Shown here: one piece after another, positions 1 through 64,000 of the stretch
How the letters are laid out: the number at the start of each line of letters is the position of its first letter
Numbering within the stretch: the stretch's first letter is position 1
Assembly (NCBI RefSeq): GCF_028368995.1
Contig: NZ_JAQNDL010000001.1
Coordinates: 896,001 to 960,000, forward strand
DNA from: Nannocystis bainbridge
GTDB taxonomy: Bacteria > Myxococcota_A > Polyangia > Nannocystales > Nannocystaceae
Length of the DNA: 64,000 nucleotides
Reading direction: 5' to 3'
Program-made: the position numbers and the translations under genes
The notes under the pieces: generated by a model
The model's input: only the letters and a program-made list of their open reading frames with translations
Told to the model about the DNA's origin: nothing
Databases searched by the model: none

Positions 1-1762
1 CGCGATCGACCCTGTCCGAAAGGTCCTGTGCTGGGGCTCCAACGACCGCGGCGAGTCCGGCCCCGGCGCGGCGCCGATCGTGCGCCCGGCCGCGGTGCCC
101 GGCGCCCCTACCGCCGACGCGATCGCCGTCGGCGAGCCGTTCGCCTGCGCCCTCGCCGACGGCCTCGTCACCTGCTGGGGCCGCGATCCGCTGCGCGACG
201 GCGCCGGCACCGAACCCGCCGAAGTGCCCGCGCTCGCCGGCGCCGTCAGCCTCGCGGCCGGCGTCGACCACCTGTGCGCCGTCGGCCGCGACGATCGCCT
301 CCTGTGCATCGGGACAGGTTCCGAAGGACAGCTCGGTGACGGCCGCCCGCCGGCGATCGAGCCGCCGCGCAGCCCCCACGGGGTCGCCATGGCCCGCCCG
401 CGGCTCGCCGAGGTCGCCGACGTCACTGACGTCGCCGCCGCCGCCGTCGGCGATCAATTCGCCTGCGCGCTCCGGCGCTCCGGCGGCGTCGCCTGCTGGG
501 GCGGCAATCGCGACGGCCAGCTCGGCGACGGCGGCCAGATCCCCCGCGATCGTCCTTCGCCTGTGCGTGACCTCGACGACGCCGTCGAGCTCGTCGCCGG
601 CACCGCGCACGCCTGCGCCCGGCGCACCCGCGGCGACCTGGTGTGCTGGGGCTACAACGAATTCGCCCAGGCTGGCGAGCGCACCACCGCCGCTGCTGCC
701 CCCACCGTGCACGCCCTCGCCGCCGCCGGCCTCGCCGTCGGCGACTCCCACGCCTGCGCCTGGAACGCCGACGGCGCCTGGTGCTGGGGCGACGGGACCT
801 ACGGTCAGCTCGGCGACGGCGCCCGCGACCGCCGCGACGTCCCGACCGCGGTGCCCGGCCTCGGCCGCGTGCGCGAGCTGGTCGTCGGCGCGCGTCACAC
901 CTGTGCTTTGGAACATGGCGGAACAGTCATGTGCTGGGGCGACGACAGCTTCGGCCAGCTGGCCGGTCGCGGCGTCCCGCGGGGCGAGCCGATCGACGAA
1001 CATCGCGGACCGCTGCCGCTGCCGCCGATCGAGGCCCGCAGTCGACCGCGCGCGGGCCCCGTGGCCGGGCTCGCGGACATCGTCGACCTCGCCGTCCACG
1101 AGCACCGCACCTGCGCCCTGCGGCGGGACGGCGCGGTGGTGTGCTGGCACGCCTTCGCCGACCAGCCGCTGGACCACGCGCGCACGATCGCCGGCGCCGT
1201 CGAGATCGCCGTCGGCGCCGCGCACGCATGCACGCGCGACACGACCGGCCGCGTCCGCTGTTGGGGCACCAACCACAGCGGTCGCCTCGGCGACGGCACC
1301 ACCGAGTCCCGCGACGCCGACGTCGCCGTCCGCGGGCTCGACGACGCCGTCGCGCTCGCGGCCGGTCGCCTCCACACCTGCGCCTTGCGGCGCGGCGGCG
1401 ACGTCGTGTGCTGGGGCGACGGTCTGATGGGTCAGCTCGGCGACGGCACGCGGGCAGGTCGCCCGACCCCGACCCGCGTCGCCGAGCTCGGTCGCGTGCG
1501 CGCGATCGCGGCGGGCGAGGACGCCACCTGTTCGATCGGACAGGCGCACGATATCCACTGCTGGGGCGACGGCGCGGCCGCGGGCCGTCGCTTCACGCCC
1601 CAGCGCGTCGACCTCGGCCCCGCATCGCTGCTCGCCGTCGGCGCGCAGACTGCGTGCGCCGGCGAGGGCGAGCGCGTCGTGTGTTGGGGCCAGGCTCTCC
1701 CGCCACCGATCACGCGCACGTGGGACGTCGTCACCACACCGCGCGTGATCGCGCTGCCGTGA
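1..1762 (+). CDS. RCC1-repeat beta-propeller protein (5' end outside window)
   Basis: Many repeats of the type G..H.CA...G.V.CWG.N..GQLGDG. The frame stays open back to position 2 (AIDPVRKVLCWGSNDRG), so the gene starts before the window. Confidence 0.9.
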   Translation, partial: AIDPVRKVLCWGSNDRGESGPGAAPIVRPAAVPGAPTADAIAVGEPFACALADGLVTCWGRDPLRDGAGTEPAEVPALAGAVSLAAGVDHLCAVGRDDRLLCIGTGSEGQLGDGRPPAIEPPRSPHGVAMARPRLAEVADVTDVAAAAVGDQFACALRRSGGVACWGGNRDGQLGDGGQIPRDRPSPVRDLDDAVELVAGTAHACARRTRGDLVCWGYNEFAQAGERTTAAAAPTVHALAAAGLAVGDSHACAWNADGAWCWGDGTYGQLGDGARDRRDVPTAVPGLGRVRELVVGARHTCALEHGGTVMCWGDDSFGQLAGRGVPRGEPIDEHRGPLPLPPIEARSRPRAGPVAGLADIVDLAVHEHRTCALRRDGAVVCWHAFADQPLDHARTIAGAVEIAVGAAHACTRDTTGRVRCWGTNHSGRLGDGTTESRDADVAVRGLDDAVALAAGRLHTCALRRGGDVVCWGDGLMGQLGDGTRAGRPTPTRVAELGRVRAIAAGEDATCSIGQAHDIHCWGDGAAAGRRFTPQRVDLGPASLLAVGAQTACAGEGERVVCWGQALPPPITRTWDVVTTPRVIALP

Positions 1763-1877
1763 GCGCGACGTCGCTGCGGCGCCGACGCGGCGCCGCACCG
1801 GCGCTCGCGCAGCTTGAAAGCCGAAGCGTCGCCGGGCGATAGTCGTGATCGGCTCGACTCTTCGCGCGGTGAAAATT

Positions 1878-3311
1878 ATGGCACGCAAAACTTCTCTCGT
1901 ATGGATGACTTCGCTCGGCCTCGTCGTGGGTTGCGGTGACGACGGCGACGCGACGTCGCAGACCGGCGCCGCCTCCCAGGGCACCATGTCGACTCTGGTG
2001 ACCACGGTCGACACGGTCGCCACCATGGACGGCACCGAATCCGCCACTGGCACCCCGCCGACCACCACCGAGGGCACCATGGGCGCCACCAGCGACAGCT
2101 CGGGCGTGCCGACCTCGACCAGCGAGAGCACCTCGACCGGCATGGTCACGGCGACCATGGGCAGCACCGAGACCGTCACCGACACGCTGGCGACCGACCC
2201 GTCCGAGACGGCGACCTCGAGCACCAGCGACAGCGACAGCGACACGAGCACCACCGTCGACACCACCTCGACGACCTCGACCACCGACACCACGACCACG
2301 ACCACCGGCGACCCGGGCACCACCACCGAGGACACGCCCTGCAACGAGATGCAGGTGACGCTGACCCCGGTCGTGCCGAACGTCATGCTCGTGCTCGACA
2401 AGTCCGGCTCGATGCTGTCGCTGTGGGACCACGACGCCAACGCCAACACCCCGACCGTGAGCCGCTGGTACAGCCTCTACGCCGTCGTCGACCAGGTGCT
2501 CACCAACTTCAACGCCAAGTTCAACTTCGGCATGAACCTGTTCCCCAACAAGCAGGCGGTCGACACCTACGTCGTCGGCGCCTGTCCGGTGAACGGCAAC
2601 GTCGAGGTCCCGGTCGCGCCGTTCAACAAGAACCCGATCCTCAACGCCCTGCCGGCGCAGAACAACAACACCATCAAGGGCGGCACCCCGGCCCAGGCCG
2701 GCGTCCTGGCCGCGCTGACCCACCTCAAGACCCTCGACCCGATGGTCCCGCGGGCGATCATGCTCATCACCGACGGCGCCGCCAACTGCACCACTGGTCT
2801 GCAGCCCCCGCCGCTGTTCGAGAACTACGACCAATCGCTGCACACCCTGGTCGGCAACGCCTGGACGCAGGACACCATCCCGACCTACGTCATCGGCATC
2901 GCCATCGCCAACTCGGTCTCGCCGGTGCAGATGGACGGCAGCCCCGACAGCACCAACCCGTACGTCAAGCTCAACGAGCTGGCGACCCAGGGCGGCACCG
3001 CCAAGCCCGGGCCCGAGAAGTTCTACAGCGCCGACAACCAGGTCGAGCTGCAGGCCGCGCTCAACGCCATCGTCACCGACGCCCAGAGCTGCGTGATCGC
3101 CCTCAACGACGAGCCCGGGTTCCCGCAGTTCACCAAGGTCAAGATCGGCGACGTCGAGGTGCCGAAGATCAATAACTGCGCCAACGAGAACGGCTGGAAG
3201 TACACCGACCCCGCGCCGCCGTACGTCGCCATCGAGCTGTGCGGCACCGCCTGCAACTCGCTCAAGCAGACCGGCGAGGCCGGCGTCGAGTACTACTGCA
3301 AGCCGGCCTGA
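1878..3311 (+). CDS. vWA-domain lipoprotein with Thr/Ser-rich stalk
   Basis: Lipobox LVVGC-GDD; about 140-aa T/S linker; MIDAS motif VLDKSGSM; GGTP and ITDG motifs; C-terminal GWKY..IELCGTAC. Confidence 0.85.
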   Translation: MARKTSLVWMTSLGLVVGCGDDGDATSQTGAASQGTMSTLVTTVDTVATMDGTESATGTPPTTTEGTMGATSDSSGVPTSTSESTSTGMVTATMGSTETVTDTLATDPSETATSSTSDSDSDTSTTVDTTSTTSTTDTTTTTTGDPGTTTEDTPCNEMQVTLTPVVPNVMLVLDKSGSMLSLWDHDANANTPTVSRWYSLYAVVDQVLTNFNAKFNFGMNLFPNKQAVDTYVVGACPVNGNVEVPVAPFNKNPILNALPAQNNNTIKGGTPAQAGVLAALTHLKTLDPMVPRAIMLITDGAANCTTGLQPPPLFENYDQSLHTLVGNAWTQDTIPTYVIGIAIANSVSPVQMDGSPDSTNPYVKLNELATQGGTAKPGPEKFYSADNQVELQAALNAIVTDAQSCVIALNDEPGFPQFTKVKIGDVEVPKINNCANENGWKYTDPAPPYVAIELCGTACNSLKQTGEAGVEYYCKPA

Positions 3312-3351
3312 TGGGCTCGGTGCATTCGCCCGATCGCCAGCGGCGGTCGGT

Positions 3352-3564
3352 GCGGCCATTCGCGGGGGCGCTCGTCGATCGCGGGCGCCCCGGTCGGCGC
3401 GGCCATTGGCGCGAGGCGCTCGTCGAATGCGGAGCGCCCCTGTCGGCGCGGCCATTGGCGTGAGCGCCCCTATCGGCGCACGAGGACGCCAGCCGGCGGG
3501 CCGGACGTGCGGGGCTGCGCGCCGCATTGCGCGGCCCCGGCTGCGCGCCGCATTGCGCGGTCCA
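3352..3564. repeat. Imperfect intergenic tandem repeats
   Basis: Units starting GCGGCCATT at 3352, 3399 and 3448 (47-49 bp period, third unit shortened), then a 26-bp near-perfect direct repeat GGCTGCGCGCCGCATTGCGCGG.. at 3513 and 3539. Confidence 0.75.
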
Positions 3565-3648
3565 GGCGAGCGGACGCAGCTCCCGAGCGAGGTGCTCGCG
3601 CGCGCGGCATGATTGCTGAGTAGCGCGGCCCCTGGTAGGGTGGCTGAA

Positions 3649-5751
3649 ATGCGTTACATCCGTCCCGATGTCGTGGCTCTCGTGTCGTGCGCCGTGTTGC
3701 TCGCGGCCTGCGGCGACGATCAGCCGGTCACTTCCACTGATACTACCCCGCAGATCACGTCCGCGACCAACCAGACCACCAACCAGGTCTCGTCGACCAG
3801 CGGCCCGCAGGACACCGATCCGACCACCGGCACGCCGACCGAGCCCGGCACCAGCTCGCTCGGCACCGAGTCGAACGGCACCGACACCACCGGCACGCCC
3901 GGGACCTCGACCACCGATCCCGGCGGCACCGACACCGACACGACCGGGCCCGACCCGAGCACCACGACCACCGATCCCGGGACCTCGACGATGACGATGC
4001 CGTGCGAGGAGGCGAACTGTCCCATGGGCCAGTTCTGCGATCCCGTCAGCGATCAGTGCATCCCCGGCTGCAACGACGACTCCGACTGCAACGCCCCCTC
4101 CAAGTGCGACGTCGGCAGCAACACCTGTAAGGGCTGCCTCGGCGACGGCGACTGTCCGCTCGGCACCGTGTGCGACGCCGGCGAGTGCACGCCCGGCTGC
4201 AACGACATGCAGCCGTGCCAGGACGGCCTCGCCTGCTGCAGCAACACCTGCCTCGACCTGCTGGTCGACGTCGACAACTGTCAGGCCTGCGGCAACGTCT
4301 GCCCGGTCCCGCCGAACGCCGCGGCGACCTGCGCGATGGGCCAGTGCGGACTCGGGGCCTGCAAGGCGCCGTGGAACGACTGTGACAAGGACCCGGCCAA
4401 CGGCTGCGAGAACCAGGGCCAGTGTCAGTGCACCCCGGGCGCGCAGATGGCCTGCTACACCGGCCCGAACGGGACGCAGGGCGTCGGCATCTGCAAGGAG
4501 GGCGTGCAGACCTGCAACCCGCAGGGCACCGGCTTCGGCCCGTGCACCGGCGAGGTCACGCCCAACCCGACCGAGATCTGCGCCAACAACCTCGACGACA
4601 ACTGCAACGGCCAGACCGACGAGGACTCCGACAAGGACGGCGACGGCTACACCGTGTGCGGCGGCGACTGCTGCGACGAGGTCGGCCCCAGCTGCCTCAA
4701 CCCCGTGCTCGTCAACCCGGGCGCGTTCGAGGTCGGCGGCAACATGGTCGACGACGACTGCGACGGCACCAAGGACAACCCGGTCGCCTCGTGCGACGGC
4801 GGCCTCGCCAGCAACTCCGGCACCCCGATCGACTACGCCAAGGCGATCGACCTGTGCCAGACCACGACCGAGAACCCGCCGCAGAACCAGAAGAAGTGGG
4901 GCGTCATCTCGGGCACGCTCACCCGCGCCGACGGGTCCGGTGCGATCGACGCCCAGGCCCGGTCGATCCGTCCCGGCTTCGGCACCAACGTGGTCCCGCA
5001 GCAGAACGCTCGCCTGGCGATCCTCTCGACCGGCAACGCCGCCGACTCGAACGATGCCAACCCGCCCTACGCCGACTTCCAGACCGGCAAGGACAACGGC
5101 GCCAACAGTGCCGCGCCGGCCGACTGGCTGGCGGCCAACGGCGGCAACTTCCCCAACGCCCCGGGCTGCCCGGGCGCCGGCAGCAACGCGGCCAACAACA
5201 GCGCGATGCTGAAGCTGCGCGTCCGCGTGCCCACCAACGCCAAGTCGTTCAACGTGCAGATGTACTTCTACTCGGCCGAGTGGCCCGAGTGGACCTGCAC
5301 CGCTTACAACGACATGTTCGTGACGCTCGTCAACTCGAACGCCGCCGGCAACCCGGCCGACCGCAACATCGCCATCTACACCACGCCGAACAACCAGAAG
5401 TACCCGGTCGGCGTCAACCTGGTGAAGGCCGCCACCGGCCTGTTCACGCAGTGCAAGAACGGCACGTTCGGCTGCAGCGGCGGCAACGGCGGCAACTACA
5501 ACGGCTGCCTGAGCCAGGCCGGGCTCGCCGGCACCGGCTTCGACATCCTCGAGGGCGGCTGCGGCAACAACAACACCACCGGCGGCGGCACCGGCTGGCT
5601 CAAGATGGCGGGCAACGTCAACGGCGGCGAGGTCATGGAGATCCGGTTCGCCATCTGGGACACCGCCGACGGCGTCTACGACTCGCTGGTCCTGCTCGAC
5701 GACTTTGTGTGGTCGGTCCAGGCCTCGCAGCCCGGCGTGCAGCCCAACTGA
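3649..5751 (+). CDS. Cys-rich surface lipoprotein with MopE-like metal-binding repeats and C-terminal beta domain (choice-of-anchor L-like)
   Basis: Lipobox LLAAC-GDD; T-rich stalk; many Cys modules; EIC..LDDNCNGQTDE and DDDCDG motifs; C-terminal FYSAEWPE...FAIWD.AD..YDS. Confidence 0.8.
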   Translation: MRYIRPDVVALVSCAVLLAACGDDQPVTSTDTTPQITSATNQTTNQVSSTSGPQDTDPTTGTPTEPGTSSLGTESNGTDTTGTPGTSTTDPGGTDTDTTGPDPSTTTTDPGTSTMTMPCEEANCPMGQFCDPVSDQCIPGCNDDSDCNAPSKCDVGSNTCKGCLGDGDCPLGTVCDAGECTPGCNDMQPCQDGLACCSNTCLDLLVDVDNCQACGNVCPVPPNAAATCAMGQCGLGACKAPWNDCDKDPANGCENQGQCQCTPGAQMACYTGPNGTQGVGICKEGVQTCNPQGTGFGPCTGEVTPNPTEICANNLDDNCNGQTDEDSDKDGDGYTVCGGDCCDEVGPSCLNPVLVNPGAFEVGGNMVDDDCDGTKDNPVASCDGGLASNSGTPIDYAKAIDLCQTTTENPPQNQKKWGVISGTLTRADGSGAIDAQARSIRPGFGTNVVPQQNARLAILSTGNAADSNDANPPYADFQTGKDNGANSAAPADWLAANGGNFPNAPGCPGAGSNAANNSAMLKLRVRVPTNAKSFNVQMYFYSAEWPEWTCTAYNDMFVTLVNSNAAGNPADRNIAIYTTPNNQKYPVGVNLVKAATGLFTQCKNGTFGCSGGNGGNYNGCLSQAGLAGTGFDILEGGCGNNNTTGGGTGWLKMAGNVNGGEVMEIRFAIWDTADGVYDSLVLLDDFVWSVQASQPGVQPN

Positions 5752-5796
5752 CGCCGGCTCGACAGGCGCGGCGATCGTGATACGTTCGCGCTCGCC

Positions 5797-6576
5797 GTGC
5801 CCGACCTGCCCCGAATCACCATCCTGGGCGCCGGCCGCGTCGGCGGCGCCCTCGCTGCGCAGAGCCCGATCCCCGCCGACCTCGTCACCCGCGAGGCCGG
5901 CTGGGAGGCCCTGGACGGCCCCGCGGGCGCGCCCGTGGTCGTCGCCGTCGACAACGCCGGCCTCGACGCGGCGCTCGCCCGCGTCCCGGCCGCGCGCCGG
6001 CCCGACCTGGTGTTCGTGCAGAACGGGGTGCTCGAGCCGTGGCTGTTCGAACATGGCCTTCAGGACAGCACCCGCGCCCTGCTCTACTTCGCCGTGCCGC
6101 GCCGCGGCGCCGCGATCGAGCCCGGCGGCACCAGCGTGCTGACCGGGCCGCACGCCGAGGCGCTGGCGACCTGGATGCGGGCGATGGACCTGCCGGTCGA
6201 GGTCGTCGCCCGCGAGGCGTTCACCGCGGCGATGCTCGAGAAGCTGATCTGGAACAGCGCGTTCGGCCTCCTGTGCCAGCGGTTCGACTGCAGCGTCGGC
6301 GAGGTGCTGGAGCGCCACGACGAGACCCTCGCCGCCCTCGTCCACGAGCTGCTCGCCGTCGGCCGCGCCGCCCTTGGCGTCGAGCTCGCGGCCGCCCCGC
6401 TGCTGCAGCGCCTGCGCGCCTACTCGCGCGCCATCCCGACGTACCGCGGCGCCGTCAAGGACTGGCGGTGGCGCAATGGCTGGTTCGTCGCCGCCGCGGC
6501 CGAGCACGCGATCGCCACGCCGACGCACCTCGCCCTGCTGCGCGAGGCCGGCGTCGACATGGCCCCAAAGACATGA
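5797..6576 (+). CDS. Ketopantoate reductase-like oxidoreductase
   Basis: N-terminal ILGAGRVGGAL Rossmann motif; FVQNG; EKLIWN; NGWF. Confidence 0.65.
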   Translation: MPDLPRITILGAGRVGGALAAQSPIPADLVTREAGWEALDGPAGAPVVVAVDNAGLDAALARVPAARRPDLVFVQNGVLEPWLFEHGLQDSTRALLYFAVPRRGAAIEPGGTSVLTGPHAEALATWMRAMDLPVEVVAREAFTAAMLEKLIWNSAFGLLCQRFDCSVGEVLERHDETLAALVHELLAVGRAALGVELAAAPLLQRLRAYSRAIPTYRGAVKDWRWRNGWFVAAAAEHAIATPTHLALLREAGVDMAPKT

Positions 6577-6630
6577 CCTAAAGGACGGGTGGCTGCGCCG
6601 CGCTCCCGGCGTGTCCCGCGATTCATCAGT

Positions 6631-6666
6631 CGCAGTCAATCTGTCCCGCGAGACAGATTGACCGCG
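6631..6666. terminator. Hairpin between convergent genes
   Basis: GTCAATCTGTC-ccgcga-GACAGATTGAC is a perfect 11-bp stem. Its centre is a TGTCC-N4-AGACA copy of the iterated motif. Confidence 0.55.
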
Positions 6667-6675
6667 AGCGCCGGC

Positions 6676-8916
6676 TCAACCGCCGAGCGCGATCGTCAGC
6701 GCGTGGCGCACCGGCGCGCCGGCGAACTGCAGCGATGTCACTGCCTCGCGGATGCAGCGGTCGAGCGGGTGCCGCTCGTCGACCGAGACGTGCTGGACCT
6801 CGAGCAGGCGCGTCGGCCCGCCGACCTCGAGCGACAGCACCAGCCGCCTCGGCGCCCCCGGACACGCGCGCAGGCGCGGCGCCAGGGCCTCGACCGCGGC
6901 CACCACCTCGGCCCGCGTCGGCCCCGGTTTCGGCGTCACGGCCGGCGACGGGGCGACCGCCGGCGGCGCGGCGCTGGTCGGCGGGTCCGGGCTCGCCGGC
7001 GGCGTCGAACCTGTCCACAAGGACATGGCGAAGAAGCCAGCCACGGCGAGCGCCGCCGCCCCGAGCCCCAGCCCCCAGCCCAGGCGGGCGCCGCCGGCTC
7101 GCCTCGCGGGTGTCCTCGAGGACATGTCCCTCCAGGCAGCCGCGGACGCGGCCACCGGTGCGGCCGCGCGCGGCCGCGAGCCCGTCGCCGCCGCCCCGGG
7201 CGCCCGCTCGCCGCGATCGCTGTGGAGGCTGCGCAGCGCGTCGCGCTCGGCGCGGAGCAGCTCGAGCAGGCCCGTCATCGAGCCGACCCGCTGCTCGGGG
7301 TCCTGGGCCAGGATGTCCTGGAAGTCCGCCGCCAGGAACGTGTCCTCGAGCTGCGGCGCGGCGACGACCACGTGCTCGCGCAGGCGCTCGGCGCCCTCGC
7401 CGGGCTCGGCCGCCAGCAGCTCGCGGATCACCGCGTTGGGCATCTGCGCCCCCGTGATCAGCATGAACAGCACCGCGCCGAGCGAGTAGACGTCGCTGCG
7501 CTCCGACTTGGCGCCGCCGGTGAACAGCTCGGGCGCGGCGAAGGCCGGGTGGCCGTACGCGCGGCCGTCGTCGCCGCGGTGGCGGGGCGTCGGCGCGTAG
7601 CGCTGGTCGGTCGCGGCGTAGAACGCGTCGAGGAAGCGGCACTCGCTGAGGTCGATGATGCGCGGCCGCGGCGGCAGGCTGCGCTCGAGCATCAGGTTGG
7701 TGAAGCTGATGTCGCCGTGGAGGATGCCGCGCGCGTGCGCGTCGTGCAGCGCCTCGGCCAGCTCGATCACCAGCTCGACCGCCGCCAACGGGTCCATCGG
7801 CCCGCGCTGGATCGTGCGCGCCAGCGGCTCGCCGTCGATCAGCTCCTCGACCAGGTACCACGAGCCGTCGTCGTTGTAGTCGCACTCGTAGATCCGCGGG
7901 AAGGCGCGATGGCTCAGCTTGTCGAGCGCCATCGCCTCGCGGCACAGATCGGCCAGCACCGGGGTGCGGGCCAGCGCGCGCGGCAAGATCTTGACCGCGA
8001 CGTCGCGCCCGAGGATGTGGTGATGCGCGCGCCAGGTCTGCCCGCACTTGCCCTGCCCGAGCAGCGTGCGCAGCTCGAGCCGGCGCGCGTACAGCCGCGG
8101 CGGCGCCGTGGCGCTGCAGCGGGTGTCGCCGGCGTCGCTGCAGCCCGGCTGTTCGAGCGGCGCCGGCGTCAGGTCCGGCGCCAGCGGCCACACCTGCGGC
8201 TCGGGCAGCAGCACCGGCTGCGTCGCCGCCAGCTTGTGCGGCCACACCTCCATGCCCGCGGCCAGCCAGGCCGCGCGCAGCTCGTCGGCGCGCAGCTGCG
8301 GGTGACCCTCGACGTCGGCCGCGAGACCGAGCACGCGGCGCAGCGGCTCGGGCACCGGCTCGGCCGGATCGTCGCGGTCCATCAGCGCCTTGAGCGTGCG
8401 CCCGAGCTGGGCCAGATCGGCGCGCGACGAGCGGGCCCCGCTCGCCTCGTCCGCATCGGTCTGCGGCGCCGTCAGCAGGCGCGCCACGCCGGCGTCGCTC
8501 CAGCGGATGTTGCGGGCCGTGACCGCCCCGTGGGCGAGCCCGTGCTCGTGCAGGCACATCAGCGCCTCGGCGATCTGCAGCCCGACCTGCCACGACGTGT
8601 CGATCGCCAGCGGCGCCTGCGTCCACCGCTGCGCCAGCGACACGCCGCCCTCGTCCTCGCGCACGAAGTACGGGTGACCGTCGCCGCCGACCCCGTGATC
8701 GACGACCGGGGCGATGTACGCGTGGCGCAGCGCCGCCAGCAGCTTGGCCTCGCGCCCGAACCGCTCGGCCGCCGCGGCCCCGAGCGCGTGCTGCAGCGAC
8801 ACCACCTGCACCCGCGTCCGCTCGCGCTCGTCGTGCGCCACGTACACGCTGCGCCCCGGCTCCTCGTCGATCCGCTCGACCAGGCGGAACCGCGGCGAAT
8901 CGGGCGCGACGGACAT
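6676..8916 (-). CDS. Membrane Ser/Thr protein kinase with tandem pseudokinase + kinase domains
   Basis: Domain 1 has RFGREAKLL but lacks VAVK and HRD. Domain 2 has GQGKCG, VAVKIL, HGDISFTN, APE and SDVYSLG. A TM helix, Pro-rich linker and small Cys-pair C-terminal domain follow. Confidence 0.85.
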   Translation of the reverse strand: MSVAPDSPRFRLVERIDEEPGRSVYVAHDERERTRVQVVSLQHALGAAAAERFGREAKLLAALRHAYIAPVVDHGVGGDGHPYFVREDEGGVSLAQRWTQAPLAIDTSWQVGLQIAEALMCLHEHGLAHGAVTARNIRWSDAGVARLLTAPQTDADEASGARSSRADLAQLGRTLKALMDRDDPAEPVPEPLRRVLGLAADVEGHPQLRADELRAAWLAAGMEVWPHKLAATQPVLLPEPQVWPLAPDLTPAPLEQPGCSDAGDTRCSATAPPRLYARRLELRTLLGQGKCGQTWRAHHHILGRDVAVKILPRALARTPVLADLCREAMALDKLSHRAFPRIYECDYNDDGSWYLVEELIDGEPLARTIQRGPMDPLAAVELVIELAEALHDAHARGILHGDISFTNLMLERSLPPRPRIIDLSECRFLDAFYAATDQRYAPTPRHRGDDGRAYGHPAFAAPELFTGGAKSERSDVYSLGAVLFMLITGAQMPNAVIRELLAAEPGEGAERLREHVVVAAPQLEDTFLAADFQDILAQDPEQRVGSMTGLLELLRAERDALRSLHSDRGERAPGAAATGSRPRAAAPVAASAAAWRDMSSRTPARRAGGARLGWGLGLGAAALAVAGFFAMSLWTGSTPPASPDPPTSAAPPAVAPSPAVTPKPGPTRAEVVAAVEALAPRLRACPGAPRRLVLSLEVGGPTRLLEVQHVSVDERHPLDRCIREAVTSLQFAGAPVRHALTIALGG

Positions 8917-9020
8917 CCCCGGAGCGTGCCCGGTCGGACCCGCGAACGCAATTGCCGGCGCGCGGCGGCCGCTGTGTTGCGTCGCCGCGTGGCGAGGTTG
9001 TGGTATGTCTTCGGGGCGCG

Positions 9021-9977
9021 ATGAATCCTTGCCTGTGCATCGTCCTGGCCGCCCAGATCGCCGCAGGCCCGGCCCCCACGGCGTCGTCGCCTTCGTTTGG
9101 CCAGCTCGAGCGGCGCATGCAAGAGCTCGTCGAACAGGAGAGGTTCGAAGAGCTTGCGCGCGACGGCGAGTCGGCGTTCGCGCGGGTCGACCTGGAGCCG
9201 TGGCAGCGCCGCGAGCTCGCCTTCTACGCGCTGCGCGGCTACCACCGGGTGTTCGCCGCCACCGGTCAGCCCGCGGGTCTGTGCCGGGCTCGCAATTTGT
9301 TGCGTCGCGTCGAGCGAGAGGTCGGCCTCGGCGAGGACGCGGCGATCGCCGCCCGCCTGCGCGACGTCACCGAGACCGACCTCGCCAGGCAGGGCCCCAA
9401 GGATCCCTGCGGCAAGCCGCGACCTGCTGCCGCCAGCGCCCCGCCGACGACGCCGGCCCAGCTGTTGCCGGTGCAGCGCAAGCCGGCCCCCCCGCCCGCG
9501 GTCGACGACGGCCAGCCGCCGCTGCTCGCCGTCTCGCGGACAAAACCCGCCAGCGCGCCCGCGACTGCGCCCACGCGGCCGACCCCCGATGTGCCGCCGG
9601 CCCAGCCCGACCCGGCCCCGAGCCCGCGCAACCGGATCCTCGCCGGCAGCCTGCTGCTGGTCGCCGGCCTCGGCCTCGGCGCCGGCACGGCGGTGATGCT
9701 GCTGCGCCGCAGCGAGGCCAACGGCGAGATCGTCGAGATCGGCGAGACCGTGTCCGCCCAGAATCGATGGCCCACCGACGCTGAGCTCGCGCGCGCCAAC
9801 CACCTCGCCGACGTCTACCGCGACCTCACGCCCGCGGCCGGCGTCACCGGGGCGGTGGCCAGCATCGCGGCCGTCACTGGCGTGGTGCTGCTGGCCGTCC
9901 CGCAGCGCCGACGCGCCACCGCCCGCGTGTCGGCGAGCCCGTGGTCGGCGATGCTGACCATCACCGGCCGGTTCTGA
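9021..9977 (+). CDS. Hypothetical exported/membrane protein, divergent from the kinase
   Basis: Signal-like N-terminus, helical domain, Pro-rich linker, two hydrophobic segments, C-terminal ITGRF. Confidence 0.7.
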   Translation: MNPCLCIVLAAQIAAGPAPTASSPSFGQLERRMQELVEQERFEELARDGESAFARVDLEPWQRRELAFYALRGYHRVFAATGQPAGLCRARNLLRRVEREVGLGEDAAIAARLRDVTETDLARQGPKDPCGKPRPAAASAPPTTPAQLLPVQRKPAPPPAVDDGQPPLLAVSRTKPASAPATAPTRPTPDVPPAQPDPAPSPRNRILAGSLLLVAGLGLGAGTAVMLLRRSEANGEIVEIGETVSAQNRWPTDAELARANHLADVYRDLTPAAGVTGAVASIAAVTGVVLLAVPQRRRATARVSASPWSAMLTITGRF

Positions 9978-10434
9978 AGCCGCGCCGGCGCGGCGAATGG
10001 CATGAGTCGATCCGCCGCGCCTCGTGACATTGGCGACACGACGTTGCAGATCCAAGGGACATGTCCCTTCGGACAGCATGAGCGCCCCCCGCGCGAATCG
10101 CCCCTGCGGCCGCTCGCCCGCGCGCGCCGGTGACCCCCGCGTGTCCCCAGGATCCCCCGTCGGAGCATTTCCGCGCCGCGCGAAATCATGACACGCGCGG
10201 CCGCGCACCTCTGCGCGAGATGTCGATAGCGCGGCCTGCCACGAGTCCGGCGGCGCGACCCGCCGCGCGGGCCCGACATTGACACCGCGCGGTCAATCGC
10301 CGGAGCACCGCCAAGCGGCGTCGAACACGGGTCTGCCGCGCGATGGACCGCCGACGAACTCGTGTGCGCCCTCGAAGTCACGCGCTCGTCGGCCCGCGAA
10401 CTCGCGAGGCTCGGCTACCCTGTTGTTCGCGGAG

Positions 10435-12102
10435 ATGCAGCGGCGCGCCTTCCCCAGCCTCCCGGGCATCGTCGTGCTCGGCGTCGCGGCCTGCACGGCG
10501 CCCGGCCTCGGCAACCTCACCCACGACCCGCCGGCGCAGGAGTCCGCGACGGGCGCGAGCGGCAGCGCCAGTGAGGACGGCCCGGCGACCACCAGCGAGC
10601 CCGCGCCGCCCACCGGGACCACCAGCGAGGACCCCGCGACCACCGCCGTCGGCAGCACCACCACCGAGGGCAGCAGCAGCAGCTCGAGCGGCAGCAGCAC
10701 CACCACCGAGGACGATCCGTCCGCGCCGCCCGCGATCGTCGACGGCGGTCTCGGCCCCGATCCGCTGCAGCAGCCCGGACCCGTGAGCGTCACCATCGAC
10801 ACGGCGCACGCCGACGGCGTGCGCATGCAGGTCGACGGCGGCCCGGTGATCGAGCTCGGCCCCGCCGAGGCCGACGCCTTCACCGGCGAGATCGTCGTCT
10901 ACACCGCGCTCGACAACGGCCCGCACTTCGCCACCTTCGTCGCCTGGCGTGGCGAGCTCGAGAGCGAGGCGCTCGAGCTGCCGTTCACCGTGGCCCTGCC
11001 GCCGATGGGCAGCGAGCTGTTCTGGGAGGGCGACAACGCCATCGGCCAGGGCACCGTCATCGCCCTCGCCGTCACCCCTTCGCACCACCTCATCGAGCTC
11101 GGCACTTATTATCCCCAGGGCGATGCGCGCTGCTACTTGCGCCGCCGCAGCCTCGGCGGCACCTGGGCCGACGGCGACCTGTTCGAGGTCAAGCCGGGCC
11201 TCAAGTGCAGCGCCATCGACCTCGCGGTCGACGACGACGGCGCCCTGCTCGTGCTCGTCGACAAGCTCGAGGGCGGCGAGCTGCGCTGGTGGCTCGGCAA
11301 GTACGACGCCTGGGCCGGCCAGCCCGTCAACGTCGGCGCTGGCGTCGTCGGTGACCGCGCCCGCGCCCTCGCCCGCACCGGCGACCGCGCCGCCGTGTGC
11401 GGCACCCGGCCCAAGGGCAACACCGTCACCGCCACCGCCTGGATGTTCGCCTCCGGCGGCGGGGCCGGCACGATCGTCACCTACGATTATTTGCCCCCCA
11501 CCCAGCCGCCCCTGCCCCTCGAATTCAGCGAGACCCCCAACGATTGCACGTTCCTCGACGATCGCCTGTTCATCACCGGCGAGGTCAAGGGCAAGCACGA
11601 GCAGGACAACGTCATCCGCGTGAAGCACTTCCTGCTCGAGTCCGGTTTCGCGGGCGAGGACCCGATCTGGAAGCTGGCGGCCTCGGGCTTCAGCCAGGGC
11701 GGCGGCCGCGTCATCACCACCGACGGCGACTCGCAGGTGATGACGGGCGGCTACTTCTGCGGCGATCAGTGCGACCCGCTCTCCGAGCTGCGCATGTTCG
11801 CCGGCGGCCAGCAGGTCTGGCGCCGCTCGCTGGACCCGCTGCTGCTCGACCCGCGGGCCCTCGCCTGGCACCCGGCCGGTTACGTCGTGTTCGTGGCCTC
11901 GCGCCAGCTCGAGAAAGACGTCACCTCGTTCTTCGCGCAGGCGTGGTTCCCGCTGAAGAACCAGTCGCTGTGGACCTACGAGCATCAGGACGGGCCCACG
12001 ATTCACACGCCCACCGCCCTGGCCATCGGCCCCTATGGCCAGATCTACGCCGGCGGAATCACGGCAGGCGGTTACCCCGCCGTCGCCATCATCGCCCCGT
12101 GA
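10435..12102 (+). CDS. Hypothetical lipoprotein (T/S stalk, Ig-like segment, probable beta-propeller)
   Basis: Lipobox VAAC, T/S linker, beta-rich C-terminal region, GC3-biased codons. Confidence 0.75.
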   Translation: MQRRAFPSLPGIVVLGVAACTAPGLGNLTHDPPAQESATGASGSASEDGPATTSEPAPPTGTTSEDPATTAVGSTTTEGSSSSSSGSSTTTEDDPSAPPAIVDGGLGPDPLQQPGPVSVTIDTAHADGVRMQVDGGPVIELGPAEADAFTGEIVVYTALDNGPHFATFVAWRGELESEALELPFTVALPPMGSELFWEGDNAIGQGTVIALAVTPSHHLIELGTYYPQGDARCYLRRRSLGGTWADGDLFEVKPGLKCSAIDLAVDDDGALLVLVDKLEGGELRWWLGKYDAWAGQPVNVGAGVVGDRARALARTGDRAAVCGTRPKGNTVTATAWMFASGGGAGTIVTYDYLPPTQPPLPLEFSETPNDCTFLDDRLFITGEVKGKHEQDNVIRVKHFLLESGFAGEDPIWKLAASGFSQGGGRVITTDGDSQVMTGGYFCGDQCDPLSELRMFAGGQQVWRRSLDPLLLDPRALAWHPAGYVVFVASRQLEKDVTSFFAQAWFPLKNQSLWTYEHQDGPTIHTPTALAIGPYGQIYAGGITAGGYPAVAIIAP

Positions 12103-12154
12103 AGCGGGCCCGCGATCGGACCTGTCCCTCGGGACAGGGATCCGCGAGCGCCGC

Positions 12155-13231
12155 TCACTGCGGGATGAAGGCCGAGCAGGCCTGGCTGATCCGGTCGGTC
12201 GCCACGTCGAACGCGGGCCGGTAGTCCGTCTCGTCGTTGTCGGCGATGTGCCAGTACGGGAAGTAGTATTTGACCAGATCGCACACCGTGTCCCACGGGT
12301 TGCAGTCCGGCTTTTGAATGCTGAACATCACCACCGAATCTGGGTCGCCGTGTTTGGCGCCGGTAATGGCATCGGCCCACTGCTTCGGCGTGCCCTCCGA
12401 GTCGGTGTCGGGCGTGTTCGAGATGAACGTGACCATCAGCAGCGCGTCGTCGCGGAGGAAGCCCGCGTTGCAGCCGCCGGGCTCGTTGAGCGCCGGCGAC
12501 ACCGCCGCCGTCACCGCCTCGCCGAGCTCGTCGTCGCCGCTGAGGCCGATCTGGGCCAGACACGCGAAGGTCCCCTGCAAGTCGGGCTGCTCGCGGGTGA
12601 GGTAGCGGCGCCCGCCGACGACCCCGCAGCTCTCATTGGTCGCCGCGTCGCCGGCGGGGAAGACCGTGCCGGCGCCCATCGTCGCGTCGCAGGCCGAGGC
12701 CTCGGCGACCGCGTCGCACGGATAACCCGGGTACGGGCACGCCTGGCAGGCGGCGTTGCACGCGGCGCTGCCCCACGTCTCGTCGCCGTCGACGACCATG
12801 ATGTGATAGTCGAAGTCGGCGAACTTGCTCTCGATGGTGGCGATGAAGTGCGGGAACGCGTCGATGAGCCGCGCCTGCATGTTCTCCATGTAGCCGAGGC
12901 GCGAGATCACGAACAGGAAATCGATCTTGCCGCGGCAGCCGACCGGGTGCGGATCGCCGAGGTCGGGCATCCCGAGGTCCTGCAGCGGCGTGGTCGTCGA
13001 AACCTCGCCGGTGGTGGTGCCCGTCGAGCTGTCCTCGGGGACAGGCTCTCCGGTGGTCGTCGAGGTGGTGCTCGTCGAGAGCTCCGGCACCTCGCCCGTC
13101 GACGCCGGGGCGGTCATCGCCGGCGGGACGGCGAACGACGACGCGGCCGGATCGGGGCCCTCGCAGGCCGCCGTCAGCAGCAGGCTCGCCAGGGCCAGCC
13201 GAGCGGGGCTGCGCCGGCGCTCCGCGGACAT
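12155..13231 (-). CDS. Lipoprotein with degenerate vWA-like domain
   Basis: Lipobox LTAAC; T-rich linker; GCRGKIDFLFVIS; GFLRDDALLMVTFIS. The start ATG lies inside GGACATGTCC. Confidence 0.75.
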   Translation of the reverse strand: MSAERRRSPARLALASLLLTAACEGPDPAASSFAVPPAMTAPASTGEVPELSTSTTSTTTGEPVPEDSSTGTTTGEVSTTTPLQDLGMPDLGDPHPVGCRGKIDFLFVISRLGYMENMQARLIDAFPHFIATIESKFADFDYHIMVVDGDETWGSAACNAACQACPYPGYPCDAVAEASACDATMGAGTVFPAGDAATNESCGVVGGRRYLTREQPDLQGTFACLAQIGLSGDDELGEAVTAAVSPALNEPGGCNAGFLRDDALLMVTFISNTPDTDSEGTPKQWADAITGAKHGDPDSVVMFSIQKPDCNPWDTVCDLVKYYFPYWHIADNDETDYRPAFDVATDRISQACSAFIPQ

Positions 13232-14093
13232 GTCCGCAAGGACAGCCGAAGACCCTCCCCCGTCGGCGGTGAGCGCGGCGGCGGGCAGTTCCAGTGGCAA
13301 TACGGTAGGGTTTGGGCTCTCGCTGGCCGCCGGCGCGGCCACGACTGCACTCATTCCCCGCACGTCCCCAGCTTACCCCGACCGGGCGCAACCGCGCTGC
13401 GCGGAAGCGTGAGGTTCGAGGCTGCACATCGGCGCAGGGCCGCGCCTCAACAGTCCTTCGAGACATGTCCCGAAGTCTCAATCGTGACGATGTTCTCGCC
13501 GCCGAACCGTCGCCAGCCGCCGTTCCGACGGCGAGACGACCCATTGCGGCGCCGCGGCCCCACGCCCGAGGTTCGGGCCCTGGATCCACGAATCGGCAGC
13601 GGCGATCGGATCGCCTCCGCATCAAGGATTTAATAGTGCTGCACGCGGCGGAGAAGCGCGGCGCCCCGGGATCGTGCGCCGGAGCCGAACGGCCGCGGCA
13701 CCGCCTGTCCCGAGGGCCAGGTGAGAATCGCCGGAGCGTCGACCCCCGCGCTCGCGCCACTCCGACCAACATCATTCAGGCCCTCGCTCGCCGGCCGGCG
13801 ATTCGCTCCTCTTGATCCCAAGAGGCCGCCTCTGCCGGACCGTGGCCAGCCGGACCTGCCGACTGCGCGATTTCACCCATCTTGCCGAGACCGGCGAGCT
13901 CCGCATCCCGCGCACTCCTGGCAAGGCTTCCGGGCCGACTCTGGAGCTCACCGACGCCCGGAGACGCCCCGCGGACCTTCGCTCGCCCCGATTGTCCCTC
14001 GTAGCCCCCGATCGTTGGGCTCCGGGCTTCCTCGATGGGTGGCAGGCGGATCCCTGGACGGGCCAGCCCGCGACATGATAGTTTCGCCAGGTT

Positions 14094-15152
14094 ATGAAGC
14101 TTTGCGACGCCTGTCATCGTCACGTGCGCGCGAGCGACGGCGCCTGTCCGTTCTGCGGTCGCTGCCTGCGCACCACCGCGGCCACCCGCCTCGGCGCGGT
14201 CGTCTTGCTCGGCGCGCTGGAGACGGCGTGCAGCGGTCGGCCGGTCGAGGAGACCGCCGGGGACACGACGGCGCCGACCAGCAGCAGCAGCAGCGACACC
14301 TCCAGCAGCGCGCCGACCAGCTCGTCCTCCACGACCACGACCACGACGACCGCGACCGTCACCTCGACCGGCGATCCATCGGCGACCCAGGCCAGCAGCA
14401 CCGGCGAGCTCTCGAGCACCGGCGACATCGACACCAGCGACACCGGCTGCAGCTTCTATGGCGGCTGCCCGGCCGACTTCGCCAACACGATCGAGTGCAG
14501 CACCTTCGCCCAGGACTGTCCCGAAGGCCAGAAGTGCAGCTCGAAGCAGGTCGGCGATCAGTTCTTCGACGCGACCGAGTGCGTCCCGATCGCGCGCGAC
14601 CCGGACCAGCCGGGCCAGCCGTGCACGGTCGAGGGCTCGCCCAACTCCGGCCTCGACTCGTGTGAACTCGGCAGCATGTGCTGGCACGTCGACGCCCAGA
14701 CCCTCGCGGGCACCTGCGTGAGCCAGTGCGCCGGCACGCCCGACGACCCGGCGTGCCCTGCCACCACCACCTGCGTCCGCTTCAACGAGGCGCTGCACCT
14801 GTGCCTGCCGACCTGCGACCCGCTGGCCCCCGCCTGCGCGCCGGACGAGGTGTGCGCCCCCAACTCCTTCGACGCCAACGCGCTGTTCGTGTGCGTCGCG
14901 GACAGCTCGGGCGACGGCGGCGCCGAGTTCGAGCCGTGCGAGTTCGTCAACGCCTGCGACCTCGGCCTCGCGTGCCTGGACTCCGCGCTGGCCACCGAGT
15001 GCGATCCGCTGGCCTCCGGCTGCTGCCTGACCTACTGCGACCTGAGCGCGCCGACGTGCAGCGGCGCCGGGGCCGAGTGCACGCCGTGGCACGAGGACAG
15101 CCCGGCCCCGCCCGACCTCGAGAACGTCGGCGTCTGCGCGCTGCCGACCTGA
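14094..15152 (+). CDS. Cys-rich exported protein/lipoprotein with N-terminal CxxC...CPFC leader; candidate radical-SAM substrate
   Basis: MKLCDACHRHVRASDGACPFCG, then hydrophobic LGAVVLLGALETAC, a T/S stalk, GCSFYGGC and a QDCPEGQKC Cys-rich domain. Paralogous to 26628-27593. Confidence 0.85.
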   Translation: MKLCDACHRHVRASDGACPFCGRCLRTTAATRLGAVVLLGALETACSGRPVEETAGDTTAPTSSSSSDTSSSAPTSSSSTTTTTTTATVTSTGDPSATQASSTGELSSTGDIDTSDTGCSFYGGCPADFANTIECSTFAQDCPEGQKCSSKQVGDQFFDATECVPIARDPDQPGQPCTVEGSPNSGLDSCELGSMCWHVDAQTLAGTCVSQCAGTPDDPACPATTTCVRFNEALHLCLPTCDPLAPACAPDEVCAPNSFDANALFVCVADSSGDGGAEFEPCEFVNACDLGLACLDSALATECDPLASGCCLTYCDLSAPTCSGAGAECTPWHEDSPAPPDLENVGVCALPT

Positions 15153-15157
15153 CGCTG

Positions 15158-15249
15158 CGACATGTCCCCCGGGACATGTCGACTCATTGCATGGACATGT
15201 CCTCGAGGACATGTCCTTTTGGCGCGCGAATAAACCGTCCCGAAGGACA
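15158..15249. repeat. TGTCC-N4-GGACA cluster
   Basis: Perfect copies at 15163 and 15198, near copy at 15236; lies between convergent genes. Confidence 0.85.
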
Positions 15250-15254
15250 GGCGC

Positions 15255-16574
15255 TCACGCGACCGGCACGCCGGGCCCGAACGGCATCACGTCGCGACCG
15301 ACGCGCGGGTCGTCGACCGCCACCGGCCCGCGGGCAGCGGCCTCCGGATCGGTCGCCTCCCGGACCACGCGATACAGACCGTGGTCGAACGGCAGCCCGG
15401 GGGCCGGTGCGACCGGCTCGATGCGCTCGCGCAGGCCGGCGCGGCCCAGCTCGAGCGCGCGGTGATGACAGTACGGATTGTTGCCCGGGCGGCCGAGCAG
15501 CGGCTCGCTGGTGGCCGAGCAGCCGGCCAGGCACACATCATTGTAATAGCAGTCGCGGCAGTACCCCCAAAGATCGTCCACGGTGCGCACGCGGGTGAAC
15601 TGCAGCTCGGGCGCGTCGGCCCAGATCTCCGCGAGCGGCCGCTCGCGCACGTTGCCGGCCACGTTGGCCGGGCCGCCGAGGCTGGGACAGCCCTTGATCG
15701 TGCCGTCGGCCTCGATCCCGAGCGCGTGGCGGCCGGCGATGCAGCCCTTGTAGTGCCCGCCCGCCTTCTGCCGCCCGCGCAGCTCGGCCTCGAGCGGCCC
15801 GAAATAGCCGAGGTTGTTGGCCGGGAACAGCCGCAGCCCGTGCGGCGCTGCGCGGGCGATCAGCTGCTCGATCACCGCGAAGACCTCCACCATCATGAAT
15901 GGTTGCAGCAGGATCTCCGGGTGGTCGGCCGCGTTGCCGAACGGCGCCGTGATCTGCAGCTGCCAGCCGCCGATCTTCTCGGCGATCAGCAGCTCCGCCA
16001 GCGCCGCGAGCGTCGGCAGCGTGAGGCGGTTGATCTGGGTGTTGACGGCCCGTCCGACCCCCGCCGCGCGCAGCCGGGCCAGCGCCGCGAAGGCCCGATC
16101 GAAGCTGCCGTGGACCCCGCGCAGGGCGTCATGCGCGGCCCGGGTCCCGTCGATCGACACGCTGACGCTGCGGATCCCCGCCTCTGCCAGCGCGGCCACC
16201 CGCGCCTCGGACAGGTTGAGCCCGCCGGTCGTCATCGTGCAGTCCATGCCGGCGCTGCGGATCGCCCGCGCGATCAGGATGAAGTCGTCGCGCAGATACG
16301 CCTCGCCGCCGATCAGCGTGACCTCCCCGATCCCCAGCGCGCGCAGGTCGGTGACCAGCGCCAGCGCCTCGTCGGTGGTCAGCTCGCCGTGACGCGCCGC
16401 CCCGGCCCGCGACCCACAATGGAGGCACTTCTGATCGCACTTCAGCGTCAGCTCCCACACCGCATAGCGCGGCGTGGGCACCTCCCCGGCGATTCGCGTG
16501 AGGGCGCGGCGATCGTCGGGCCGCGGCAGCGAGGCCACCACCGGCAGGCGGCGGCGATTGTCACGCAGGCTCAC
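15255..16574 (-). CDS. Radical SAM/SPASM peptide maturase, PlpX/PcpX (splicease)-like
   Basis: YAVWELTLKCDQKCLHCGSRAG; IGGE; WQLQIT..GNAADHPEILLQP; NNLGYFGP; GCIAG..GIEADGTIKGCPSL; LWGYCRDCYYNDVCLAGC; GNNPYCHHRAL. Confidence 0.9.
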   Translation of the reverse strand: MSLRDNRRRLPVVASLPRPDDRRALTRIAGEVPTPRYAVWELTLKCDQKCLHCGSRAGAARHGELTTDEALALVTDLRALGIGEVTLIGGEAYLRDDFILIARAIRSAGMDCTMTTGGLNLSEARVAALAEAGIRSVSVSIDGTRAAHDALRGVHGSFDRAFAALARLRAAGVGRAVNTQINRLTLPTLAALAELLIAEKIGGWQLQITAPFGNAADHPEILLQPFMMVEVFAVIEQLIARAAPHGLRLFPANNLGYFGPLEAELRGRQKAGGHYKGCIAGRHALGIEADGTIKGCPSLGGPANVAGNVRERPLAEIWADAPELQFTRVRTVDDLWGYCRDCYYNDVCLAGCSATSEPLLGRPGNNPYCHHRALELGRAGLRERIEPVAPAPGLPFDHGLYRVVREATDPEAAARGPVAVDDPRVGRDVMPFGPGVPVA

Positions 16575-16849
16575 GGCCTCAGGGTATCACGAGGCGGCGG
16601 CCGGCCGCCTGGATCGGGCGGACCGCCGTCGTCGACGTGCTCGGGCCGCTGCTCCTTCTTGGCGACGATCACGTGCTGGGTCGAGGGCGCCAGCATCTGC
16701 TGCAGCTCGGCCAGGGCGTTGCCGGCCCCCGTGGTCGAGGGCTTGCGGACCCGATAATAGATGTACCCGCGGCGCTCGAGCGCCAGCAGCAGGCGGTCGG
16801 CCACGAACAGCCCGACGACCACGACGACGACGGTGAGCGGCCACGACAC
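16571..16849 (-). CDS. Small membrane-anchored protein (DUF6191-like), overlapping the rSAM start
   Basis: N-terminal TM; DRLLLALERRGYIYYR; C-terminal DDGGPP. GTGA stop/start overlap at 16571-16574. Confidence 0.65.
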   Translation of the reverse strand: MSWPLTVVVVVVGLFVADRLLLALERRGYIYYRVRKPSTTGAGNALAELQQMLAPSTQHVIVAKKEQRPEHVDDGGPPDPGGRPPPRDTLRP

Positions 16850-16984
16850 GCAGCGATCCTATCGCGGGTCCTCCGCCGATCTGACACCGCCCGTCGGGAC
16901 CGTGACGCCGCGAACGACCGGCGCCCGCTCCGCGAGCCGTCGGTGCTCGGCGCGCCCGCCTCCATCAGCGGCGAGCGCGGCGGG

Positions 16985-17557
16985 TCACTTGCCCTGCGAG
17001 TCGGAGACGTACTTGGCGGCGACCTTGCCGAGGTTGCGCCCGGCCATCTCCATGCGCTGATGGTCGGACGGCGTGGTGAGGCTGGCGCCGACGCTCGTCT
17101 TGGTGTCGATGATGTCGGTGACGGTGCCGTCCTTCTGCCACGAGAAGCGGGCCTGGACCTTCGACGGCACGCTGTACACCGGCGTGTAGATGCCGGTCGT
17201 CACGTGCACGTAGGCGACCACCAGGTCGGGCTTGGCGTCGGCCGCCACGGGCACCGCGTTGACGCCCCGGTCGCGCATGCCCTCGAGGATCGCCGCGTCG
17301 GTCTCCTGCTTGATCTTGGCGAAGTCGGCCTTCTCCTCGTCGTTCTTGGTCGCCAGGTATTCCGCCTCGGAGCTCTTGTCGAGCACGGTGACCTGCGACC
17401 AGTCGAACCCGACCGTCATGCCCGTCATCCCCTTGAGGGCCGAGGGCGGCCCCGACTGCTGCACGACCGCGTAGGGCTTGCAGGCGGTGGCGGCGAGCGG
17501 CGCTGCGGCGAGGGCGAGCACGAAGGCGAAGCGGCGAAACAGACGGACGTGGGTCAT
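16985..17557 (-). CDS. Hypothetical lipoprotein
   Basis: Signal peptide ending ATAC; alpha/beta domain; strong codon bias. Confidence 0.75.
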   Translation of the reverse strand: MTHVRLFRRFAFVLALAAAPLAATACKPYAVVQQSGPPSALKGMTGMTVGFDWSQVTVLDKSSEAEYLATKNDEEKADFAKIKQETDAAILEGMRDRGVNAVPVAADAKPDLVVAYVHVTTGIYTPVYSVPSKVQARFSWQKDGTVTDIIDTKTSVGASLTTPSDHQRMEMAGRNLGKVAAKYVSDSQGK

Positions 17558-17721
17558 GGCCGGGGAGGATATCCCGGTCGAGGCGCCGGTGGCGCCCCTC
17601 CGACATGGCGCACCCTACGCACATCCGCGGCCCTCGTGCGCGCGACGGCGCCGAACCTCGTCGCGAGGGCGCTACCGGACAGTGACCGGACACCGCCTCC
17701 GTCCCGGCAACACTATGCCGC

Positions 17722-18012
17722 GTGACCGTGCCTTCCATCCAGATGCTCCATACCTTCGACCATGGAGCCGCCCTCGCGCATTACGAGCGGTCGATCGCTC
17801 GCATCGAGGCTCGGTTCGGCGCTTCACACCCGTCCCTGGCCGGGCTCCACAGCAGCGCCGCCGGTGAACTGTGCCAGCTCGGTCGCTACGCCGCCGCGAT
17901 GAAGAGCGCCGAACAAGCCATCGCCCTGTCGAACCTCGCCGGCAACTACGGCGAGATCTTCGACGAGGCCCAGCGCGTGCTGGCGCGCGCCCGCGCCCGC
18001 GTGTACCCGTAA
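17722..18012 (+). CDS. Short TPR-like protein or gene remnant
   Basis: ALAHYERSIA..E..FG.SHP and LGRYAAA...AEQAIAL resemble TPR repeats; codon usage is atypical. Confidence 0.45.
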   Translation: MTVPSIQMLHTFDHGAALAHYERSIARIEARFGASHPSLAGLHSSAAGELCQLGRYAAAMKSAEQAIALSNLAGNYGEIFDEAQRVLARARARVYP

Positions 18013-18258
18013 CCGCGGGTTCGCTCGCACCGCGAGCGAACATCGAGATCGAAGTCATCGGCGCGCGCATCGTGGGATGCGCGCGCTCGTGTTTTTCATG
18101 CGTGGGCCCGACCGGCCCTCGGCCCGCCTCCTCGGCGGGCCCCTCGTCGCGCGCCCGGGCTCGCCTCGCATTTGCGCGCATCGGCTCGCCGCGCCGCGAT
18201 CGCGCCGCGCGGAGACATGCATTGTCGCGGGCCCTGCGGCTTGGGTAGCGTGCGGGCG

Positions 18259-19857
18259 ATGCAGCCCTCGACCTTCAATTCGCCGCGCCTCCGCTTCCTC
18301 GTCGCCGGGCCGTTGTCGCCGCGACCGGGCGGGCGGCGCGGGCGGATCTTGCTGGCCGAGCTGGCCGAGCGCCTGACGCAGTCTTCGCTGGCCCTCGACG
18401 TGGACGTCGGCCCTGCGCTCGGCGCCGCCGGTGAGCTCAAGATCAAGGCCAAGTTCTCCCGCTTCCGCGACTTCTCGGTCACCGAGGTCGTGCAGCAGAG
18501 CCTCGGCGAGCTGCACCGCCTGCGCGAGCGGCTGCTCGCCCCCAGCGGTCGCCCGCGCAGCGACGAGCTGCTGGCCCAGGTCGCCCGCATCGCCGGTCGC
18601 GGCCCGCTGCACGCCGAGATCGCGGCCTGCTTCGCCCCCCCGCCCGAGAAGCCCGCCGATCCGGGCGGCGGCGACCTCGTGGACGAGCTGCTGGCCCGCG
18701 GCTCGGCCCCGCCGAAGAGCGCTGCAAGCTCGGCGATCGACGCCCTGGTCCGCGGCGGCGTCCAGAGCACCCCGGCCGGCGCGGGCGTCGAGCCGTCGCG
18801 GGCTGCCCACGCCGCGCTGTCGGCCGCGCTCGCGCGAGCGGCCACCGCCGTGCTCGCCGATCCCAAGCTGCGGGCCGCGGAGCTGCGCTGGCGGAGCTTG
18901 CGGCTGTTCTTGAGCCAGTGCCCCCGCGACCCCGAGCTCGACGTGGAGCTGCTCGACGTCGACCCCGCCGGCCTGCCTGCCGCCCTCGCCGAGCTCGCCG
19001 AGCTCGACCCGCTCGCCCGCCCCGACGCCATCTTCCTGCTCGACCCGCTCGCTAGCCTCGCCGAGGCCGCCGCGATCGCCGAGGTCGCGGCCGACCTGCA
19101 CGCGCCCGTGTGCGCCGAGCTCGACCCCGCCGCCCTCGGGCGCGCCGGCACGGCCGCGATCGCGGCCGGCGTCGCCCAGGACCTGGGCCTGGGCGACGAG
19201 TTCGAGGCGCTGCGCGACGACCCGGCCAGCCGCTGGCTCACCCTCGCGGTCAACGGCCCCGTCCTGGCCGCCGAGGCCACCCCGGCCGGCGAGCGCGTGC
19301 TCGCCGGCGGCGCCGCCCTGGCCGTCGCCGCCCTCATCGCCTCCAGCCTGCGCCTCGGCGGCACCCTGGCCCAGATCGGCCGCGACGCCGACCTGCGGGC
19401 GCCCGCGACCTGGTCCTTCCGACATGGCCAGGAGGACATCCCGATCGCCACCGCCGAGCGGTGCTCCGCCGAGGACCAGCTGGCGCTCGCGCGCCGCGGC
19501 CTGACCGCGCTCGGCGGCCCGCAGCAGAGCGACCTGCTCACCCTCGCCGCCTGCCCCGTCGTCCATCGCAGCGACGAGCCGACGAGCCTGGCCGGTCAGC
19601 TGCTCGTCGGACGCACCGTGCGCTTCGCCCTGTGGGTCCGCCATCGCATCCCCGCCGGCGCCAGCCCCGAGCAGGCCGCCGACGCCGTGACCCGCGCCGC
19701 GGCCCTGATGCTGCTGCCCGGCACCCCGCTCCGCCCGCGCTTCGGCGCCGCCCTCAACCAGGGCGAGTCGGGCCCCGAGCTCAAGATCGGCGCCTCGTTC
19801 CCGGCCGGCCTCGCCGGCCACCCGGTCGCCCTGTCGTTCGCCCTGCCGATCTCGTGA
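18259..19857 (+). CDS. Orphan fused TssB-TssC (VipA/VipB)-like T6SS sheath protein
   Basis: N-terminal RFLVAG...KFSRFRDFSVTEVVQQ..ELHRLRERL is TssB-like. VLADPKLRAAELRWRSLRLFL and LALARRGLTAL are TssC-like. Confidence 0.7.
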   Translation: MQPSTFNSPRLRFLVAGPLSPRPGGRRGRILLAELAERLTQSSLALDVDVGPALGAAGELKIKAKFSRFRDFSVTEVVQQSLGELHRLRERLLAPSGRPRSDELLAQVARIAGRGPLHAEIAACFAPPPEKPADPGGGDLVDELLARGSAPPKSAASSAIDALVRGGVQSTPAGAGVEPSRAAHAALSAALARAATAVLADPKLRAAELRWRSLRLFLSQCPRDPELDVELLDVDPAGLPAALAELAELDPLARPDAIFLLDPLASLAEAAAIAEVAADLHAPVCAELDPAALGRAGTAAIAAGVAQDLGLGDEFEALRDDPASRWLTLAVNGPVLAAEATPAGERVLAGGAALAVAALIASSLRLGGTLAQIGRDADLRAPATWSFRHGQEDIPIATAERCSAEDQLALARRGLTALGGPQQSDLLTLAACPVVHRSDEPTSLAGQLLVGRTVRFALWVRHRIPAGASPEQAADAVTRAAALMLLPGTPLRPRFGAALNQGESGPELKIGASFPAGLAGHPVALSFALPIS

Positions 19858-19870
19858 CGGCCCGCCGCAT

Positions 19871-19949
19871 GGGCATGTCCGAAGGGACATGCCCATCAGA
19901 AATGTTCAAAGGGACATGCTCCTTCGAGCATGTCCCTTCGCGCAGGTCC
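19871..19949. repeat. 14-bp-phased TGTCC-N4-GGACA array
   Basis: CATG-like cores at 19874, 19888, 19901, 19915, 19929 and 19943; between convergent genes. Confidence 0.85.
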
Positions 19950-19959
19950 GGCCGGCCGC

Positions 19960-21087
19960 TCAGTCGGTGCCAAGCATGCGCAGGATCGTCCGCATCTTCG
20001 GCACCACGTGGGTCTCGTACTCGAGCACGGCCTCGACCAGGATCGAGTACTGGTCCATCACCAGCGCCTGACCGGCGTCGCACAGCTGCTCGCGGCGCCA
20101 GGCCTCGGTGTGGACCGTCTCGGTGATCGAGCCGTCGACCAGGTGGCCGCAGGCGGCCATCAGGTTCTCGGCGACGATGCGGTGGTCGCCGGCGACGTGG
20201 CTGGGGTCGAAGATGATCGGCAGGATCGTCTGCTTGCGGGCGAAGGTGCAGGCGTTGAGGTCGGGCTGATTGCGGCAGTAGCCGCCCTTCGTGTACAGCG
20301 TCTTCATCCCGCGCTCGCACAGGACGATGTCGAGGTTGCCCTGGTTGGCGATGTACTCGGCCGAGTAGAACCACTCCTCGGCCTCGTTGCCGAACCCGCG
20401 CTTGAGGATGACCGGCTTGCCGAAGCGGCCGACCGACTCGAGCAGGTCGAAGTTCTGCGCGTTGCGGGTGCCGATCTGCAGCATGTCGGCGTGGGCGCCG
20501 ATCTGCTCGACCAGGTTGTGGTCCATCACCTCGGTCGCGTACGGCAGGCCGGTCTCCTCGCGCGCGGCGTCCATGATGGCGATGCCCTTCATGCCGAGGC
20601 CGCGCCAGTCGGTCGGCCGCGTGCGCGGCTTGAACGCGCCGCCGCGCAGCATCACGCGGTCGAGGATGCCGAACTTCTCGCCGACCTCGCGGGCCATCCG
20701 CGCGGTCGCCAGCGTCTGCTCGAGCGTCTGCGGCGAGTCGGGGCCGCACACGAAGATGTGCTTGCCGCCGCCGAACCGCCGCGCCTTGCCGTCGAGCCCC
20801 TTGACCTCGACCACGCGCCGCTCGCGGTGCAGCGCCTTGCCCTCGTTGCCGCGGACCACCCGGGCGATGTTCTTGTAGCCGCCGGTCGGCTGCCACGCGG
20901 CGCGCACCCCGGGCAGGCCGAGGATGTAGCTCTCGCGGCTGGCGAACTCGCGGCTGTCGCCGATGATGTGGACGGTGTCGTAGACCCCCGTGCCCTCGCT
21001 CAGTTCGACACGGTTGCCGAAGCGCACCGCGAGGTCGCGGATCTGGTCGAGAGTTGACTGTCTGCCACGTTCGAGCTCGATGATCAT
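19960..21087 (-). CDS. aroF: 3-deoxy-7-phosphoheptulonate (DAHP) synthase, type I-beta
   Basis: RGGAFKPRT, QIGTRNAQNF, ILKRG, CERG and DPSH motifs; N-terminal regulatory extension. Confidence 0.85.
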   Translation of the reverse strand: MIIELERGRQSTLDQIRDLAVRFGNRVELSEGTGVYDTVHIIGDSREFASRESYILGLPGVRAAWQPTGGYKNIARVVRGNEGKALHRERRVVEVKGLDGKARRFGGGKHIFVCGPDSPQTLEQTLATARMAREVGEKFGILDRVMLRGGAFKPRTRPTDWRGLGMKGIAIMDAAREETGLPYATEVMDHNLVEQIGAHADMLQIGTRNAQNFDLLESVGRFGKPVILKRGFGNEAEEWFYSAEYIANQGNLDIVLCERGMKTLYTKGGYCRNQPDLNACTFARKQTILPIIFDPSHVAGDHRIVAENLMAACGHLVDGSITETVHTEAWRREQLCDAGQALVMDQYSILVEAVLEYETHVVPKMRTILRMLGTD

Positions 21088-21863
21088 GGGCCCTCGAAGC
21101 GTCGCTCCATCGCCGTCGCGGCGCAAGCTCGCCGGTGGCGCCGGGCACCCGTCCGCGCGCGCCTCCGCGACCCGACTTCAGGCCGCGCTGCACCACCCTT
21201 CGCGCCGCGCTCGCGGCGAAGGGCCCCGTCCGCCGACGTTCTCGCACCCCGGCGGAGTCGTACGCGCTTCGTCTCTGTTCTCGCACTCCCAGCGCAGCCG
21301 GCGCTGCGCACCCCCTTCCACGCGATCGTCGGGGCCGCACGGACGCCGGATCGCAGACCCCTCACGCTGCCCCTGCGAGCGCGAGCCTCGCCCAGCGAAG
21401 CACCGACGCTGCCGGTCGAGGTCGAAGTCCCACATGTCGACGAGCTCGCGCGGCCGCCAGCGACTTCGCGGTCGCCCCCCGTGTCCCATCGTTCCTCTGC
21501 GCTCCGCGGAGATCGTTCAGGACGCAGCAGGGCGGCCGACGTAACCTGTTCGTTCGCACATGTCTCATCGTACATGCGCCAATCGCCACCGGCCGACGCG
21601 ATCGTCTGCGGCCGGGACAACCGCGCCGCCCACCTCGAAGCGTTCGTGGCCGGCCGCCTGCGCGGCAGCATCGAGGGCAGCGTCCGTCGCTGCCGCGCGC
21701 TCGGTGACATCCTCGACGACACCGGCGTCGCGCCGTATCCCTTCGAGATCCGCTTCGACCCGAACGAGGAGCCCCCGCGCCCTCCCCGTGATGCGATGCC
21801 CCATCACGGCGCCAGCGCGACGCCCGCTTCATCGCGGCCGCCGATCCGGCGTAGATTGGCCGC

Positions 21864-22607
21864 GTGACCTCCTATCGGCCGACCCTCCACCGCTTCCCGG
21901 ACGACACCTCGGGGCGCTTCCAGGTCCTCCGCGAATTCCTGCTGCGGTGGCACGGGCTCGACACCGGCGCGGTCGGGCGGACCGTGGACCGCGTCGGCGA
22001 GGCCGAGGCGCGCGTCGACAAGCCGCTCCCGCTCGCGGTGCGCGAGTGGATCGTCCTGCTCGACGACCTCGCCCGCATCGACGGCTGGAAGTACGTCCTG
22101 CGCGACAGCTGGGGGCTGAAGCAGGTGCCGAATTGCGCCGCCTTCTCGCTGCTGACGGCCGGCGAGGGCGACCGTCACTGGGGCCCGTTATTCCGCGACC
22201 TCGCGCGCGAGGACCCGCCGGTCCGCGAGTTCGTGCCCGACTACGAGCGCGACGAGCAACGATTCAAGCGCGGCCGTCAGGTCGCCTCGCGCGTCTCGAC
22301 CTGGGCGCTCGAGTTCATCGTCGACTACCTGCACCTCAGCCGGAGCCTGCAGCTCGAGCGACGCGCGTCGAAGCCGACGCTCGAGCGCCTGTGCGACCGC
22401 TCGCCCAGCCCCGTCGTGGCGTCGCGGATCGGCGCCACCGAGCTGTTCGAGTTCGAGGGCGGCTTGATGCACGCAGAGCCGGACGGGCCCGAGATCTATC
22501 GCCTGCGCTGCTACGCCCCCCGCGCCCAGACCGACGCGTTCGACTCCGATGCGACCCACGCGTTCGGGCAGCAGATCGACGCGATGCTCGGCGTGATCCG
22601 GCTGTGA
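21864..22607 (+). CDS. Hypothetical protein, SMI1/KNR4-like immunity fold suspected
   Basis: V.EAEARV..PLP.AVREW and EDPPV motifs typical of SUKH-like proteins. Confidence 0.55.
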   Translation: MTSYRPTLHRFPDDTSGRFQVLREFLLRWHGLDTGAVGRTVDRVGEAEARVDKPLPLAVREWIVLLDDLARIDGWKYVLRDSWGLKQVPNCAAFSLLTAGEGDRHWGPLFRDLAREDPPVREFVPDYERDEQRFKRGRQVASRVSTWALEFIVDYLHLSRSLQLERRASKPTLERLCDRSPSPVVASRIGATELFEFEGGLMHAEPDGPEIYRLRCYAPRAQTDAFDSDATHAFGQQIDAMLGVIRL

Positions 22608-22621
22608 CCGTCGGGCTCACG

Positions 22622-24316
22622 TCAGACCTGCCACAGGCGCAGCCCGTACGCGTCGGCGGCGACGCCCAGCACGCCGTCGCGCGAGAGCGCCAGCCCTTCG
22701 GCGTCGATCGTCAGGCGCGAGCGCTCCGGGTCGCGCCCGAGGTCGACGCGCTCGACGAGCGTGCCCTCGTTCGCGTCGTAGAGGCTCAGCGTGCTGGTCT
22801 CCGTCTTGCTGGCCGCGTCGAACACGAGCTCGCTGACGACCAGCCGCGCGCCGTCGGGCGCCAGCGCGAGGCGAAAGCCGGCGTGCGGATCGTAAGCCGG
22901 GTTGGTCGGCCCGCCCACGAATTCGTGAAGGACGCGACCCGACGCGACCTCGACGATCTGCACGCGCGTACGCTCGCCGGTCGATCCGAGCGCCACGCGG
23001 GTCCCGTCGGCCGAGGCGGCGAAGATCGACGCATCGGCCCAGGTCGTCACCACCTTGCCCGTGTCGAGATCGAGCAGCTTCACCGCGGACGGGCCGGTGA
23101 GCGCCATGGCCCCGAAGTCGAAGGCCTGGACATGGACGAGCACGCGGCCCGGGTCGCCGCCGACGGCCCCGAGCCGGCGCACGTGCTTCACCTTGGGCAC
23201 CGTCTTCACCACGCCCTGGGTGGCCAGATCGAGCACGTGCAGCGCATCGGCGTTGTCGGCCACGACCACCCGGCCGCCGCCGATGCAGGCCAGCGTCGTC
23301 AGCTCGCCGCCCGGCCGCCACGGCGCGCGCTGCAGCGGCTTGCCGGTCGCGCCCGAGCGCAGCACCAGCCGATCGACGGGCTCGCCCGATCCCTTGTGCT
23401 CGAGCACCGCGACGATCTGGCCGTCCTGCGAGAGGTCCATCGCATGGGCGTGCTTCTGCTGCCACACCCGCTCGCGCCGGCCGACGTCGAGGACAAACAG
23501 CCCGTAGTCGCCGCCCCAGACCACCAGGCGCTGGCCGTCGGCGCTGAACACCGCCCGGCGCGGGTTGTCGTCGGCGACCACCACGGGCGGCTGCTTCAGC
23601 GACGGCAAGGGGGAATGGGCGCTCGGCCCGTCGCTCGCGGGGGCCAGCACCTGCACGCGCGTGGCCTTCGGCGCCTTCTTCTTCGGCAGGCGCTCCAGCA
23701 GCGGCGCCCACTCTTCCGCCGGGAAGTCCGCGAGCGAGGCCTCGAGCTCCGCGCGCAGATCGATGTTGAGGCTCGCCTCCGCCTTCTTGTCGAGGAACGC
23801 GTAGTACCAGCGGCGCGTGCCGAACTTCTCGAACCACGCGACGAACTCTTTGAAGTCGAGGTCGTTCAGCGGATAGGCCGCGTCGGCGCGGTCCACCAGG
23901 TAGATCGTGGGCTCGTCGGCGAAGTAGTCGATGGCGAGCTCGGTCGACTCGCCCGCGACGCTCACCAGCAGCTTGAGCCGCATGCGGAGGTTGAGCCGGT
24001 CGAGTGATTTCTTGTCGGTGACGTCGCCGTGCTCGTTGAAGAACCGCTCGTAGAACGGCAGGTCCGACCACTCCAGCTCGTCCAGGTCGGCCTTCTTCAC
24101 GACGACGTGGGGACGAAACGCCCGCTTCTCGAGCCCGCCGAACATCTCGACGAGGCCGACGAGCACCGCCTCTTCACCGTCCCAGGCGACCTTCAGGCCG
24201 TCGCGCTCGGCGTAGAAGCGCGCGACGGCGCGGGGCAGGCCGCCAGGGAGGACGGCGGCGATCGCCGGTTTCAGCTTCTCGAGCTTGCTCGGGGGGGACT
24301 TGAGGCGCCGCTTCAT
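22622..24316 (-). CDS. SMI1-like N-terminal domain + WD40-like beta-propeller protein
   Basis: LPRAVARFY..RDG at the N-terminus; repeats FSADG, LSQDG, ASADG, LAPDG; ends LRLW. Confidence 0.7.
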   Translation of the reverse strand: MKRRLKSPPSKLEKLKPAIAAVLPGGLPRAVARFYAERDGLKVAWDGEEAVLVGLVEMFGGLEKRAFRPHVVVKKADLDELEWSDLPFYERFFNEHGDVTDKKSLDRLNLRMRLKLLVSVAGESTELAIDYFADEPTIYLVDRADAAYPLNDLDFKEFVAWFEKFGTRRWYYAFLDKKAEASLNIDLRAELEASLADFPAEEWAPLLERLPKKKAPKATRVQVLAPASDGPSAHSPLPSLKQPPVVVADDNPRRAVFSADGQRLVVWGGDYGLFVLDVGRRERVWQQKHAHAMDLSQDGQIVAVLEHKGSGEPVDRLVLRSGATGKPLQRAPWRPGGELTTLACIGGGRVVVADNADALHVLDLATQGVVKTVPKVKHVRRLGAVGGDPGRVLVHVQAFDFGAMALTGPSAVKLLDLDTGKVVTTWADASIFAASADGTRVALGSTGERTRVQIVEVASGRVLHEFVGGPTNPAYDPHAGFRLALAPDGARLVVSELVFDAASKTETSTLSLYDANEGTLVERVDLGRDPERSRLTIDAEGLALSRDGVLGVAADAYGLRLWQV

Positions 24317-24468
24317 GCCGGGCGAACACATCACGGATCGGGCACCGAAGAAAGCGGAGTTCCTCGGCTCAGGCGCCCCGAGAGCACATGTCCCCAAAGA
24401 CATATCACGATCATCGGCGAAGTTCGCCGCAATCGCCAGTCACGGGCTCGTGACAGCGGCGCGGCCTG

Positions 24469-24927
24469 TCACGCCGGGGTGACGAACTTGGCCAGCAGCA
24501 CCCGCCGGGTCCCGCCGAAATCGATGGTCAACTTGCGCTGCCCGTCCGCAGACGGCTCGGTGGCGACGATCGTCCCGAGGCCGAACTTCGCGTGGGTCAC
24601 TCGCTCGCCCACCGCGTGCGGCTCGACGACCTGCGGCGGCGGCGGCTTCGGCGGCGCCGCGGCAGCCAGCATGGTGCTGCAGGCGCGCGAGCCGGGGGCC
24701 GACGAGCGACGCGCCAGCGCTAGCGCCGTCCTGCCCTCGGGCCCGCGACGGTCGGTCGCGCCGCGGGCCAGGAGCACCCGCACCGCCTCCTCGTTGCCCT
24801 GCGCCGCGGCGGCGTGCAGCGCGGTCCAACCGTCGATACCGCCGCTCTCGCGGCTGCACTCGAGGTCGGCCCCGGCGTCGATCAGCGCCGTGACTTCCTC
24901 GGCGGACGCCACCCCGGCCGTGCGCAT
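24469..24927 (-). CDS. Ankyrin-repeat protein with C-terminal PcrA/UvrD-type Tudor-like domain (start uncertain)
   Basis: GWTALHAAAAQGNEEAVRVLLARGA..GRTAL; C-terminal VGERVTHAKFGLGTIV...KLTIDFG. Confidence 0.7.
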   Translation of the reverse strand: MRTAGVASAEEVTALIDAGADLECSRESGGIDGWTALHAAAAQGNEEAVRVLLARGATDRRGPEGRTALALARRSSAPGSRACSTMLAAAAPPKPPPPQVVEPHAVGERVTHAKFGLGTIVATEPSADGQRKLTIDFGGTRRVLLAKFVTPA

Positions 24928-25059
24928 GAGCCCCTCGGTGATCGCCGCCCGCCACCCGTAGTTTTCATGAGGAGCGCGCGCCGAGGTGACCCGTGGACAG
25001 CGAGGATGTGCGGGGTCGGCCCCGAGCGTGGAGGACCTGGCCGCGCAGCTCGGTGCATC

Positions 25060-25274
25060 ACCCCTGGCGGTGAGCGAAGCCTACGGGCGCTCCACGCCTG
25101 GCTCGCGCGCACCGACCACTCGGAGGGCTACGTAATGGACCTGCCGACGCTTTGGCGACTCGCCCGTGGCTGGTACGCGGGCCGCCTGGAGCGCGGGTAG
25201 CAGCGCCGCGAGCCCGCGAGCGCCGCGGCCTATTCCGCGAGGCGGGCCTCCACGGCCCCTTCTGGGGCCTGTGA
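25060..25274 (+). pseudogene. Remnant of an alkylmercury-lyase (MerB)-like C-terminal domain
   Basis: GYVMDLPTLWRLARGWYAGRLERG, in-frame TAG at 25198, then QRREPASAAAY. A 1-nt frameshift near 25233 leads into FREAGLHGPFWGL*. Confidence 0.55.
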
Positions 25275-25409
25275 CGGCGGCGACGCGCTCGCCGTCGCTG
25301 GGGCGGCTCCATGCACGATAGCAACGACTGAATCGTCCTCGCGCCACTGGAGGCGTCGGCCGCGGTGGTATGTCAAGCTCCGAGCGACGCGGCCGGGCAC
25401 CACCCGCTC

Positions 25410-25892
25410 CTAGCGTTTTTCTCGGCGTCGCTGCTCGACGAGCAGCCAAGCCAGATCGGCGCGATCTTGCAGCTCCTTGGCCGAGCCTGGCTCACGGCGG
25501 TGAATCGACTCTCGCTTGGCGGAGATGAGGGAGGAAAGCCCGAGCACCGGCACCTCGACGTCGGCGATCTTGACCAGCACATGCTCGCCCCAGGCCTGAT
25601 CGAACGTGTGCACGTCGATACGGTCCGGCTCGATCCCCATGAAAAAGCCGACCCCGGGCTGCGACAGTTCCTCCGCAGTCACGCCGAAGTACTCCAGCGA
25701 TACATCCGCAAAATCGCGGACCGCCGACGCCAACCGGCGAGTGTTCGCGAGTGCGGGTTCAATCAGGATGTCGATGTCGCCGGTGGCCCGTACGTGCCCG
25801 TGCGCCGCGAGGGCGTGGGCTCCGACGACGATGTGCCTAACGCCGGCCGCCGACAAGGCGATCAGGAAGTCTTGAATGTCGCTCTCGGCCAT
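25410..25892 (-). CDS. Nucleotidyltransferase-family protein
   Basis: VVGAHALAAHGHVRATGDIDIL; LISAKR; D.ADL. Confidence 0.8.
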   Translation of the reverse strand: MAESDIQDFLIALSAAGVRHIVVGAHALAAHGHVRATGDIDILIEPALANTRRLASAVRDFADVSLEYFGVTAEELSQPGVGFFMGIEPDRIDVHTFDQAWGEHVLVKIADVEVPVLGLSSLISAKRESIHRREPGSAKELQDRADLAWLLVEQRRREKR

Positions 25893-26073
25893 CGCTGTCT
25901 CGCTGCAAGATTGCATAGACTCGGCGGCTCAGCTCGCGCATCAGAGCGATCCGCTGGGCAGGCGTCATGTCCCGGTAAGCGTCGTGCGTATCGGGAAACG
26001 CACCCGAGTCGGCGACGCGACCACCGATGAGCCGGGACGATGGGACCTGCTTCTTCAGCACTGAACGCAACAT
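25837..26073 (-). CDS. Small partner protein upstream of the nucleotidyltransferase
   Basis: 78-aa ORF with YRDMTPAQRIALMRELSRR; overlaps the NTase start. Confidence 0.5.
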   Translation of the reverse strand: MLRSVLKKQVPSSRLIGGRVADSGAFPDTHDAYRDMTPAQRIALMRELSRRVYAILQRDSDGRERHSRLPDRLVGGRR

Positions 26074-26441
26074 AACCGGCACTGACGCAGGCCGCCAGCG
26101 CGGGCAGAACGCCGCGCGCCGTTTCGCCCTGCTCCTCGCGCAATAGCCCTGTAACTCGGGGGCGACGCCAAAGTCGCCGGCGCGCTCGACCCTGTCTCGC
26201 TCGGCGCTCTCGACATGAACAAACGAACACTCGCGCAGGTGGCGCGCTAGCGGCCGTAGGGGCATCGGGCGCAGCGGGCCGCCACCGAGCCGTCGGTCGC
26301 GGTGATGACCGATCGCTACAAGCACAAGCCGCTGCCTGTCGTGCGCGCGACCCACCTCAATATCGTGAACGCCGAGCGCCTCGTGTTCGCTGGCCCTCCG
26401 CTGGCGGAGCGCCGCCCGAGCAGGACGCGACAGCCGGCGCC

Positions 26442-26490
26442 AGATATGTCCATGAGGACATGTCGCTAAAAACATGTCGAAAAAGACAGA
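26442..26490. repeat. 14-bp-phased TGTCC-N4-GGACA array
   Basis: Cores at 26445, 26459, 26473 and 26487; perfect copy at 26447. Confidence 0.75.
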
Positions 26491-26491
26491 C

Positions 26492-26527
26492 GAAAAGGCC
26501 CGTCGGCTGTCTCCCGCCGGCGGGCCT
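26492..26527 (-). terminator. Intrinsic terminator downstream of 26628-27593
   Basis: Stem AGGCCCGTCGGC/GCCGGCGGGCCT, followed on the minus strand by TTTT. Confidence 0.6.
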
Positions 26528-26627
26528 GTCGCCTCTTACTTTTGATTGATGCGCTCGCTACGCCCTGCTCCCTCGTCTGTCCGCTTACCCACGGACACCG
26601 AGGGCTGCAAGGTCTTGCTACGCGGCA

Positions 26628-27593
26628 TCACTGCGGGATGCCGCAGACGCCGACATTCTCGAAGCCTGGAGGGGCCTGACCCATCTCGTACCACGCCAGG
26701 CACTCGGCGTTTTGGCCGGTGCACACGCCGGCCTCGGTCATGTCACAGAACGCGATGCAGCAGCCGATCGCCATCGGGTCGCACTCGGCCGCGATCTCCG
26801 GGTTGGCGCACGTGAAGCCCTTGTCGCACGCGTTGATGTACTCGCACGCGTCGAACTCCTGGCCCTCTTCGCCCGAGGCGTCGAGCACACACAGGAACGC
26901 GTCCGGGTTCTGCGGGTTGGGGATGCACAGGTTGTTGCCCGGGCAGTCCTGCAGCAGCGGATCGCACGACGGCAGGCACAGCGTCAGCACGCCGTCGTTG
27001 GAGATCAGGCACGAGGTCATCGGCTGGGCGCAGTCGGGCGCGTCGGGCGAGCCGACGCAGAGGGCCACGCACGTCCCGACGCCTTCGGTGACGTCCCAGC
27101 ACATGTTGCCCTTGTCGCAGTTGTCGATGCCGCTGACGCCGCTGCCCTCGACGGTGCACGGGTCGCCGACCTGGCCGGCGTTCTCCATCACCGGCGTGCA
27201 CTTGAGCGACTCCCACGCGTTGTCGCCGTCACCCGAGTACGGCATGCACTTCTGTCCTTCGGGACAGTCCTGCGTCCACTGATCGCACTCCTTGGCCCCG
27301 CCGCCGCCGTCGGGCGGGGTGATGAACGAGCCGTCGGTGGTGCTCTCGCCTTCGGTGGTCTCGGTCGGATCGCCCGGCGTCGTCGTCGAAGTCGGGTTCG
27401 TCGTGGTCCCGCCGGGCCCGCCCGTCGAGGTGTTGCCCTCGGACCCGCCCGAGCTCGTCTCGTCGTCGGTGGTGTTGTTGTTGTTGGTGGTCGGGGTGTT
27501 CGTCGCGTTGCCCTTGCCGCCGTCGTCGCCGCACGCCGACAGGAGCACACTCACGAGCGCACACGGTATCCATCGCATCGTCATCACTGGCAT
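26628..27593 (-). CDS. Cys-rich lipoprotein (paralog of 14094-15152)
   Basis: GGAG-rich RBS; lipobox LLSAC-GDD; T/N stalk; QDCPEGQKC...LCLPSCDPL...ACEYINAC...ENVGVC. Confidence 0.85.
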   Translation of the reverse strand: MPVMTMRWIPCALVSVLLSACGDDGGKGNATNTPTTNNNNTTDDETSSGGSEGNTSTGGPGGTTTNPTSTTTPGDPTETTEGESTTDGSFITPPDGGGGAKECDQWTQDCPEGQKCMPYSGDGDNAWESLKCTPVMENAGQVGDPCTVEGSGVSGIDNCDKGNMCWDVTEGVGTCVALCVGSPDAPDCAQPMTSCLISNDGVLTLCLPSCDPLLQDCPGNNLCIPNPQNPDAFLCVLDASGEEGQEFDACEYINACDKGFTCANPEIAAECDPMAIGCCIAFCDMTEAGVCTGQNAECLAWYEMGQAPPGFENVGVCGIPQ

Positions 27594-28237
27594 CTCTTCC
27601 CCTCCGGGAGGGGCGCCCTCGAGCGAGCCCCATCCATTCCCCGAGGATGCCATAACCGCCAAAGCCGCTGCAACAGTCGAGTGGTTTTTCTCTCGTCTTC
27701 TTTCATGAAGACCGTGAAACATTCGACCCATTCTGTCGAGAACGTCATTCCGTGGCCTCAGGCTGCGTTGCGGTCTCTCGCCGCAGAGGATCACGCAGCC
27801 CGGGTTACCGGCGCGATTTCGACCCGTCCGCATCGGCGACCTGGGCCCATGACCCCGCGAGAGACGCACCCCCGCGCTCGCCGAGTCCGAGTCATTGGCA
27901 GCCCCGTCCAGCCGATCGTTGCAGCGATCGTCGCAACGAGGTCTCGCCGATCGCCGCGACGCGAACGCGTCGTGCTCGCGGCACCGCGAGCACGAGACGT
28001 CCTGCGTGGCCACGACGGCGCGACAGCTCGCCGCGCTGCAACATCGCCATGAATGTGCCAGCGCGGCCGCTCGCGCGTCCCCTTGCTTCGGCCCCGCGAC
28101 GACCGAGCTCCGCCCTCGAGCGGCGCACGCGACCCGCGGCCGCGACACGAACCACCGCCGCTGCCGCCCGATTCCCGCGGTCGCCATGACTTCGCCGCCG
28201 TTGACACGCGGCCGCGGACGCGCAAGAACCGGCGCGC

Positions 28238-29041
28238 ATGCGGAAAGCCCGGCGATGCGGCGCGCTCGTGTTGGCAGGCCTCCTCGCCCTGCCGGCGCCG
28301 GCGCGCGCGGCCGACCTGCGGCCCGTCGAAGCCCCGGTCGAGGTCCCGGTGCCGGAGCGGCCCGACGCGCAGCCTGGCGCGAAGGACAGGCCCCTGAGCG
28401 CGGTGCCGGTGCCGGATCAACCTGTCTCTTCGGACATGTCTCCGAGCACAGGTCCCGAAGCACAGGTCCCCGAGGCCAGGGTCGAAGGGCCAGCTCCGCC
28501 GCCGCCGCCGTCGCTGGCCCCCGGGGCCGGGCTCGGCGAGCCCGAAGACGCGATCACCGTGGCGGTCGGGCTCGGCCCGACAGCGCCGGGGACGAAGCCC
28601 GAGGTCGCCCTGGTCGACGCGCTGGAGCGCGCCGTGCGGTCGTCCGCGGCCCCCAGGACCACGGTCCGCCGGCTGCGCGCCGGGGTCGGCGAAGGCAAGC
28701 TCGTGTGCCGCGAGCGCCGCGACGATCTGGTGATCCTCGTCGAGTACCTCGCCGATCGCCCCGACCCGGTGCTGCTGCCGCACGACTGCCGGCTCGACCG
28801 CGCCCTGGGCGTGCGCGGGGCCGACGCCGCCAATCACCCGGAGCTGGTGGCGACGCTGTGGGGCGAGCACGAGGCGCTGGTCCGCGACGGGGCGAAGGAG
28901 CGGCGGCGGACCCGGTTGGGTCCGAAGGTGAGGACGGGTCTCATCGCCGGCGGGGCGATCCTGGCCGTCGGCCTGGCGATCGGTCTCGTGGTCGCGGCCA
29001 GCTTGCGCCGTGAGATCGTCGTGCTCACAGTCAGTCCATGA
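28238..29041 (+). CDS. Hypothetical exported membrane-anchored protein
   Basis: Signal peptide, Pro-rich linker containing a motif array, C-terminal TM. ATGA overlap with the next gene. Confidence 0.7.
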   Translation: MRKARRCGALVLAGLLALPAPARAADLRPVEAPVEVPVPERPDAQPGAKDRPLSAVPVPDQPVSSDMSPSTGPEAQVPEARVEGPAPPPPPSLAPGAGLGEPEDAITVAVGLGPTAPGTKPEVALVDALERAVRSSAAPRTTVRRLRAGVGEGKLVCRERRDDLVILVEYLADRPDPVLLPHDCRLDRALGVRGADAANHPELVATLWGEHEALVRDGAKERRRTRLGPKVRTGLIAGGAILAVGLAIGLVVAASLRREIVVLTVSP

Positions 29042-30006
29042 CCCGTCCCTGGCGCGCGGCGCTCGGCCTCTTTCTCGCGGCGTTGTTGTTCCTGTTCGTG
29101 GCGCCGCAGGCCGCCCGCGCCGACGTGAGCCGCCCGGTCGGGTGGTCGCTGGCGAGCGCGACGTCGCAGGTGCACGTCGGCCGCGTGACGCTGCGCTACG
29201 ACCCGCGCCTGCAGGACGAGGCGCTGGCGGTGGCCCGCGAGATCCCGCGAGCCTGGTCGGAGATCGAGCACGCGCTGGCCGGCGATCTCGAGGACGCCTT
29301 GACGATCCACTTCGTCGCCCACTCGGGCCGCATCGCCGAAGGCACCGGCATGCCGCAGTGGGCCGCCGGCGTCGCCCACCCGCCGACCGGCGAGATCGCG
29401 ATCGCGGCCCACGCCCCCGACGGCTCGCTGACCGACCTCGACGGCCTGCTGCGCCACGAGATGGCCCACGTCGCGCTGTTCCGGGCCACCGGCGGCGAGC
29501 CGCTGCCGCGGTGGTTCCACGAGGGCGTGGCCGAGAGCTTCGGCGAAGAGATCGATCTGATGCGCAGCCAGACGCTGGCCGGGGCGATCTTCGGCGCCGG
29601 CGTGCCGCGCCTCGAGCAGCTCGAGCAGAACTTCCGCAGCACCGACGCGATCACGGCCACGGTCAGCTACGCGGCCGCGCGAGACTTCGTCAACTTCCTC
29701 CGCTGGCACGACGAGAACGGCTCCGACATGCGGCAGGCGCTGGCGCAGATCAAGCAGGGCAAGGGCTTCGAGGCCGCGTTCCAGAGCGGCTTCGGTCGCT
29801 CGCTCGCCGAGCTCGACACCGACTGGCGCGGCGGCCTCACCGGTCGCTTCATGTGGTTCCCGATCGTCAGCGGCGACGGCCTGCCGATGGCGCTCGCGTT
29901 CCCGCTGGTGTTCGTCGCCGCGATCCGCCGCCGCCGCCACGTGCGTGAGGGCTGGGCCCGCCTCGAGGCCGAAGACGCCGCGCTGCGTGCGCCGGTCGCG
30001 GCCTGA
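29038..30006 (+). CDS. Peptidase MA-family zinc metalloprotease
   Basis: LRHEMAH (HExxH), PRWFHEGVAE, signal peptide, C-terminal TM. Confidence 0.85.
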   Translation: MTRPWRAALGLFLAALLFLFVAPQAARADVSRPVGWSLASATSQVHVGRVTLRYDPRLQDEALAVAREIPRAWSEIEHALAGDLEDALTIHFVAHSGRIAEGTGMPQWAAGVAHPPTGEIAIAAHAPDGSLTDLDGLLRHEMAHVALFRATGGEPLPRWFHEGVAESFGEEIDLMRSQTLAGAIFGAGVPRLEQLEQNFRSTDAITATVSYAAARDFVNFLRWHDENGSDMRQALAQIKQGKGFEAAFQSGFGRSLAELDTDWRGGLTGRFMWFPIVSGDGLPMALAFPLVFVAAIRRRRHVREGWARLEAEDAALRAPVAA

Positions 30007-30089
30007 TCGTCACCTGTCGCACCTGTCGCAGAGGACAGGTCATCCATGAGCCCTGGGCGCGCGCCGCGACGTGCGGTATATGCCCGGGC

Positions 30090-30704
30090 GTGCAGCGGAT
30101 CAGCGGAGGGAGCCTGCGCGGGCGGGTGTTGAAGTCGCTGCCGACTGTGCCCGGCTTGCGCCCGACCGGCGCGCGCGTGCGTGAGGCGATCTTCGACCGC
30201 CTGCAGCACGAATTGCGCGACGCAGTGGTGCTCGACCTGTTCGCCGGCTCGGGCGCGCTCGCCTTCGAGGCGCTGTCTCGCGGCGCCGCGCGGGCCACCC
30301 TCGTCGAGCGCAATCCTGCGGTCGCGCGCCACCTGCAGGCTCAGATCCGTGAGCTTGCGCTCGACGAGCGCGCGCGGCTGTGGCAAGGCGACGCGACGAC
30401 GTTCTTGCGCCGACATTCGCCGAGCGCGGCCGAGCTCGCGGGTCCTTACGACCTCGTGTTCGTCGACCCGCCGTACGACGACACCGAGGTCGTGCTCGCG
30501 GCGGTGCTGCCCGCGCTGGTCGCCGGTGGTTGGCTGGCTGAAAGCGCCGCGCTTGTATGCGAATATGACCGCGCTGGAGGCCGCAGGCCGCCCGCATGGC
30601 CGCAGGGGCTGGTCGTCGAGACGACCCGGCACTACGGCCAGACGGCGGTCGAGTTCCTCCGTCATACTAAGACGACGACCACGGGGGCCCCACAGCTGTG
30701 CTAA
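30090..30704 (+). CDS. rsmD: 16S rRNA (guanine966-N2)-methyltransferase
   Basis: LRPT..RVREAIF, LDLFAGSGAL.FEALSRGA, DPPY. Confidence 0.92.
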   Translation: MQRISGGSLRGRVLKSLPTVPGLRPTGARVREAIFDRLQHELRDAVVLDLFAGSGALAFEALSRGAARATLVERNPAVARHLQAQIRELALDERARLWQGDATTFLRRHSPSAAELAGPYDLVFVDPPYDDTEVVLAAVLPALVAGGWLAESAALVCEYDRAGGRRPPAWPQGLVVETTRHYGQTAVEFLRHTKTTTTGAPQLC

Positions 30705-31924
30705 GGCGCGAACTTGAGACCAATGCACGAGCCCAGGTGCTGAGCGAGTCGCCGACGTTGGCGATGTCGGCCCGCGCCAAGGAGCTCAAGGCCCAGGGCA
30801 AAGAGGTCCTCGACTTCAGCGCCGGTGAGCCCGACTTCCACCCGCCTGCCGGCGTCACCACGGCCGTCATCGAGTACCTGCGTACGCACCCGGTGCACTA
30901 CGCCCCGGTGCCTGGCCTGCCCGCCCTGCGCGACGCCGCAGCGGCCGAGTTCGCGCGCTACCACGGCCGCGACGTCGCCCGCAACGAGATCTTGGTGTCG
31001 TGCGGCGCCAAGCACAGCCTCGCCAACCTGTTCATGATCACGCTGTCGCCCGGCGACGAGGTCGTGATCCCCGCGCCGTACTGGGTCTCGTACGCCGACA
31101 TGGTGCGCCTCGGCGACGGCGTGCCGGTGATCGTGCCCACCAGCCGCGACGACGGCTGGCGCCTGCAGCCCGAGGCGCTCGCGGCGGCGCTGACCCCGAA
31201 GACGCGCTTCATCGTGCTCGGCAACCCGACCAACCCGACCGGCGCCGGCTACCCCGCGCCGCTGCTGCGGGCCCTCGGCGAGGTCATGGCGCGGGTCGCT
31301 CCGCGCTGCTGGTTGCTCGTCGACGACATCTACCGCCGCCTCGTGTACGGCGGCTTCGAGCACGTCAGCGCGGTCCGGACCCTCGCCGACGTCACCGAGC
31401 AGATCGTCCTCGTCGACGGCGTGTCCAAGAGCTACTCGATGACGGGCTACCGGATCGGCTTCATGCTGGCCCCGAGCAAGGTGGTGTCCGCGGCCTCGCG
31501 CCTGCAAGGCCACGTCACCTCCGGCGCGGCCACGGTGTCGCAGATCGCCGCCCTCGCCGCGATCACCGACCCGAGCTGCGAGGCCGCCGTGCAGGAGATG
31601 CACGCCGCCTTCACCCGCCGCCGCGAGTTCATGCTCGCCGGCCTCAAGGCCCTGCCCGGCCTCGACATCGTCGCCCCCGACGGCGCCTTCTACCTGTTCT
31701 GCGACGTCTCGCGCCACCTCGGCCCCGGCACCGCGTTCGCCGACGACATTGCCTTTGCGACATGGCTCTTGGAGCAGAAGCTGGTCGCCACCGTGCCGGG
31801 CACCGCGTTCGGCGCTCCGGGCCACCTGCGCGTGTCGTACGCCGCCGCCGAGCGGACCCTGCGCGACGGCCTGGAGCGGTTCGGCCAGGCCTTCGCCGAT
31901 CTTCCGCCGCCGCGCGCCGGCTGA
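30698..31924 (+). CDS. PLP-dependent aminotransferase class I (aspartate aminotransferase-like)
   Basis: GEPDF, GAKHSL, NPTNPTG, DDIY, SKSYSMTGYRIG, PDGAFY. Confidence 0.92.
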   Translation: MLRRELETNARAQVLSESPTLAMSARAKELKAQGKEVLDFSAGEPDFHPPAGVTTAVIEYLRTHPVHYAPVPGLPALRDAAAAEFARYHGRDVARNEILVSCGAKHSLANLFMITLSPGDEVVIPAPYWVSYADMVRLGDGVPVIVPTSRDDGWRLQPEALAAALTPKTRFIVLGNPTNPTGAGYPAPLLRALGEVMARVAPRCWLLVDDIYRRLVYGGFEHVSAVRTLADVTEQIVLVDGVSKSYSMTGYRIGFMLAPSKVVSAASRLQGHVTSGAATVSQIAALAAITDPSCEAAVQEMHAAFTRRREFMLAGLKALPGLDIVAPDGAFYLFCDVSRHLGPGTAFADDIAFATWLLEQKLVATVPGTAFGAPGHLRVSYAAAERTLRDGLERFGQAFADLPPPRAG

Positions 31925-31934
31925 CCGGCGCACT

Positions 31935-32136
31935 GCCTGTCTCTCGGGGCAGGTCTTCGCTCCGCGCCGCTGCGCGCTCCTATACGCCTGTCCTTCGGGC
32001 CAGGTCGTCGGCCTGCTGCCTGTCTCGGGGTCAGGTCCTCGGCCTGCTCCGCTGGACCCATGACCGCCTGTCCCTCGGGCCAGGTCGTCGAATTGCATCC
32101 GCTGCGCCCGTGTCCGCCTGTCTTTAAGGACAGATC
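31935..32136. repeat. Five ~25-bp GCCTGTC-N-GG(C/A)CAGGTC repeats with unique spacers
   Basis: Copies start at 31935, 31986, 32018, 32066 and 32116; each is a variant of the TGTCC-N4-GGACA motif. Confidence 0.75.
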
Positions 32137-32188
32137 ACATTTCGCGCCACCGCCCGTAACGTCGCCGGCCCGGCGGCGTAGACGCGCC

Positions 32189-32632
32189 ATGCCAGCCCGT
32201 CGCTCCGTCCTCGCGGGGTTCTCCGTCCTCGCAGCGTGCAGCAACCAGAACCCCGAGAGCGCCGAGGCGCTGTGGGACGAGCTGGAGTCCGCCGACTACC
32301 ACGCCTGGGCGCGCCCGCCGGGCTACGAGGCGCGCACTCCGAGCGCCACGGTCCACGGCGACGAGGTCGAGATCTTCATCAACGACGTGTTCGTCGAGGC
32401 GCTCGCGGGCGGCCCGCTCGCCGCCTGGCCCGACGGCGCGATCGTGGTCAAGGACGGCTTCACCGCCGGCGTCCCGCACATCGTGGTCGCCATGCAGAAG
32501 CGCGGTGACGCCTGGTTCTTCGCCGAGTACGAGACCGACGGCGAGGTCGTCTACTCGGGCGACCCGCACGCGTGCACCCGCTGCCACGACGACGGCGCCG
32601 ACGGCATCCTCGCGTTCGCCCTGCCGGATTGA
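32189..32632 (+). CDS. Cytochrome P460-family lipoprotein
   Basis: Lipobox LAAC; WPDGAIVVKD; MQK...W.FAEY; C-terminal CTRCH. Confidence 0.75.
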   Translation: MPARRSVLAGFSVLAACSNQNPESAEALWDELESADYHAWARPPGYEARTPSATVHGDEVEIFINDVFVEALAGGPLAAWPDGAIVVKDGFTAGVPHIVVAMQKRGDAWFFAEYETDGEVVYSGDPHACTRCHDDGADGILAFALPD

Positions 32633-32654
32633 CCTGCTGCTCCGCGCCGCGACG

Positions 32655-33581
32655 TCACGCCGGACGCCGCAGCGCCGGCGCCGAAGTCTTGAGCGCCGCC
32701 AGCAGGCCGCGCGCCGCCTCCTCGGCCTCGCGGCGCCACGCCATGCGCCACGGGCGGCGCAGCGGGCCCGAGGCCAGGCGCTTGACCACCAGATCGCCGC
32801 GCCCGAGGTGCGGCCCGGCCATCCACTCCGACAGCACCGCCACCCCCATGCCTGCGCGGGCGACGTCGAGGATCGCCTCGGTGAGCGGCAGCCGCTGCGC
32901 GCGGCGGGGCGGGCGGCCGCGGCCGAACACCCGCTGCAAGAACCACCGCGTCTCCGCCTCCGGCGTCTCGCTGGTGATCAGCCTCGCCTCCCGCAGATCG
33001 TCGCGTGACAGCGTCGGCTTGCGCGCCAGCGGGTGCGTCGGCGCGACCACGAACACGATCTCGTCGGCGAACAGCGGCTGCGTCCCGATCTCCCGCGGCA
33101 CCTCGCCAGTCGTCAGCAATGCCACGTCGAGCTTCCCGGCCACCAGCGCCTCGACCGGCGCGCGCGTATGCTCGACCGCCAGCGCGAACTCGAGGTTGGG
33201 CGAACGCGCGGCCAGCTGCGCCAGCGCCGACGGCAGCCAGTGATAGGCCGTGTAGCACTCGCACACCAGGCGCACGCGCGTCGGCCGGGTCGTCGGCGCC
33301 CGCACCTGCCGCTCGAGCTCGACCAGCTCGGCCAGCAGCTGCGTCGCCCCGCGCACCACCTGCTCGCCCGCCGCCGTCGCCTGCAGCCCCCGCGGCGAGC
33401 GCTCGAACAGTCGCGCCCCCAGCCGCGCCTCCGCGGCCAGCAGCGCCCGGCTGACCGCCGGCTGCGACAGGTGCAGCGCCCCGGCGGCCGCCGCCGTCGT
33501 GCCCGCCGCGGCCACGGCGAGGACCACCTGGAGGTCGCGCAGATCGAGCCGCGGGCGGGGAATGCTGGCAATGCGCGTCAC
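32655..33581 (-). CDS. LysR-family transcriptional regulator
   Basis: HTH GTTAAAAGALHLSQPAVSR..LFER; substrate-binding domain. Confidence 0.92.
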   Translation of the reverse strand: MTRIASIPRPRLDLRDLQVVLAVAAAGTTAAAAGALHLSQPAVSRALLAAEARLGARLFERSPRGLQATAAGEQVVRGATQLLAELVELERQVRAPTTRPTRVRLVCECYTAYHWLPSALAQLAARSPNLEFALAVEHTRAPVEALVAGKLDVALLTTGEVPREIGTQPLFADEIVFVVAPTHPLARKPTLSRDDLREARLITSETPEAETRWFLQRVFGRGRPPRRAQRLPLTEAILDVARAGMGVAVLSEWMAGPHLGRGDLVVKRLASGPLRRPWRMAWRREAEEAARGLLAALKTSAPALRRPA

Positions 33582-33616
33582 GCATCGATTCTATACCGAG
33601 GATGCGTTGGACGCAT
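33571..33616. promoter_or_regulatory. Two LysR-type T-N11-A boxes (ATGC-N7-GCAT)
   Basis: ATGCGCGTCACGCAT at 33571-33585 and ATGCGTTGGACGCAT at 33602-33616, at the divergent lysR/gst junction (the first box overlaps the lysR start). Confidence 0.6.
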
Positions 33617-33643
33617 GCGTCCGCGTGCGTCATCCTGCCCGCC

Positions 33644-34312
33644 ATGCAGCTCTACGGTCTCCCCCTCTCCTGCTCCCTGGCCACGCGCATCGCCCTGCTC
33701 GAGGCCGGCGCGCCGTTCGAGTACGTCGAGGTCGACGGCCCCACCAAGCGCACCCTGGGCGGCGCCGACTACCGCGAGATCCACCCGCTCGGGCTCGTCC
33801 CCGCGCTGCGCACCGACGACGGCCAGATCGTGATCGAGAACGCCGCCGTGCTGCAGTACGTCGCCGACCTCCTGCCGGCCGCCGAGCTGGCGCCGCCCGC
33901 CGGCAGCCTCGAGCGGGTGCGCCTGCAGCAGTGGCTGGGCTTCATCGGCACCGAGCTGCACAAGGGCCTGTTCGCGCCCCTGTTCGCGCCCGACGTGCCT
34001 GAGGCCGTCCGCGCTTACGCGCTCGCGAAGGGCACCTCGCGCCTCGACTACGTGGCGCGTCACCTCGAAGGGCGCGAGTTCTTGCTCGACCGCTTCAGCG
34101 TCGCCGACGCCTACCTCGTCACCGTGCTGGCGTGGACGCTCGTGACCCCGATCGACCTCAAGCAGTGGCCCTCGCTGGCCGCCTACGCCAGGCGCCTGCA
34201 CGCGCGACCGAGCGTCGCCGCCGCGTTCCACGCCGAGCGCAAGCTGTACACCGAGGAGCTCGCACGCCACGGCAAGCCGCTGCCCGCGGCCCTGCGCCCC
34301 CGCGCCGACTGA
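33644..34312 (+). CDS. Glutathione S-transferase (beta-class-like)
   Basis: SCSLA, HPLGLVPAL, ENAAVLQY, FIGTELHK, FSVADAYL. Confidence 0.92.
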   Translation: MQLYGLPLSCSLATRIALLEAGAPFEYVEVDGPTKRTLGGADYREIHPLGLVPALRTDDGQIVIENAAVLQYVADLLPAAELAPPAGSLERVRLQQWLGFIGTELHKGLFAPLFAPDVPEAVRAYALAKGTSRLDYVARHLEGREFLLDRFSVADAYLVTVLAWTLVTPIDLKQWPSLAAYARRLHARPSVAAAFHAERKLYTEELARHGKPLPAALRPRAD

Positions 34313-34566
34313 CGCGCAGCCGGCGGTCGGCGCACGGCGAGTCCGCCGCGCTCGTTCGCCCACGCGAGCCCGCTCGCTACGTGCCAGAGCTCGCCCGCGA
34401 TCGACCAAAAATGGCCCGAAGGACAGGTCGCGCCCGCGCCGCGATCGGTCGCGCCCGCTGTGTGCCCGCGACCGCGGTCGAGATCACGACGAGCGACAGC
34501 TTCACCAGCGCAGCCCCCCGGCGATCCCGCATGCGAGCCCCGCTGCGGTTCGCCTAGATTGGCGCG

Positions 34567-35991
34567 ATGACTCGCATCGCCTCCCTGCTCTCGACCACCT
34601 GTTTCGCGCTGTTCGCCTGCCAGGACCCCGGCAACGGGAGCACCGAGACCGAGGCGACGAGCGACCCCTCGACCTCCACGAGCACCGCCGGGCCCACCAC
34701 CGACGCTGCCACCACCGACGTCGCCACCACCGACGTCGCCACCACCGAACAGCCGACGACCGAGGCGAGCACCACGACCTCGACCACCGACGACACCACC
34801 ACGCAGGGCGTCGACACTACCACCATCACGACTGACGACACCACCACCACCACGACTGACGGCACCACCACCACCACCACCACCACGGACGGCACCACCA
34901 CCACCACGACTGGCGACACCACCACCACCACCACCACCGGCGACACCGACACCGAGACCACCGGTGAGCCCTCGCCGTGGGACGGCGAGCCGTTGCCGGA
35001 CGCGCCGGACGGCGAGTGGCAGTGGGTCCCGTTCCCCGAGTCGCAGTGCAGGGATGGCAGCAGCGCCGGCATCGCCGTGCGCTACGGCTCCGGGCCCGGC
35101 CTCATGATCTATTTCCAGAGCGGCGGCGCCTGCTTCAACGCCGCCACGTGCAACCAGAACGCCAAGAGCTTCGGCATGGCGAGCTACAACAACTTCGTCC
35201 AGAACGCCGGCGGCGCTGGCATCTTCGACGACGACGCGCCCGAGAACCCGGTCGGCGACTGGAGCGTCGTGTTCGTGCCCTACTGCACCGGCGACGTCCA
35301 CGCTGGCGCCCAGCCCGACGTCGAGATCGACGGCATCGCCGGCACCCAGCAGTTCGTCGGCTACACCAACGTCACCCACTACTTGAACCGCGTCGTCCCG
35401 ACCTTCCTCGGCACCGCCGAGCACGTCCTCGTCACCGGCGAGAGCGCCGGCGGCTTCGGCTCCGCCTTCAACTACGACCGCATCGTCGAGGCCTTCCCCG
35501 ACCGGCCCGTCACCCTCCTCGACGACTCCGGCCCCGTCATGTCCGACGCGTTCATGTCCCCCTGCCTGCAGCAGCACTGGCGCGACATCTGGAACTTCGA
35601 GGCCACCTTGCCCGCCGATTGCGCCGAGTGCTTCCAGCCGGATGGTGGCGGGATCTCCAACATCATCCCCTACCTCGCCGCCAAGCATAGCGACCAGCGC
35701 CTCGGCCTCGTCTCGTCGCTGCAGGACCAGACCATCCGCTACTTCTTCGGCTTCGGCCTCGACGACTGCGCCGGCGGCCAGATGAGCGGCGCCACCTTCA
35801 CGGCCGGCCTCGCCGACCTGCGCGACGACTGGATGGAGGATCCGGCCGGCACGTGGGGCGCGTTCTATCTGGCCGGAAGCCAGCACACCTGGCTGACGCC
35901 GAGCTTCTACTCGGCCCAGACCGACGGCGTCCTGCTGCGCGAATGGGTCGCCGACCTCCTCGCCGGCACCGCGACCAACGTCGCACCGTGA
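34567..35991 (+). CDS. Pectin-acetylesterase/Notum-family lipoprotein with poly-Thr stalk
   Basis: Lipobox LFAC; CRDGS; GGACF; VPYCTGDVH; GESAGG nucleophile; DSG; QHT. Confidence 0.85.
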   Translation: MTRIASLLSTTCFALFACQDPGNGSTETEATSDPSTSTSTAGPTTDAATTDVATTDVATTEQPTTEASTTTSTTDDTTTQGVDTTTITTDDTTTTTTDGTTTTTTTTDGTTTTTTGDTTTTTTTGDTDTETTGEPSPWDGEPLPDAPDGEWQWVPFPESQCRDGSSAGIAVRYGSGPGLMIYFQSGGACFNAATCNQNAKSFGMASYNNFVQNAGGAGIFDDDAPENPVGDWSVVFVPYCTGDVHAGAQPDVEIDGIAGTQQFVGYTNVTHYLNRVVPTFLGTAEHVLVTGESAGGFGSAFNYDRIVEAFPDRPVTLLDDSGPVMSDAFMSPCLQQHWRDIWNFEATLPADCAECFQPDGGGISNIIPYLAAKHSDQRLGLVSSLQDQTIRYFFGFGLDDCAGGQMSGATFTAGLADLRDDWMEDPAGTWGAFYLAGSQHTWLTPSFYSAQTDGVLLREWVADLLAGTATNVAP

Positions 35992-36031
35992 CCCTCCCGC
36001 GACGCGCGGCACAACCTCCATGTGCATCTTC

Positions 36032-36083
36032 GGACATGCTCCCATGGACATGTCCTGATGCGCATGTCTCCTGGAACATGTCC
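36032..36083. repeat. 14-bp-phased motif array
   Basis: CATG at 36035, 36049, 36063 and 36077; between convergent genes. Confidence 0.85.
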
Positions 36084-36111
36084 TAAACGCGCGCGTCCCT
36101 GACCCCTGCGC

Positions 36112-37023
36112 TCACGGGGACCGGTCGAGCTTGTCGAGCTCCGCGAGCACGTCCCTCCGCAGGCCATCGCTGGCGGCCTGCCAGCGCTCCAGCAGCGCGG
36201 CCCGGCCCGGCTCGCCGCGCATCCCGTGAAGCGCGTAGGCCAGCGCCCACGTGATGCTCTTGCGATCGTCGCGCCACTTCAGCGAGCCCGCGATGCGCTC
36301 GATCGACGCCAGCGCCGCCGGCGGATCGAAGCGCCCCAGCTCCTTGACCCGGAACGCCGCGGCCCGGCGGTCGCCCCGCTTGAAGTCGTCGGCGAGGGCA
36401 CGCTCGACCAGGCCGAGCTTCACCGCGCGGAACTCCGCCTCCGTCACCGTCGGGCTGGTCGCCGGCGGCTTCGCCAGGAGGGCCGCGAGGCCGCCGTCCT
36501 CGAGCCGCGCGAACTCCTCGCCCGTCAGCCAATCGACGTCGTCGATCAGCAGCAGCGGCGTGTCGATCAGGCGCGCATCGGCCTCGGTGACGAGACGGAC
36601 CCGCATCGACGTGGCCGGGCGGCGCAGACCGGCGACGAACGCGTCGTCGTCGAGCGACGCCTCCAGCCAGTCCCAGAACGCCTCCTCGTCGCCGCCCGGG
36701 CCCATCGCCAAGGCGTCGGGGCGCGCCTCCATCGCGGTGAACCACAGCTCGAGCTCGCGGCCATGAAACGCCAGCAGCGCCGCGTCCGTCGGGCTCGTCC
36801 CGTCGAGGTAAGGGCCGAAATCACCGAGCGGGACCGGCGGCCTGGCTGTGCCCGAGCACGCCCACGCGAGCGCCCGGGCCTTGGCGTCCGCGAGCTTCTC
36901 CGCGAACACGACCGCCGGCTCGGCGGCGTTCGGCGCCGACGGCCGGACCACGCGGACCAGCAATGCGATGGCGCCCGGTGTGGCGGCGGGAAAGAAATAG
37001 AAGCGATCGTGGGCGATGCCCAT
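36112..37023 (-). CDS. Hypothetical protein
   Basis: Long ORF with coding-like GC3 bias; helical C-terminus. Confidence 0.65.
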   Translation of the reverse strand: MGIAHDRFYFFPAATPGAIALLVRVVRPSAPNAAEPAVVFAEKLADAKARALAWACSGTARPPVPLGDFGPYLDGTSPTDAALLAFHGRELELWFTAMEARPDALAMGPGGDEEAFWDWLEASLDDDAFVAGLRRPATSMRVRLVTEADARLIDTPLLLIDDVDWLTGEEFARLEDGGLAALLAKPPATSPTVTEAEFRAVKLGLVERALADDFKRGDRRAAAFRVKELGRFDPPAALASIERIAGSLKWRDDRKSITWALAYALHGMRGEPGRAALLERWQAASDGLRRDVLAELDKLDRSP

Positions 37024-37215
37024 GCGCGACGGTGCCACGACCTCGCCGGCCGCGACAAGCACGAGCGACGCAGCGCCGCTCGCCTCACGCGAGCGAAGCC
37101 GAGGGCTTCCCGGCCGCCAACATGCGGCCGGGAGCCCCTCGTCCGCGCTGCCACGAATGCGCGGACGCTCATGCCGGCGCCTGACGCGAACGTCAGGCCC
37201 GGCATCCAGGCGACA

Positions 37216-38637
37216 TCACGCCGCCCAGAGCGACGCCTTGCAGCGCTCGAACATCGCCGTGGCGATCGCCGGCCCTGGCACGCCGCACAGGCGCGACACC
37301 TCGGCGTCGGGCTCGGTGGTCGCCAGTGCGACCGTCATGCGCGCCAGCTCGGCGGCCTCGGCCGCGCGCACCCGCTCACGGGCCGCCTCGTCGAGCTGAC
37401 CGTAAAGCCAGGTCGCGACGTCCCACGCCAGCGCCGCGTGGTCCAGCTCGTCCTCGGCGATGGCGGCGAACAGCCGGCGCAGCGGCTCGTCCGCGGCCAC
37501 CGACGCCTGGTAGCGGGCCACCAGCGCGCCGAACGTCTCGCGCACGCAGCCCTCGACCGCGTTCTCGAGCGCCAGCGCCTCGAGCGAGCGCACCTCCGTC
37601 GGCACCTCGATGGCCGGCGAACCGCAGTCGGTCGCCGCCAGCCGCTCGCGCAGGCCCGCGAACCCGGCCGCGTGGCGGACCTCGTCGCGCGCCGCAGCCT
37701 CGGCGCGCTCGATCAGCGCCGCCGGGGCGCCGTGATGCGCCAGCTCGCAGGCCAGGCGCTCGAACGCCGGCACGCTGGCCGCCTCGAGGTGGTGCATCTC
37801 GTCGAGGTAGGCCACGAGCGCGCTGTCGGGGGTGCGCGGCGCCGGGCGGAAGCCCTCGGGGCGGCGGCCCGCGACCGCGCAGCCGTCGTCCGGCTTGGTA
37901 AGGTCGACCTCGGCCTGCGACGTCACCGCATCGCCCTTCACCGTCACCAGGTGGCCGTGGAATTGATTGAGGCACTCGTTGAAGTTCTTCTTCGCCAGCA
38001 GCTCGTAGCCGCCCTCGACCTCGCGCACCTTGCTGGCGTCGCACAGCGGCGCGTAGCCGTCGAGCGTGGTCAGGAACATCGCCTCGACCGGCGCGTCGAC
38101 GGTGCCGAAGAGCGCCACCAGCTCGGCGCGGGTGGTGATCGTCGTGACGTCGGCGCCAGACTGGGCCACCAGGTACGTCGAGGTCGGCATGCGCCCGGCC
38201 CCCGGCGGGAACAACGAGTTGGGCGAGGTCGCCTTGGCGAGCGCCTTGGTGCACGCCTTGGCGGTCTTCGGATCTTTGCAGCTGGCGCCGAAGCTGGCCA
38301 CCACCTGCGAGTTGAGCACCTTCCATTGCTCGCCCTTGTCCGGCTGCAGCTGCGAGACCCGCAGCTCGACGTAATCATAGGACTTGGCGAGCTTGGCCTC
38401 GCCGAAGCGGGCGACCAGCGCGGCCGGATCGCAGGTGTCGCCCGCGAACTCGGCGACCGCCGGCCCGGACGGCTGCGCCGGCGCGGGCGGCTCGGCGGGC
38501 TCGGCAGGCGGCTCGGCGGGCGTGCTGCTGTCGGTCGGCGCCGGCTCGGGCGGGATTGTCGAATTCTTCTCGCAGGCGGCCGAAGCCAGAGCGGCGACGA
38601 TCGACGCGGTGAACACGGAATGGAGGCGGTCTCGCAT
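37216..38637 (-). CDS. Lipoprotein with C-terminal ferritin-like (di-iron) domain
   Basis: Lipobox SAAC; GRRP; LEAASVPAF; DEVRHA; ENAVEGCVRET; DELDHA. Confidence 0.8.
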   Translation of the reverse strand: MRDRLHSVFTASIVAALASAACEKNSTIPPEPAPTDSSTPAEPPAEPAEPPAPAQPSGPAVAEFAGDTCDPAALVARFGEAKLAKSYDYVELRVSQLQPDKGEQWKVLNSQVVASFGASCKDPKTAKACTKALAKATSPNSLFPPGAGRMPTSTYLVAQSGADVTTITTRAELVALFGTVDAPVEAMFLTTLDGYAPLCDASKVREVEGGYELLAKKNFNECLNQFHGHLVTVKGDAVTSQAEVDLTKPDDGCAVAGRRPEGFRPAPRTPDSALVAYLDEMHHLEAASVPAFERLACELAHHGAPAALIERAEAAARDEVRHAAGFAGLRERLAATDCGSPAIEVPTEVRSLEALALENAVEGCVRETFGALVARYQASVAADEPLRRLFAAIAEDELDHAALAWDVATWLYGQLDEAARERVRAAEAAELARMTVALATTEPDAEVSRLCGVPGPAIATAMFERCKASLWAA

Positions 38638-38832
38638 GTGCCGGCAGGATAGCCGGCTCCGCGAGACGCGGGGGACGATCTGCCCCGGGAGCGAGCGGCG
38701 GGCGCGAACTCGGCCGATCCGGGCGGGCGCTGGCCTGCATCGCCGCTGCCCGCGCTTATCGCGGGACATGTGCGAAAGAACAGGTCGTGGTGACCGATCC
38801 GCGCCGCGGGGACTCGCGGCCCCGACCGGGGC

Positions 38833-39990
38833 TCACGCCGACTCCGGCGATTGCGACCAGCCGCCGTCGAGGTAGCCGCGGGCCACGCGGGTGACGAACT
38901 CGTGGACCGCCTGCTCGCGCGGCGCGAACACTCCGGGCCGAAAGCCGCGCGACGACACCCCGCGCTGCACGCTCTCGACCGCGCACCAATCCTGGCGATT
39001 GGTCATGTCCCAAAATTCCGTCGCATACGCGGGCGAGAACGACGGCGCCGCGATCGCCTCCGGGTGGAACAACCACTGACACTCGACGCGGGTGCGGTCC
39101 GGCGCCAGAGCCTCGAGCCGGTGCGTCAGCACGTAATCGGGGTGGAGGCTGATCAGCAGGTTGGCGCCGACCCCGTAATAAAACACGCTGCGTCGCTGCT
39201 CGGCGGACAGTCGCGGCAGCGGCAGGCCGCCGCTCTTGCCGTCGAACGACATCGTCTCGACCCCGGGCATGAGCTGCATCGGCCCGCCGATCCACGCCCC
39301 CGCGCCGGCGAAGTTGCGGCCGCTGGCGGGCGGGCTGACGCGGCACAGCTGCGGGTGGATCTGCGGGCAGTGGTAGCACTCGTGGTAGTTCTCGATCACG
39401 AGCTTCCAGTTGGCCGCCAGCTCGTACGTATGCGTCGCGGCCATCTGCAGCGATTCGAGCGTGTGTGCGGCGGTCAAGGCGTCGAGGTCGCCGAGCCATC
39501 GCTCGAGTGGCTCCGCCGTGCCGGACAGGTTGACGAACACGAACCCGCCCCACAGCGCCACGCGCACCGGCACCAGCCCGCGCGGCTCGGCCTCGCGTCG
39601 CTGGCCTCGCAGCGCCCCGTCGAGCCCGTAGACCCAGCCGTGATACGGGCAGCGGATCTGCCCGCCGTGCACGCACTCGCCGATCTGGACCAGCTCGTGG
39701 GCGCGGTGGCGGCACACGTTGAAGAAGCCGCGGAGCTCGCCGGCCCCGTCGCGCACCAGCAGCACGGCCTCGCGCCCGGCGCGGATCGCCCGCTGCGCGC
39801 CGATCGGCCCCAGCGCCTGAGCCCGGCCGACGCACACCCACGAATCGTCGAGGAACGCGCCGAGCTCCCACCGGTGCACGGCCGGCGACACGTACGCCTC
39901 GCTCGGCAGGCCCTCGCCCTCGCCGAACGGCCGCAGCACCCGCGCCAGCGCGGCGGGATCGACCGGAGCGACGCGCGCGGGAGCGTCCAT
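38833..39990 (-). CDS. Rieske non-heme iron oxygenase alpha subunit (GbcA/choline-monooxygenase-like)
   Basis: NVCRHR...CPYHGW; NWKLVIENYHECYHC..IH; NRQD. Confidence 0.9.
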   Translation of the reverse strand: MDAPARVAPVDPAALARVLRPFGEGEGLPSEAYVSPAVHRWELGAFLDDSWVCVGRAQALGPIGAQRAIRAGREAVLLVRDGAGELRGFFNVCRHRAHELVQIGECVHGGQIRCPYHGWVYGLDGALRGQRREAEPRGLVPVRVALWGGFVFVNLSGTAEPLERWLGDLDALTAAHTLESLQMAATHTYELAANWKLVIENYHECYHCPQIHPQLCRVSPPASGRNFAGAGAWIGGPMQLMPGVETMSFDGKSGGLPLPRLSAEQRRSVFYYGVGANLLISLHPDYVLTHRLEALAPDRTRVECQWLFHPEAIAAPSFSPAYATEFWDMTNRQDWCAVESVQRGVSSRGFRPGVFAPREQAVHEFVTRVARGYLDGGWSQSPESA

Positions 39991-40085
39991 CGCAGCTCAG
40001 GATAGTCGACGTCTTCGCCGCGGTCGAACCGACCTGCGCACTGCGGGCGCGACCGTCACGGCGGGCGATCGGTCCCGCGCCGGCG

Positions 40086-41540
40086 TCAACCTCGCTTGCC
40101 GCCGAAGCGGTGCGCGAACACCCCCGCGATCGCGAAGAACACGGTGTGCTGGTCGCGGGCGAGGCCGGGCCCGCCGTCCATGATCGCCGGGCCGCGGTAG
40201 AAGAACCCGTTCGCGCTGGTCGAGTGGTCGTAGCGATACTCGAGGCGCACGAGCAGGTTGTTGAACACGCGCACGTTGTTGGTGAACGCCGCCGACACCA
40301 GCGTCTGCGGCACGCCGAACATCCGCCCGTCGCGGTCCCAGAAGAACTCGGGCCGCAGCGCCATGTCCCACGTGCGCTGCTTGCCGAGCACGCGCCAGCG
40401 GGTGAACACCGCCCCGTTCATCCACATCTGCCACGGCGACAGCGGCAGGTCGGTGCGTGGGTCGGCGCCGACGTCGAACAGCGCGCCGACGCCGAAGCGC
40501 TCGGTGTTGTAGACCGCCTGCGTGTCCGAGAACAGCCGCCAGGCCCGCGCCCGCATATCGGCCTGCTCGGGCCCGATCCACACGTACTCGCCGAAGTTGA
40601 ACTTCTCGCTCGCGGTGAACGTGTAGCCGAGCATCACGCTCGGCGCCTTGTTGTTGTCGGCCAGCAGCTGCCAGCCGTTGACGATCCACAGCTGCACCTG
40701 ATGGCGATCGCGGATCGTCTGCGCCAGCTTCAGGCCCGAGAGGTAGTACGGCACGCTGTTGAGCTGCCAGGTGACCGTGTAGTTCCAGTTGTAAGGGCTC
40801 CAGTGGACGCCGATGCCGACCGGGCTCAGTTGCAGGCCGACCGTCACCTCGGTGCCGTGACGGGTGCGTAGGCCGATGTTGGCGCGCGACAGGTGCTTCC
40901 ACACCTCGGGCCCGGCGAACTTGCCGTTGGCGCCGCCGGGGTTCGGCTCGTAGGCCACCAGCGCGTCGGCGGCCGGGCCGCCCTGGGCCGCGAACTCGAA
41001 CAGCGGCGAGAACTTGCCGGGGATGGCGTCGCGGCGCACGTACGCGACCGCGTGGTTGAGCGTGAACTCGCCGGTCCGCGGCTGCACGCTGGTGCCGCGA
41101 TACACGTGGTTGTCGGGGTTGTTGCTGTTGTAGCCGTAGTTGACGTCGATGAAGCCGCCGACCTCCCACGGCTTGAAGCCGGGCAGGTGCGGGTCCATGT
41201 GCTCACCGGCCGCCAGCGCCGGGTTGTTGACCGCCGCCGCGTCGGTGCCCGGCAGCGCCTCCTCGACGCGGTCCTCCTCGGCCGGGAGGGTCGCAGGGTT
41301 CACCGGGCGCACGGGCGGCCTCGCGGGTCGCGAGGACGGCACGACGGGTGTCTCGCTCGCCGCGACACCCTTTGACGCCTCGCTCGCCGCGACGGGCCCC
41401 GCCTCGAACGTCGGCTCGGGCACCTCGATCGCCCGCGTCGGCGTCCACGGCGGCAGCGCCAGCGCCCCGCTCGTCGGCTCGCCCGGTGCGGCGAGCACGA
41501 GCGGGACGAGCGAGGCGAGGGCGGAGATCGTCGGGCTCAT
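40086..41540 (-). CDS. Outer-membrane beta-barrel porin (BBP2-like)
   Basis: Signal peptide; GFIDVNYGYN; PYY.SGLK; NGWQ...DNN; RLEYRYD; terminal F. Confidence 0.75.
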   Translation of the reverse strand: MSPTISALASLVPLVLAAPGEPTSGALALPPWTPTRAIEVPEPTFEAGPVAASEASKGVAASETPVVPSSRPARPPVRPVNPATLPAEEDRVEEALPGTDAAAVNNPALAAGEHMDPHLPGFKPWEVGGFIDVNYGYNSNNPDNHVYRGTSVQPRTGEFTLNHAVAYVRRDAIPGKFSPLFEFAAQGGPAADALVAYEPNPGGANGKFAGPEVWKHLSRANIGLRTRHGTEVTVGLQLSPVGIGVHWSPYNWNYTVTWQLNSVPYYLSGLKLAQTIRDRHQVQLWIVNGWQLLADNNKAPSVMLGYTFTASEKFNFGEYVWIGPEQADMRARAWRLFSDTQAVYNTERFGVGALFDVGADPRTDLPLSPWQMWMNGAVFTRWRVLGKQRTWDMALRPEFFWDRDGRMFGVPQTLVSAAFTNNVRVFNNLLVRLEYRYDHSTSANGFFYRGPAIMDGGPGLARDQHTVFFAIAGVFAHRFGGKRG

Positions 41541-41703
41541 GGCGGTCGCCGCCGCATTGTGCGGCCAGATCTCGCTCGAACGCCAATTCGTCGCCGACCG
41601 GGCCAGGCGCGCGCCTCTCGAGGCTTCGCGCGCCGGATCGCCCGCCGTCAGTCCGCGCGCCGCGCGAACCGCCGCCGGCTTTCACATGTCCCGAAGGACA
41701 GGT

Positions 41704-42801
41704 TCAAGCGAGCACGGGCAAGTGCATCGCCCCGCCCCGCCGCTCGACGCGGGGGGCCATCTCCGGGCGCGGCGGCGGGGCCTCGCCGGTGGCGCACACG
41801 CGGCCGTGCAGGCCCAGCTGCTCGAGCATGTCGAGGTCGTCCTGGGTCGAGCGATTGGGCGTCGTCAGGAAGTCGCCGATCATCATGCCCGACGCCCCGG
41901 CGGCGAAGATCATCGGCTGCAGCTGCCCCAGGTGCTGGCGGCCGGCGGCGATGAAGATGTTGGGGCGCGGCAGGGCCAGGCGGAAGCAGGCGATGATGCG
42001 CAGCATCTCGCGCGGCGGCAGCGGGTCGACGTGCTGGAGGTTCGTGCCCTCGATGCTGACGAGGAAGTTGATCGGCACCTCGTCGACGTCGAGGCCGCGC
42101 AGCTCGAGCGCCAGCTCGGCGCGGTGCTCGGGCTGCTCGCCCATGCCGAAGATCCCGCCGACGCAGGTGCGCAGCCCGAGCTCCTTGGCCGCGCGGATCG
42201 TAGCGAGGCGATCGTCGTAGGTGTGGGTGGTGACGATCTGCTCGTAGTAGCTGCGGCCCGACTCGAGGTTGTGGTTGAACTCGGTCATGCCGGCGTCGCG
42301 CAGCTCGCGGAGCGCCTCTTTGCTGACGATCCCGAGCGACGCGTGAGCCTCGGTGTGGCCGGCGGCGCGGACCTGGCGGATGCCCTCGACCATGTGCTTG
42401 AGGCCCTTGGAGCCGTCGGCGTAGCCGCGCGTGGCCGTCACCAGCCCGAGCGCCGTCGCGCCCTGGCCCTGAGCCTTGCGGCTGGCGGTGACCATGTCGG
42501 CGTGATCGAGGAACTTGTCGGCCTTGATGTGGGTGGTGAAGTGCTTCGACTGCGCACAGAAGCCGCAGTCCTCGGGGCACCCGCCCATCTTGGCGTTGAC
42601 GATCGAGCACAGGTGGACCTCGTCGCCGAAGCGAGCGCGGCGCAGGCGATCCGCGGCCCCCATCAGATCGCCCAGCTCGCCCTCGCCGCGCAGGTAGCGG
42701 ACCAGGGTCGCCCCGTCGAGCGCATCCCACTCGCCGCCGAGGATCCGTTCGGCGATGGCGTGCGGAGCGGGGAGTGCGGGGCGGCCGTCGGTGCTCGTCA
42801 T
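41704..42801 (-). CDS. bioB: Biotin synthase
   Basis: CPEDCGFCAQS; NHNLES; TTHTYDDR; GGIFGMGE; VPINFL; AGR; GDFLTT. Confidence 0.88.
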   Translation of the reverse strand: MTSTDGRPALPAPHAIAERILGGEWDALDGATLVRYLRGEGELGDLMGAADRLRRARFGDEVHLCSIVNAKMGGCPEDCGFCAQSKHFTTHIKADKFLDHADMVTASRKAQGQGATALGLVTATRGYADGSKGLKHMVEGIRQVRAAGHTEAHASLGIVSKEALRELRDAGMTEFNHNLESGRSYYEQIVTTHTYDDRLATIRAAKELGLRTCVGGIFGMGEQPEHRAELALELRGLDVDEVPINFLVSIEGTNLQHVDPLPPREMLRIIACFRLALPRPNIFIAAGRQHLGQLQPMIFAAGASGMMIGDFLTTPNRSTQDDLDMLEQLGLHGRVCATGEAPPPRPEMAPRVERRGGAMHLPVLA

Positions 42802-43033
42802 GCGGCGAGGTATACCGCAAGCACGTGCGCCAGGGACCGGCTGTGCGCCTGTCGTGCGCGCTCGCCCGTCCGCCGCATCTCCCGCGCTCCATCCCCCCGT
42901 GGTCCGCGAGTGAGGTTTGCCGTGCACCGCCCTTCGCGTCCCCGCGCGCGTGCGCGGCGGGCTCGACGGATCTCGCGCTTTCACCGCTCCGTCGCCGGTG
43001 GTAACCTCCCCGCGCCCGCGAGAAGGCTCGCCC

Positions 43034-44140
43034 ATGAATCAATCAGAAGCCGCACCAGACCCCGCCCCGCAAGGCGACACGGACAACGCCGTGGACGCCG
43101 CCTACGAGGCCAAGCTCCGCGCCGACTACGACGGCCAGAGCCGCGACGACGTCCTGCGAGACTACCGCGAGATGCTGCGGATCCGCCGCTTCGAGGAGGC
43201 GGCCGCTCGCGCCTACACGCGCGGCAAGATCAGCGGCTTCCTCCACCTCTACATCGGTCAGGAGGCGATCGCCATCGCCACCCAACAGGTGATGGAGCCC
43301 GGCGATCGCGTCGTCTCGACCTACCGCACCCACGGCTTCGCCATCGCCCTCGGCTCCGATCCCAAGGCGTGCGCCGCCGAGCTGTTCGGCAAGGCCGCGG
43401 GCCTGGTCGGCGGCGTCGGCGGGTCGATGCACTTCTTCGACAAGGCGCGCGGGCTGTGGGGCGGCTACGCGATCGTCGGCAACCACATCCCGGTCGCCGC
43501 CGGCCACGCGTTCGCCTCGCAGTACACCGGCGACGGCCGCGTGACCCTCTGCTTCATGGGCGACGGCGCCGTCGGCATCGGCCCGGTGCACGAGGGCATG
43601 ACGATGGCCGGCATCATGAAGCTGCCGATCGTCTTCGTGGTCGAGAACAACCAGTACTCGATGGGCACCCCGCTCAAGCGCACCCTGCCGGTCGAGGACA
43701 TCACGGCGCGCGCAGCCGGCTACGGGTTCGCCAGCGACCGCTTCCACGTCACCTCCGTGCAGGAGACCCGGCGCCGCCTCGGCGAGGCCGTCGAGCGCGC
43801 GCGCAAGGACGGCAAGCCGACGCTCGTCGAGCTCATCACCTACCGGTTCCGCGGCCACAGCATGAGCGACCCGGCCAAGTACCGGCAGAAGGAAGAGGTC
43901 GATCGCTGGCGGCTCAACGATCCGCTCGAGCGGACGCTGATGGCGCTCAAGCTGATCCACAAGGTCCCCGAGGCCGAGCTCGACGCCGACGACGAGACGA
44001 TCGTCGCCGAGATGGACGCCGCCTACGAGTTCGCCGACAAGGCCCCCGTGCCCCAGCCCGCGGCGCGGTTCGACAACGTGATGGCCGAGGGCCCTTATTA
44101 CGGCGACAGCGCGACGACGCGGCCGGCGGGAGTGGAGTAA
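43034..44140 (+). CDS. pdhA: Pyruvate dehydrogenase E1 alpha
   Basis: GFLHLYIGQEA, GGSMH, GDGA...ENN, TYRFRGHSMSDP. Confidence 0.95.
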   Translation: MNQSEAAPDPAPQGDTDNAVDAAYEAKLRADYDGQSRDDVLRDYREMLRIRRFEEAAARAYTRGKISGFLHLYIGQEAIAIATQQVMEPGDRVVSTYRTHGFAIALGSDPKACAAELFGKAAGLVGGVGGSMHFFDKARGLWGGYAIVGNHIPVAAGHAFASQYTGDGRVTLCFMGDGAVGIGPVHEGMTMAGIMKLPIVFVVENNQYSMGTPLKRTLPVEDITARAAGYGFASDRFHVTSVQETRRRLGEAVERARKDGKPTLVELITYRFRGHSMSDPAKYRQKEEVDRWRLNDPLERTLMALKLIHKVPEAELDADDETIVAEMDAAYEFADKAPVPQPAARFDNVMAEGPYYGDSATTRPAGVE

Positions 44141-44144
44141 GACC

Positions 44145-45125
44145 ATGCCGATTCTGCAGATCCGCCAGGCGATCCGCGACGCGATGAAGGAAGAGATGGA
44201 GCGCGACGAGCGCGTCTTCCTCATGGGCGAAGAGGTCGGCTACTACAACGGCGCTTACAAGTGCAGCGAGGGCCTGCTCGACCAGTTCGGGGCCAAGCGC
44301 GTGATCGACACCCCGATCACCGAGACCGGCTTCGCCGGCATCGGCATCGGCGCCGCGATGTGCGGCCTGCGGCCGATCATCGAGTTCATGACCTTCAACT
44401 TCTCGGCGGTCGCGTTCGACCAGATCTTGAACAACGCCGCCAAGCTGCGCCACATGACGCACGGCCAGTTCGGCGTGCCGATGGTGTTCCGCGGGCCCAA
44501 CGGGGCCGCGCACATGCTCGGCTCGACGCATAGCCAGGCCTTCGAGCACTTCTACGCCCACATCCCCGGGCTCAAGGTGGTCGCGGTCGCCACGCCCTAC
44601 GACGCCAAGGGCCTGCTCAAGACGGCGATCCGCGACGAGAACCCGGTGCTCTTCCTCGAGAGCGAGCTGATGTACTCGGTCAAGGGCGAGGTGCCCGAGG
44701 AGGAGTACCTCATCCCGTTCGGCCAGGCCGACATCAAGCGCCCCGGCGACGCGGTCACCGTGATCACGTGGGGCCAGGGCGTGCCGGTCGCGCTCAAGGC
44801 CGCCGACCTCGCGGCCGCCGAGGACATCTCGTGCGAGGTCATCGACCTGCGCTCGCTGCGGCCGATGGACGAGGCCGCGATCATCAAGTCGGTCAAGAAG
44901 ACCAACCGCGCGGTCATCGTCTACCACGGCTGGCCCAACGGCGGCGTCGGCGGCGACATCATCGCCCGCATCCAGGAGCTCGCGTTCGACGACCTCGACG
45001 CCCCGGTCCTGCGCGTCTGCTACGAGGACCTGCCGATGCCGTACGCCGAGAACCTCGAGAACCTGATCCTCCCCTCGCCGGAGCGCGCCCTCGAGGCCGT
45101 CCGACGCGTCGCCTACAAGCGCTGA
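44145..45125 (+). CDS. pdhB: Pyruvate dehydrogenase E1 beta
   Basis: GEEVG, DTPITE, EFMTFNF, FRGPNG, HSQ, IDLRSLRP. Confidence 0.95.
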   Translation: MPILQIRQAIRDAMKEEMERDERVFLMGEEVGYYNGAYKCSEGLLDQFGAKRVIDTPITETGFAGIGIGAAMCGLRPIIEFMTFNFSAVAFDQILNNAAKLRHMTHGQFGVPMVFRGPNGAAHMLGSTHSQAFEHFYAHIPGLKVVAVATPYDAKGLLKTAIRDENPVLFLESELMYSVKGEVPEEEYLIPFGQADIKRPGDAVTVITWGQGVPVALKAADLAAAEDISCEVIDLRSLRPMDEAAIIKSVKKTNRAVIVYHGWPNGGVGGDIIARIQELAFDDLDAPVLRVCYEDLPMPYAENLENLILPSPERALEAVRRVAYKR

Positions 45126-45152
45126 GCGCACCTGGTCAAGGAGACAGACCCC

Positions 45153-46631
45153 ATGGCAACCGTGGTCACACTTCCCCGCCTCAGCGACACGATGGAAGAG
45201 GGCGTGATCGCCAAGTGGCGCATCAAGGTCGGCGACAAGGTCAAACGCGGCCAGGTCATCGCCGACATCGAGACCGACAAGGCGACGATGGAGTTCGAGT
45301 CCTTCGACGCCGGCACCGTCCTCAAGCTGGTCGCCCCCGAGGGCGAGGCGCTGCCCGTCGGCGCCACGATCGCCGTGTTCGGCCAGCCGGGCGAGAACCC
45401 CGACGCCGTCGACGGCGGCGCGAAGCCCAAGCCCGCCGACAAGCCCGCGACCGACAAGCCCGCGACCGACAAGCCGGCGACCGACAAGCCCGCCGACGAA
45501 GCGTCGGAGTCCGACGCCGACGAGGAGGCCGACGAGAAGCCGGCCAAGGCCTCGGCCAAGCCGGTCGCGCCCAAGCCCCAGCCCGAGAGCGTGGCCGAGG
45601 TGAAGCACGCCGAGGCCGTCAACGAGGCCTCGGCCGCCGGCGGCGATTCACCTGCCCCGAAGGCCACGTCCCAGGGGACAGGTCCCGAAGGACAGGCCGA
45701 TCGCGGCCGGATCCCCGCCTCGCCGCTGGCCCGCCGCCTGGCCCGCGAGCACGACCTCGAGCTGGGCCAGATCCAGGGCTCCGGCCCGCACGGCCGGATC
45801 GTCAAGGCCGACGTCGAGCAGGCGATCGCCAAGGGCCCGACCCGCGCGGCCGCGGCGACCGGTACTTCGGCACATGTCCCTTCGGCCAGCCAGCCGGCCG
45901 GCAGCCCCGCGGCCGACGTCGACGAGCACGGGCGGCCGTACATCAGCCGGCCCGACCGCTCGGTCAAGCTGTCGCAGATGCGCAAGGCGATCGCCAAGCG
46001 CATGGGCCAGGCGAAGCGGGAGATCCCGCATATCTACCTGACGATGCCGATCGTCATGGACCGGGCGGTCGCGCTGCGGGCCGAGTTCAACCTCTCGGTC
46101 GACGGCACCAAGGCCAGCCTCAACGACCTGGTGATCCTCGCGGCCGCCCGCGCGCTGCGCAAGCACCCGCGGGTCAACGCCCACTTCACCGACAACGGCA
46201 TCGTCGAGCGCGGCGATGTCCACGTCGGCGTGGCGGTCGCGCTCGACGACGGCCTCATCGTCCCGCCGGTCCGCTTCGCCGACCAGAAGACGCTCAAGCA
46301 GGTCTCGATCGACGTCCGCGACCTCGGCACCCGCGCCAAGGAGAAGACGCTGAAGCCGGAGGAGATGACCGGCAGCACCTTCACGGTGTCGAACCTCGGC
46401 ATGTTCGGCATCGAGGAGTTCTGCGCGATCGTCAACCCGGGCGAGGCCGCGATCCTGGCCGTCGGCGCGGTCCAGGACGAGGCCGTGGTCGAGGACGGCA
46501 AGATCGTCGCCCGCAAGCGCATGCGCGTGACGCTGTGCAGCGACCACCGCGTGTTCGACGGCGCCGAGTCGGCCAAGTACCTGCAGACCCTGCGCAAGCT
46601 GCTCGAGAGCCCGCTCTCGCTGCTGACCTGA
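45153..46631 (+). CDS. pdhC: Dihydrolipoamide acetyltransferase (E2)
   Basis: Lipoyl ETDKA; E3-binding ASPLARRLA..GSGPHGRI; catalytic DHRVFDG. Confidence 0.95.
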   Translation: MATVVTLPRLSDTMEEGVIAKWRIKVGDKVKRGQVIADIETDKATMEFESFDAGTVLKLVAPEGEALPVGATIAVFGQPGENPDAVDGGAKPKPADKPATDKPATDKPATDKPADEASESDADEEADEKPAKASAKPVAPKPQPESVAEVKHAEAVNEASAAGGDSPAPKATSQGTGPEGQADRGRIPASPLARRLAREHDLELGQIQGSGPHGRIVKADVEQAIAKGPTRAAAATGTSAHVPSASQPAGSPAADVDEHGRPYISRPDRSVKLSQMRKAIAKRMGQAKREIPHIYLTMPIVMDRAVALRAEFNLSVDGTKASLNDLVILAAARALRKHPRVNAHFTDNGIVERGDVHVGVAVALDDGLIVPPVRFADQKTLKQVSIDVRDLGTRAKEKTLKPEEMTGSTFTVSNLGMFGIEEFCAIVNPGEAAILAVGAVQDEAVVEDGKIVARKRMRVTLCSDHRVFDGAESAKYLQTLRKLLESPLSLLT

Positions 46632-46644
46632 AGGACAGGTCGCC

Positions 46645-47496
46645 GTGGAGCCGCCCCGCCGCGCCCGCGTGACCCGCAGCGAGGCGGGCGGCTCACGCTG
46701 GGAGGTCGCCACCCGCGAGCTCCCGGCGGGCCTGCGGCCGCACGTGCGCGAGCTGCTCGGCTACGGCGAGGCGTCGGTGCTGCCGCGCGTGCAGCGGCAG
46801 TTCCCGCTGCCGCAGGTCGTCGTCATCATCGAGTTCGGCCCACCGATCCGCGTCCACGACGGCGCCGGGGTGCCGTCGCGCTACGCCGGCGGGTTCGTGG
46901 CCGGCCTCTCCGACGCCTGGAGCGACACCGGCCACGACGGGGCGCAGGCGGGCATGCAGCTCAACCTGACGCCGATCGGCGCGCGCCTGGTGTTCGGCGT
47001 GGCGCTGTCCGAGCTGACCGGCCACATCGTGCACCTCGACGACCTGCTGCCACCCACGCACCGGGGCCTGGCCGCGCGTCTGGCCGCGTGCGCCGACTGG
47101 GATGACCGTTTCGACATGGTCGAAAGTTTCATCGCCGCGCGCCTGGCCGCCGCCCGCGTCGCGGTCGACACCGTCGCCTGGGCCTGCCAGCGCATCGAGG
47201 CCAGCGCCGGCGCCGTCGACATCGGCCGCCTCGCCGGCGAGCTCGGCTACAGCAGCAAGCACCTGGTCGCCCTGTTCCGCGACCGCGTCGGCGTGCCGCC
47301 CAAGCTGCTGGCGCGGCTGGTCCGCTTCGACCGCCTGATCCACCGCCTCAAGACCGGTCCGGCGAGCACCTGGGCCGCCCTGGCGGCCGAATTCGGGTTC
47401 GCCGACCAGGCCCACCTGACCCGCGAGGTCCGCGGCTTCACCGGCGTCACCCCGACCGGGGTCCGGGCCCTGCTCGGCGAGCTCGTGATCGCCTGA
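46645..47496 (+). CDS. AraC-family regulator
   Basis: C-terminal dual HTH LA.ELGYS.KHL...F...VG.PPK, GFADQAHL.RE. Confidence 0.9.
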   Translation: MEPPRRARVTRSEAGGSRWEVATRELPAGLRPHVRELLGYGEASVLPRVQRQFPLPQVVVIIEFGPPIRVHDGAGVPSRYAGGFVAGLSDAWSDTGHDGAQAGMQLNLTPIGARLVFGVALSELTGHIVHLDDLLPPTHRGLAARLAACADWDDRFDMVESFIAARLAAARVAVDTVAWACQRIEASAGAVDIGRLAGELGYSSKHLVALFRDRVGVPPKLLARLVRFDRLIHRLKTGPASTWAALAAEFGFADQAHLTREVRGFTGVTPTGVRALLGELVIA

Positions 47497-47511
47497 GCCC
47501 GCTGCCTCGCA

Positions 47512-47554
47512 GGTAAAATTTGTTCAAGACCGGGCCCGCGCGGCCGCCTAGCCT
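47512..47554 (+). promoter_or_regulatory. Candidate promoter/AraC site for the VOC gene
   Basis: AT-rich GGTAAAATTTGTTCAAGAC followed by TAGCCT, directly between the AraC and VOC genes. Confidence 0.4.
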
Positions 47555-47574
47555 TCGCGGGCAAGGAGCGACCC

Positions 47575-48042
47575 ATGACCGTCAAGCCCAGCCCCATCCC
47601 CCCTGGCCCGCGCCTGATCCCCACCCTCGTCGTCGCCGACGCCGGCGCCGCCCTCGATTTCTACGTCAAGGCCTTCGGCGCCGAGGAGATCTTGCGCCTG
47701 CACGGACCCGGCGGCCGGGTCGAGCACGCCGAATTTTCGCTGTTCGGCGGGGTGGTCTACCTCGGGAGTGAGTGGCCCTCGCTAGGCTTCCGTCCCCCCA
47801 CCCCTGGCCACACCGCCGCCACCGTCGTCCTCAACGTCGAGGATGTCGACGCCTTCGCGGCGCGCGCCGTCGCGGCCGGGGCCACGCTCGAGCGGCCGGT
47901 CGCCGACGAGTTCTACGGCGACCGGGTCGCCCGCCTGCGCGACCCGTTCGGCCACGCCTGGGCCGCGCACGCCCGGGTCGAGGAGGTCGCGCTGCCCGAG
48001 ATGCAGCGGCGGCTGGACGCCCTGTACGCCCAGCCCTCGTGA
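47575..48042 (+). CDS. VOC/glyoxalase (PhnB-like) protein
   Basis: ALDFY.KAFGA; HAE; DVDA...RAV.AGA; FYGDR...DPFGH.W. Confidence 0.9.
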   Translation: MTVKPSPIPPGPRLIPTLVVADAGAALDFYVKAFGAEEILRLHGPGGRVEHAEFSLFGGVVYLGSEWPSLGFRPPTPGHTAATVVLNVEDVDAFAARAVAAGATLERPVADEFYGDRVARLRDPFGHAWAAHARVEEVALPEMQRRLDALYAQPS

Positions 48043-48120
48043 GCGCGAGAGCGCCGGCGCGCCGGCGCGCGCACGCCGGAGATTGTCGCCGCGCGCCGCC
48101 TCCGGCATCCTCAGACGACC

Positions 48121-48681
48121 TTGGCACTGTCCGACGCGCCGTCTCACGAACTCAGTGAATTGCACGACCTGGTCGAGAAGGCGCTGCGCGCCGCGCAGGC
48201 CCACCCGACCGCCGAGGCGAGCCGCAAGGAGCGTCACAAGGCTCGCTCCCGCCACTTCGTGCTCGCCCTCGCCGACGCGTTCCGCGAGCACGAGGGCGGC
48301 GATGTCGACGCCATGAGCCGCTACCACGACGACGTCCGCCCGCACATCGGCCAGGGCGAATTGCTGCACGACGTCACCATCACCCGCAGCGTGCAGATCG
48401 GCGAGCACTGGTACATCACCGAGGTGCTGTGGCAGGTCGAGTCGGAGCTCTCGCTCGATACCAGCGAGGCGGTCCACGACTTCAACAAGCTGGTCCTCGG
48501 CTCGGCGCATCACAAGCTGTTCGTCGCCGCGATGGTCCCCGAGCCCGAGAACCTGCTGCGCACGCTCGAGCCCGCGGCCGCGCGCTGCACCGGCCGCGTG
48601 TTCCTGGCCCTGATCCCGCACCCCGACCACTGGGACGGCGACACCGCGGGCGGCGTGCGGACCTGGCAGTTCCGCCGCTGA
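48121..48681 (+). CDS. Hypothetical protein, possible PD-(D/E)XK nuclease fold
   Basis: LLHDV...LWQVESE...DFNKLV...KLFV. Confidence 0.6.
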   Translation: MALSDAPSHELSELHDLVEKALRAAQAHPTAEASRKERHKARSRHFVLALADAFREHEGGDVDAMSRYHDDVRPHIGQGELLHDVTITRSVQIGEHWYITEVLWQVESELSLDTSEAVHDFNKLVLGSAHHKLFVAAMVPEPENLLRTLEPAAARCTGRVFLALIPHPDHWDGDTAGGVRTWQFRR

Positions 48682-48987
48682 TCGGCGACGTGCGCTTGCC
48701 TGCGGCTCGCAGCCCGCGAGCGAGCGTCGACGACCCGTGACTCCAGGGGGATGTCGCTGCGATCGGTCGATCACAGCGACGTCGGCGCCGGCCGTGGCCG
48801 CGCACCGGACCCGAACGCCGCCCGAAAGTGCCACCGGCGGATCGACGCGCGCCGCCGCCGGCGCCCCCGCCCAGCGCCGCACAATCGCCGCGCCCCGCCT
48901 CCGCAAAGGTCGAACGTGGCGCCCGAGGCGCTGAGAGAGCCCCTGCTGGCGTCTCGATCGCGGCCTCGCTACTGTCGTGGCATACCC

Positions 48988-49188
48988 ATGGGCGATGTGA
49001 TCAATCTGAGTCGTTATCGCAAGGCCAAAGCCCGCGCCGAGAAGGAGCAGAAGGCCGAGGCCAACCGAGTCCGCCACGGACGCACGCGGACCGAGAAGCA
49101 GGCCGTGCAGGTCGAGCTCGAGCGCCAGACCGCCGAACTCGACGGCAAACGCCTCGACAGCGCCGACGACGGGAAACAAAGCCCCTGA
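48988..49188 (+). CDS. DUF4169-like small protein
   Basis: MGDVINLSRYRKAKAR..A.ANR..HGRT. Confidence 0.8.
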   Translation: MGDVINLSRYRKAKARAEKEQKAEANRVRHGRTRTEKQAVQVELERQTAELDGKRLDSADDGKQSP

Positions 49189-49418
49189 CCGTCCGGACAT
49201 GTCCTGCGGGACAGGGTCTCCGTCGCCCGCGAGCCGCGGGACCTGTGACTGTTCGGACATGTCCCCAAAGACACCATCCCCCGTTCGGGGCCTATGACTC
49301 TTCGGACATGTCCTCCGGGCCATATCTGAATTCTCCGGCTCGCAGGACTCGCCACCCGGTCTCGGGCGCAGCCCCGCGAGCCGCCGCGCATGACCGCTGC
49401 GACATGTCCTGAAGGCCA
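49186..49418. repeat. Four 28-bp doublets TGACY-N4-GGACA-TGTCC-N4-(G/A)G(A/C)CA with spacers
   Basis: Copies start at 49186, 49246, 49295 and 49391. Confidence 0.8.
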
Positions 49419-49480
49419 GACCACCCCTCTGACCGCCCGCGCCCGTTGACCGCCGGCGGCGCGCGTGGGATGGTCCGGCC

Positions 49481-50461
49481 GTGTCCGCGTGGCTCCACTG
49501 GCTCGCTGCGCTGCTGCTGGTGCTGCTGGCGCTGGCGGCAGCGGCCTGGTTCACCGCGCGGCCGTGGCTGGCCCCGCCGGCCGCCGCGCCCGAGCACATC
49601 GCCGGCACGTGGACCCGGGTCGAGACGTGGGCCGCCGAGACGCGCCAGGCGAGCGGGCCGATCGAGCCGCTGCACGCCGCGCTCGCGCCCCTCAAGCGGG
49701 CCGGCGCGACCGACGAGCCGTGGGACCCGACGCGGCCGCCCGAGCCGGCCACCGACCCCGCCGCGCAGCAGGCCCTCGCCGGGCTGATCGTATGGGCCGA
49801 CGGCGGCGGCCTCGGCGACGAGCTCTGCATCGTCGACCCGGCCGACTTCACGGCCGGACCGCCGCGCACGGTCGAGATGTTCCGCCTGGCCCGCCTCGCC
49901 CTCCGCCACGGCCGCGACGACACCGACCCCGCGTTCGCGGCGGCGCTGCGCCTCGGCGCCTACCTGCGCGGCCGCGGCCCGCTGCTCGCCGGCGCCGTCG
50001 GCTTCGCCATCGCCCGCGACGCCCTGCAGGTCGCCGAGGCCCGCAACCTGCCCGCCGGCCCGGCCTTCGTCGCGTTCGCCCCGCGCCGCGAGGAGGTCCT
50101 GCCGATCCTCGCCCGCGAGGCGGTCTGCTCGCTGCGCATGGCCGAGGCCGCGTTTCACAGCGGCGCGAGCGAGGCCGCCCCCGTCGAGCCCGGCGTGGTC
50201 GCCCGCTGGTCGAGCGCGTGGGTGGGCCCCGAGCGCGAGCTGGCGATGGCCCGCTGGTACCTCGGCGAGCGCGTGGCCGCGGCCGCGGCTGCCGGCGACG
50301 ACCTCGGCGCCGTGGCTGCCACGCAGACCCTGCCCGAACAGCCCGACGCCCTGCCCGCCAGCCTGCTGGTCCGCTCGCTGGCGGGCAGCGGCGCCTCGAC
50401 GGTGAGCGACATGCAGGCGACCCTGGCCGGCTACGCGGCCCGCCTCGGCCCGCCTCCCTGA
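49481..50461 (+). CDS. Hypothetical membrane-anchored protein
   Basis: N-terminal TM; helical Ala-rich body. Confidence 0.65.
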   Translation: MSAWLHWLAALLLVLLALAAAAWFTARPWLAPPAAAPEHIAGTWTRVETWAAETRQASGPIEPLHAALAPLKRAGATDEPWDPTRPPEPATDPAAQQALAGLIVWADGGGLGDELCIVDPADFTAGPPRTVEMFRLARLALRHGRDDTDPAFAAALRLGAYLRGRGPLLAGAVGFAIARDALQVAEARNLPAGPAFVAFAPRREEVLPILAREAVCSLRMAEAAFHSGASEAAPVEPGVVARWSSAWVGPERELAMARWYLGERVAAAAAAGDDLGAVAATQTLPEQPDALPASLLVRSLAGSGASTVSDMQATLAGYAARLGPPP

Positions 50462-50482
50462 CATCTGTTTTAAAGTTCTTAT

Positions 50483-50562
50483 GGACATGCTCTTCAGAGC
50501 ATGTCCATATCGACATGCTCCTCAGAGCATGCTCTTCGTGCCATGTCCTCTCCGACATGCCC
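50483..50562. repeat. 14-bp-phased motif array (6 units)
   Basis: CATG at 50486, 50500, 50514, 50528, 50542 and 50556. Confidence 0.9.
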
Positions 50563-50647
50563 TGGCTGGGCCCCCCGGACCGTCACCCGCGCCACCGCGG
50601 AGGCCCGCCGCAGCTCGCCCTTCGGCGAGCCCTCGCGCCCTCCCCGC

Positions 50648-51385
50648 TCACCCGCGCGGGCGCACGGCCACGAACAGCGGCCCGAGCTCGGTCTCTCGCG
50701 CGACCGCCTTGAAGCCGGTCTCCTCGAGCATGTCGAGCCACTCGCGGCGGGCGAACAGCCCGTAGGTGTGGCGCTCGTGCTCGCACACCACCTCGTCGCC
50801 CTCGCGCAGCAGCAGCGCGAAGTCGACGGTGTAGGTCGAGTCCTCGGGGTTCGGGTCGACCGTCCACTCGAGGTACCGCAGCCCGCGCTCGCCGTCGTCG
50901 TCGCCGCCGTGGGCGGTCCCGGGCGCGAACGTCTCGCGGGTGCAGTCGGGCGCGAACACGGCCACCCCGCCGGGGCGCAGGTGGGCCAGCGCCGTGCGCA
51001 TGACCGCCCGCAGGGCCTCGGCGCTGGTCATGTACATCACCGCGTCGTGGACCAGCACCGCGTCGAAGCTGCGCCCGAGCCGGAGCGTGCGCATGTCGCC
51101 GACCAGGTGCTCGCACTCGGGGTTGATCGTGCGCGACAGCGCCAGCATCGACGGCGACAGGTCGACCAGCGTGGCCGCGACGTCGCGCTTGTAGTGCGAC
51201 GCCATGTTGCCGCCGCCGGCCCCGAGCTCGAGCAGACTCGCCAGCGGCCCCGAGCCGGACTCGCGGATGATGCGGACCAGCTCGGCGGCCTCGTCGACGT
51301 AGTCGGCCGGGGCCGTGAGCAAGTGGAACCACGCGGCGCGCCGCGTGTACAGCGGGGGCAGCTCGTCGTCGTCGTCCATCACCAC
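50648..51385 (-). CDS. Class I SAM-dependent methyltransferase
   Basis: LLELGAGGG; VDLS; GDMR; FDAV; HLRPGG. Confidence 0.9.
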   Translation of the reverse strand: MVMDDDDELPPLYTRRAAWFHLLTAPADYVDEAAELVRIIRESGSGPLASLLELGAGGGNMASHYKRDVAATLVDLSPSMLALSRTINPECEHLVGDMRTLRLGRSFDAVLVHDAVMYMTSAEALRAVMRTALAHLRPGGVAVFAPDCTRETFAPGTAHGGDDDGERGLRYLEWTVDPNPEDSTYTVDFALLLREGDEVVCEHERHTYGLFARREWLDMLEETGFKAVARETELGPLFVAVRPRG

Positions 51386-51413
51386 GGCGATCCCGAGCTT
51401 AGGCCCCCGCGCA

Positions 51414-54131
<2,718 letters not shown>

Positions 54132-54328
54132 GAGCGGGCGGAAGATATCAAATCGTCGCCGGCCATCTGCCGCGCGAAGGCGCGCGCTGGCTCACTTGTC
54201 CTCCAGGCCCCCCACGACCGCCGCCGGCTCGCCGGGCCCGTCCACGGCCGTCGCGGCCCGCGCGGGGCGAGCGTCCGGTCCGCGTGCGCCGCCGGCCGCA
54301 CGCCGGCCGGCGTGATAGCGTCGCTGCA

Positions 54329-54817
54329 ATGCATACATTCGACCTCCCCGCCGGCGCGGACAGGGCCGAGATCTACACCGAGCTGATCGCCACGGCAGAG
54401 GCGCTCGTCGCGGGCGAGCCCGACCTGGTGGCCAACCTGGCCAACCTCGCCGCGTGCCTCAAGCAGCTGCCGGGCGTGTCGTGGGCGGGCTTTTATCGCC
54501 GGGTCGGCGACGACCTGGTCCTCGGGCCATTTCAGGGCAAGCTCGCGTGCACCCGCATCGGCCCCGGCAAGGGCGTGTGCGGCACCGCGGCGGCCCGCCG
54601 CGAGGCGCTCGTGGTCGCCGACGTCGCCGCCTTCCCCGGCCACATCGCCTGCGACGCCGACTCGCGCAGCGAGGTCGTGGTGCCGATCGTCCGCGGCGCG
54701 CAGGTCCTCGGCGTCATCGACCTCGACAGCGACCGCCTCGACAACTTCGACGCTCGCGACGCCGAGCACCTGACGCGCCTCGCCGCGCTCGTCGCCGGCC
54801 TCGACTGGCCGGCTTGA
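54329..54817 (+). CDS. msrC: GAF-domain free methionine-(R)-sulfoxide reductase
   Basis: ANLAN; WAGFY; LGPFQGKLAC; GVCG; FPGHIACD; SEVVVP; DLDS. Confidence 0.88.
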   Translation: MHTFDLPAGADRAEIYTELIATAEALVAGEPDLVANLANLAACLKQLPGVSWAGFYRRVGDDLVLGPFQGKLACTRIGPGKGVCGTAAARREALVVADVAAFPGHIACDADSRSEVVVPIVRGAQVLGVIDLDSDRLDNFDARDAEHLTRLAALVAGLDWPA

Positions 54818-54857
54818 CCGCAGCCGCCCCGCACGCGACCCTGGAGCTCCTGTTCGC

Positions 54858-55694
54858 ATGATCATCGTCACGGGCACCAAGCGCTCCGGCACCTCGATGT
54901 GGATGCAGATCCTGATCGGCGCCGGCTTTACGTACATCGGCGAGCAGTTCAGCGGCCGCTGGGAGCAGACGATCAAGGCCGCCAACCCCGACGGCTTCTA
55001 CGAGTCGCACCTGCGCCGCGGCATCTACTTCAAGACCAACCCGCACCCCAAGACCGGCGCCTACCTGTTCCCCGAGCAGGTCCAACACCACGCGGTCAAG
55101 GTGTTCATCCCCGGCCTGGTCCGCAGCGACCGCGCCTTCATCACCAAGGTCATCGCCACCGTCCGCGAGTGGCGCGAGTACGAGTCGTCGATCCGCCGCC
55201 TCTACGCGATGGAGGACGACAACCGCCGCAAGGAGGGCAAGGACGACCTGGTGCCGCTGCGCATGCCGGGCGCGCTCGAGTGGTGGGCCGAGAACTTCGC
55301 CCTCGTCCGCGACATCGCCATCCGCCGCTACCCGGTCCACGTGCAGTCGTACGAGGGCCTGCTGGCCGATCCGCAGCGGGTCGTGCGCGACGTGCTCAAG
55401 TGGATCGGCAAGGGCGACGCCGACGCCGCGCTGGCCGCCGTCAAGCCCGAGCACCGCACGCAGCACCGGCCGCCGTCCGACAGCGTCGAGCCCGAGGTCG
55501 CCGCGGTGTTCGACGAGTTCTACGCCGCCCTGCACGCCGGCAAGGGCCTGACCGCGCCGATGCTCGAGAAGCTGAACCACACCAACGAGCTGGTGGCGCC
55601 GCGCATCGCCGGGTGGCAGCGCAAGCTCGGCGAGGACGCCCGCCGCCGCCGCGCGATCAAGGCCGAGGCCAAGGGCCTGCCGCCCGAGAGCTGA
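54858..55694 (+). CDS. Sulfotransferase-like P-loop protein
   Basis: IIVTGTKRSGTS; NPDGFYE; SYE.LLADP. Confidence 0.75.
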   Translation: MIIVTGTKRSGTSMWMQILIGAGFTYIGEQFSGRWEQTIKAANPDGFYESHLRRGIYFKTNPHPKTGAYLFPEQVQHHAVKVFIPGLVRSDRAFITKVIATVREWREYESSIRRLYAMEDDNRRKEGKDDLVPLRMPGALEWWAENFALVRDIAIRRYPVHVQSYEGLLADPQRVVRDVLKWIGKGDADAALAAVKPEHRTQHRPPSDSVEPEVAAVFDEFYAALHAGKGLTAPMLEKLNHTNELVAPRIAGWQRKLGEDARRRRAIKAEAKGLPPES

Positions 55695-55825
55695 GCGCCG
55701 CAGCGCGGCCGTTCGAGCGGTGCTCCTCGCCGACGACGTCCCTCGCTCACGGCCGTTCGACCCGTGCTCCTCGGCGCCCGCTACAATCACTCGCGGTCAC
55801 CGCGGAGCCCGGCTGAGCTCCTGTC

Positions 55826-57121
55826 GTGGCCGCTGAACCCGCCGGCGCGGCTCGACGATCGCCCGCGCCCGTGCGACCCTCCGCGCGCGTGACCGCGGTC
55901 GTCGTCGCCGTCTTCGGCCTCACCTACGTCCTCATCGCCGCCCGGCGGCTGCGCGCGCTGCCGATCGGGCGGCCTGCGGGCGCCCTGCTCGGCGCCTTCC
56001 TCATGGTGGCGATCGGCGCGCTGCGGCCGGCCGACAGCTACGCCGCGATCGACGGTGACACCATCCTGCTGCTGTTCGCGATGATGGCGCTGGTCGCCTA
56101 CGTCGAGCGGGCCGGCTTCTTCGAGTGGGCGGCCGCCCGCGCGATCGCCCGCGCGCGCACCCCCGTCGGCCTGCTCGTCGCCGTCGCCGTGCTCGCCGGG
56201 GCCATGAGCGCCCTGTTCGTCAACGACGCCGTGTGCGTGTTCCTGACCCCGCTCGTGGTCGTGGCTTGCCAAAAGGCCAGGTTGCCGCTCGGCCCCTATC
56301 TGATCGCCACCGCCACCAGCGCCAACCTCGGCAGCGCCGCCACCCTGGTCGGCAACCCGCAGAACATGATCGTCGGCGGGCTCAGCGGCCTGTCCTTCAC
56401 CGCCTTCTCGGTCCTCGCCGCGCCCGTCGCCGCGCTCGCGCTCGCCATCAACACCGGCCTGCTGCTGCTCTACTACCGCCGCGCGCTCGGCGACGCCCCG
56501 CTCGCGGATGTCCCTTCGGCCAGCTTCGACCGCGGCCGGCTCACCCGCGTGGTCGCCGTCGTGCTCGGGGTCGTCGTCGCCTTCTTCGCCGGCGCCCACC
56601 TCGGCTACGCCGCGCTCGGCGGGGTCGTCGCGCTGTTCCTCGGCGAGCGCGAGGACCCCCACGCCGTGTTCGCCCGCGTCGACTGGACCCTGCTGGTGTT
56701 CTTCGCCGCGCTGTTCGTGGTCGTCGCCGGCCTCGAGACCACCGGCCTCGTCGACGCCGCCTGGGCCACTCTCGGGCCCAGCCTCGGCCACGACGGGCCC
56801 GCCGGCGTGTCGGCGCTGACGCTGCTCTACCTGGTCGGCTCGAACCTGGTCTCCAACGTGCCGATGGTGCTGCTCGCGGCCCCACACGTGGCCGCCGACG
56901 GCTCGACCTTCGCCTGGGTGCTGCTCGGCTTCGTCACCACCGTCGCCGGCAACCTCACCCTGATCGGCTCGGTCGCCAACATCATCGTCGCCGAGAAGGC
57001 CGCCGACGCCCACGAGCTCGGCTTCTTCGAGTACCTGCGCTTCGGCCTGGTCTCGACCCTCGTGGTCCTGGCCGTGTGTGTCCCGGCGCTGGTCGTGCTG
57101 GCGCGCGCGCTCGGGACCTGA
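55826..57121 (+). CDS. ArsB/CitMHS/SLC13-family anion transporter (start may be ~55889)
   Basis: About 11 TM segments; SALFVND; ANLGS.ATLVGNPQN; VSNVP; AGNLTLIGSVAN. Confidence 0.88.
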   Translation: MAAEPAGAARRSPAPVRPSARVTAVVVAVFGLTYVLIAARRLRALPIGRPAGALLGAFLMVAIGALRPADSYAAIDGDTILLLFAMMALVAYVERAGFFEWAAARAIARARTPVGLLVAVAVLAGAMSALFVNDAVCVFLTPLVVVACQKARLPLGPYLIATATSANLGSAATLVGNPQNMIVGGLSGLSFTAFSVLAAPVAALALAINTGLLLLYYRRALGDAPLADVPSASFDRGRLTRVVAVVLGVVVAFFAGAHLGYAALGGVVALFLGEREDPHAVFARVDWTLLVFFAALFVVVAGLETTGLVDAAWATLGPSLGHDGPAGVSALTLLYLVGSNLVSNVPMVLLAAPHVAADGSTFAWVLLGFVTTVAGNLTLIGSVANIIVAEKAADAHELGFFEYLRFGLVSTLVVLAVCVPALVVLARALGT

Positions 57122-57384
57122 CCTTTCGGACATCTCCGCCCATTCGCCGCGGCCCGCCTCGGGTCGGCGATCTCGCCGCGAGACGCCGCCAGGCCGGGGC
57201 CGTCGCCGGCCCTCTCGCGGGGTCGCCCGCGTCCGCCTGCGTGCAACAGCGATTTGTCGGGCCACGGGCGCCCGCCCGGGCGCCCGCGCCATTTCTCCGC
57301 CTGGCAGCGAGCATTCCGCGGTGATTGTGCCGGACCGGAGAACCGACGACGCTTGCCGCGAACCTCCTCCCTCTCCGGAGCCCC

Positions 57385-58200
57385 ATGCTCGTCGCAACTG
57401 AATACCTCCCCGACGTCTCGGCCGTCCTTCAACAGTACGTGATCCCGTTCCTGTGGAAGGCCGCAGGCGCGCTCGTCCTCTGGATCATCGGCGGGATCCT
57501 CATCTCCGGCGCCGGCCGGGTCGTGCGCCACGCCATGACCGCCCGCGGCATCGACCCGACCTTCAGCCACTACGTCAACTCGGCGCTCAGCGTGCTGTTG
57601 AAGGTCGTCCTGCTGGTCGCGATCCTCGGCATCTTCGGCGTCGAGTCGACCTCGTTCGCCGCCGTGCTCGCGGCCGCCGGCGTCGCCATCGGCATGGCGT
57701 GGGCGGGCCTCCTCGCCAACTTCGCCGCCGGCATCTTCCTCGTCGTCCTGCGCCCGTTCAAGGTCGGCGACGCTATCCACGGCGCCGGCGTGACCGGCGA
57801 CGTCCGCGAGATCGGCCTGTTCGCCACCACCGTCGACACCGGCGACAACGTCCGCGTGTTCATCGGCAACAACAAGCTGTTCGCCGACAACATCATCAAC
57901 TATTCGGCCAACCCGGTGCGCCGCGTCGACATGCGGGCCCAGCTCGCCCACGGCGTCGACGCCACCCAGGTCGCCGCCGCCCTCGCCGCGCGGCTGCTGC
58001 AGATCGCCAACGTCGCCGCGAACCCCGCCCCGCAGGTCGGCATCCTCGAGTTCAACGCCGCCGGCACGCTCCTCTACGTGCGACCGTTCTGCAACAACCT
58101 CCACTACAACCAGGTCGCCGACGACGTCCAGCGCGTCATCGCCGAGGTCACCGGCGGCCTGCCGGTCCCGGCCCCGCACCACGTCGAACACCGCGCCTGA
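57385..58200 (+). CDS. mscS: Small-conductance mechanosensitive channel
   Basis: NFAAGI....RPFKVGD; G.V.EIGLF.T; N....IINYS. Confidence 0.9.
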   Translation: MLVATEYLPDVSAVLQQYVIPFLWKAAGALVLWIIGGILISGAGRVVRHAMTARGIDPTFSHYVNSALSVLLKVVLLVAILGIFGVESTSFAAVLAAAGVAIGMAWAGLLANFAAGIFLVVLRPFKVGDAIHGAGVTGDVREIGLFATTVDTGDNVRVFIGNNKLFADNIINYSANPVRRVDMRAQLAHGVDATQVAAALAARLLQIANVAANPAPQVGILEFNAAGTLLYVRPFCNNLHYNQVADDVQRVIAEVTGGLPVPAPHHVEHRA

Positions 58201-58244
58201 AGGCCCGCGCACGCCGGCCCGCCCGTCACGGCGCGCGGACCTCG

Positions 58245-58324
58245 TCGCATGGCCGTTGCGACATGCCCATGACGACATGTCCATCACGACATGTCCTCAT
58301 GCGCATGCCCCGAAGGACATGTCC
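58245..58324. repeat. 14-bp-phased motif array (6 units)
   Basis: CATG at 58248, 58262, 58276, 58290, 58304 and 58318. Confidence 0.9.
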
Positions 58325-59455
58325 TCAAGCACTAGCCGGCGGGTGGGCCCCGAGCTCGAGCGTGCGCGCCAGCTCGGGCCGCCGCACCTTCCAGATCCAC
58401 CCGTCGTAGAGGAAATGCAGCCACGACGTCGCGGTGTAATAGACCAGGTAGACATCGGTGCGGCGCTGCCCCTGGATCAGCCAGAACACCAGCAGCAGCC
58501 CCCCGGCGAGGGCCGGCACCGCCAGGCGGGCGTCGCCCAGCACCCGCGCCGCCGCCCCGCGCCGCTCGCCGCGGCCGTACTTCTTCGTCCCGAAGTGGTG
58601 CACGAACGCCATGTACTCGACCGCGTGGGCGGTCCCGAAGCACAGGTAGCCGACCACCGGCCCGTGGATCAGGAACACCGCGAACAGCAGCAGCGTCGAC
58701 GCCATCATCGCCAGCCGCGGCGCGCGTTGCCCGGGCGTCGCCGGGGCCCGCAGCTCGTGCGCCAGCCAGCGCAGCAGCACCCACGCGAACGCCCCGACCA
58801 CCGCCAGCAGCAGCGCCCACGCCCACCACGCCCCGGCCAACGGCGCCAGGAGCCGCCCGAGCTTGCGCGCATTGACGTGCCCGCCCAGCAGCTGCGGCCG
58901 CAGCAGCGGCAGCGCCACCGCCACGCACGCCGTCGCCAGCCAGATCAGCGCCCGGTCGCGCCGCGCCTGCTCCGGCCGCTCCGTCCCGCCGCCGAGCTTG
59001 CCCGCGTAGATGCGCAACATCCCGTAGCGCTGCTGCAGCGTGTGCCAGATGTTCCACGCCCCGGTCACGAACAGCGCGATCTGCCACGGCGACAGCTTGA
59101 TGCCCGCCACCGTCGCCGGCGCCAGCCCCGACGTCGCCCGCGCCAGGGCCACGATCGCCACGATCAGCGTCGGCGCCAGCCAGTACGCGCGGGCCCGCTG
59201 CGTGAACACGTCGCGGTCGCCGTACACCACCACGAAGGTGTAGTGGCGATGCACATAGCTGATCGCCAGCGCCGCCAGCACCGCCAGCGCCGTCGCCTCC
59301 TCGAGCTGCGGCTTCGCCAGCGGCGCCCCGCCGAACGCCTGCGCCCCGAGCCCGAGCCCGATCACCAGCCAGAGGTAAAAAGGCAGCCAGCCGAACGCCA
59401 GCGCGGCCACGTCCCACGCCGGCCCGATCATCCACGTCGCGCGGGCTGGCGGCAC
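58325..59455 (-). CDS. Polytopic membrane protein with His motifs
   Basis: About 9 TM segments; HRHYT; WHTLQQRYG; HAVEY; HFLYDGWIWK. Confidence 0.75.
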   Translation of the reverse strand: MPPARATWMIGPAWDVAALAFGWLPFYLWLVIGLGLGAQAFGGAPLAKPQLEEATALAVLAALAISYVHRHYTFVVVYGDRDVFTQRARAYWLAPTLIVAIVALARATSGLAPATVAGIKLSPWQIALFVTGAWNIWHTLQQRYGMLRIYAGKLGGGTERPEQARRDRALIWLATACVAVALPLLRPQLLGGHVNARKLGRLLAPLAGAWWAWALLLAVVGAFAWVLLRWLAHELRAPATPGQRAPRLAMMASTLLLFAVFLIHGPVVGYLCFGTAHAVEYMAFVHHFGTKKYGRGERRGAAARVLGDARLAVPALAGGLLLVFWLIQGQRRTDVYLVYYTATSWLHFLYDGWIWKVRRPELARTLELGAHPPASA

Positions 59456-59538
59456 CGCGCGACCATATCAGCGCGCCGACTTGCGCGGCAAGCGAGGCCC
59501 CTGGGGCCAGGCTACGCGCGGGCGCGCCACCACGGCGG

Positions 59539-60210
59539 TCACGGATACGACAGCTTCGTGTAGAAGTCGCCGCGCCCTGCGGGCGTGAGGTCGAACATGG
59601 CGAAGATCGGGCTCAGCATGTCGAGCCCGCGGTGGTCCTGTCCCGGTTCGCCGCTGGTGTGGGCCATCTCGGTGCCCCAGAAGTGGCGGACCTTTGCGCC
59701 CTCGCGGCGGAACAGGTTGAGCATCGTCGTGTCGCCGCCCTCGCGGCCCTTGCCGTGATAATCGCGGTTGTAGTGGTTGCCCGCGGTCGACAGCACGCGC
59801 AGGTTTCGCCAGCCGCGCTCCGCGGCGAACGCCGCCAGCCGCGCCGCCGGAGACTCTGCCACCGCCACCAGCGTCAGTCGCTGGCGGATGTTCGGCTCGG
59901 CCGCGTCGAGCCCGTCGAGCAGCGGCGTGCACATCGAGCACGGCCCCGCGCGCTCCGGCCCGAACATGTAGCTGTAGATCGCCAGCGTGTCCTTGCCCGG
60001 CGCGAACAGCTCCGACAGCCGCACCGGTCGCGACGCCCCGCCAACGCTCGTCTCGAACACATAGTCCTCCGGCACCACGCCGCCCGGCGGCAGCGCTCGT
60101 CGCTCGCGCGCAACCGCCTCGGTCAACTGGCGCAGCTCGATCTCTCGCGCCAGCAGGCGGTCGCGGGCCGCCCTGTACGCTTGCGATTCGCCGGGGAAGG
60201 TCGGTGCCAT
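59539..60210 (-). CDS. DUF899-family thioredoxin-like protein
   Basis: Y..AR..LL..E; RRALPPG; LSELF; PCSMCT; DLTP.GR. Confidence 0.85.
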   Translation of the reverse strand: MAPTFPGESQAYRAARDRLLAREIELRQLTEAVARERRALPPGGVVPEDYVFETSVGGASRPVRLSELFAPGKDTLAIYSYMFGPERAGPCSMCTPLLDGLDAAEPNIRQRLTLVAVAESPAARLAAFAAERGWRNLRVLSTAGNHYNRDYHGKGREGGDTTMLNLFRREGAKVRHFWGTEMAHTSGEPGQDHRGLDMLSPIFAMFDLTPAGRGDFYTKLSYP

Positions 60211-60426
60211 GCCGGCAACCTAGCACGCGGTCGCCCGCTCGCAACCGCGCCCGCTGCATGCACCGGCTCGCGCAATGACATTGTCTTTTGGACATGTCTC
60301 TTCCTACATGTCTCTCGGACCACCCCGTACCGCGCGGCCCCCAGGCCTCACCTGCGCAGCGCGCGCAACTCACCCTCATGCGGCCGTGCCCCGCTTTTCG
60401 AGCGAGCGAAAAAATCTTCGATCGCG

Positions 60427-60453
60427 TGTCACAACCCGGCCTGCTCGCTCGAC
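60427..60453 (+). promoter_or_regulatory. ECF41-type promoter
   Basis: TGTCACA-N16-CGAC (ECF41 consensus is TGTCACA-N16-CGTC), 24 bp before the CMD gene start. Confidence 0.75.
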
Positions 60454-60476
60454 AAGCCTACGAAGGAAGCCAACCA

Positions 60477-60908
60477 ATGAGCGACAGCCAACCCGTCCGT
60501 CTCGACCAGCAACTCCCCGACGTCGTCAAGGCCGCCATCGAACTGCACCGCGTGCTCGACGGCCACGGCCTCGATCGTACCCTCCATCACCTCGTGGTCA
60601 CCCGCGCCTCGCAGATCAACGGCTGCGTCAACTGCCTCAAGATACACCTCCGCGAGGCGCGTGAGCACGGCGAGACTCAGGACCGGCTCGACCGCCTCGT
60701 CGTCTGGGACCACGTCGACGACTTCAGCGAGCGCGAGAAGGCCGCCCTCGCGTGGACCGAGGCGCTCACCGTGCTCGATCGCAAGACCGACTACGGCCCG
60801 CTGCGGGCGCGCCTGCGCCGGCACTTCAGCGACGAGCACATCGCCGCGCTCACCGCCACCATCGGCATGATCAACTCCTGGAACCGCCTCCAGGTCTCGA
60901 CCCACTGA
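60477..60908 (+). CDS. Carboxymuconolactone decarboxylase/AhpD-family protein
   Basis: RASQINGCVNC..H; FSEREKAAL.W.E; IN.WNRL. Confidence 0.9.
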   Translation: MSDSQPVRLDQQLPDVVKAAIELHRVLDGHGLDRTLHHLVVTRASQINGCVNCLKIHLREAREHGETQDRLDRLVVWDHVDDFSEREKAALAWTEALTVLDRKTDYGPLRARLRRHFSDEHIAALTATIGMINSWNRLQVSTH

Positions 60909-60909
60909 C

Positions 60910-61779
60910 ATGAAGCTTCTCGACGACGACGACGACCACGAGTTCGCCGCGGCCCGGCCGATGCTGCTGGGCCTCGCCTATCGCCTGCTCGGCTCGCGCG
61001 CCGACGCCGAGGACGCGGTCCAGGACACCTGGCTCAAGTGGCGCGCCGCCGCCGTCGCCGTCGAGAACCCCGGCGCGTGGCTGACCACCGTGTGCACGCG
61101 GCGCTGCATCGACATGCTGCGCTCGGGCCACAAGGCGCGGATCGACTACGTCGGCAGCTGGCTGCCCGAGCCGCTGCCGACCGACGACGACGACGTCGGG
61201 GCCTCGCTCGGCTCGTCGCTGACGGTCGCGTTCTTGCTCGTGCTCGAGCGGCTGACCCCGAAGGAGCGGGCCGCCTATCTGCTGCACGAGGTGTTCGACG
61301 TCTCCTACGCCGAGACCGCGCGGACCCTGGCGATGGACGAGGTCAACTGCCGCAAGCTGGTCTCGCGGGCCCGCGGCCACCTCGAGCAGACCCGCGTTCG
61401 TCACGTCACCCCGCGCGATCGCCAGGACGAGCTGCTCGCCGCCTTCGAGGCCGCGATCGCCGGCGGCCACACCGAGCGGCTCGCCGCCCTGCTGGCCAGC
61501 GACGTCGAGCTGCGGGCCGACAGCGGCGGCAAGGTCCCGGCCCTGCGCGAGACCTTGCAAGGCAAGGCGGCCGTGCTCGCGTTCGTGCACGCCACCTTGC
61601 ACCGCTTCTGGGGCGCCTTCACGTGCGAGTCCCCCGACCTCAACGGCGCCCGCGCGCTGGTGTTCCGCGCCGGGGACGGCGCCGCGATCGCCGCCGTCTC
61701 GTTCGCTTACGACGAGCGAGGCGCCGCGACCGGCATCTACATCATGCGCAACCCCGACAAGCTGGCCGGGCTCGCGTAA
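60910..61779 (+). CDS. ECF41 (SigJ-like) sigma factor with SnoaL-like extension
   Basis: AYRLLGS.ADAEDAVQ; WLPEP; DSGGK; RNPDKL. Confidence 0.92.
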   Translation: MKLLDDDDDHEFAAARPMLLGLAYRLLGSRADAEDAVQDTWLKWRAAAVAVENPGAWLTTVCTRRCIDMLRSGHKARIDYVGSWLPEPLPTDDDDVGASLGSSLTVAFLLVLERLTPKERAAYLLHEVFDVSYAETARTLAMDEVNCRKLVSRARGHLEQTRVRHVTPRDRQDELLAAFEAAIAGGHTERLAALLASDVELRADSGGKVPALRETLQGKAAVLAFVHATLHRFWGAFTCESPDLNGARALVFRAGDGAAIAAVSFAYDERGAATGIYIMRNPDKLAGLA

Positions 61780-61916
61780 ATGACGCCGAGGCCGCGCCGG
61801 GCTCGTCCGCAGCGGTCCCAGGCCCGCACCTCCGGGCCCGGGGGCGGTCTGCGGCGGCCGTCCGGCGAGGTGCGGCTAGACTTCGCGCGCGCCCAACCGC
61901 GGCGCGGACCGACCTC

Positions 61917-62258
61917 ATGGGCAAGAAGCGAAAGCTCCGCAAGAACCTGCACAAGCGCGAGATCGACGACCAGCCGGCGCTGGTGATCTGCGTCGGCAAG
62001 TCGTGCGCCCCGCGCGAGGTCTCGCGCCTGCTGGCCGACCAGACCCGGGCCTACGCCGCGGCCACCGGCGGCAAGGTGCGCGTGGCCCTGGTCGGCTGCC
62101 TGCACATCTGCAAAAAGGGCCCGCTCGCCGCGACCTGGCCCGACATCGAATTTTATAAAAAGGTCGACCTGGCCCGCGCCTGCCGCCTGGTCGACGAGCT
62201 GGCCGCGACGGTCCCCGACCTGCCCTTGCAGGCAGGTCCCTCCGGACATTCTCCATGA
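61917..62258 (+). CDS. Thioredoxin-like [2Fe-2S] ferredoxin
   Basis: ICVGKSC ... GCLHICKKGP. Confidence 0.75.
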   Translation: MGKKRKLRKNLHKREIDDQPALVICVGKSCAPREVSRLLADQTRAYAAATGGKVRVALVGCLHICKKGPLAATWPDIEFYKKVDLARACRLVDELAATVPDLPLQAGPSGHSP

Positions 62259-62306
62259 GACATGCTCCCCGGGACATGCTCTGAAGAGCATGTCCTGGGA
62301 GACATC
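62216..62306. repeat. 14-bp-phased motif array running through the ferredoxin stop codon
   Basis: Cores at 62219, 62233, 62247, 62261, 62275, 62289 and 62303. Confidence 0.85.
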
Positions 62307-62663
62307 TTCTCCGCTTGCCCCGCAAGATCGCTGCGATCCGGCCCACGGCCGCGGAGCGCTGCGTGCCCACGGCCGCGCGTCCGCTCCCGCACCGCGCTTC
62401 GCGTGCGTCCCCCGCGATTCGCGCCCGAGCTCCACGTCCTGTCCCTTCGGACAGCCCGTCGATGCGTGCTGGCACCTGCCCGGAGCTCCAGGCCGCTGGC
62501 GTCGGCCCTCGCGCCAGCGCGCGCTGTGGCCCCTGCGCAGGCGGAGCGCCGCGTCGCCGCCGGGCGGTGACGGGACGTGTCGGCATGGGGGACGCGGGAC
62601 CTCGCGGCGTCCGGTCGCGGCTGATTGAGCGACCGACGCTCGCGCGGTAAGGTCACCGCCGAC

Positions 62664-63503
62664 GTGGCGAGGCAAGCAGCAGCGCGGAGTTGGTGGTCGC
62701 GCGCGATCGTGCGGGGACTGTTCGCGCTGACGGCCGGGTGCACGGGCGGATCGGAGCCCGCCGGCAGCGGCACGACGTCCGGCGGCACCGCGACGGGCGA
62801 GGCCTCGACCCTCACGACCGGCGGCACGACGCCGACCACCTCCTCGACCACCGGCGAGCCGCCGCCGCCGCCGACCGCCTGCGCCGAGCCGACCACCCTC
62901 TCTGCCGCGCCGCGCACCATCGCCGAGGCCGTCGCCTTCATCAACGAGCTGCCGCAGCCGCTCACGCTCGATTGCTTCCTCGAACGGCTCGAGCGGCCGC
63001 TGGCGATCGCCGCGACCAAGAGCGTGATCAGCCTGCAGCCGGCGGAGGGCGCGAGCAGCCCGCGGCTGTTCCTGTTCTTCGGCGAGTTCGTCATGTCGGT
63101 CGCGGTCGACGGCCACGGCTTCCAGCTGCTCGAGTTCGGCGAGCCCGTCGGGCAGTGGCGATCGATCAAGGCCGAGGTCTCCTTCCCGCTCACCGACATC
63201 ATGGGCATCGAGGCCCCGTTCACCCGCGTCCTCCGCGACCCGGGCGGCGGCGGCACCTCCTGCGGCGTGTGCCACGGCAGCGAGGCGCCCGCGCCCGAGT
63301 ACCCGCAGGCCTTCGCCTCCGACGCCCTGCGGTTCCCCGACTTCGAGCTGGTCTCGTTCGCCGACCTGCGCGGCGAGTACGAGCGCTGCGATCCCGCCGC
63401 CCAGCCCGAGCGCTGCGCCCGGCTCACGGCCCTGTTCGGCCACGGCGAGGTCGAGGCGGCCGCGTTCCCCGAGGCCATGCCGACGATCTACGACTACGAG
63501 TGA
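62664..63503 (+). CDS. Lipoprotein with single CxxCH heme motif (start uncertain)
   Basis: Lipobox LTAGC; T-rich stalk; SPRLFLF; LLEFGE; SCGVCHG. Confidence 0.7.
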   Translation: MARQAAARSWWSRAIVRGLFALTAGCTGGSEPAGSGTTSGGTATGEASTLTTGGTTPTTSSTTGEPPPPPTACAEPTTLSAAPRTIAEAVAFINELPQPLTLDCFLERLERPLAIAATKSVISLQPAEGASSPRLFLFFGEFVMSVAVDGHGFQLLEFGEPVGQWRSIKAEVSFPLTDIMGIEAPFTRVLRDPGGGGTSCGVCHGSEAPAPEYPQAFASDALRFPDFELVSFADLRGEYERCDPAAQPERCARLTALFGHGEVEAAAFPEAMPTIYDYE

Positions 63504-63578
63504 CCGCGGCGACTTCGAGGGCCCGACGGCCGGGCCTCACGCGATCGGGAGCGGGCCGACCGCCCCCGTTGCGCTCAG

Positions 63579-63634
63579 AGACATGTCTCCTACGACATGT
63601 CCCGTGCGACATGCCCGAGCGAGCATGTCCGAAG
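63579..63634. repeat. 14-bp-phased motif array (4 units)
   Basis: CATG at 63582, 63596, 63610 and 63624. Confidence 0.85.
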
Positions 63635-63678
63635 CGCCACCTCGCGCCCGCGCGGCCGCGAGCGCCAGGCGGGCCGTC

Positions 63679-64000
63679 TCAGGCCGCGGTCGGCTCGGGG
63701 CCGACGATCGAGAACACCGCCCCGTACGGGTCGGAGACCACGGCGATGCGCCCGTGCGGCGAGTCGAACGGCCCGTGCAGCAGCTTGCCGCCGTGCTGGC
63801 GCACCCGCTCGGCCCCGGCGTCGGGGTCGGCGACGCGGAAGTAGGTCATCCAGTGCGGCGGCGCCTCGCCCCACTCCGCCGTCATCTGCAGGCGCCCGCC
63901 GACGGCCTTGCCCTCGAGGTTGTAGACCGTGTAGTCGAAGGTCTTGCCGTCGCCCATCTGCTGCTGCTCGAACGGGAACAGGCGGCGATAGAACGCGTCG
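63679..64000 (-). CDS. VOC/glyoxalase protein (5' end outside window)
   Basis: PHWMTYFRVAD.D; GG.LL.GP.D; GRIAVVSDPYGA. Confidence 0.85.
   Translation of the reverse strand, partial: DAFYRRLFPFEQQQMGDGKTFDYTVYNLEGKAVGGRLQMTAEWGEAPPHWMTYFRVADPDAGAERVRQHGGKLLHGPFDSPHGRIAVVSDPYGAVFSIVGPEPTAA

Follow-up and report, generated by a model that had tools for sequence, protein, structure and literature searches.

Hyperabundant short palindromes of the HIP1 type have eluded explanation for about thirty years. Excerpts of a study of HIP1 (GCGATCGC) of cyanobacteria describe the word as present in coding and noncoding DNA and as conserved within and between ORFs (PMC5861425). REPs, as characterized in parts of two reports, are 20 to 40 bp long, bear a GTAG or CGTC tag, and come with a RAYT gene (PMC3733652, PMC2817692). 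In the published CviR/CsuR operators CTGNCCNNNNGGNCAG and CTGTCCGATAGGACAG, HTH dimers read TGTCC-N4-GGACA, with the third base free. The uptake sequences of Neisseria (DUS) and Haemophilus (USS) are asymmetric 9- to 12-mers that recur every few kb or so, within ORFs as well as in spacers, and are lineage specific; they often form inverted pairs, i.e., hairpins past genes. The palindrome TGTCC-N4-GGACA of Nannocystis bainbridge shares features with both HIP1 and REPs; it appears to be a signal that spans the genome, is recognized by a protein, and has not been described before. A literature search found no description of it in this group, and in this organism no REP or operator family was found that has been described together with its protein.

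The window, a 64-kb stretch of the genome with a GC content of 0.68 to 0.74, contained exactly 14 perfect copies in an exact-match scan, all 14 at the positions listed in a preliminary description of this DNA. The chance expectation given there, about 0.05 perfect copies per 64 kb, equaled the mean of 100 dinucleotide-preserving shuffles of the window (mean, 0.05; maximum, 1), none of which reached 14. With up to one mismatch allowed, the count rose to 48, i.e., 34 one-mismatch copies (expected, 1.53; largest shuffle, 6), and the 10 one-mismatch positions named earlier (1529, 6642, 14517, 24389, 30024, 32119, 34412, 45681, 46624, and 58306) were all recovered. The excess in the window is very unlikely to be due to chance. 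A crude GC3-based ORF caller placed 5 of the 14 perfect copies in ORFs and 9 between them, which bears out the claim that the motif sits in both intergenic and coding DNA.

Across the 11.05-Mb genome, 1,987 perfect copies were counted over all five contigs, in coding and noncoding DNA, and the earlier inference of a genome-wide DNA signal was upheld. The spacing of the arms was strict, with 1,987 copies at N4, 16 at N3, and 5 at N5; other spacings gave 0 to 19 copies (median, 6), and the phase-matched spacings N1, N7, and N10 gave 0, 2, and 11, respectively. One-mismatch copies numbered 4,258, compared with 137 to 267 in controls, and the word ranked first in over-representation among the 5-N-5 palindromes of the genome. 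The pentamer TGTCC occurred 12,351 times, many of them within full sites, and the isolated half-site was not the enriched unit. The full CTGTCC-N4-GGACAG was present in 413 copies. Atypical low-GC bins of 100 kb held 2 or 3 copies against a mean of about 18; these palindrome-poor bins are probably foreign DNA.

The predicted coding sequences (8.35 Mb; calls from the crude GC3 caller, some spurious ORFs included) held 789 perfect copies, compared with 17 to 33 (mean, 25.9) in 10 synonymous-codon shuffles and 2 to 5 in five codon-order shuffles. The preliminary description had proposed that a lack of excess over a codon-preserving shuffle would speak against a signal; the excess over the synonymous-codon shuffle was about 30-fold. 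Copies in ORFs were found in all three frames, with encoded peptides that differed by frame, and some lay inside tandem peptide-like repeats in long ORFs. Strongly periodic coding DNA held 357 of the 1,987 perfect copies; DNA that was not strongly coding carried the palindrome at about 8 times the density. In an endonuclease III gene, the word lies within a segment that aligned without gaps to PDB 1p59; 5 of 7 genomes of the genus had a perfect copy there, and none of 21 genomes of other genera had it. A His precedes the shared V-P in this homologue, giving GGACATGTCCCGAAGGACATG, and Glu is found there in 14 of 22 other family genomes. In-frame copies that arose in situ within conserved ORF segments number in the hundreds.

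Copy density peaked in the first 20 nt past stop codons and followed the order convergent > tandem >> divergent, with 3.1 to 3.4 copies per kb in convergent spacers, 1.7 to 2.5 in tandem spacers, and only 0.1 to 0.5, the lowest density, in divergent spacers. Among 7,280 predicted genes, 573 had a perfect copy within 60 nt past the stop, and 1,530 had one with at most one mismatch. REP hairpins show such an after-stop pile-up, which would not usually be expected of a DNA-binding factor. The scarcity in divergent, promoter-bearing spacers agrees with the earlier statement that the motif is not tied to the promoters of one regulon. Arrays with a 14-bp phase numbered 435 in the genome, 197 of them in convergent spacers, and CATG was their best-conserved part. 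The flanks of the palindrome were noncomplementary overall and complementary in an after-stop subset, where 28.9% of the copies had at least 3 extra stem pairs versus 13.4% under a flank-shuffle null. A role as an intrinsic terminator, i.e., a G+C-rich hairpin with a U-tract, was rejected: T was not enriched downstream of 158 sense-oriented after-stop copies, and only 2 perfect copies followed any of 102 tRNA genes within 150 nt. The sole terminator-like score was that of a copy at 15250-15235 on the minus strand, which is followed by a T-rich tail.

The arms differed strongly in tolerance from position to position. One-mismatch variants at arm positions 1 to 5 numbered 432, 50, 1,889, 498, and 1,389 in the whole genome; G2/C13 was nearly invariant and T3/A12 nearly free, and the commonest variant was a mismatch at the center of the 5-bp stem. 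The profile was alike after stops and in coding sequences. G2-to-A transitions were rare (25 + 13) and C5-to-T transitions common (407 + 461), indicating neither neutral decay nor uniform stem pairing. Noncompensatory double variants occurred at 0.96 to 1.04 of the product of the singles, and the two half-sites vary almost independently; symmetric (compensatory) double variants were 1.57-fold above expectation (452 versus 288). On the sense strand there was no preference for G.U over C.A forms, either downstream of ORFs (188 versus 159) or in coding sequences (356 versus 409). On the G-rich strand, T.G forms outnumbered C.A forms (1,127 versus 614), which fits a mutational skew because the centers contain more G (2,645) than C (1,868); single-strand hairpins remain compatible with this imbalance. 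RNA folds of examples from the window ranged from -5.9 to -14.5 kcal/mol. A dimeric protein on duplex DNA accounts for the pattern better than a hairpin does.

The survey of related genomes that had been suggested showed the word to be clade specific, with carriers in 3 of 17 sampled genera of one family and 14 genera without it; the named carrier records were Nannocystis or Nannocystaceae. Noncoding identity between species was 0.63 for the arms, 0.34 for the centers, and 0.43 to 0.45 for the flanks, although the aligner may pair nonorthologous copies in spacers, and part of the noncoding arm conservation may come from this. At 22 sites that were perfect in both species, the center was the same in only 6; the arms are conserved across species while the four central bases drift. 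In the other species compared, 15 of 67 noncoding sites were mostly gap, and the indels at sites showed no fixed ends and no target duplications.

Our preferred explanation, which we hold tentatively, is a clade-specific hyperabundant word whose duplex form is recognized in a sequence-specific manner, most likely by a symmetric homodimeric HTH-type protein. The dimeric protein nature of the reader and the effect of its binding are both inferences. The half-site would be (C/A)-T-G-n-C-C/T, with the critical G2 and C13 separated by 11 bp, roughly a turn of the helix. On native DNA, copies might be maintained by selection or by a drive working through the same reader, being tolerated in ORFs where the protein sequence allows and excluded from promoter-bearing spacers. 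They concentrate in the first 20 or so nt past stops, often within longer palindromes and 14-bp-phased arrays, and could serve as a gene-end or chromosome-structuring signal, e.g., a protein roadblock, an insulator, or a topology site. The CviR/CsuR (LuxR-type) operator CTGNCCNNNNGGNCAG is the identical word, down to the unconstrained third base and the critical TG/CA; the palindrome fits the CTG-N10-CAG dyad of the lux/CviR box with the CviR consensus, and its tolerance profile matches the N positions. However, the CviR/CsuR operator sits in the promoters of a small quorum-sensing regulon, whereas the Nannocystis word has thousands of copies and avoids promoter-bearing spacers, and a reading as a regulon-promoter operator was discarded on these grounds. 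No LuxR-type receptor was found in the genome, where GerE domain matches numbered 11 and the autoinducer-binding domain PF03472 gave one marginal match (23.7 bits) with no GerE match listed nearby; no reader protein was found among the domain families searched. A wider version, which we consider possible but lean against, is that Nannocystis and two sister genera have a genome-wide DNA-word system. In it, a dedicated dimeric reader on several thousand sites would mark native DNA and gene ends in place of missing classical terminators and insulators, under a pressure that rewrites codons and even residues of conserved enzymes.

The strongest rival, though an unlikely one, is a REP/BIME-like extragenic hairpin that folds in mRNA or single-stranded DNA, stabilizes or ends transcripts past ORFs, and is multiplied by a putative enzyme. 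To the extent that excerpts describe them, REP/BIME/REPIN-RAYT systems share with the Nannocystis word a high-copy palindrome, genus specificity, a position at gene 3' ends and in convergent spacers, clustering, and turnover between species. The densities and gene counts past stops, the phased arrays, the gapped noncoding sites, the extended after-stop stems, the one T-tailed copy, and the excess of symmetric double variants all accord with such a hairpin. Unlike REPs, however, the word conserves 10 bases, has many in-frame ORF copies, and varies in ways that do not follow pairing. A 20- to 40-bp conserved stem of the REP type was rejected, as conservation is limited to 5 + 5 bases and variation is greatest at the central stem position. 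A GTAG tag adjoined 23 of 1,987 sites (control, 22) and CGTC adjoined 90 of 1,987 (control, 168); RAYT/Y1 transposase (PF01797) had 0 matches in the genome in a search that was positive in 6 of 14 reference genomes. The lack of sense-strand G.U asymmetry and of a T-tract, the near absence of copies after tRNA genes, the in situ origin of in-frame copies, and the indels without fixed ends or target duplications also argue against it. Copy-and-paste is disfavored because the centers are too diverse, the commonest accounting for 107 of 1,987 perfect copies. The REP-like analogy of the preliminary description fits in part: it covers the after-stop peak, the clusters, and the turnover between species but not the RAYT gene and the end tag.

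It is more doubtful still that the palindrome is a HIP1-type "self" word read by an orphan methyltransferase or a recombination/uptake factor, with its abundance due to selection or biased repair. Judged by the excerpts of PMC5861425, HIP1 (GCGATCGC) and the Nannocystis word are both short perfect palindromes that are over-represented hundreds-fold, occur in ORFs and spacers, are conserved between species, and are lineage specific. The 15- to 300-fold excess in and between ORFs expected of such words was seen here (1,987 versus the median of 6; 789 versus 25.9 in coding sequences), as was conservation of sites between genomes, with the same reservation about the pairing of spacer copies. Clade specificity, depletion in the atypical, probably foreign DNA, and the conservation of CATG in arrays likewise favor a self word. 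Unlike HIP1, however, the Nannocystis word is bipartite (5-N4-5) with a free center, belongs to Myxococcota, is far denser outside ORFs with a peak just past stops, and forms 14-bp-phased arrays. The genome also lacks C5-methyltransferase (PF00145) and Vsr; the former is missing in 6 of 8 genomes of the genus, and neither tracks the palindrome across 61 genomes. The HIP1 analogy drawn earlier also fits in part: it applies to the hyperabundance, the ORF copies in all frames, and the conservation between species but not to the distribution of copies relative to coding DNA and stops.

As a palindromic 14-mer spread genome-wide, the word could also be a chromosome-organization site of the parS/NBS/matS kind or a DNA uptake sequence, which we regard as very improbable. 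Its arms presumably resemble parS arms; however, known parS/NBS/matS site sets are far smaller than the roughly 6,000 perfect and one-mismatch copies in this genome. Density mapped relative to ori/ter showed no gradient or exclusion zone in 200-kb bins, two GC-skew switches included, and the genome has one ParB_N domain match and no extra ParB, so the matS/NBS-type analogy was not sustained. DUS and USS are asymmetric, whereas the Nannocystis unit is the dyad itself, and the lack of enrichment of isolated half-sites argues against uptake. The idea that composition, codon usage, or a repeated protein motif generates the word as a by-product, to which the copies in peptide-like repeats might point, is already refuted by the shuffle and spacing controls and by the peptides that vary with frame.

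If the wider version, a genome-wide DNA-word system with a dedicated reader, is true, it would add to HIP1 a second phenomenon of the same kind, independent of the first and tractable in its sequence logic. Another such case could be helpful in view of its different phylum, protein-readable-looking bipartite logo, sharp gene-end preference, and narrow clade boundary; with such a boundary, pull-down and phylogenetic profiling can address the question. The word can serve as a signature of the genus in binning and in the detection of foreign islands in these 11- to 13-Mb natural-product producers, and it may influence start and stop annotation. It may also yield insulator or terminator parts or aid DNA transfer; part of a preprint reports that HIP1 improves DNA transfer (10.1101/2024.09.10.611283).

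Individual sites in the window illustrate these settings. Two perfect copies lie inside the ORF at 6676-8916(-), at 7012-7025 (reading MSLWT) and 7111-7124 (DMSSRT). The copy at 13030-13043, inside the ORF at 12155-13363(-) (PVPEDS), was retained in 6 of 6 species despite varying flanks. The copy at 13231-13244 adjoins the probable ATG start of the same ORF (MSAERRR..., signal-peptide-like); its arms were retained in the 5 species aligning there, and the four central bases differed. Another perfect copy (27253-27266) is 16 nt ahead of the stop of the ORF at 26719-27282(+), and an array of 3 degenerate units with a 14-bp phase (45653-45694) lies inside the ORF at 45153-46631(+).

Between genes, the perfect copy at 10062-10075 is in a tandem spacer with GGACA just before it; its position and loop CTTC were retained in 6 of 6 aligned species, with position-5/10 variants in 3 species, 1 of them a symmetric double. 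The copy at 12123-12136 forms the tip of an imperfect hairpin of about 45 nt (12103-12150) between convergent ORFs, found in this genome only among 6 aligned species; the RNA fold of 12100-12160 was -34.5 kcal/mol (z, -3.7). A cluster at 15163-15249, also between convergent ORFs (perfect copies at 15163 and 15198, one-mismatch copy at 15236), varies widely in unit number among species. At 19876-19916, a perfect copy 18 nt past a stop, with 8-bp arms (-13.4 kcal/mol), is accompanied by a one-mismatch copy at 19903. The copy at 26447-26460 is in a long spacer and is followed by degenerate units with A-rich centers; four degenerate units in 14-bp phase make up the array at 28423-28478. The copy at 41687-41700 is 3 nt past the stop of the ORF at 41704-43035(-), and a cluster at 49186-49418 (perfect, 49200; one mismatch, 49186, 49260, 49309, and 49405) lies past the stop of the ORF at 48751-49188(+). 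The perfect copy at 62440-62453 is in a tandem spacer, with the next ORF 171 nt on. Between convergent ORFs, 58250-58333 holds an array of 6 units in 14-bp phase, and the RNA fold of 58245-58340 was -36.4 kcal/mol (z, -3.3).

All 14 perfect copies of the 14-bp palindrome TGTCC-N4-GGACA (here, the word) that the preliminary description had reported in the window were found again at the same coordinates, and its 10 listed one-mismatch positions are all among the 48 window copies with at most one mismatch, compared with 1.53 expected. Its rough chance figure of 0.05 perfect copies was reproduced in 100 dinucleotide-preserving shuffles of the window (mean, 0.05; maximum, 1). The window is C1:896001-960000 of an assembly of 11,048,555 bases in five contigs (C1 to C5; 71 to 72% G+C), in which the word occurs 1987 times in perfect form. 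The same arms at other spacings from N0 to N24 gave 0 to 19 copies, except for N18, whose 379 copies are two abutting units. When palindromes built from each of the 1024 five-base arms were compared at spacings of 0 to 12, TGTCC-N4-GGACA was the most over-represented, and the entries ranked after it were shifted readings of the same element. Genome-wide there are 4258 one-mismatch copies (137 to 267 at control spacings) and 7530 two-mismatch copies (2615 to 4617 at control spacings). Because both counts exceed those of the control spacings, the family comprises roughly 6000 clear members and perhaps about 10,000.

The word is largely confined to the window's own family. A scan for the double unit in one genome per prokaryote species returned 78 stretches, 75 of them in records named Nannocystis, Nannocystaceae, or Myxococcales MAG; the three out-of-group matches (L010, L015, and L065) hold a single copy each. 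Thirty-seven of the scan loci are syntenic with the window's genome, with matching segments 78 to 93% identical, which places that genome within Nannocystis or near it. In a survey of 61 genomes from 17 genera of the family, perfect copies numbered 333 to 2090 per genome in the window's genus (8 genomes), 87 to 169 in a second genus, g2 (5 genomes), 67 to 696 in a third, g4 (7 genomes), and 0 to 20 in the other 14 genera; a reversed-pattern control gave 0 to 10 per genome. A separate count of all 11 genomes of the window's genus gave 114 to 2090. Viral contigs scanned for the 20-mer form yielded 8 stretches, none with more than one copy, so no phage with a host-like word density was found.

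Genomic context was determined with a crude ORF caller of our own based on third-position G+C, which assigns each ORF its most upstream start and includes some false calls (7280 non-overlapping ORFs). By this caller, 1018 perfect copies are intergenic, 941 fall within ORFs, and 28 coincide with a boundary, consistent with the earlier claim that the word sits in both intergenic and coding DNA. We additionally applied a stricter, caller-free test requiring that the DNA to the left and right of a copy show coding periodicity in a shared phase. Clearly coding DNA held 357 of the 1987 copies (18%) versus 2112 of 4000 random positions (53%), and non-periodic DNA held 996 copies (50%) versus 19% of random positions. 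The intergenic copies are divided into 443 in convergent, 477 in tandem, and 97 in divergent spacers, with each of the four spacer classes (++ and -- taken separately) covering about 0.44 to 0.52 Mb. Density in the first 20 nt past the stop codon was 3.1 to 3.4 copies per kb in convergent and 1.7 to 2.5 in tandem spacers, and by 100 to 150 nt it was about 1 and 0.5 per kb, respectively, a fall that may be due in part to genes missed by the caller. Divergent spacers had 0.1 to 0.5 copies per kb. That these promoter-bearing spacers are the poorest agrees with the view that the word is not tied to the promoters of one regulon.

A perfect copy starts within 60 nt past the stop in 573 of the 7280 ORFs, and a copy with at most one mismatch does so in 1530. 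Near predicted starts, the enrichment of ORF copies was modest (188 of 941 within 150 nt); some copies adjoin start codons (window position 13231 and perhaps 10062). The after-stop pattern was not found at tRNA genes: of 102 predicted tRNAs, 9 are followed within 150 nt by a copy with no more than one mismatch, and this copy is perfect in just 2 cases. At C1:3057230-3057513, one-mismatch copies of the form TGGCC-N4-GGACA lie between three tandem tRNA-Cys genes.

Along the contigs, full 200-kb bins contain 10 to 64 copies, and density neither drops nor rises at the two GC-skew switches. The suggestion of a matS- or NBS-type site was therefore not upheld, as there is no ori/ter bias and the genome has a single ParB_N match; an additional ParB/Noc paralogue was rejected on the same match. 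The poorest 100-kb bins hold 2 to 3 copies at a G+C of 0.686 to 0.711. Most of these bins are richer in DNA rejected by the codon-bias caller, and they are probably foreign. Such bins at C1:1.1-1.3 Mb, C2:1.8-1.9 Mb, and C5:0.4-0.5 Mb (G+C, 0.686 to 0.697; 2 to 3 copies) are probably horizontally acquired islands, and those on C1 and C2 contain many ORFs rejected by this caller.

Predicted CDS, trimmed of their first 150 nt (8.35 Mb in total), contained 789 copies and only 1 at the phase-matched N7 spacing. Ten synonymous-codon shuffles gave 17 to 33 copies and five codon-order shuffles gave 2 to 5, so the word stays strongly enriched in the comparison with a codon-preserving shuffle that the preliminary description had proposed. 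All three frames are used (190, 101, and 42 of 333 in-ORF copies), the encoded peptides differ by frame (V-P/L-x-D, L/M-S-x-G/R/W-T, and C-P-x-G-Q/H), and the sites are evenly distributed along gene length. These in-gene copies are genuine and originated where they stand. One example is an endonuclease III homologue (C1:791528-792343), in which GGACATGTCCCGAAGGACATG encodes GHVPKDM; this stretch has a gapless alignment with EVPRD in solved endonuclease III structures (PDB 1p59 and 1orn). Among closer relatives, five of six have a perfect unit at this site and the sixth has two mismatches. No copy is present there in a less closely related member of the genus or in 21 genomes from other genera, all of which encode G-E/V/R/Q-V/I-P using other codons. 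This copy was therefore not inserted but formed in situ, at the cost of rare codons and one altered residue.

The 37 syntenic pairwise alignments gave 126 site observations in both directions, 2 of them without a class. At non-coding sites (n = 67), identity was 0.63 in the arms, 0.34 in the centre, and 0.43 to 0.45 in the flanks, although spacer alignments may pair non-orthologous copies and so inflate arm identity; 15 of the 67 are mostly gap in the other species. At coding sites (n = 24), the values were 0.95, 0.82, and 0.87 to 0.89. In the own-to-other direction only, a perfect word occupied the orthologous place for 9 of 10 sites in coding DNA, 5 of 21 at edges, and 8 of 37 in non-coding DNA, and the centre was the same in only 6 of the 22 sites perfect in both species. 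Eighteen presence/absence cases are indels of 15 to 132 bp without fixed ends or target duplications, so a mobile-element anatomy was rejected. In the L028 alignment of the window's genome with a named Nannocystis locus, the window's genome has a 21-nt insertion (a multiple of three) that consists of the word with arms of 8 bp and is absent from the other species.

A six-species alignment of window positions 9800 to 20300 showed copies 10062 and 13030 in all six species, and copy 13231 in all five that align there, with centres GCAA, TCGG, TCGG, TCAG, and GCGG. Copy 12123, within a hairpin of about 45 nt, is present in the window's genome only, and the cluster at 15163-15249 is highly variable in unit number. 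Copy 13030 coincides with a conserved PVPEDS in a Ser/Thr-rich linker of the lipoprotein-like minus-strand ORF 12155-13363. Because the lipoprotein-like MSAERRRSPARLALASLLLTAAC of this ORF follows an ATG located within GGACATGTCC, its true start probably lies downstream of the longest-ORF start at 13363. The ATG at 10078, 2 nt past copy 10062, is in frame with ORF 10279-12102, whose gene may start there, with the copy directly before the start codon.

A weaker consensus extends beyond the arms, with (A/G)C(A/C) preceding the left arm and the mirror image following the right one. Between the arms, the four bases tend toward YYRR but vary greatly (commonest centre, 107 of 1987). GGACATGTCC occurs 956 times genome-wide. 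Successive copies with at most one mismatch are separated by gaps of 14, 28, 42, 56, and 70 bp in 485, 274, 165, 58, and 28 cases, and 435 arrays have at least three units in 14-bp phase (longest, 8 units). Their best-kept part is the C-A-T-G junction (0.92 to 0.98 per base). Perfect copies are mostly solitary: 95 of 1987 are in arrays, and 159 adjoin a unit that has one mismatch or none. Elsewhere in the genome, beyond the window, two minisatellite-like tracts of tandem repeats (C2:2066859-2067347 and C2:1217434-1217808) have units of about 30 to 50 bp with one word each, within very long predicted ORFs that are either repeat proteins or open frames over non-coding arrays.

With neither Vsr nor C5-methylase encoded in the genome, a drive through cytosine methylation and very-short-patch repair is unlikely; these enzymes also showed no co-distribution with the word in the 61 genomes. 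Canonical terminators were rejected, as the T-tract is absent downstream of 158 sense-oriented after-stop copies; of 12 terminator-like sites in 20 kb (5.4 expected), one is a copy of the word. Rfam gave no family match in the window.

That after-stop copies act as REP-like hairpins is a serious rival reading, and such a function may coexist with a bound-protein role. In favor of some role for pairing, symmetric double variants are 1.57-fold above expectation (452 versus 288); against selection for a hairpin as such, doubles at different pairs (1.04) and unrestored doubles at the same pair (0.96) match the product of singles. Among copies within 40 nt past a stop (n = 446), stems extend beyond the flank-shuffle null, with at least three extra pairs in 28.9% versus 13.4% and at least five in 12.6% versus 2.8%; this extension is not seen in coding copies. 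Flank complementarity above chance was not found at -1/+14 (0.536 versus 0.452 expected) or -2/+15 (0.396 versus 0.451), nor was pairing among the central bases. Six window copies with 3-nt flanks fold as RNA at -5.9 to -14.5 kcal/mol. G.U-type variants are nevertheless not clearly above C.A-type variants on the sense strand of tandem spacers downstream of ORFs (188 versus 159) or in CDS (356 versus 409).

The one-mismatch variants at arm positions 1 to 5, with strand readings summed, number 432, 50, 1889, 498, and 1389, an unevenness that also argues against selection for a hairpin. The central pair of the 5-bp stem is thus the most expendable arm position, and G2/C13, the second arm base and its symmetric partner, is nearly untouchable, the G-to-A transition occurring only 25 + 13 times versus 407 + 461 for C5-to-T. 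The profile is alike after stops (102, 12, 667, 176, and 472) and in CDS (203, 20, 786, 161, and 440), which argues for a single reader in the two settings. Because the constraint is sequence-specific, symmetric, and alike in ORFs and spacers, it points to a macromolecule that reads duplex DNA. The simplest such reader would be a homodimer that contacts G2 with one recognition element and C13, 11 bp away, with the other. We favor a gene-end or chromosome-structuring role for such a bound protein, and we likewise infer the reason for the gathering at gene ends, the arrays, and the frequent embedding in longer palindromes there.

The operators of the LuxR-type regulators CviR and CsuR, given as CTGNCCNNNNGGNCAG and CTGTCCGATAGGACAG in the operator descriptions of PMC12114271, are the same word, with the third base likewise free, so reading of this kind is an established physical fact in one protein family. 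The resemblance is one of working mode and not of membership, as no LuxR-type receptor was found in the genome, and the Nannocystis word, unlike these operators, avoids promoter-bearing spacers. A LuxR-type reader was rejected, since none of the 11 GerE matches in the 11-Mb genome stands out as a candidate, although two one-mismatch copies precede one response-regulator gene. Two tandem C-terminal GerE-type helix-turn-helix domains occur in a predicted protein at C2:1196402-1198474.

No description of the word was found in print (full text, open-access papers and bioRxiv). It belongs to a known kind, the hyperabundant short palindromes exemplified by cyanobacterial HIP1 and proteobacterial REP. 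The likeness to these proposed earlier stands in that traits of both are newly combined, but fails for the defining partners of each, which are absent; no RAYT/IS200-type transposase is encoded in the genome.

On the G-rich strand, T.G-type variants exceed C.A-type variants (1127 versus 614). We read this excess as mutational skew because the free central bases share it (G 2645 versus C 1868 genome-wide, a GC skew of about 17%), but it is ambiguous, as single-strand effects are also compatible. The central-base skew is about twice the 5 to 9% typical of 200-kb bins, as expected for nearly neutral positions, and word centres are a possible local probe of replication-strand mutation bias.

Follow-up and report, generated by a model that had tools for sequence, protein, structure and literature searches.

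Spliceases are tyramine-cutting radical SAM enzymes. They are already known to be widespread, and according to reviews Scott et al. 2022 (Chem 8:2659) reportedly covered 27 tested and 939 predicted splicease systems from 189 genera. The type I spliceotide systems include PlpA/PlpX/PlpY and PcpAXY of Pleurocapsa (TIGR04103/IPR026482), and the binary type II systems include RhaXA, RasXA and RcsXA of Rheinheimera. Excerpts of one report describe binary splicease types beyond cyanobacteria that lack a Y protein (PMC11414181). The splice tags of PlpA read ...R-P-[L/G]-Y-G-L-P-I in the excerpted text of PMC10533398, and a disulfide near the site was inferred for RcsA and RasA in that of PMC11626197. 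For the related family TIGR03913 (GDL motif peptide-associated maturase), the literature on TIGR03913, TIGR04103 and IPR026482 yielded no tested function; in Chromobacterium this family is annotated beside DUF1842/DUF1843 genes, as far as passages of PMC12114271 state. In the literature on tyramine and radical SAM enzymes in myxobacteria, the titles and abstract openings contained no mention of the system described below.

This system was found in a 64,000-nucleotide stretch of the Nannocystis genome (the window), where a radical SAM enzyme gene converges with the gene of an exported Cys-rich protein. The two probably belong together as enzyme and substrate in a splicease-type pair. The features, with the evidence for each in brackets, are as follows.

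14094..15152, + strand: candidate substrate of 352 aa, with a Zn-ribbon leader, signal-like segment, Ser/Thr linker, single Tyr site and Cys-rich domain (coding statistics, leader profile, orthologs)
14094..14159, + strand: Zn-ribbon-like leader, residues 1-22, with C4, C7, R9-H10 and C18-P-F-C21-G (conserved signature, models)
14160..14231, + strand: basic stretch, hydrophobic segment and lipobox-like Cys (L-E-T-A-C46), residues 23-46 (read from the sequence)
14232..14447, + strand: Ser/Thr-rich disordered linker, residues 47-118 (pLDDT, ortholog comparison)
14448..14468, + strand: predicted modification site C-S-F-Y-G-G-C, residues 119-125, with FYG at 14454-14462 (conservation)
14469..15152, + strand: Cys-rich domain of a Myxococcota-specific family, residues 126-352 (phmmer, pLDDT about 80-90)
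15153..15254, no strand: spacer of 102 nt that separates the facing stop codons and holds a terminator-like hairpin and copies of the palindrome GGACATGTCC (sequence read)
15255..16574, - strand: radical SAM/SPASM enzyme of 439 aa, splicease-like (TIGR04103/TIGR03913 scores, Pfam Radical_SAM and SPASM)
15753..15803, - strand: predicted leader-docking site, enzyme residues 258-274, adjoining G256-Y257-F-G-P-x-E (complex model)
16416..16439, - strand: radical SAM cluster motif C46-x3-C50-x2-C53 (the single CxxxCxxC of the enzyme)
16571..16849, - strand: accessory ORF of 92 aa with an N-terminal hydrophobic helix, overlapping the enzyme start codon by 4 nt
26628..27593, - strand: leaderless paralog of the Cys-rich protein, a natural control (plain lipoprotein signal, junction S-F-I-T-P-P-D, no Tyr)

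Like the enzymes of spliceotide systems, the 439-aa protein is a radical SAM/SPASM enzyme with TIGR04103, the splicease model, as its top-scoring model; unlike them, it does not reach the curated cut-off (441.6 bits, E 2e-132, against 725). The score for TIGR03913 also stayed below its cut-off (419.8 bits, E 1e-125, against 591.75), and the enzyme is therefore a relative and not a member of both families. These two were its only strong curated matches, the next of 63 other matched families scoring 150 bits, and they are the two families that the initial annotation had named. Both Pfam domains scored above threshold (Radical_SAM 74.8 bits, SPASM 34.1 bits). Every motif quoted initially was present in the 439-aa ORF, with first residues at 37 (YAVWELTLKC), 53 (CGSRAG), 213 (GNAAD), 221 (ILLQP), 286 (GIEADG), 293 (IKGCPSL) and 364 (GNNPYCHHRAL). 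Across 68 sequences C46, C50 and C53 were invariant, as were G256 and Y257, while F258, G259, P260 and E262 were at least 90% conserved.

By pairwise identity the closest curated family was TIGR03913; the enzyme is 48% identical to P0124, a true member at 771 bits. The TIGR03913 match covered profile positions 18-392 of 477, and the enzyme therefore lacks the C-terminal ribbon-plus-helix extension of that family. The best 120 of 5,593 homologs were all close Myxococcota relatives with generic names. When the best 150 representatives at 50% identity were considered, 59 full-length relatives could be classified; three passed TIGR03913 and none TIGR04103, for which the highest score was 550.6 (P0136). 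A PDB search with the enzyme returned no splicease structure, the top match being SkfB (E 2.7e-14).

The frame at 14094-15152(+) is a real coding frame, with a codon-position-3 GC of 0.95, and its product matched the leader profile at E 1.8e-17. Orthologs at six Nannocystis loci share the same domain build, and public records name them "hypothetical protein". The lipobox-like sequence L-E-T-A-C46 is atypical, with Glu at -3 versus the pattern [LVI]-[ASTVI]-[GAS]-C; paralogous substrates carry canonical lipoboxes (LTAC, LSGC), and with a loose pattern a lipobox-like Cys was found within 75 residues after the ribbon in 82 of 105 related leaders. Residues 28-132 were modelled with pLDDT below 50, and the linker (residues 47-118) varies among orthologs. 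Just after it stands F121-Y122-G123, which is, as claimed initially, the sole YG of the protein and flanked by Cys, lying between C119 and C125; the protein contains no YA and two Tyr in total. This position is reminiscent of RcsA and RasA, for which a disulfide was inferred in the text excerpted above. All orthologs have the site motif, either as SFYGGC or, in more distant ones, as SFYAGC.

The Cys-rich domain occurs in 35 paralogous ORFs of the genome (phmmer, E<=1e-5), and its atlas clusters are unnamed and restricted to Myxococcota. Foldseek against the PDB gave no match at E<=0.001, only weak follistatin/EGF rows with TM 0.13-0.15, and a wide VIA search gave no convincing solved fold (best Z 3.3, knottin-like sub-modules). 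Searches of the substrates against NCBIfam and Pfam at E<=5 returned sub-threshold zinc-finger matches only. The pairing with an exported lipoprotein resembles TIGR04133/TIGR04134 ("radical SAM with lipoprotein"); unlike that system, the enzyme scores 144.3 bits for TIGR04133 against a cut-off of 425, and no substrate matches NCBIfam at E<=5 beyond the weak zinc-finger hits.

In contrast to the Nif11, NHLP or helical leaders of spliceotide systems, the Nannocystis leader is a Zn-ribbon-like segment fused to a lipoprotein-type signal. Its four cysteines (C4, C7, C18, C21) are invariant, and of 103 leaders 84 have the signature R, 85 the H, 99 the V/I/L, 96 the P and 92 the F. The model of residues 1-27 superposes on NZF/RanBP2 zinc fingers within 0.7-0.8 A across 26-27 residues, although Z is low (2.1-2.6). 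For Pfam Zn_ribbon_3 the leader of the paralog reached 23.7 bits versus a cut-off of 27, and the leader of the 352-aa protein itself had no Pfam match. The ribbon also links the system to TIGR03913, whose C-terminal Zn ribbon resembles the Nannocystis substrate leaders: of 150 representative enzyme relatives, 14, TIGR03913 members among them, carry a C-terminal Zn ribbon that the leader profile matched, and one carries such a ribbon at the N-terminus, and three substrate leaders weakly matched TIGR03913 profile positions 410-465. Unlike in TIGR03913, the ribbon in Nannocystis is on the substrate and not on the C-terminus of the enzyme, and no DUF1842/DUF1843 genes, as annotated in Chromobacterium, were seen at the locus.

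The locus is not a lone system. It belongs to a large family and is one of five pairs in the 11-Mb genome: the five enzyme paralogs (TIGR04103 scores 388.6-441.4) all have a leader-type gene within 300 nt, four in convergent and one in co-directional orientation. Across the genome the leader profile found 7 of 89,837 ORFs at E<1e-7, the next best being at E 0.015. Five of these seven are the ORFs beside the enzyme paralogs, and all seven proteins carry X-Tyr-[Gly/Ala]. At 29 loci of relatives, a Zn-ribbon leader gene stood beside the enzyme in 22 (18 by profile, two variant ribbons, and two just beyond the fetched stretch and confirmed); two others had a ribbon-less lipoprotein with the Tyr motif and five had nothing. 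Among 80 loci from named genomes of Myxococcota, Acidobacteriota and Planctomycetia, 62 had a separate leader ORF within 2.5 kb, 12 had no leader and six gave false profile matches; the latter, all from Acidobacteriota, fall on the Cys cluster of the enzyme itself and were discarded. The enzyme was present in 23 and the leader in 22 of 25 genomes of the family, and the leader was likewise missing from the two enzyme-free genomes, which are 93% and 90% complete. The association of enzyme and leader gene is far beyond chance, and the view of the convergent Cys-rich protein as a conserved partner of the enzyme is borne out by these counts.

Outside the leader and signal, the mature parts of the leader proteins are very different, and the only feature common to them is a Tyr-Gly/Ala-x-Pro motif. 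At least one Tyr-Gly/Ala was present in 94 of 105 unique leader proteins. Gly or Ala followed 216 of their 260 Tyr residues, against a Gly+Ala background of 30%, and the site consensus was [A/G]-P-L-Y-G-[G/A]-P-P. Thus the X-Tyr-Gly site proposed initially is present, but the motif is really X-Tyr-[Gly/Ala]-x-Pro, with Ala in place of Gly at 28 of 210 sites (about 13%); splicing at a Tyr-Ala site was not found reported in the literature examined. An adjoining substrate with X-Tyr-Gly in a Pro-rich context is again a likeness to spliceotide systems, the context being close to the PlpA tags given in the excerpt cited above.

The co-variation of leader and Tyr site, a check suggested initially, was examined in the Cys-rich paralogs, 30 of 35 of which could be anchored, over the 30 residues before the domain. 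Tyr-Gly/Ala was present in both leader-bearing paralogs (2/2) and missing in 27 of 28 leaderless ones, the single exception being a mis-anchored internal site. Many leaderless paralogs read S-F-I-x-P-P-D at the junction. The paralog at 26628-27593 is, as noted initially, without CxxC leader and YG; it has a plain lipoprotein signal and neither YG nor YA. The CxxC-RH-x-CPFC leader therefore tracks Tyr-Gly/Ala, and only the two leader-bearing Cys-rich paralogs adjoin an enzyme. When 65 enzymes were placed on a tree, those of every site class (SFYGGC, SFYAGC, FIY[GA]APD, [ST]TY[AG]GPD, P[ED]YGVP, LPY[GA] and xYGxPP) grouped in a clade of their own.

A complex model that docks the leader on the enzyme scored 0.78 (runs 0.73, 0.78 and 0.80), while the best of three controls scored 0.00. 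Of 80 solved complexes 58 reached that mark, as did 2 of 110 mismatched pairs; since our own alignments were used for the model, these counts apply roughly. The runs agreed in at least 23% of contacts, and partner pLDDT was at least 44, about 45. On the leader, residues 1, 3, 7-10 and 19 made confident contacts, and their counterparts on the enzyme were residues 258-264, 272-274, 343-344 and 347; the FYG site was not part of this interface. By placing conserved leader residues on the enzyme, the model favours the earlier suggestion that the Cys leader may act as a recognition tag.

Taken with the pairing and the co-variation, the exported Cys-rich protein is very probably the substrate of the enzyme; tyramine excision, a ketoamide product and its surface exposure are what we infer for the reaction. 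The same pair could perform another radical chemistry at the Tyr without excising tyramine, such as a Tyr cross-link, hydroxylation or epimerisation or, in the 352-aa protein, a thioether to C119 or C125. We consider this unlikely, though it is the most serious competitor. The TIGR04103 score below cut-off would fit it, as would the closest curated relatives being TIGR03913 members, for which the literature offered no tested function, and the Tyr-Ala motifs at 28 of 210 sites. The two Cys flanking FYG, with Pro at +4 from Tyr and not at +3, would also allow a Cys- or Tyr-based cross-link in the 352-aa protein. However, in most substrates the site has no nearby Cys (TYAGPDE, P[ED]YGVP, PLYGAPP), and a Cys-based link is therefore not the shared reaction. 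Nor can the substrates share a three-residue cyclophane to the beta-carbon of residue +2, a position often occupied by Gly (70 of 210 motifs). Two further points argue for splicing: the likeness of the P-L-Y-G-x-P context to the proven splice tags of PlpA, and TIGR04103 as the top-scoring model.

It is improbable that the Zn-ribbon proteins only assist or regulate the enzyme, as membrane tethers or activators might, and that its substrate lies elsewhere, perhaps in the 92-aa ORF. Sister enzymes do carry the same ribbon within the enzyme itself, a separate small Y protein activates known spliceases according to excerpts of PMC11414181, and the 92-aa ORF overlaps the enzyme start codon. Against this, the mature parts share nothing except the enriched Tyr-Gly/Ala-x-Pro motif, whose class follows the enzyme clade, and the 92-aa ORF has no Tyr-Gly/Ala and occurs at six orthologous loci only; the five paralogous loci have no small conserved ORF in common besides the leader gene. 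The smallest chance of all we give to a coincidental adjacency in a genome rich in Cys-rich lipoproteins, with the enzyme serving an unrelated role, e.g., in cofactor maturation. The genes are convergent and so not on one transcript, and about 35 paralogs of the Cys-rich domain are present; but coincidence is already contradicted by the pairing counts (5/5 paralogs and 62/80 distant loci), only the two leader-bearing Cys-rich paralogs adjoin an enzyme, and cofactor-maturase families score at most 150 bits.

For the favoured splicease-type pair, the following sequence of events is proposed. In the cytoplasm the enzyme would bind the Zn ribbon at the N-terminus of the 352-aa pre-protein, probably through the C-x-R-H-[VIL] and C-P-F-C elements, as conservation and the model suggest. 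Its target would then be the lone Tyr of the disordered region that immediately precedes the Cys-rich domain, and the signal segment of the modified chain would direct export. Provided that the lipobox-like Cys46 is used, the ribbon would be removed together with the hydrophobic segment by signal peptidase II, and the lipoprotein pathway would do the work of leader peptidase and exporter. The 13 ORFs within about 8 kb contained no Nif11, PqqD/RRE, peptidase or exporter family by Pfam, in agreement with the initial annotation; a leader peptidase and exporter may be missing because the lipoprotein pathway would take both jobs, and the lack of a Y protein (no PqqD/RRE in the 13 ORFs) is shared with the binary spliceases. 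This would yield a Cys-rich protein that is anchored by a lipid and has a ketoamide inside the small C119-C125 loop. Plausibly, although this is speculative, the ketoamide is a protease-directed warhead.

A wider reading joins these points and is put forward tentatively, as possible and somewhat short of an even chance. In a widespread, unannotated class of exported proteins, the lipoprotein signal peptide might be extended into a leader of the RiPP kind: a cytoplasmic Zn ribbon ahead of the signal would bring in a radical SAM splicease, and perhaps activate it, before the protein is exported. Signal peptidase II and the lipoprotein pathway would take the parts of leader peptidase and exporter. 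Nannocystis would have applied this to a folded Cys-rich protein, which would thereby become membrane-anchored and carry a single backbone ketoamide within a loop closed by a disulfide. The Zn ribbon would be a movable activator module, placed on the substrate here and on the enzyme C-terminus in TIGR03913, and the arrangement a natural counterpart of engineered leader/Y-protein fusions.

If the chemistry is true, the locus would be a natural case in which tyramine splicing acts on an exported, folded protein of full size and not on a short peptide, and it would explain how binary splicease loci manage without peptidase and exporter. With five to seven co-evolved pairs in differing site contexts, Nannocystis offers a panel for the rules of site and leader. 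The Zn-ribbon leader of about 22 residues, with its clear signature, could serve as a compact recognition tag in protein engineering.

The 92-aa ORF lies within the span originally assigned to the system and was considered as a core part, either substrate or Y protein. It was ruled out in this role and is a genus-level add-on, confined to the six orthologous loci (L009-L013, L038) upstream of the enzyme; the genome contains no second copy, and none of the other four enzyme paralogs has it as a neighbour. Its only family match was weak (DUF4936, 18.7 bits versus a cut-off of 28.8), and it had no PqqD/RRE (Y-protein) match. Since the enzyme and substrate genes are convergent, they are not co-transcribed here. 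A promoter scan of the locus gave 0 promoter-like sites. One terminator-like site was found at 15250-15235(-), a scan total of 1 versus 1.1 expected by chance, and two copies of the palindrome GGACATGTCC lie in the spacer at 15193-15202 and 15207-15216.

The genome carrying the window (11.05 Mb, Nannocystis-type, GC about 71%) contains two convergent genes whose stop codons are separated by 102 nt. The features concerned are:

14094-15152 (+): putative substrate (pre-protein), 352 aa
15255-16574 (-): radical SAM/SPASM enzyme, 439 aa
16571-16849 (-): 92-aa ORF with a 4-nt overlap with the enzyme start codon
26628-27593 (-): paralog of the substrate

ORF translation and Pfam searches confirmed the two-gene observation of the initial annotation, as the coordinates, the motifs and the position of the FYG site were all found as claimed. 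The substrate gene is a true coding frame with a third-codon-position GC of 0.95, and its product is built as follows:

Residues 1-22: two CxxC knuckles (the Zn-ribbon-like leader)
After residue 22: a basic, then hydrophobic stretch up to L-E-T-A-C46
After the C46 segment: a Ser/Thr-rich linker
Between linker and Cys-rich domain: C119-S-F-Y-G-G-C125
C-terminal part: a Cys-rich domain of about 225 residues

The whole protein contains two tyrosines, and F121-Y122-G123 (nt 14454-14462) is indeed its only Tyr-Gly. The paralog has an ordinary lipoprotein signal and, as had been stated, neither the leader nor any Tyr-Gly; Tyr-Ala is absent too. Public records label the substrates 'hypothetical protein'.

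Spliceases, the radical SAM enzymes that excise tyramine at X-Tyr-Gly and leave a ketoamide, and their products, the spliceotides, are already established. Pfam assigned Radical_SAM and SPASM domains to the enzyme, which contains one CxxxCxxC cluster (C46, C50, C53), seven more cysteines and every motif previously quoted for it. Among the 65 NCBIfam models matching the enzyme, TIGR04103 (PlpX-type splicease; 441.6 bits, E 2e-132) and TIGR03913 (GDL motif peptide-associated maturase; 419.8 bits, E 1e-125) were far ahead of the next, AhbD (150 bits). The splicease-type assignment of the initial annotation, which had named these two models for scoring, therefore held for their rank; however, both scores were below the curated cut-offs (725 and 591.75, respectively). 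The five enzyme paralogs of the genome scored alike on TIGR04103 (388.6-441.4 bits). Close homologs, assigned to Nannocystis pusilla or Nannocystaceae, are named by NCBI only as 'radical SAM/SPASM domain-containing protein'. In a library holding 1.84 billion representatives at 50% identity, 517 proteins matched at E<=1e-30, and of the best 150 matches 59 full-length ones were classified against the family models. The TIGR03913 cut-off was passed by three of the 59, namely P0124 with 771 bits and 48% identity to the window's enzyme and two others (best E 3.9e-194), and the TIGR04103 cut-off by none, the best being P0136 with 550.6 bits. The family scores place the window's enzyme outside both equivalogs, and suggest that it shares one superfamily branch with the spliceases and TIGR03913. 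No tested function for TIGR03913 was found in the literature searched.

The five enzyme paralogs show 48-60% identity, and each has a leader-type gene within 300 nt of the enzyme 3' end (four convergent, one co-directional). All five neighbours share a Zn-ribbon-like N-terminus, a hydrophobic segment with a lipobox-like Cys and a Ser/Thr/Asp/Gly-rich stretch, and each contains at least one tyrosine followed by Gly or Ala, in one of these contexts:

S-F-Y-G-G-C-P: the window's locus
T-Y-A-G-P-D-E: three times in one pair
F-I-Y-A-A-P-D: one pair, in which the protein is shorter but shares the Cys-rich domain
L-P-Y-G-A-P-P: one pair, C-terminal site
P-[E/D]-Y-G-V-P: four times in one pair

A leader profile built from six leaders was run against each of the 89,837 stop-to-stop ORFs in the genome. 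Seven ORFs matched at E<1e-7, the six input leaders among them, and the best match after these had an E of 0.015. Two leader-bearing proteins without an adjoining radical SAM gene carry the Tyr-Gly motif directly after the lipobox Cys; one of the five enzymes may act on them in trans:

G000:C4:322178-322627 (+): leader-bearing Tyr-Gly protein away from the enzymes
G000:C1:2357725-2358192 (-): leader-bearing Tyr-Gly protein away from the enzymes

No leader gene was found at L006-L008, three further loci of this genome that encode radical SAM proteins. The substrate beside paralog 3 (locus L003, G000:C1:1324985-1325686 (-), 233 aa) shares the Cys-rich domain of the window's protein but breaks off about halfway through it, which may reflect a truncation or a naturally shorter variant.

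The enzyme was present in 32 of 41 related genomes with 1-7 copies per genome, and 29 loci were fetched (one best match per genome, 1.5-kb flanks). The leader profile matched at 18 of the 29; two more carried a variant ribbon missed by the profile (L029, L031), at two orthologous loci the leaders lay just past the fetched stretch, and two had a Tyr-motif lipoprotein without ribbon (L034, L035). No leader or Tyr-motif partner was found at five of the 29 fetched loci, one of which lies at a contig end. The enzymes at L034 and L035 are more distant relatives (38-40% identity), and the Tyr-motif proteins beside them have a lipoprotein-type signal and no Zn ribbon; one ends in P-Y-G-A-P-D-Y-G-A-P-V-Y-G-F, and in the other Cys-rich D-N-D-G-D-G repeats alternate with L-Y-G-P-P-P sites.

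Extending the search to 185,579 species genomes yielded over 590 enzyme relatives, and the best 80 loci, from Nannocystis, Enhygromyxa, Polyangia, Myxococcaceae, Labilithrix, Sandaracinaceae, Acidobacteriota and one Planctomycetia bin, were examined. A separate leader ORF lay within 2.5 kb of the enzyme at 62 of these loci (on the enzyme's strand, 31 downstream and 16 upstream; on the opposite strand, 11 convergent downstream and 4 divergent upstream), and none was found within this distance at 12. Profile matches at the other six were discarded, being located on the enzyme's own Cys cluster. In a family-level set, 23 of 25 genomes had the enzyme and 22 the leader, a pattern that is descriptive only since these genomes are kin; the two without the enzyme (93% and 90% complete) lacked the leader as well.

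At least one Tyr-Gly/Ala was present in 94 of 105 unique leader proteins, and five of the remaining 11 are cut by the end of the fetched DNA. Gly or Ala followed 216 of the 260 tyrosines in these 105 proteins, compared with a Gly+Ala background of 30% of residues. The consensus of 210 sites is [A/G]-P-L-Y-G-[G/A]-P-P; 154 of these sites have Pro at +3, and 28 have Ala instead of Gly after Tyr. The consensus resembles the PlpA splice tags as given in one review, ...R-P-[L/G]-Y-G-L-P-I (PMC10533398). From 103 leaders we recovered P-C-x-x-C-x-R-H-[V/I/L]-x6-C-P-F-C (R in 84, H in 85, V/I/L in 99, P in 96, F in 92), the same CxxC-RH-x-CPFC signature that the initial annotation had proposed.

The Cys-rich domain has about 35 paralogs in the genome, of which 30 could be anchored at the first conserved Cys motif. 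Both leader-bearing copies have a Tyr-Gly/Ala within 30 residues before this motif, while 27 of the 28 leaderless copies have none before the domain, the exception being a mis-anchored internal site; the expected co-variation of leader and Tyr site was thus borne out. Many leaderless copies, including the window's paralog, read S-F-I-x-P-P-D-G-G-G, the same junction minus the tyrosine. On a FastTree phylogeny of 65 enzymes (local support values only) every site class formed its own clade. The clade of the window's locus comprised 8 rows with 100% support, and all members with a visible partner have S-F-Y-G-G-C. This separation into clades shows that enzyme and substrate diversified together.

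The leader profile also matched a C-terminal Zn ribbon in 14 of the 150 best representative enzyme relatives (P0124, P0126, P0128, P0131, P0132, P0138, P0146, P0148 and others). They include members and near-members of TIGR03913, in which the ribbon leads into a helical tail of about 40 residues instead of a membrane segment. In the relative P0125 the ribbon is at the N-terminus of the enzyme, and P0187 reads as a partial enzyme, the ribbon, a membrane segment and P-V-Y-G-A-P sites, either a genuine fusion or perhaps a chimeric sequence. Conversely, three substrate leaders weakly matched positions 410-465 of the TIGR03913 profile (E 0.007-0.18). The matches to enzyme C-termini make the ribbon a module that is carried by either substrate or enzyme. 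In known spliceases, a leader helix, a separate Y protein or an engineered enzyme fusion is described as acting as activator at one site (PMC11414181), and the movable ribbon might parallel these activators.

The model of the pre-protein had a mean pLDDT of 68, with a moderately confident ribbon (about 70), a confident Cys-rich domain (about 80-90) and disordered residues 28-132, including the FYG site. Residues 1-27 superposed on NZF/RanBP2-type zinc fingers (0.7-0.8 A over 26-27 residues) with low Z values of 2.1-2.6; structure searches gave no convincing solved relative of the Cys-rich domain, and no splicease was among the deposited structures searched. Modelling the enzyme with substrate residues 1-150 gave a median complex score of 0.78 (runs 0.73, 0.78, 0.80), the best of three controls reaching 0.00. 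Among reference cases, this mark was attained in 58 of 80 solved complexes but also in 2 of 110 mismatched pairs, a rough calibration because our own alignments were used. Contact agreement between runs was at least 23% and partner pLDDT at least 44. Confident contacts linked leader residues 1, 3, 7-10 and 19, including the conserved C-H-R-H and Pro19, to enzyme residues 258-264, 272-274, 343-344 and 347, adjoining the invariant G-Y-F-G-P-x-E motif; the FYG site was absent from them. The model supports binding of the substrate through its leader.

Enzyme and neighbour are paired, and their motifs co-vary and co-diversify. In the mechanism we propose, the enzyme would bind the cytoplasmic ribbon of the pre-protein and act on Tyr122 in the disordered segment ahead of export, probably by a tyramine excision that would leave a ketoamide, and the lipoprotein pathway would then cut off signal segment and ribbon at Cys46. 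Such removal would explain why a scan of neighbouring ORFs revealed no peptidase or exporter in the locus neighbourhood. Speculatively, the C119-C125 loop might display the ketoamide so that it serves as a warhead against proteases; known spliceotides are reported to inhibit serine and cysteine proteases, and two appear disulfide-bearing (PMC11626197). The main rival keeps the same enzyme-substrate pair, but with another Tyr-directed chemistry. It stands because the enzyme scores under the splicease cut-off, the nearest curated family has no tested function in the literature searched, and Ala follows Tyr at 28 of 210 sites.

According to reviews, Scott et al. (2022) looked for radical SAM/SPASM genes with a YG-rich ORF next to them; they tested 27 pairs of enzyme and substrate, and their predicted systems number 939 across 189 genera (PMC10849128, PMC10533398). 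In the literature searched we found no description of a leader combining Zn ribbon and lipoprotein signal (Scott et al. may already cover this precursor type), of such a leader heading a folded, Cys-rich protein that has only one site, of Nannocystis genomes with five to seven co-evolved pairs each, or of the ribbon's alternative position on TIGR03913-type enzymes.

The 92-aa ORF is accessory. It is kept in six orthologous Nannocystis loci and contains no Tyr-Gly/Ala; no other copy was found in the genome, including beside the enzyme's other paralogs.

The 10-base palindrome GGACATGTCC occurs in 10 copies in the window versus 0.06 expected (15193-15216; also at 7120, 10057, 13226, 36046, 49195, 49255, 49304 and 58315). 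In the spacer between the convergent genes, two copies and two near-copies form hairpins. The element resembles an intergenic palindromic repeat spread over the whole genome, or else a terminator that works in both directions. The region is also rich in predicted lipoproteins with Ser/Thr-rich linkers and no Pfam/NCBIfam family match:

10279-12102 (+): predicted lipoprotein
12155-13363 (-): predicted lipoprotein
16985-17557 (-): predicted lipoprotein
26628-27593 (-): predicted lipoprotein, the substrate's paralog

A 561-aa ORF at 18172-19857 (+) gave a sub-threshold match to the N-terminal domain of VipB, the type VI secretion sheath protein (21.8 bits versus a cut-off of 27).
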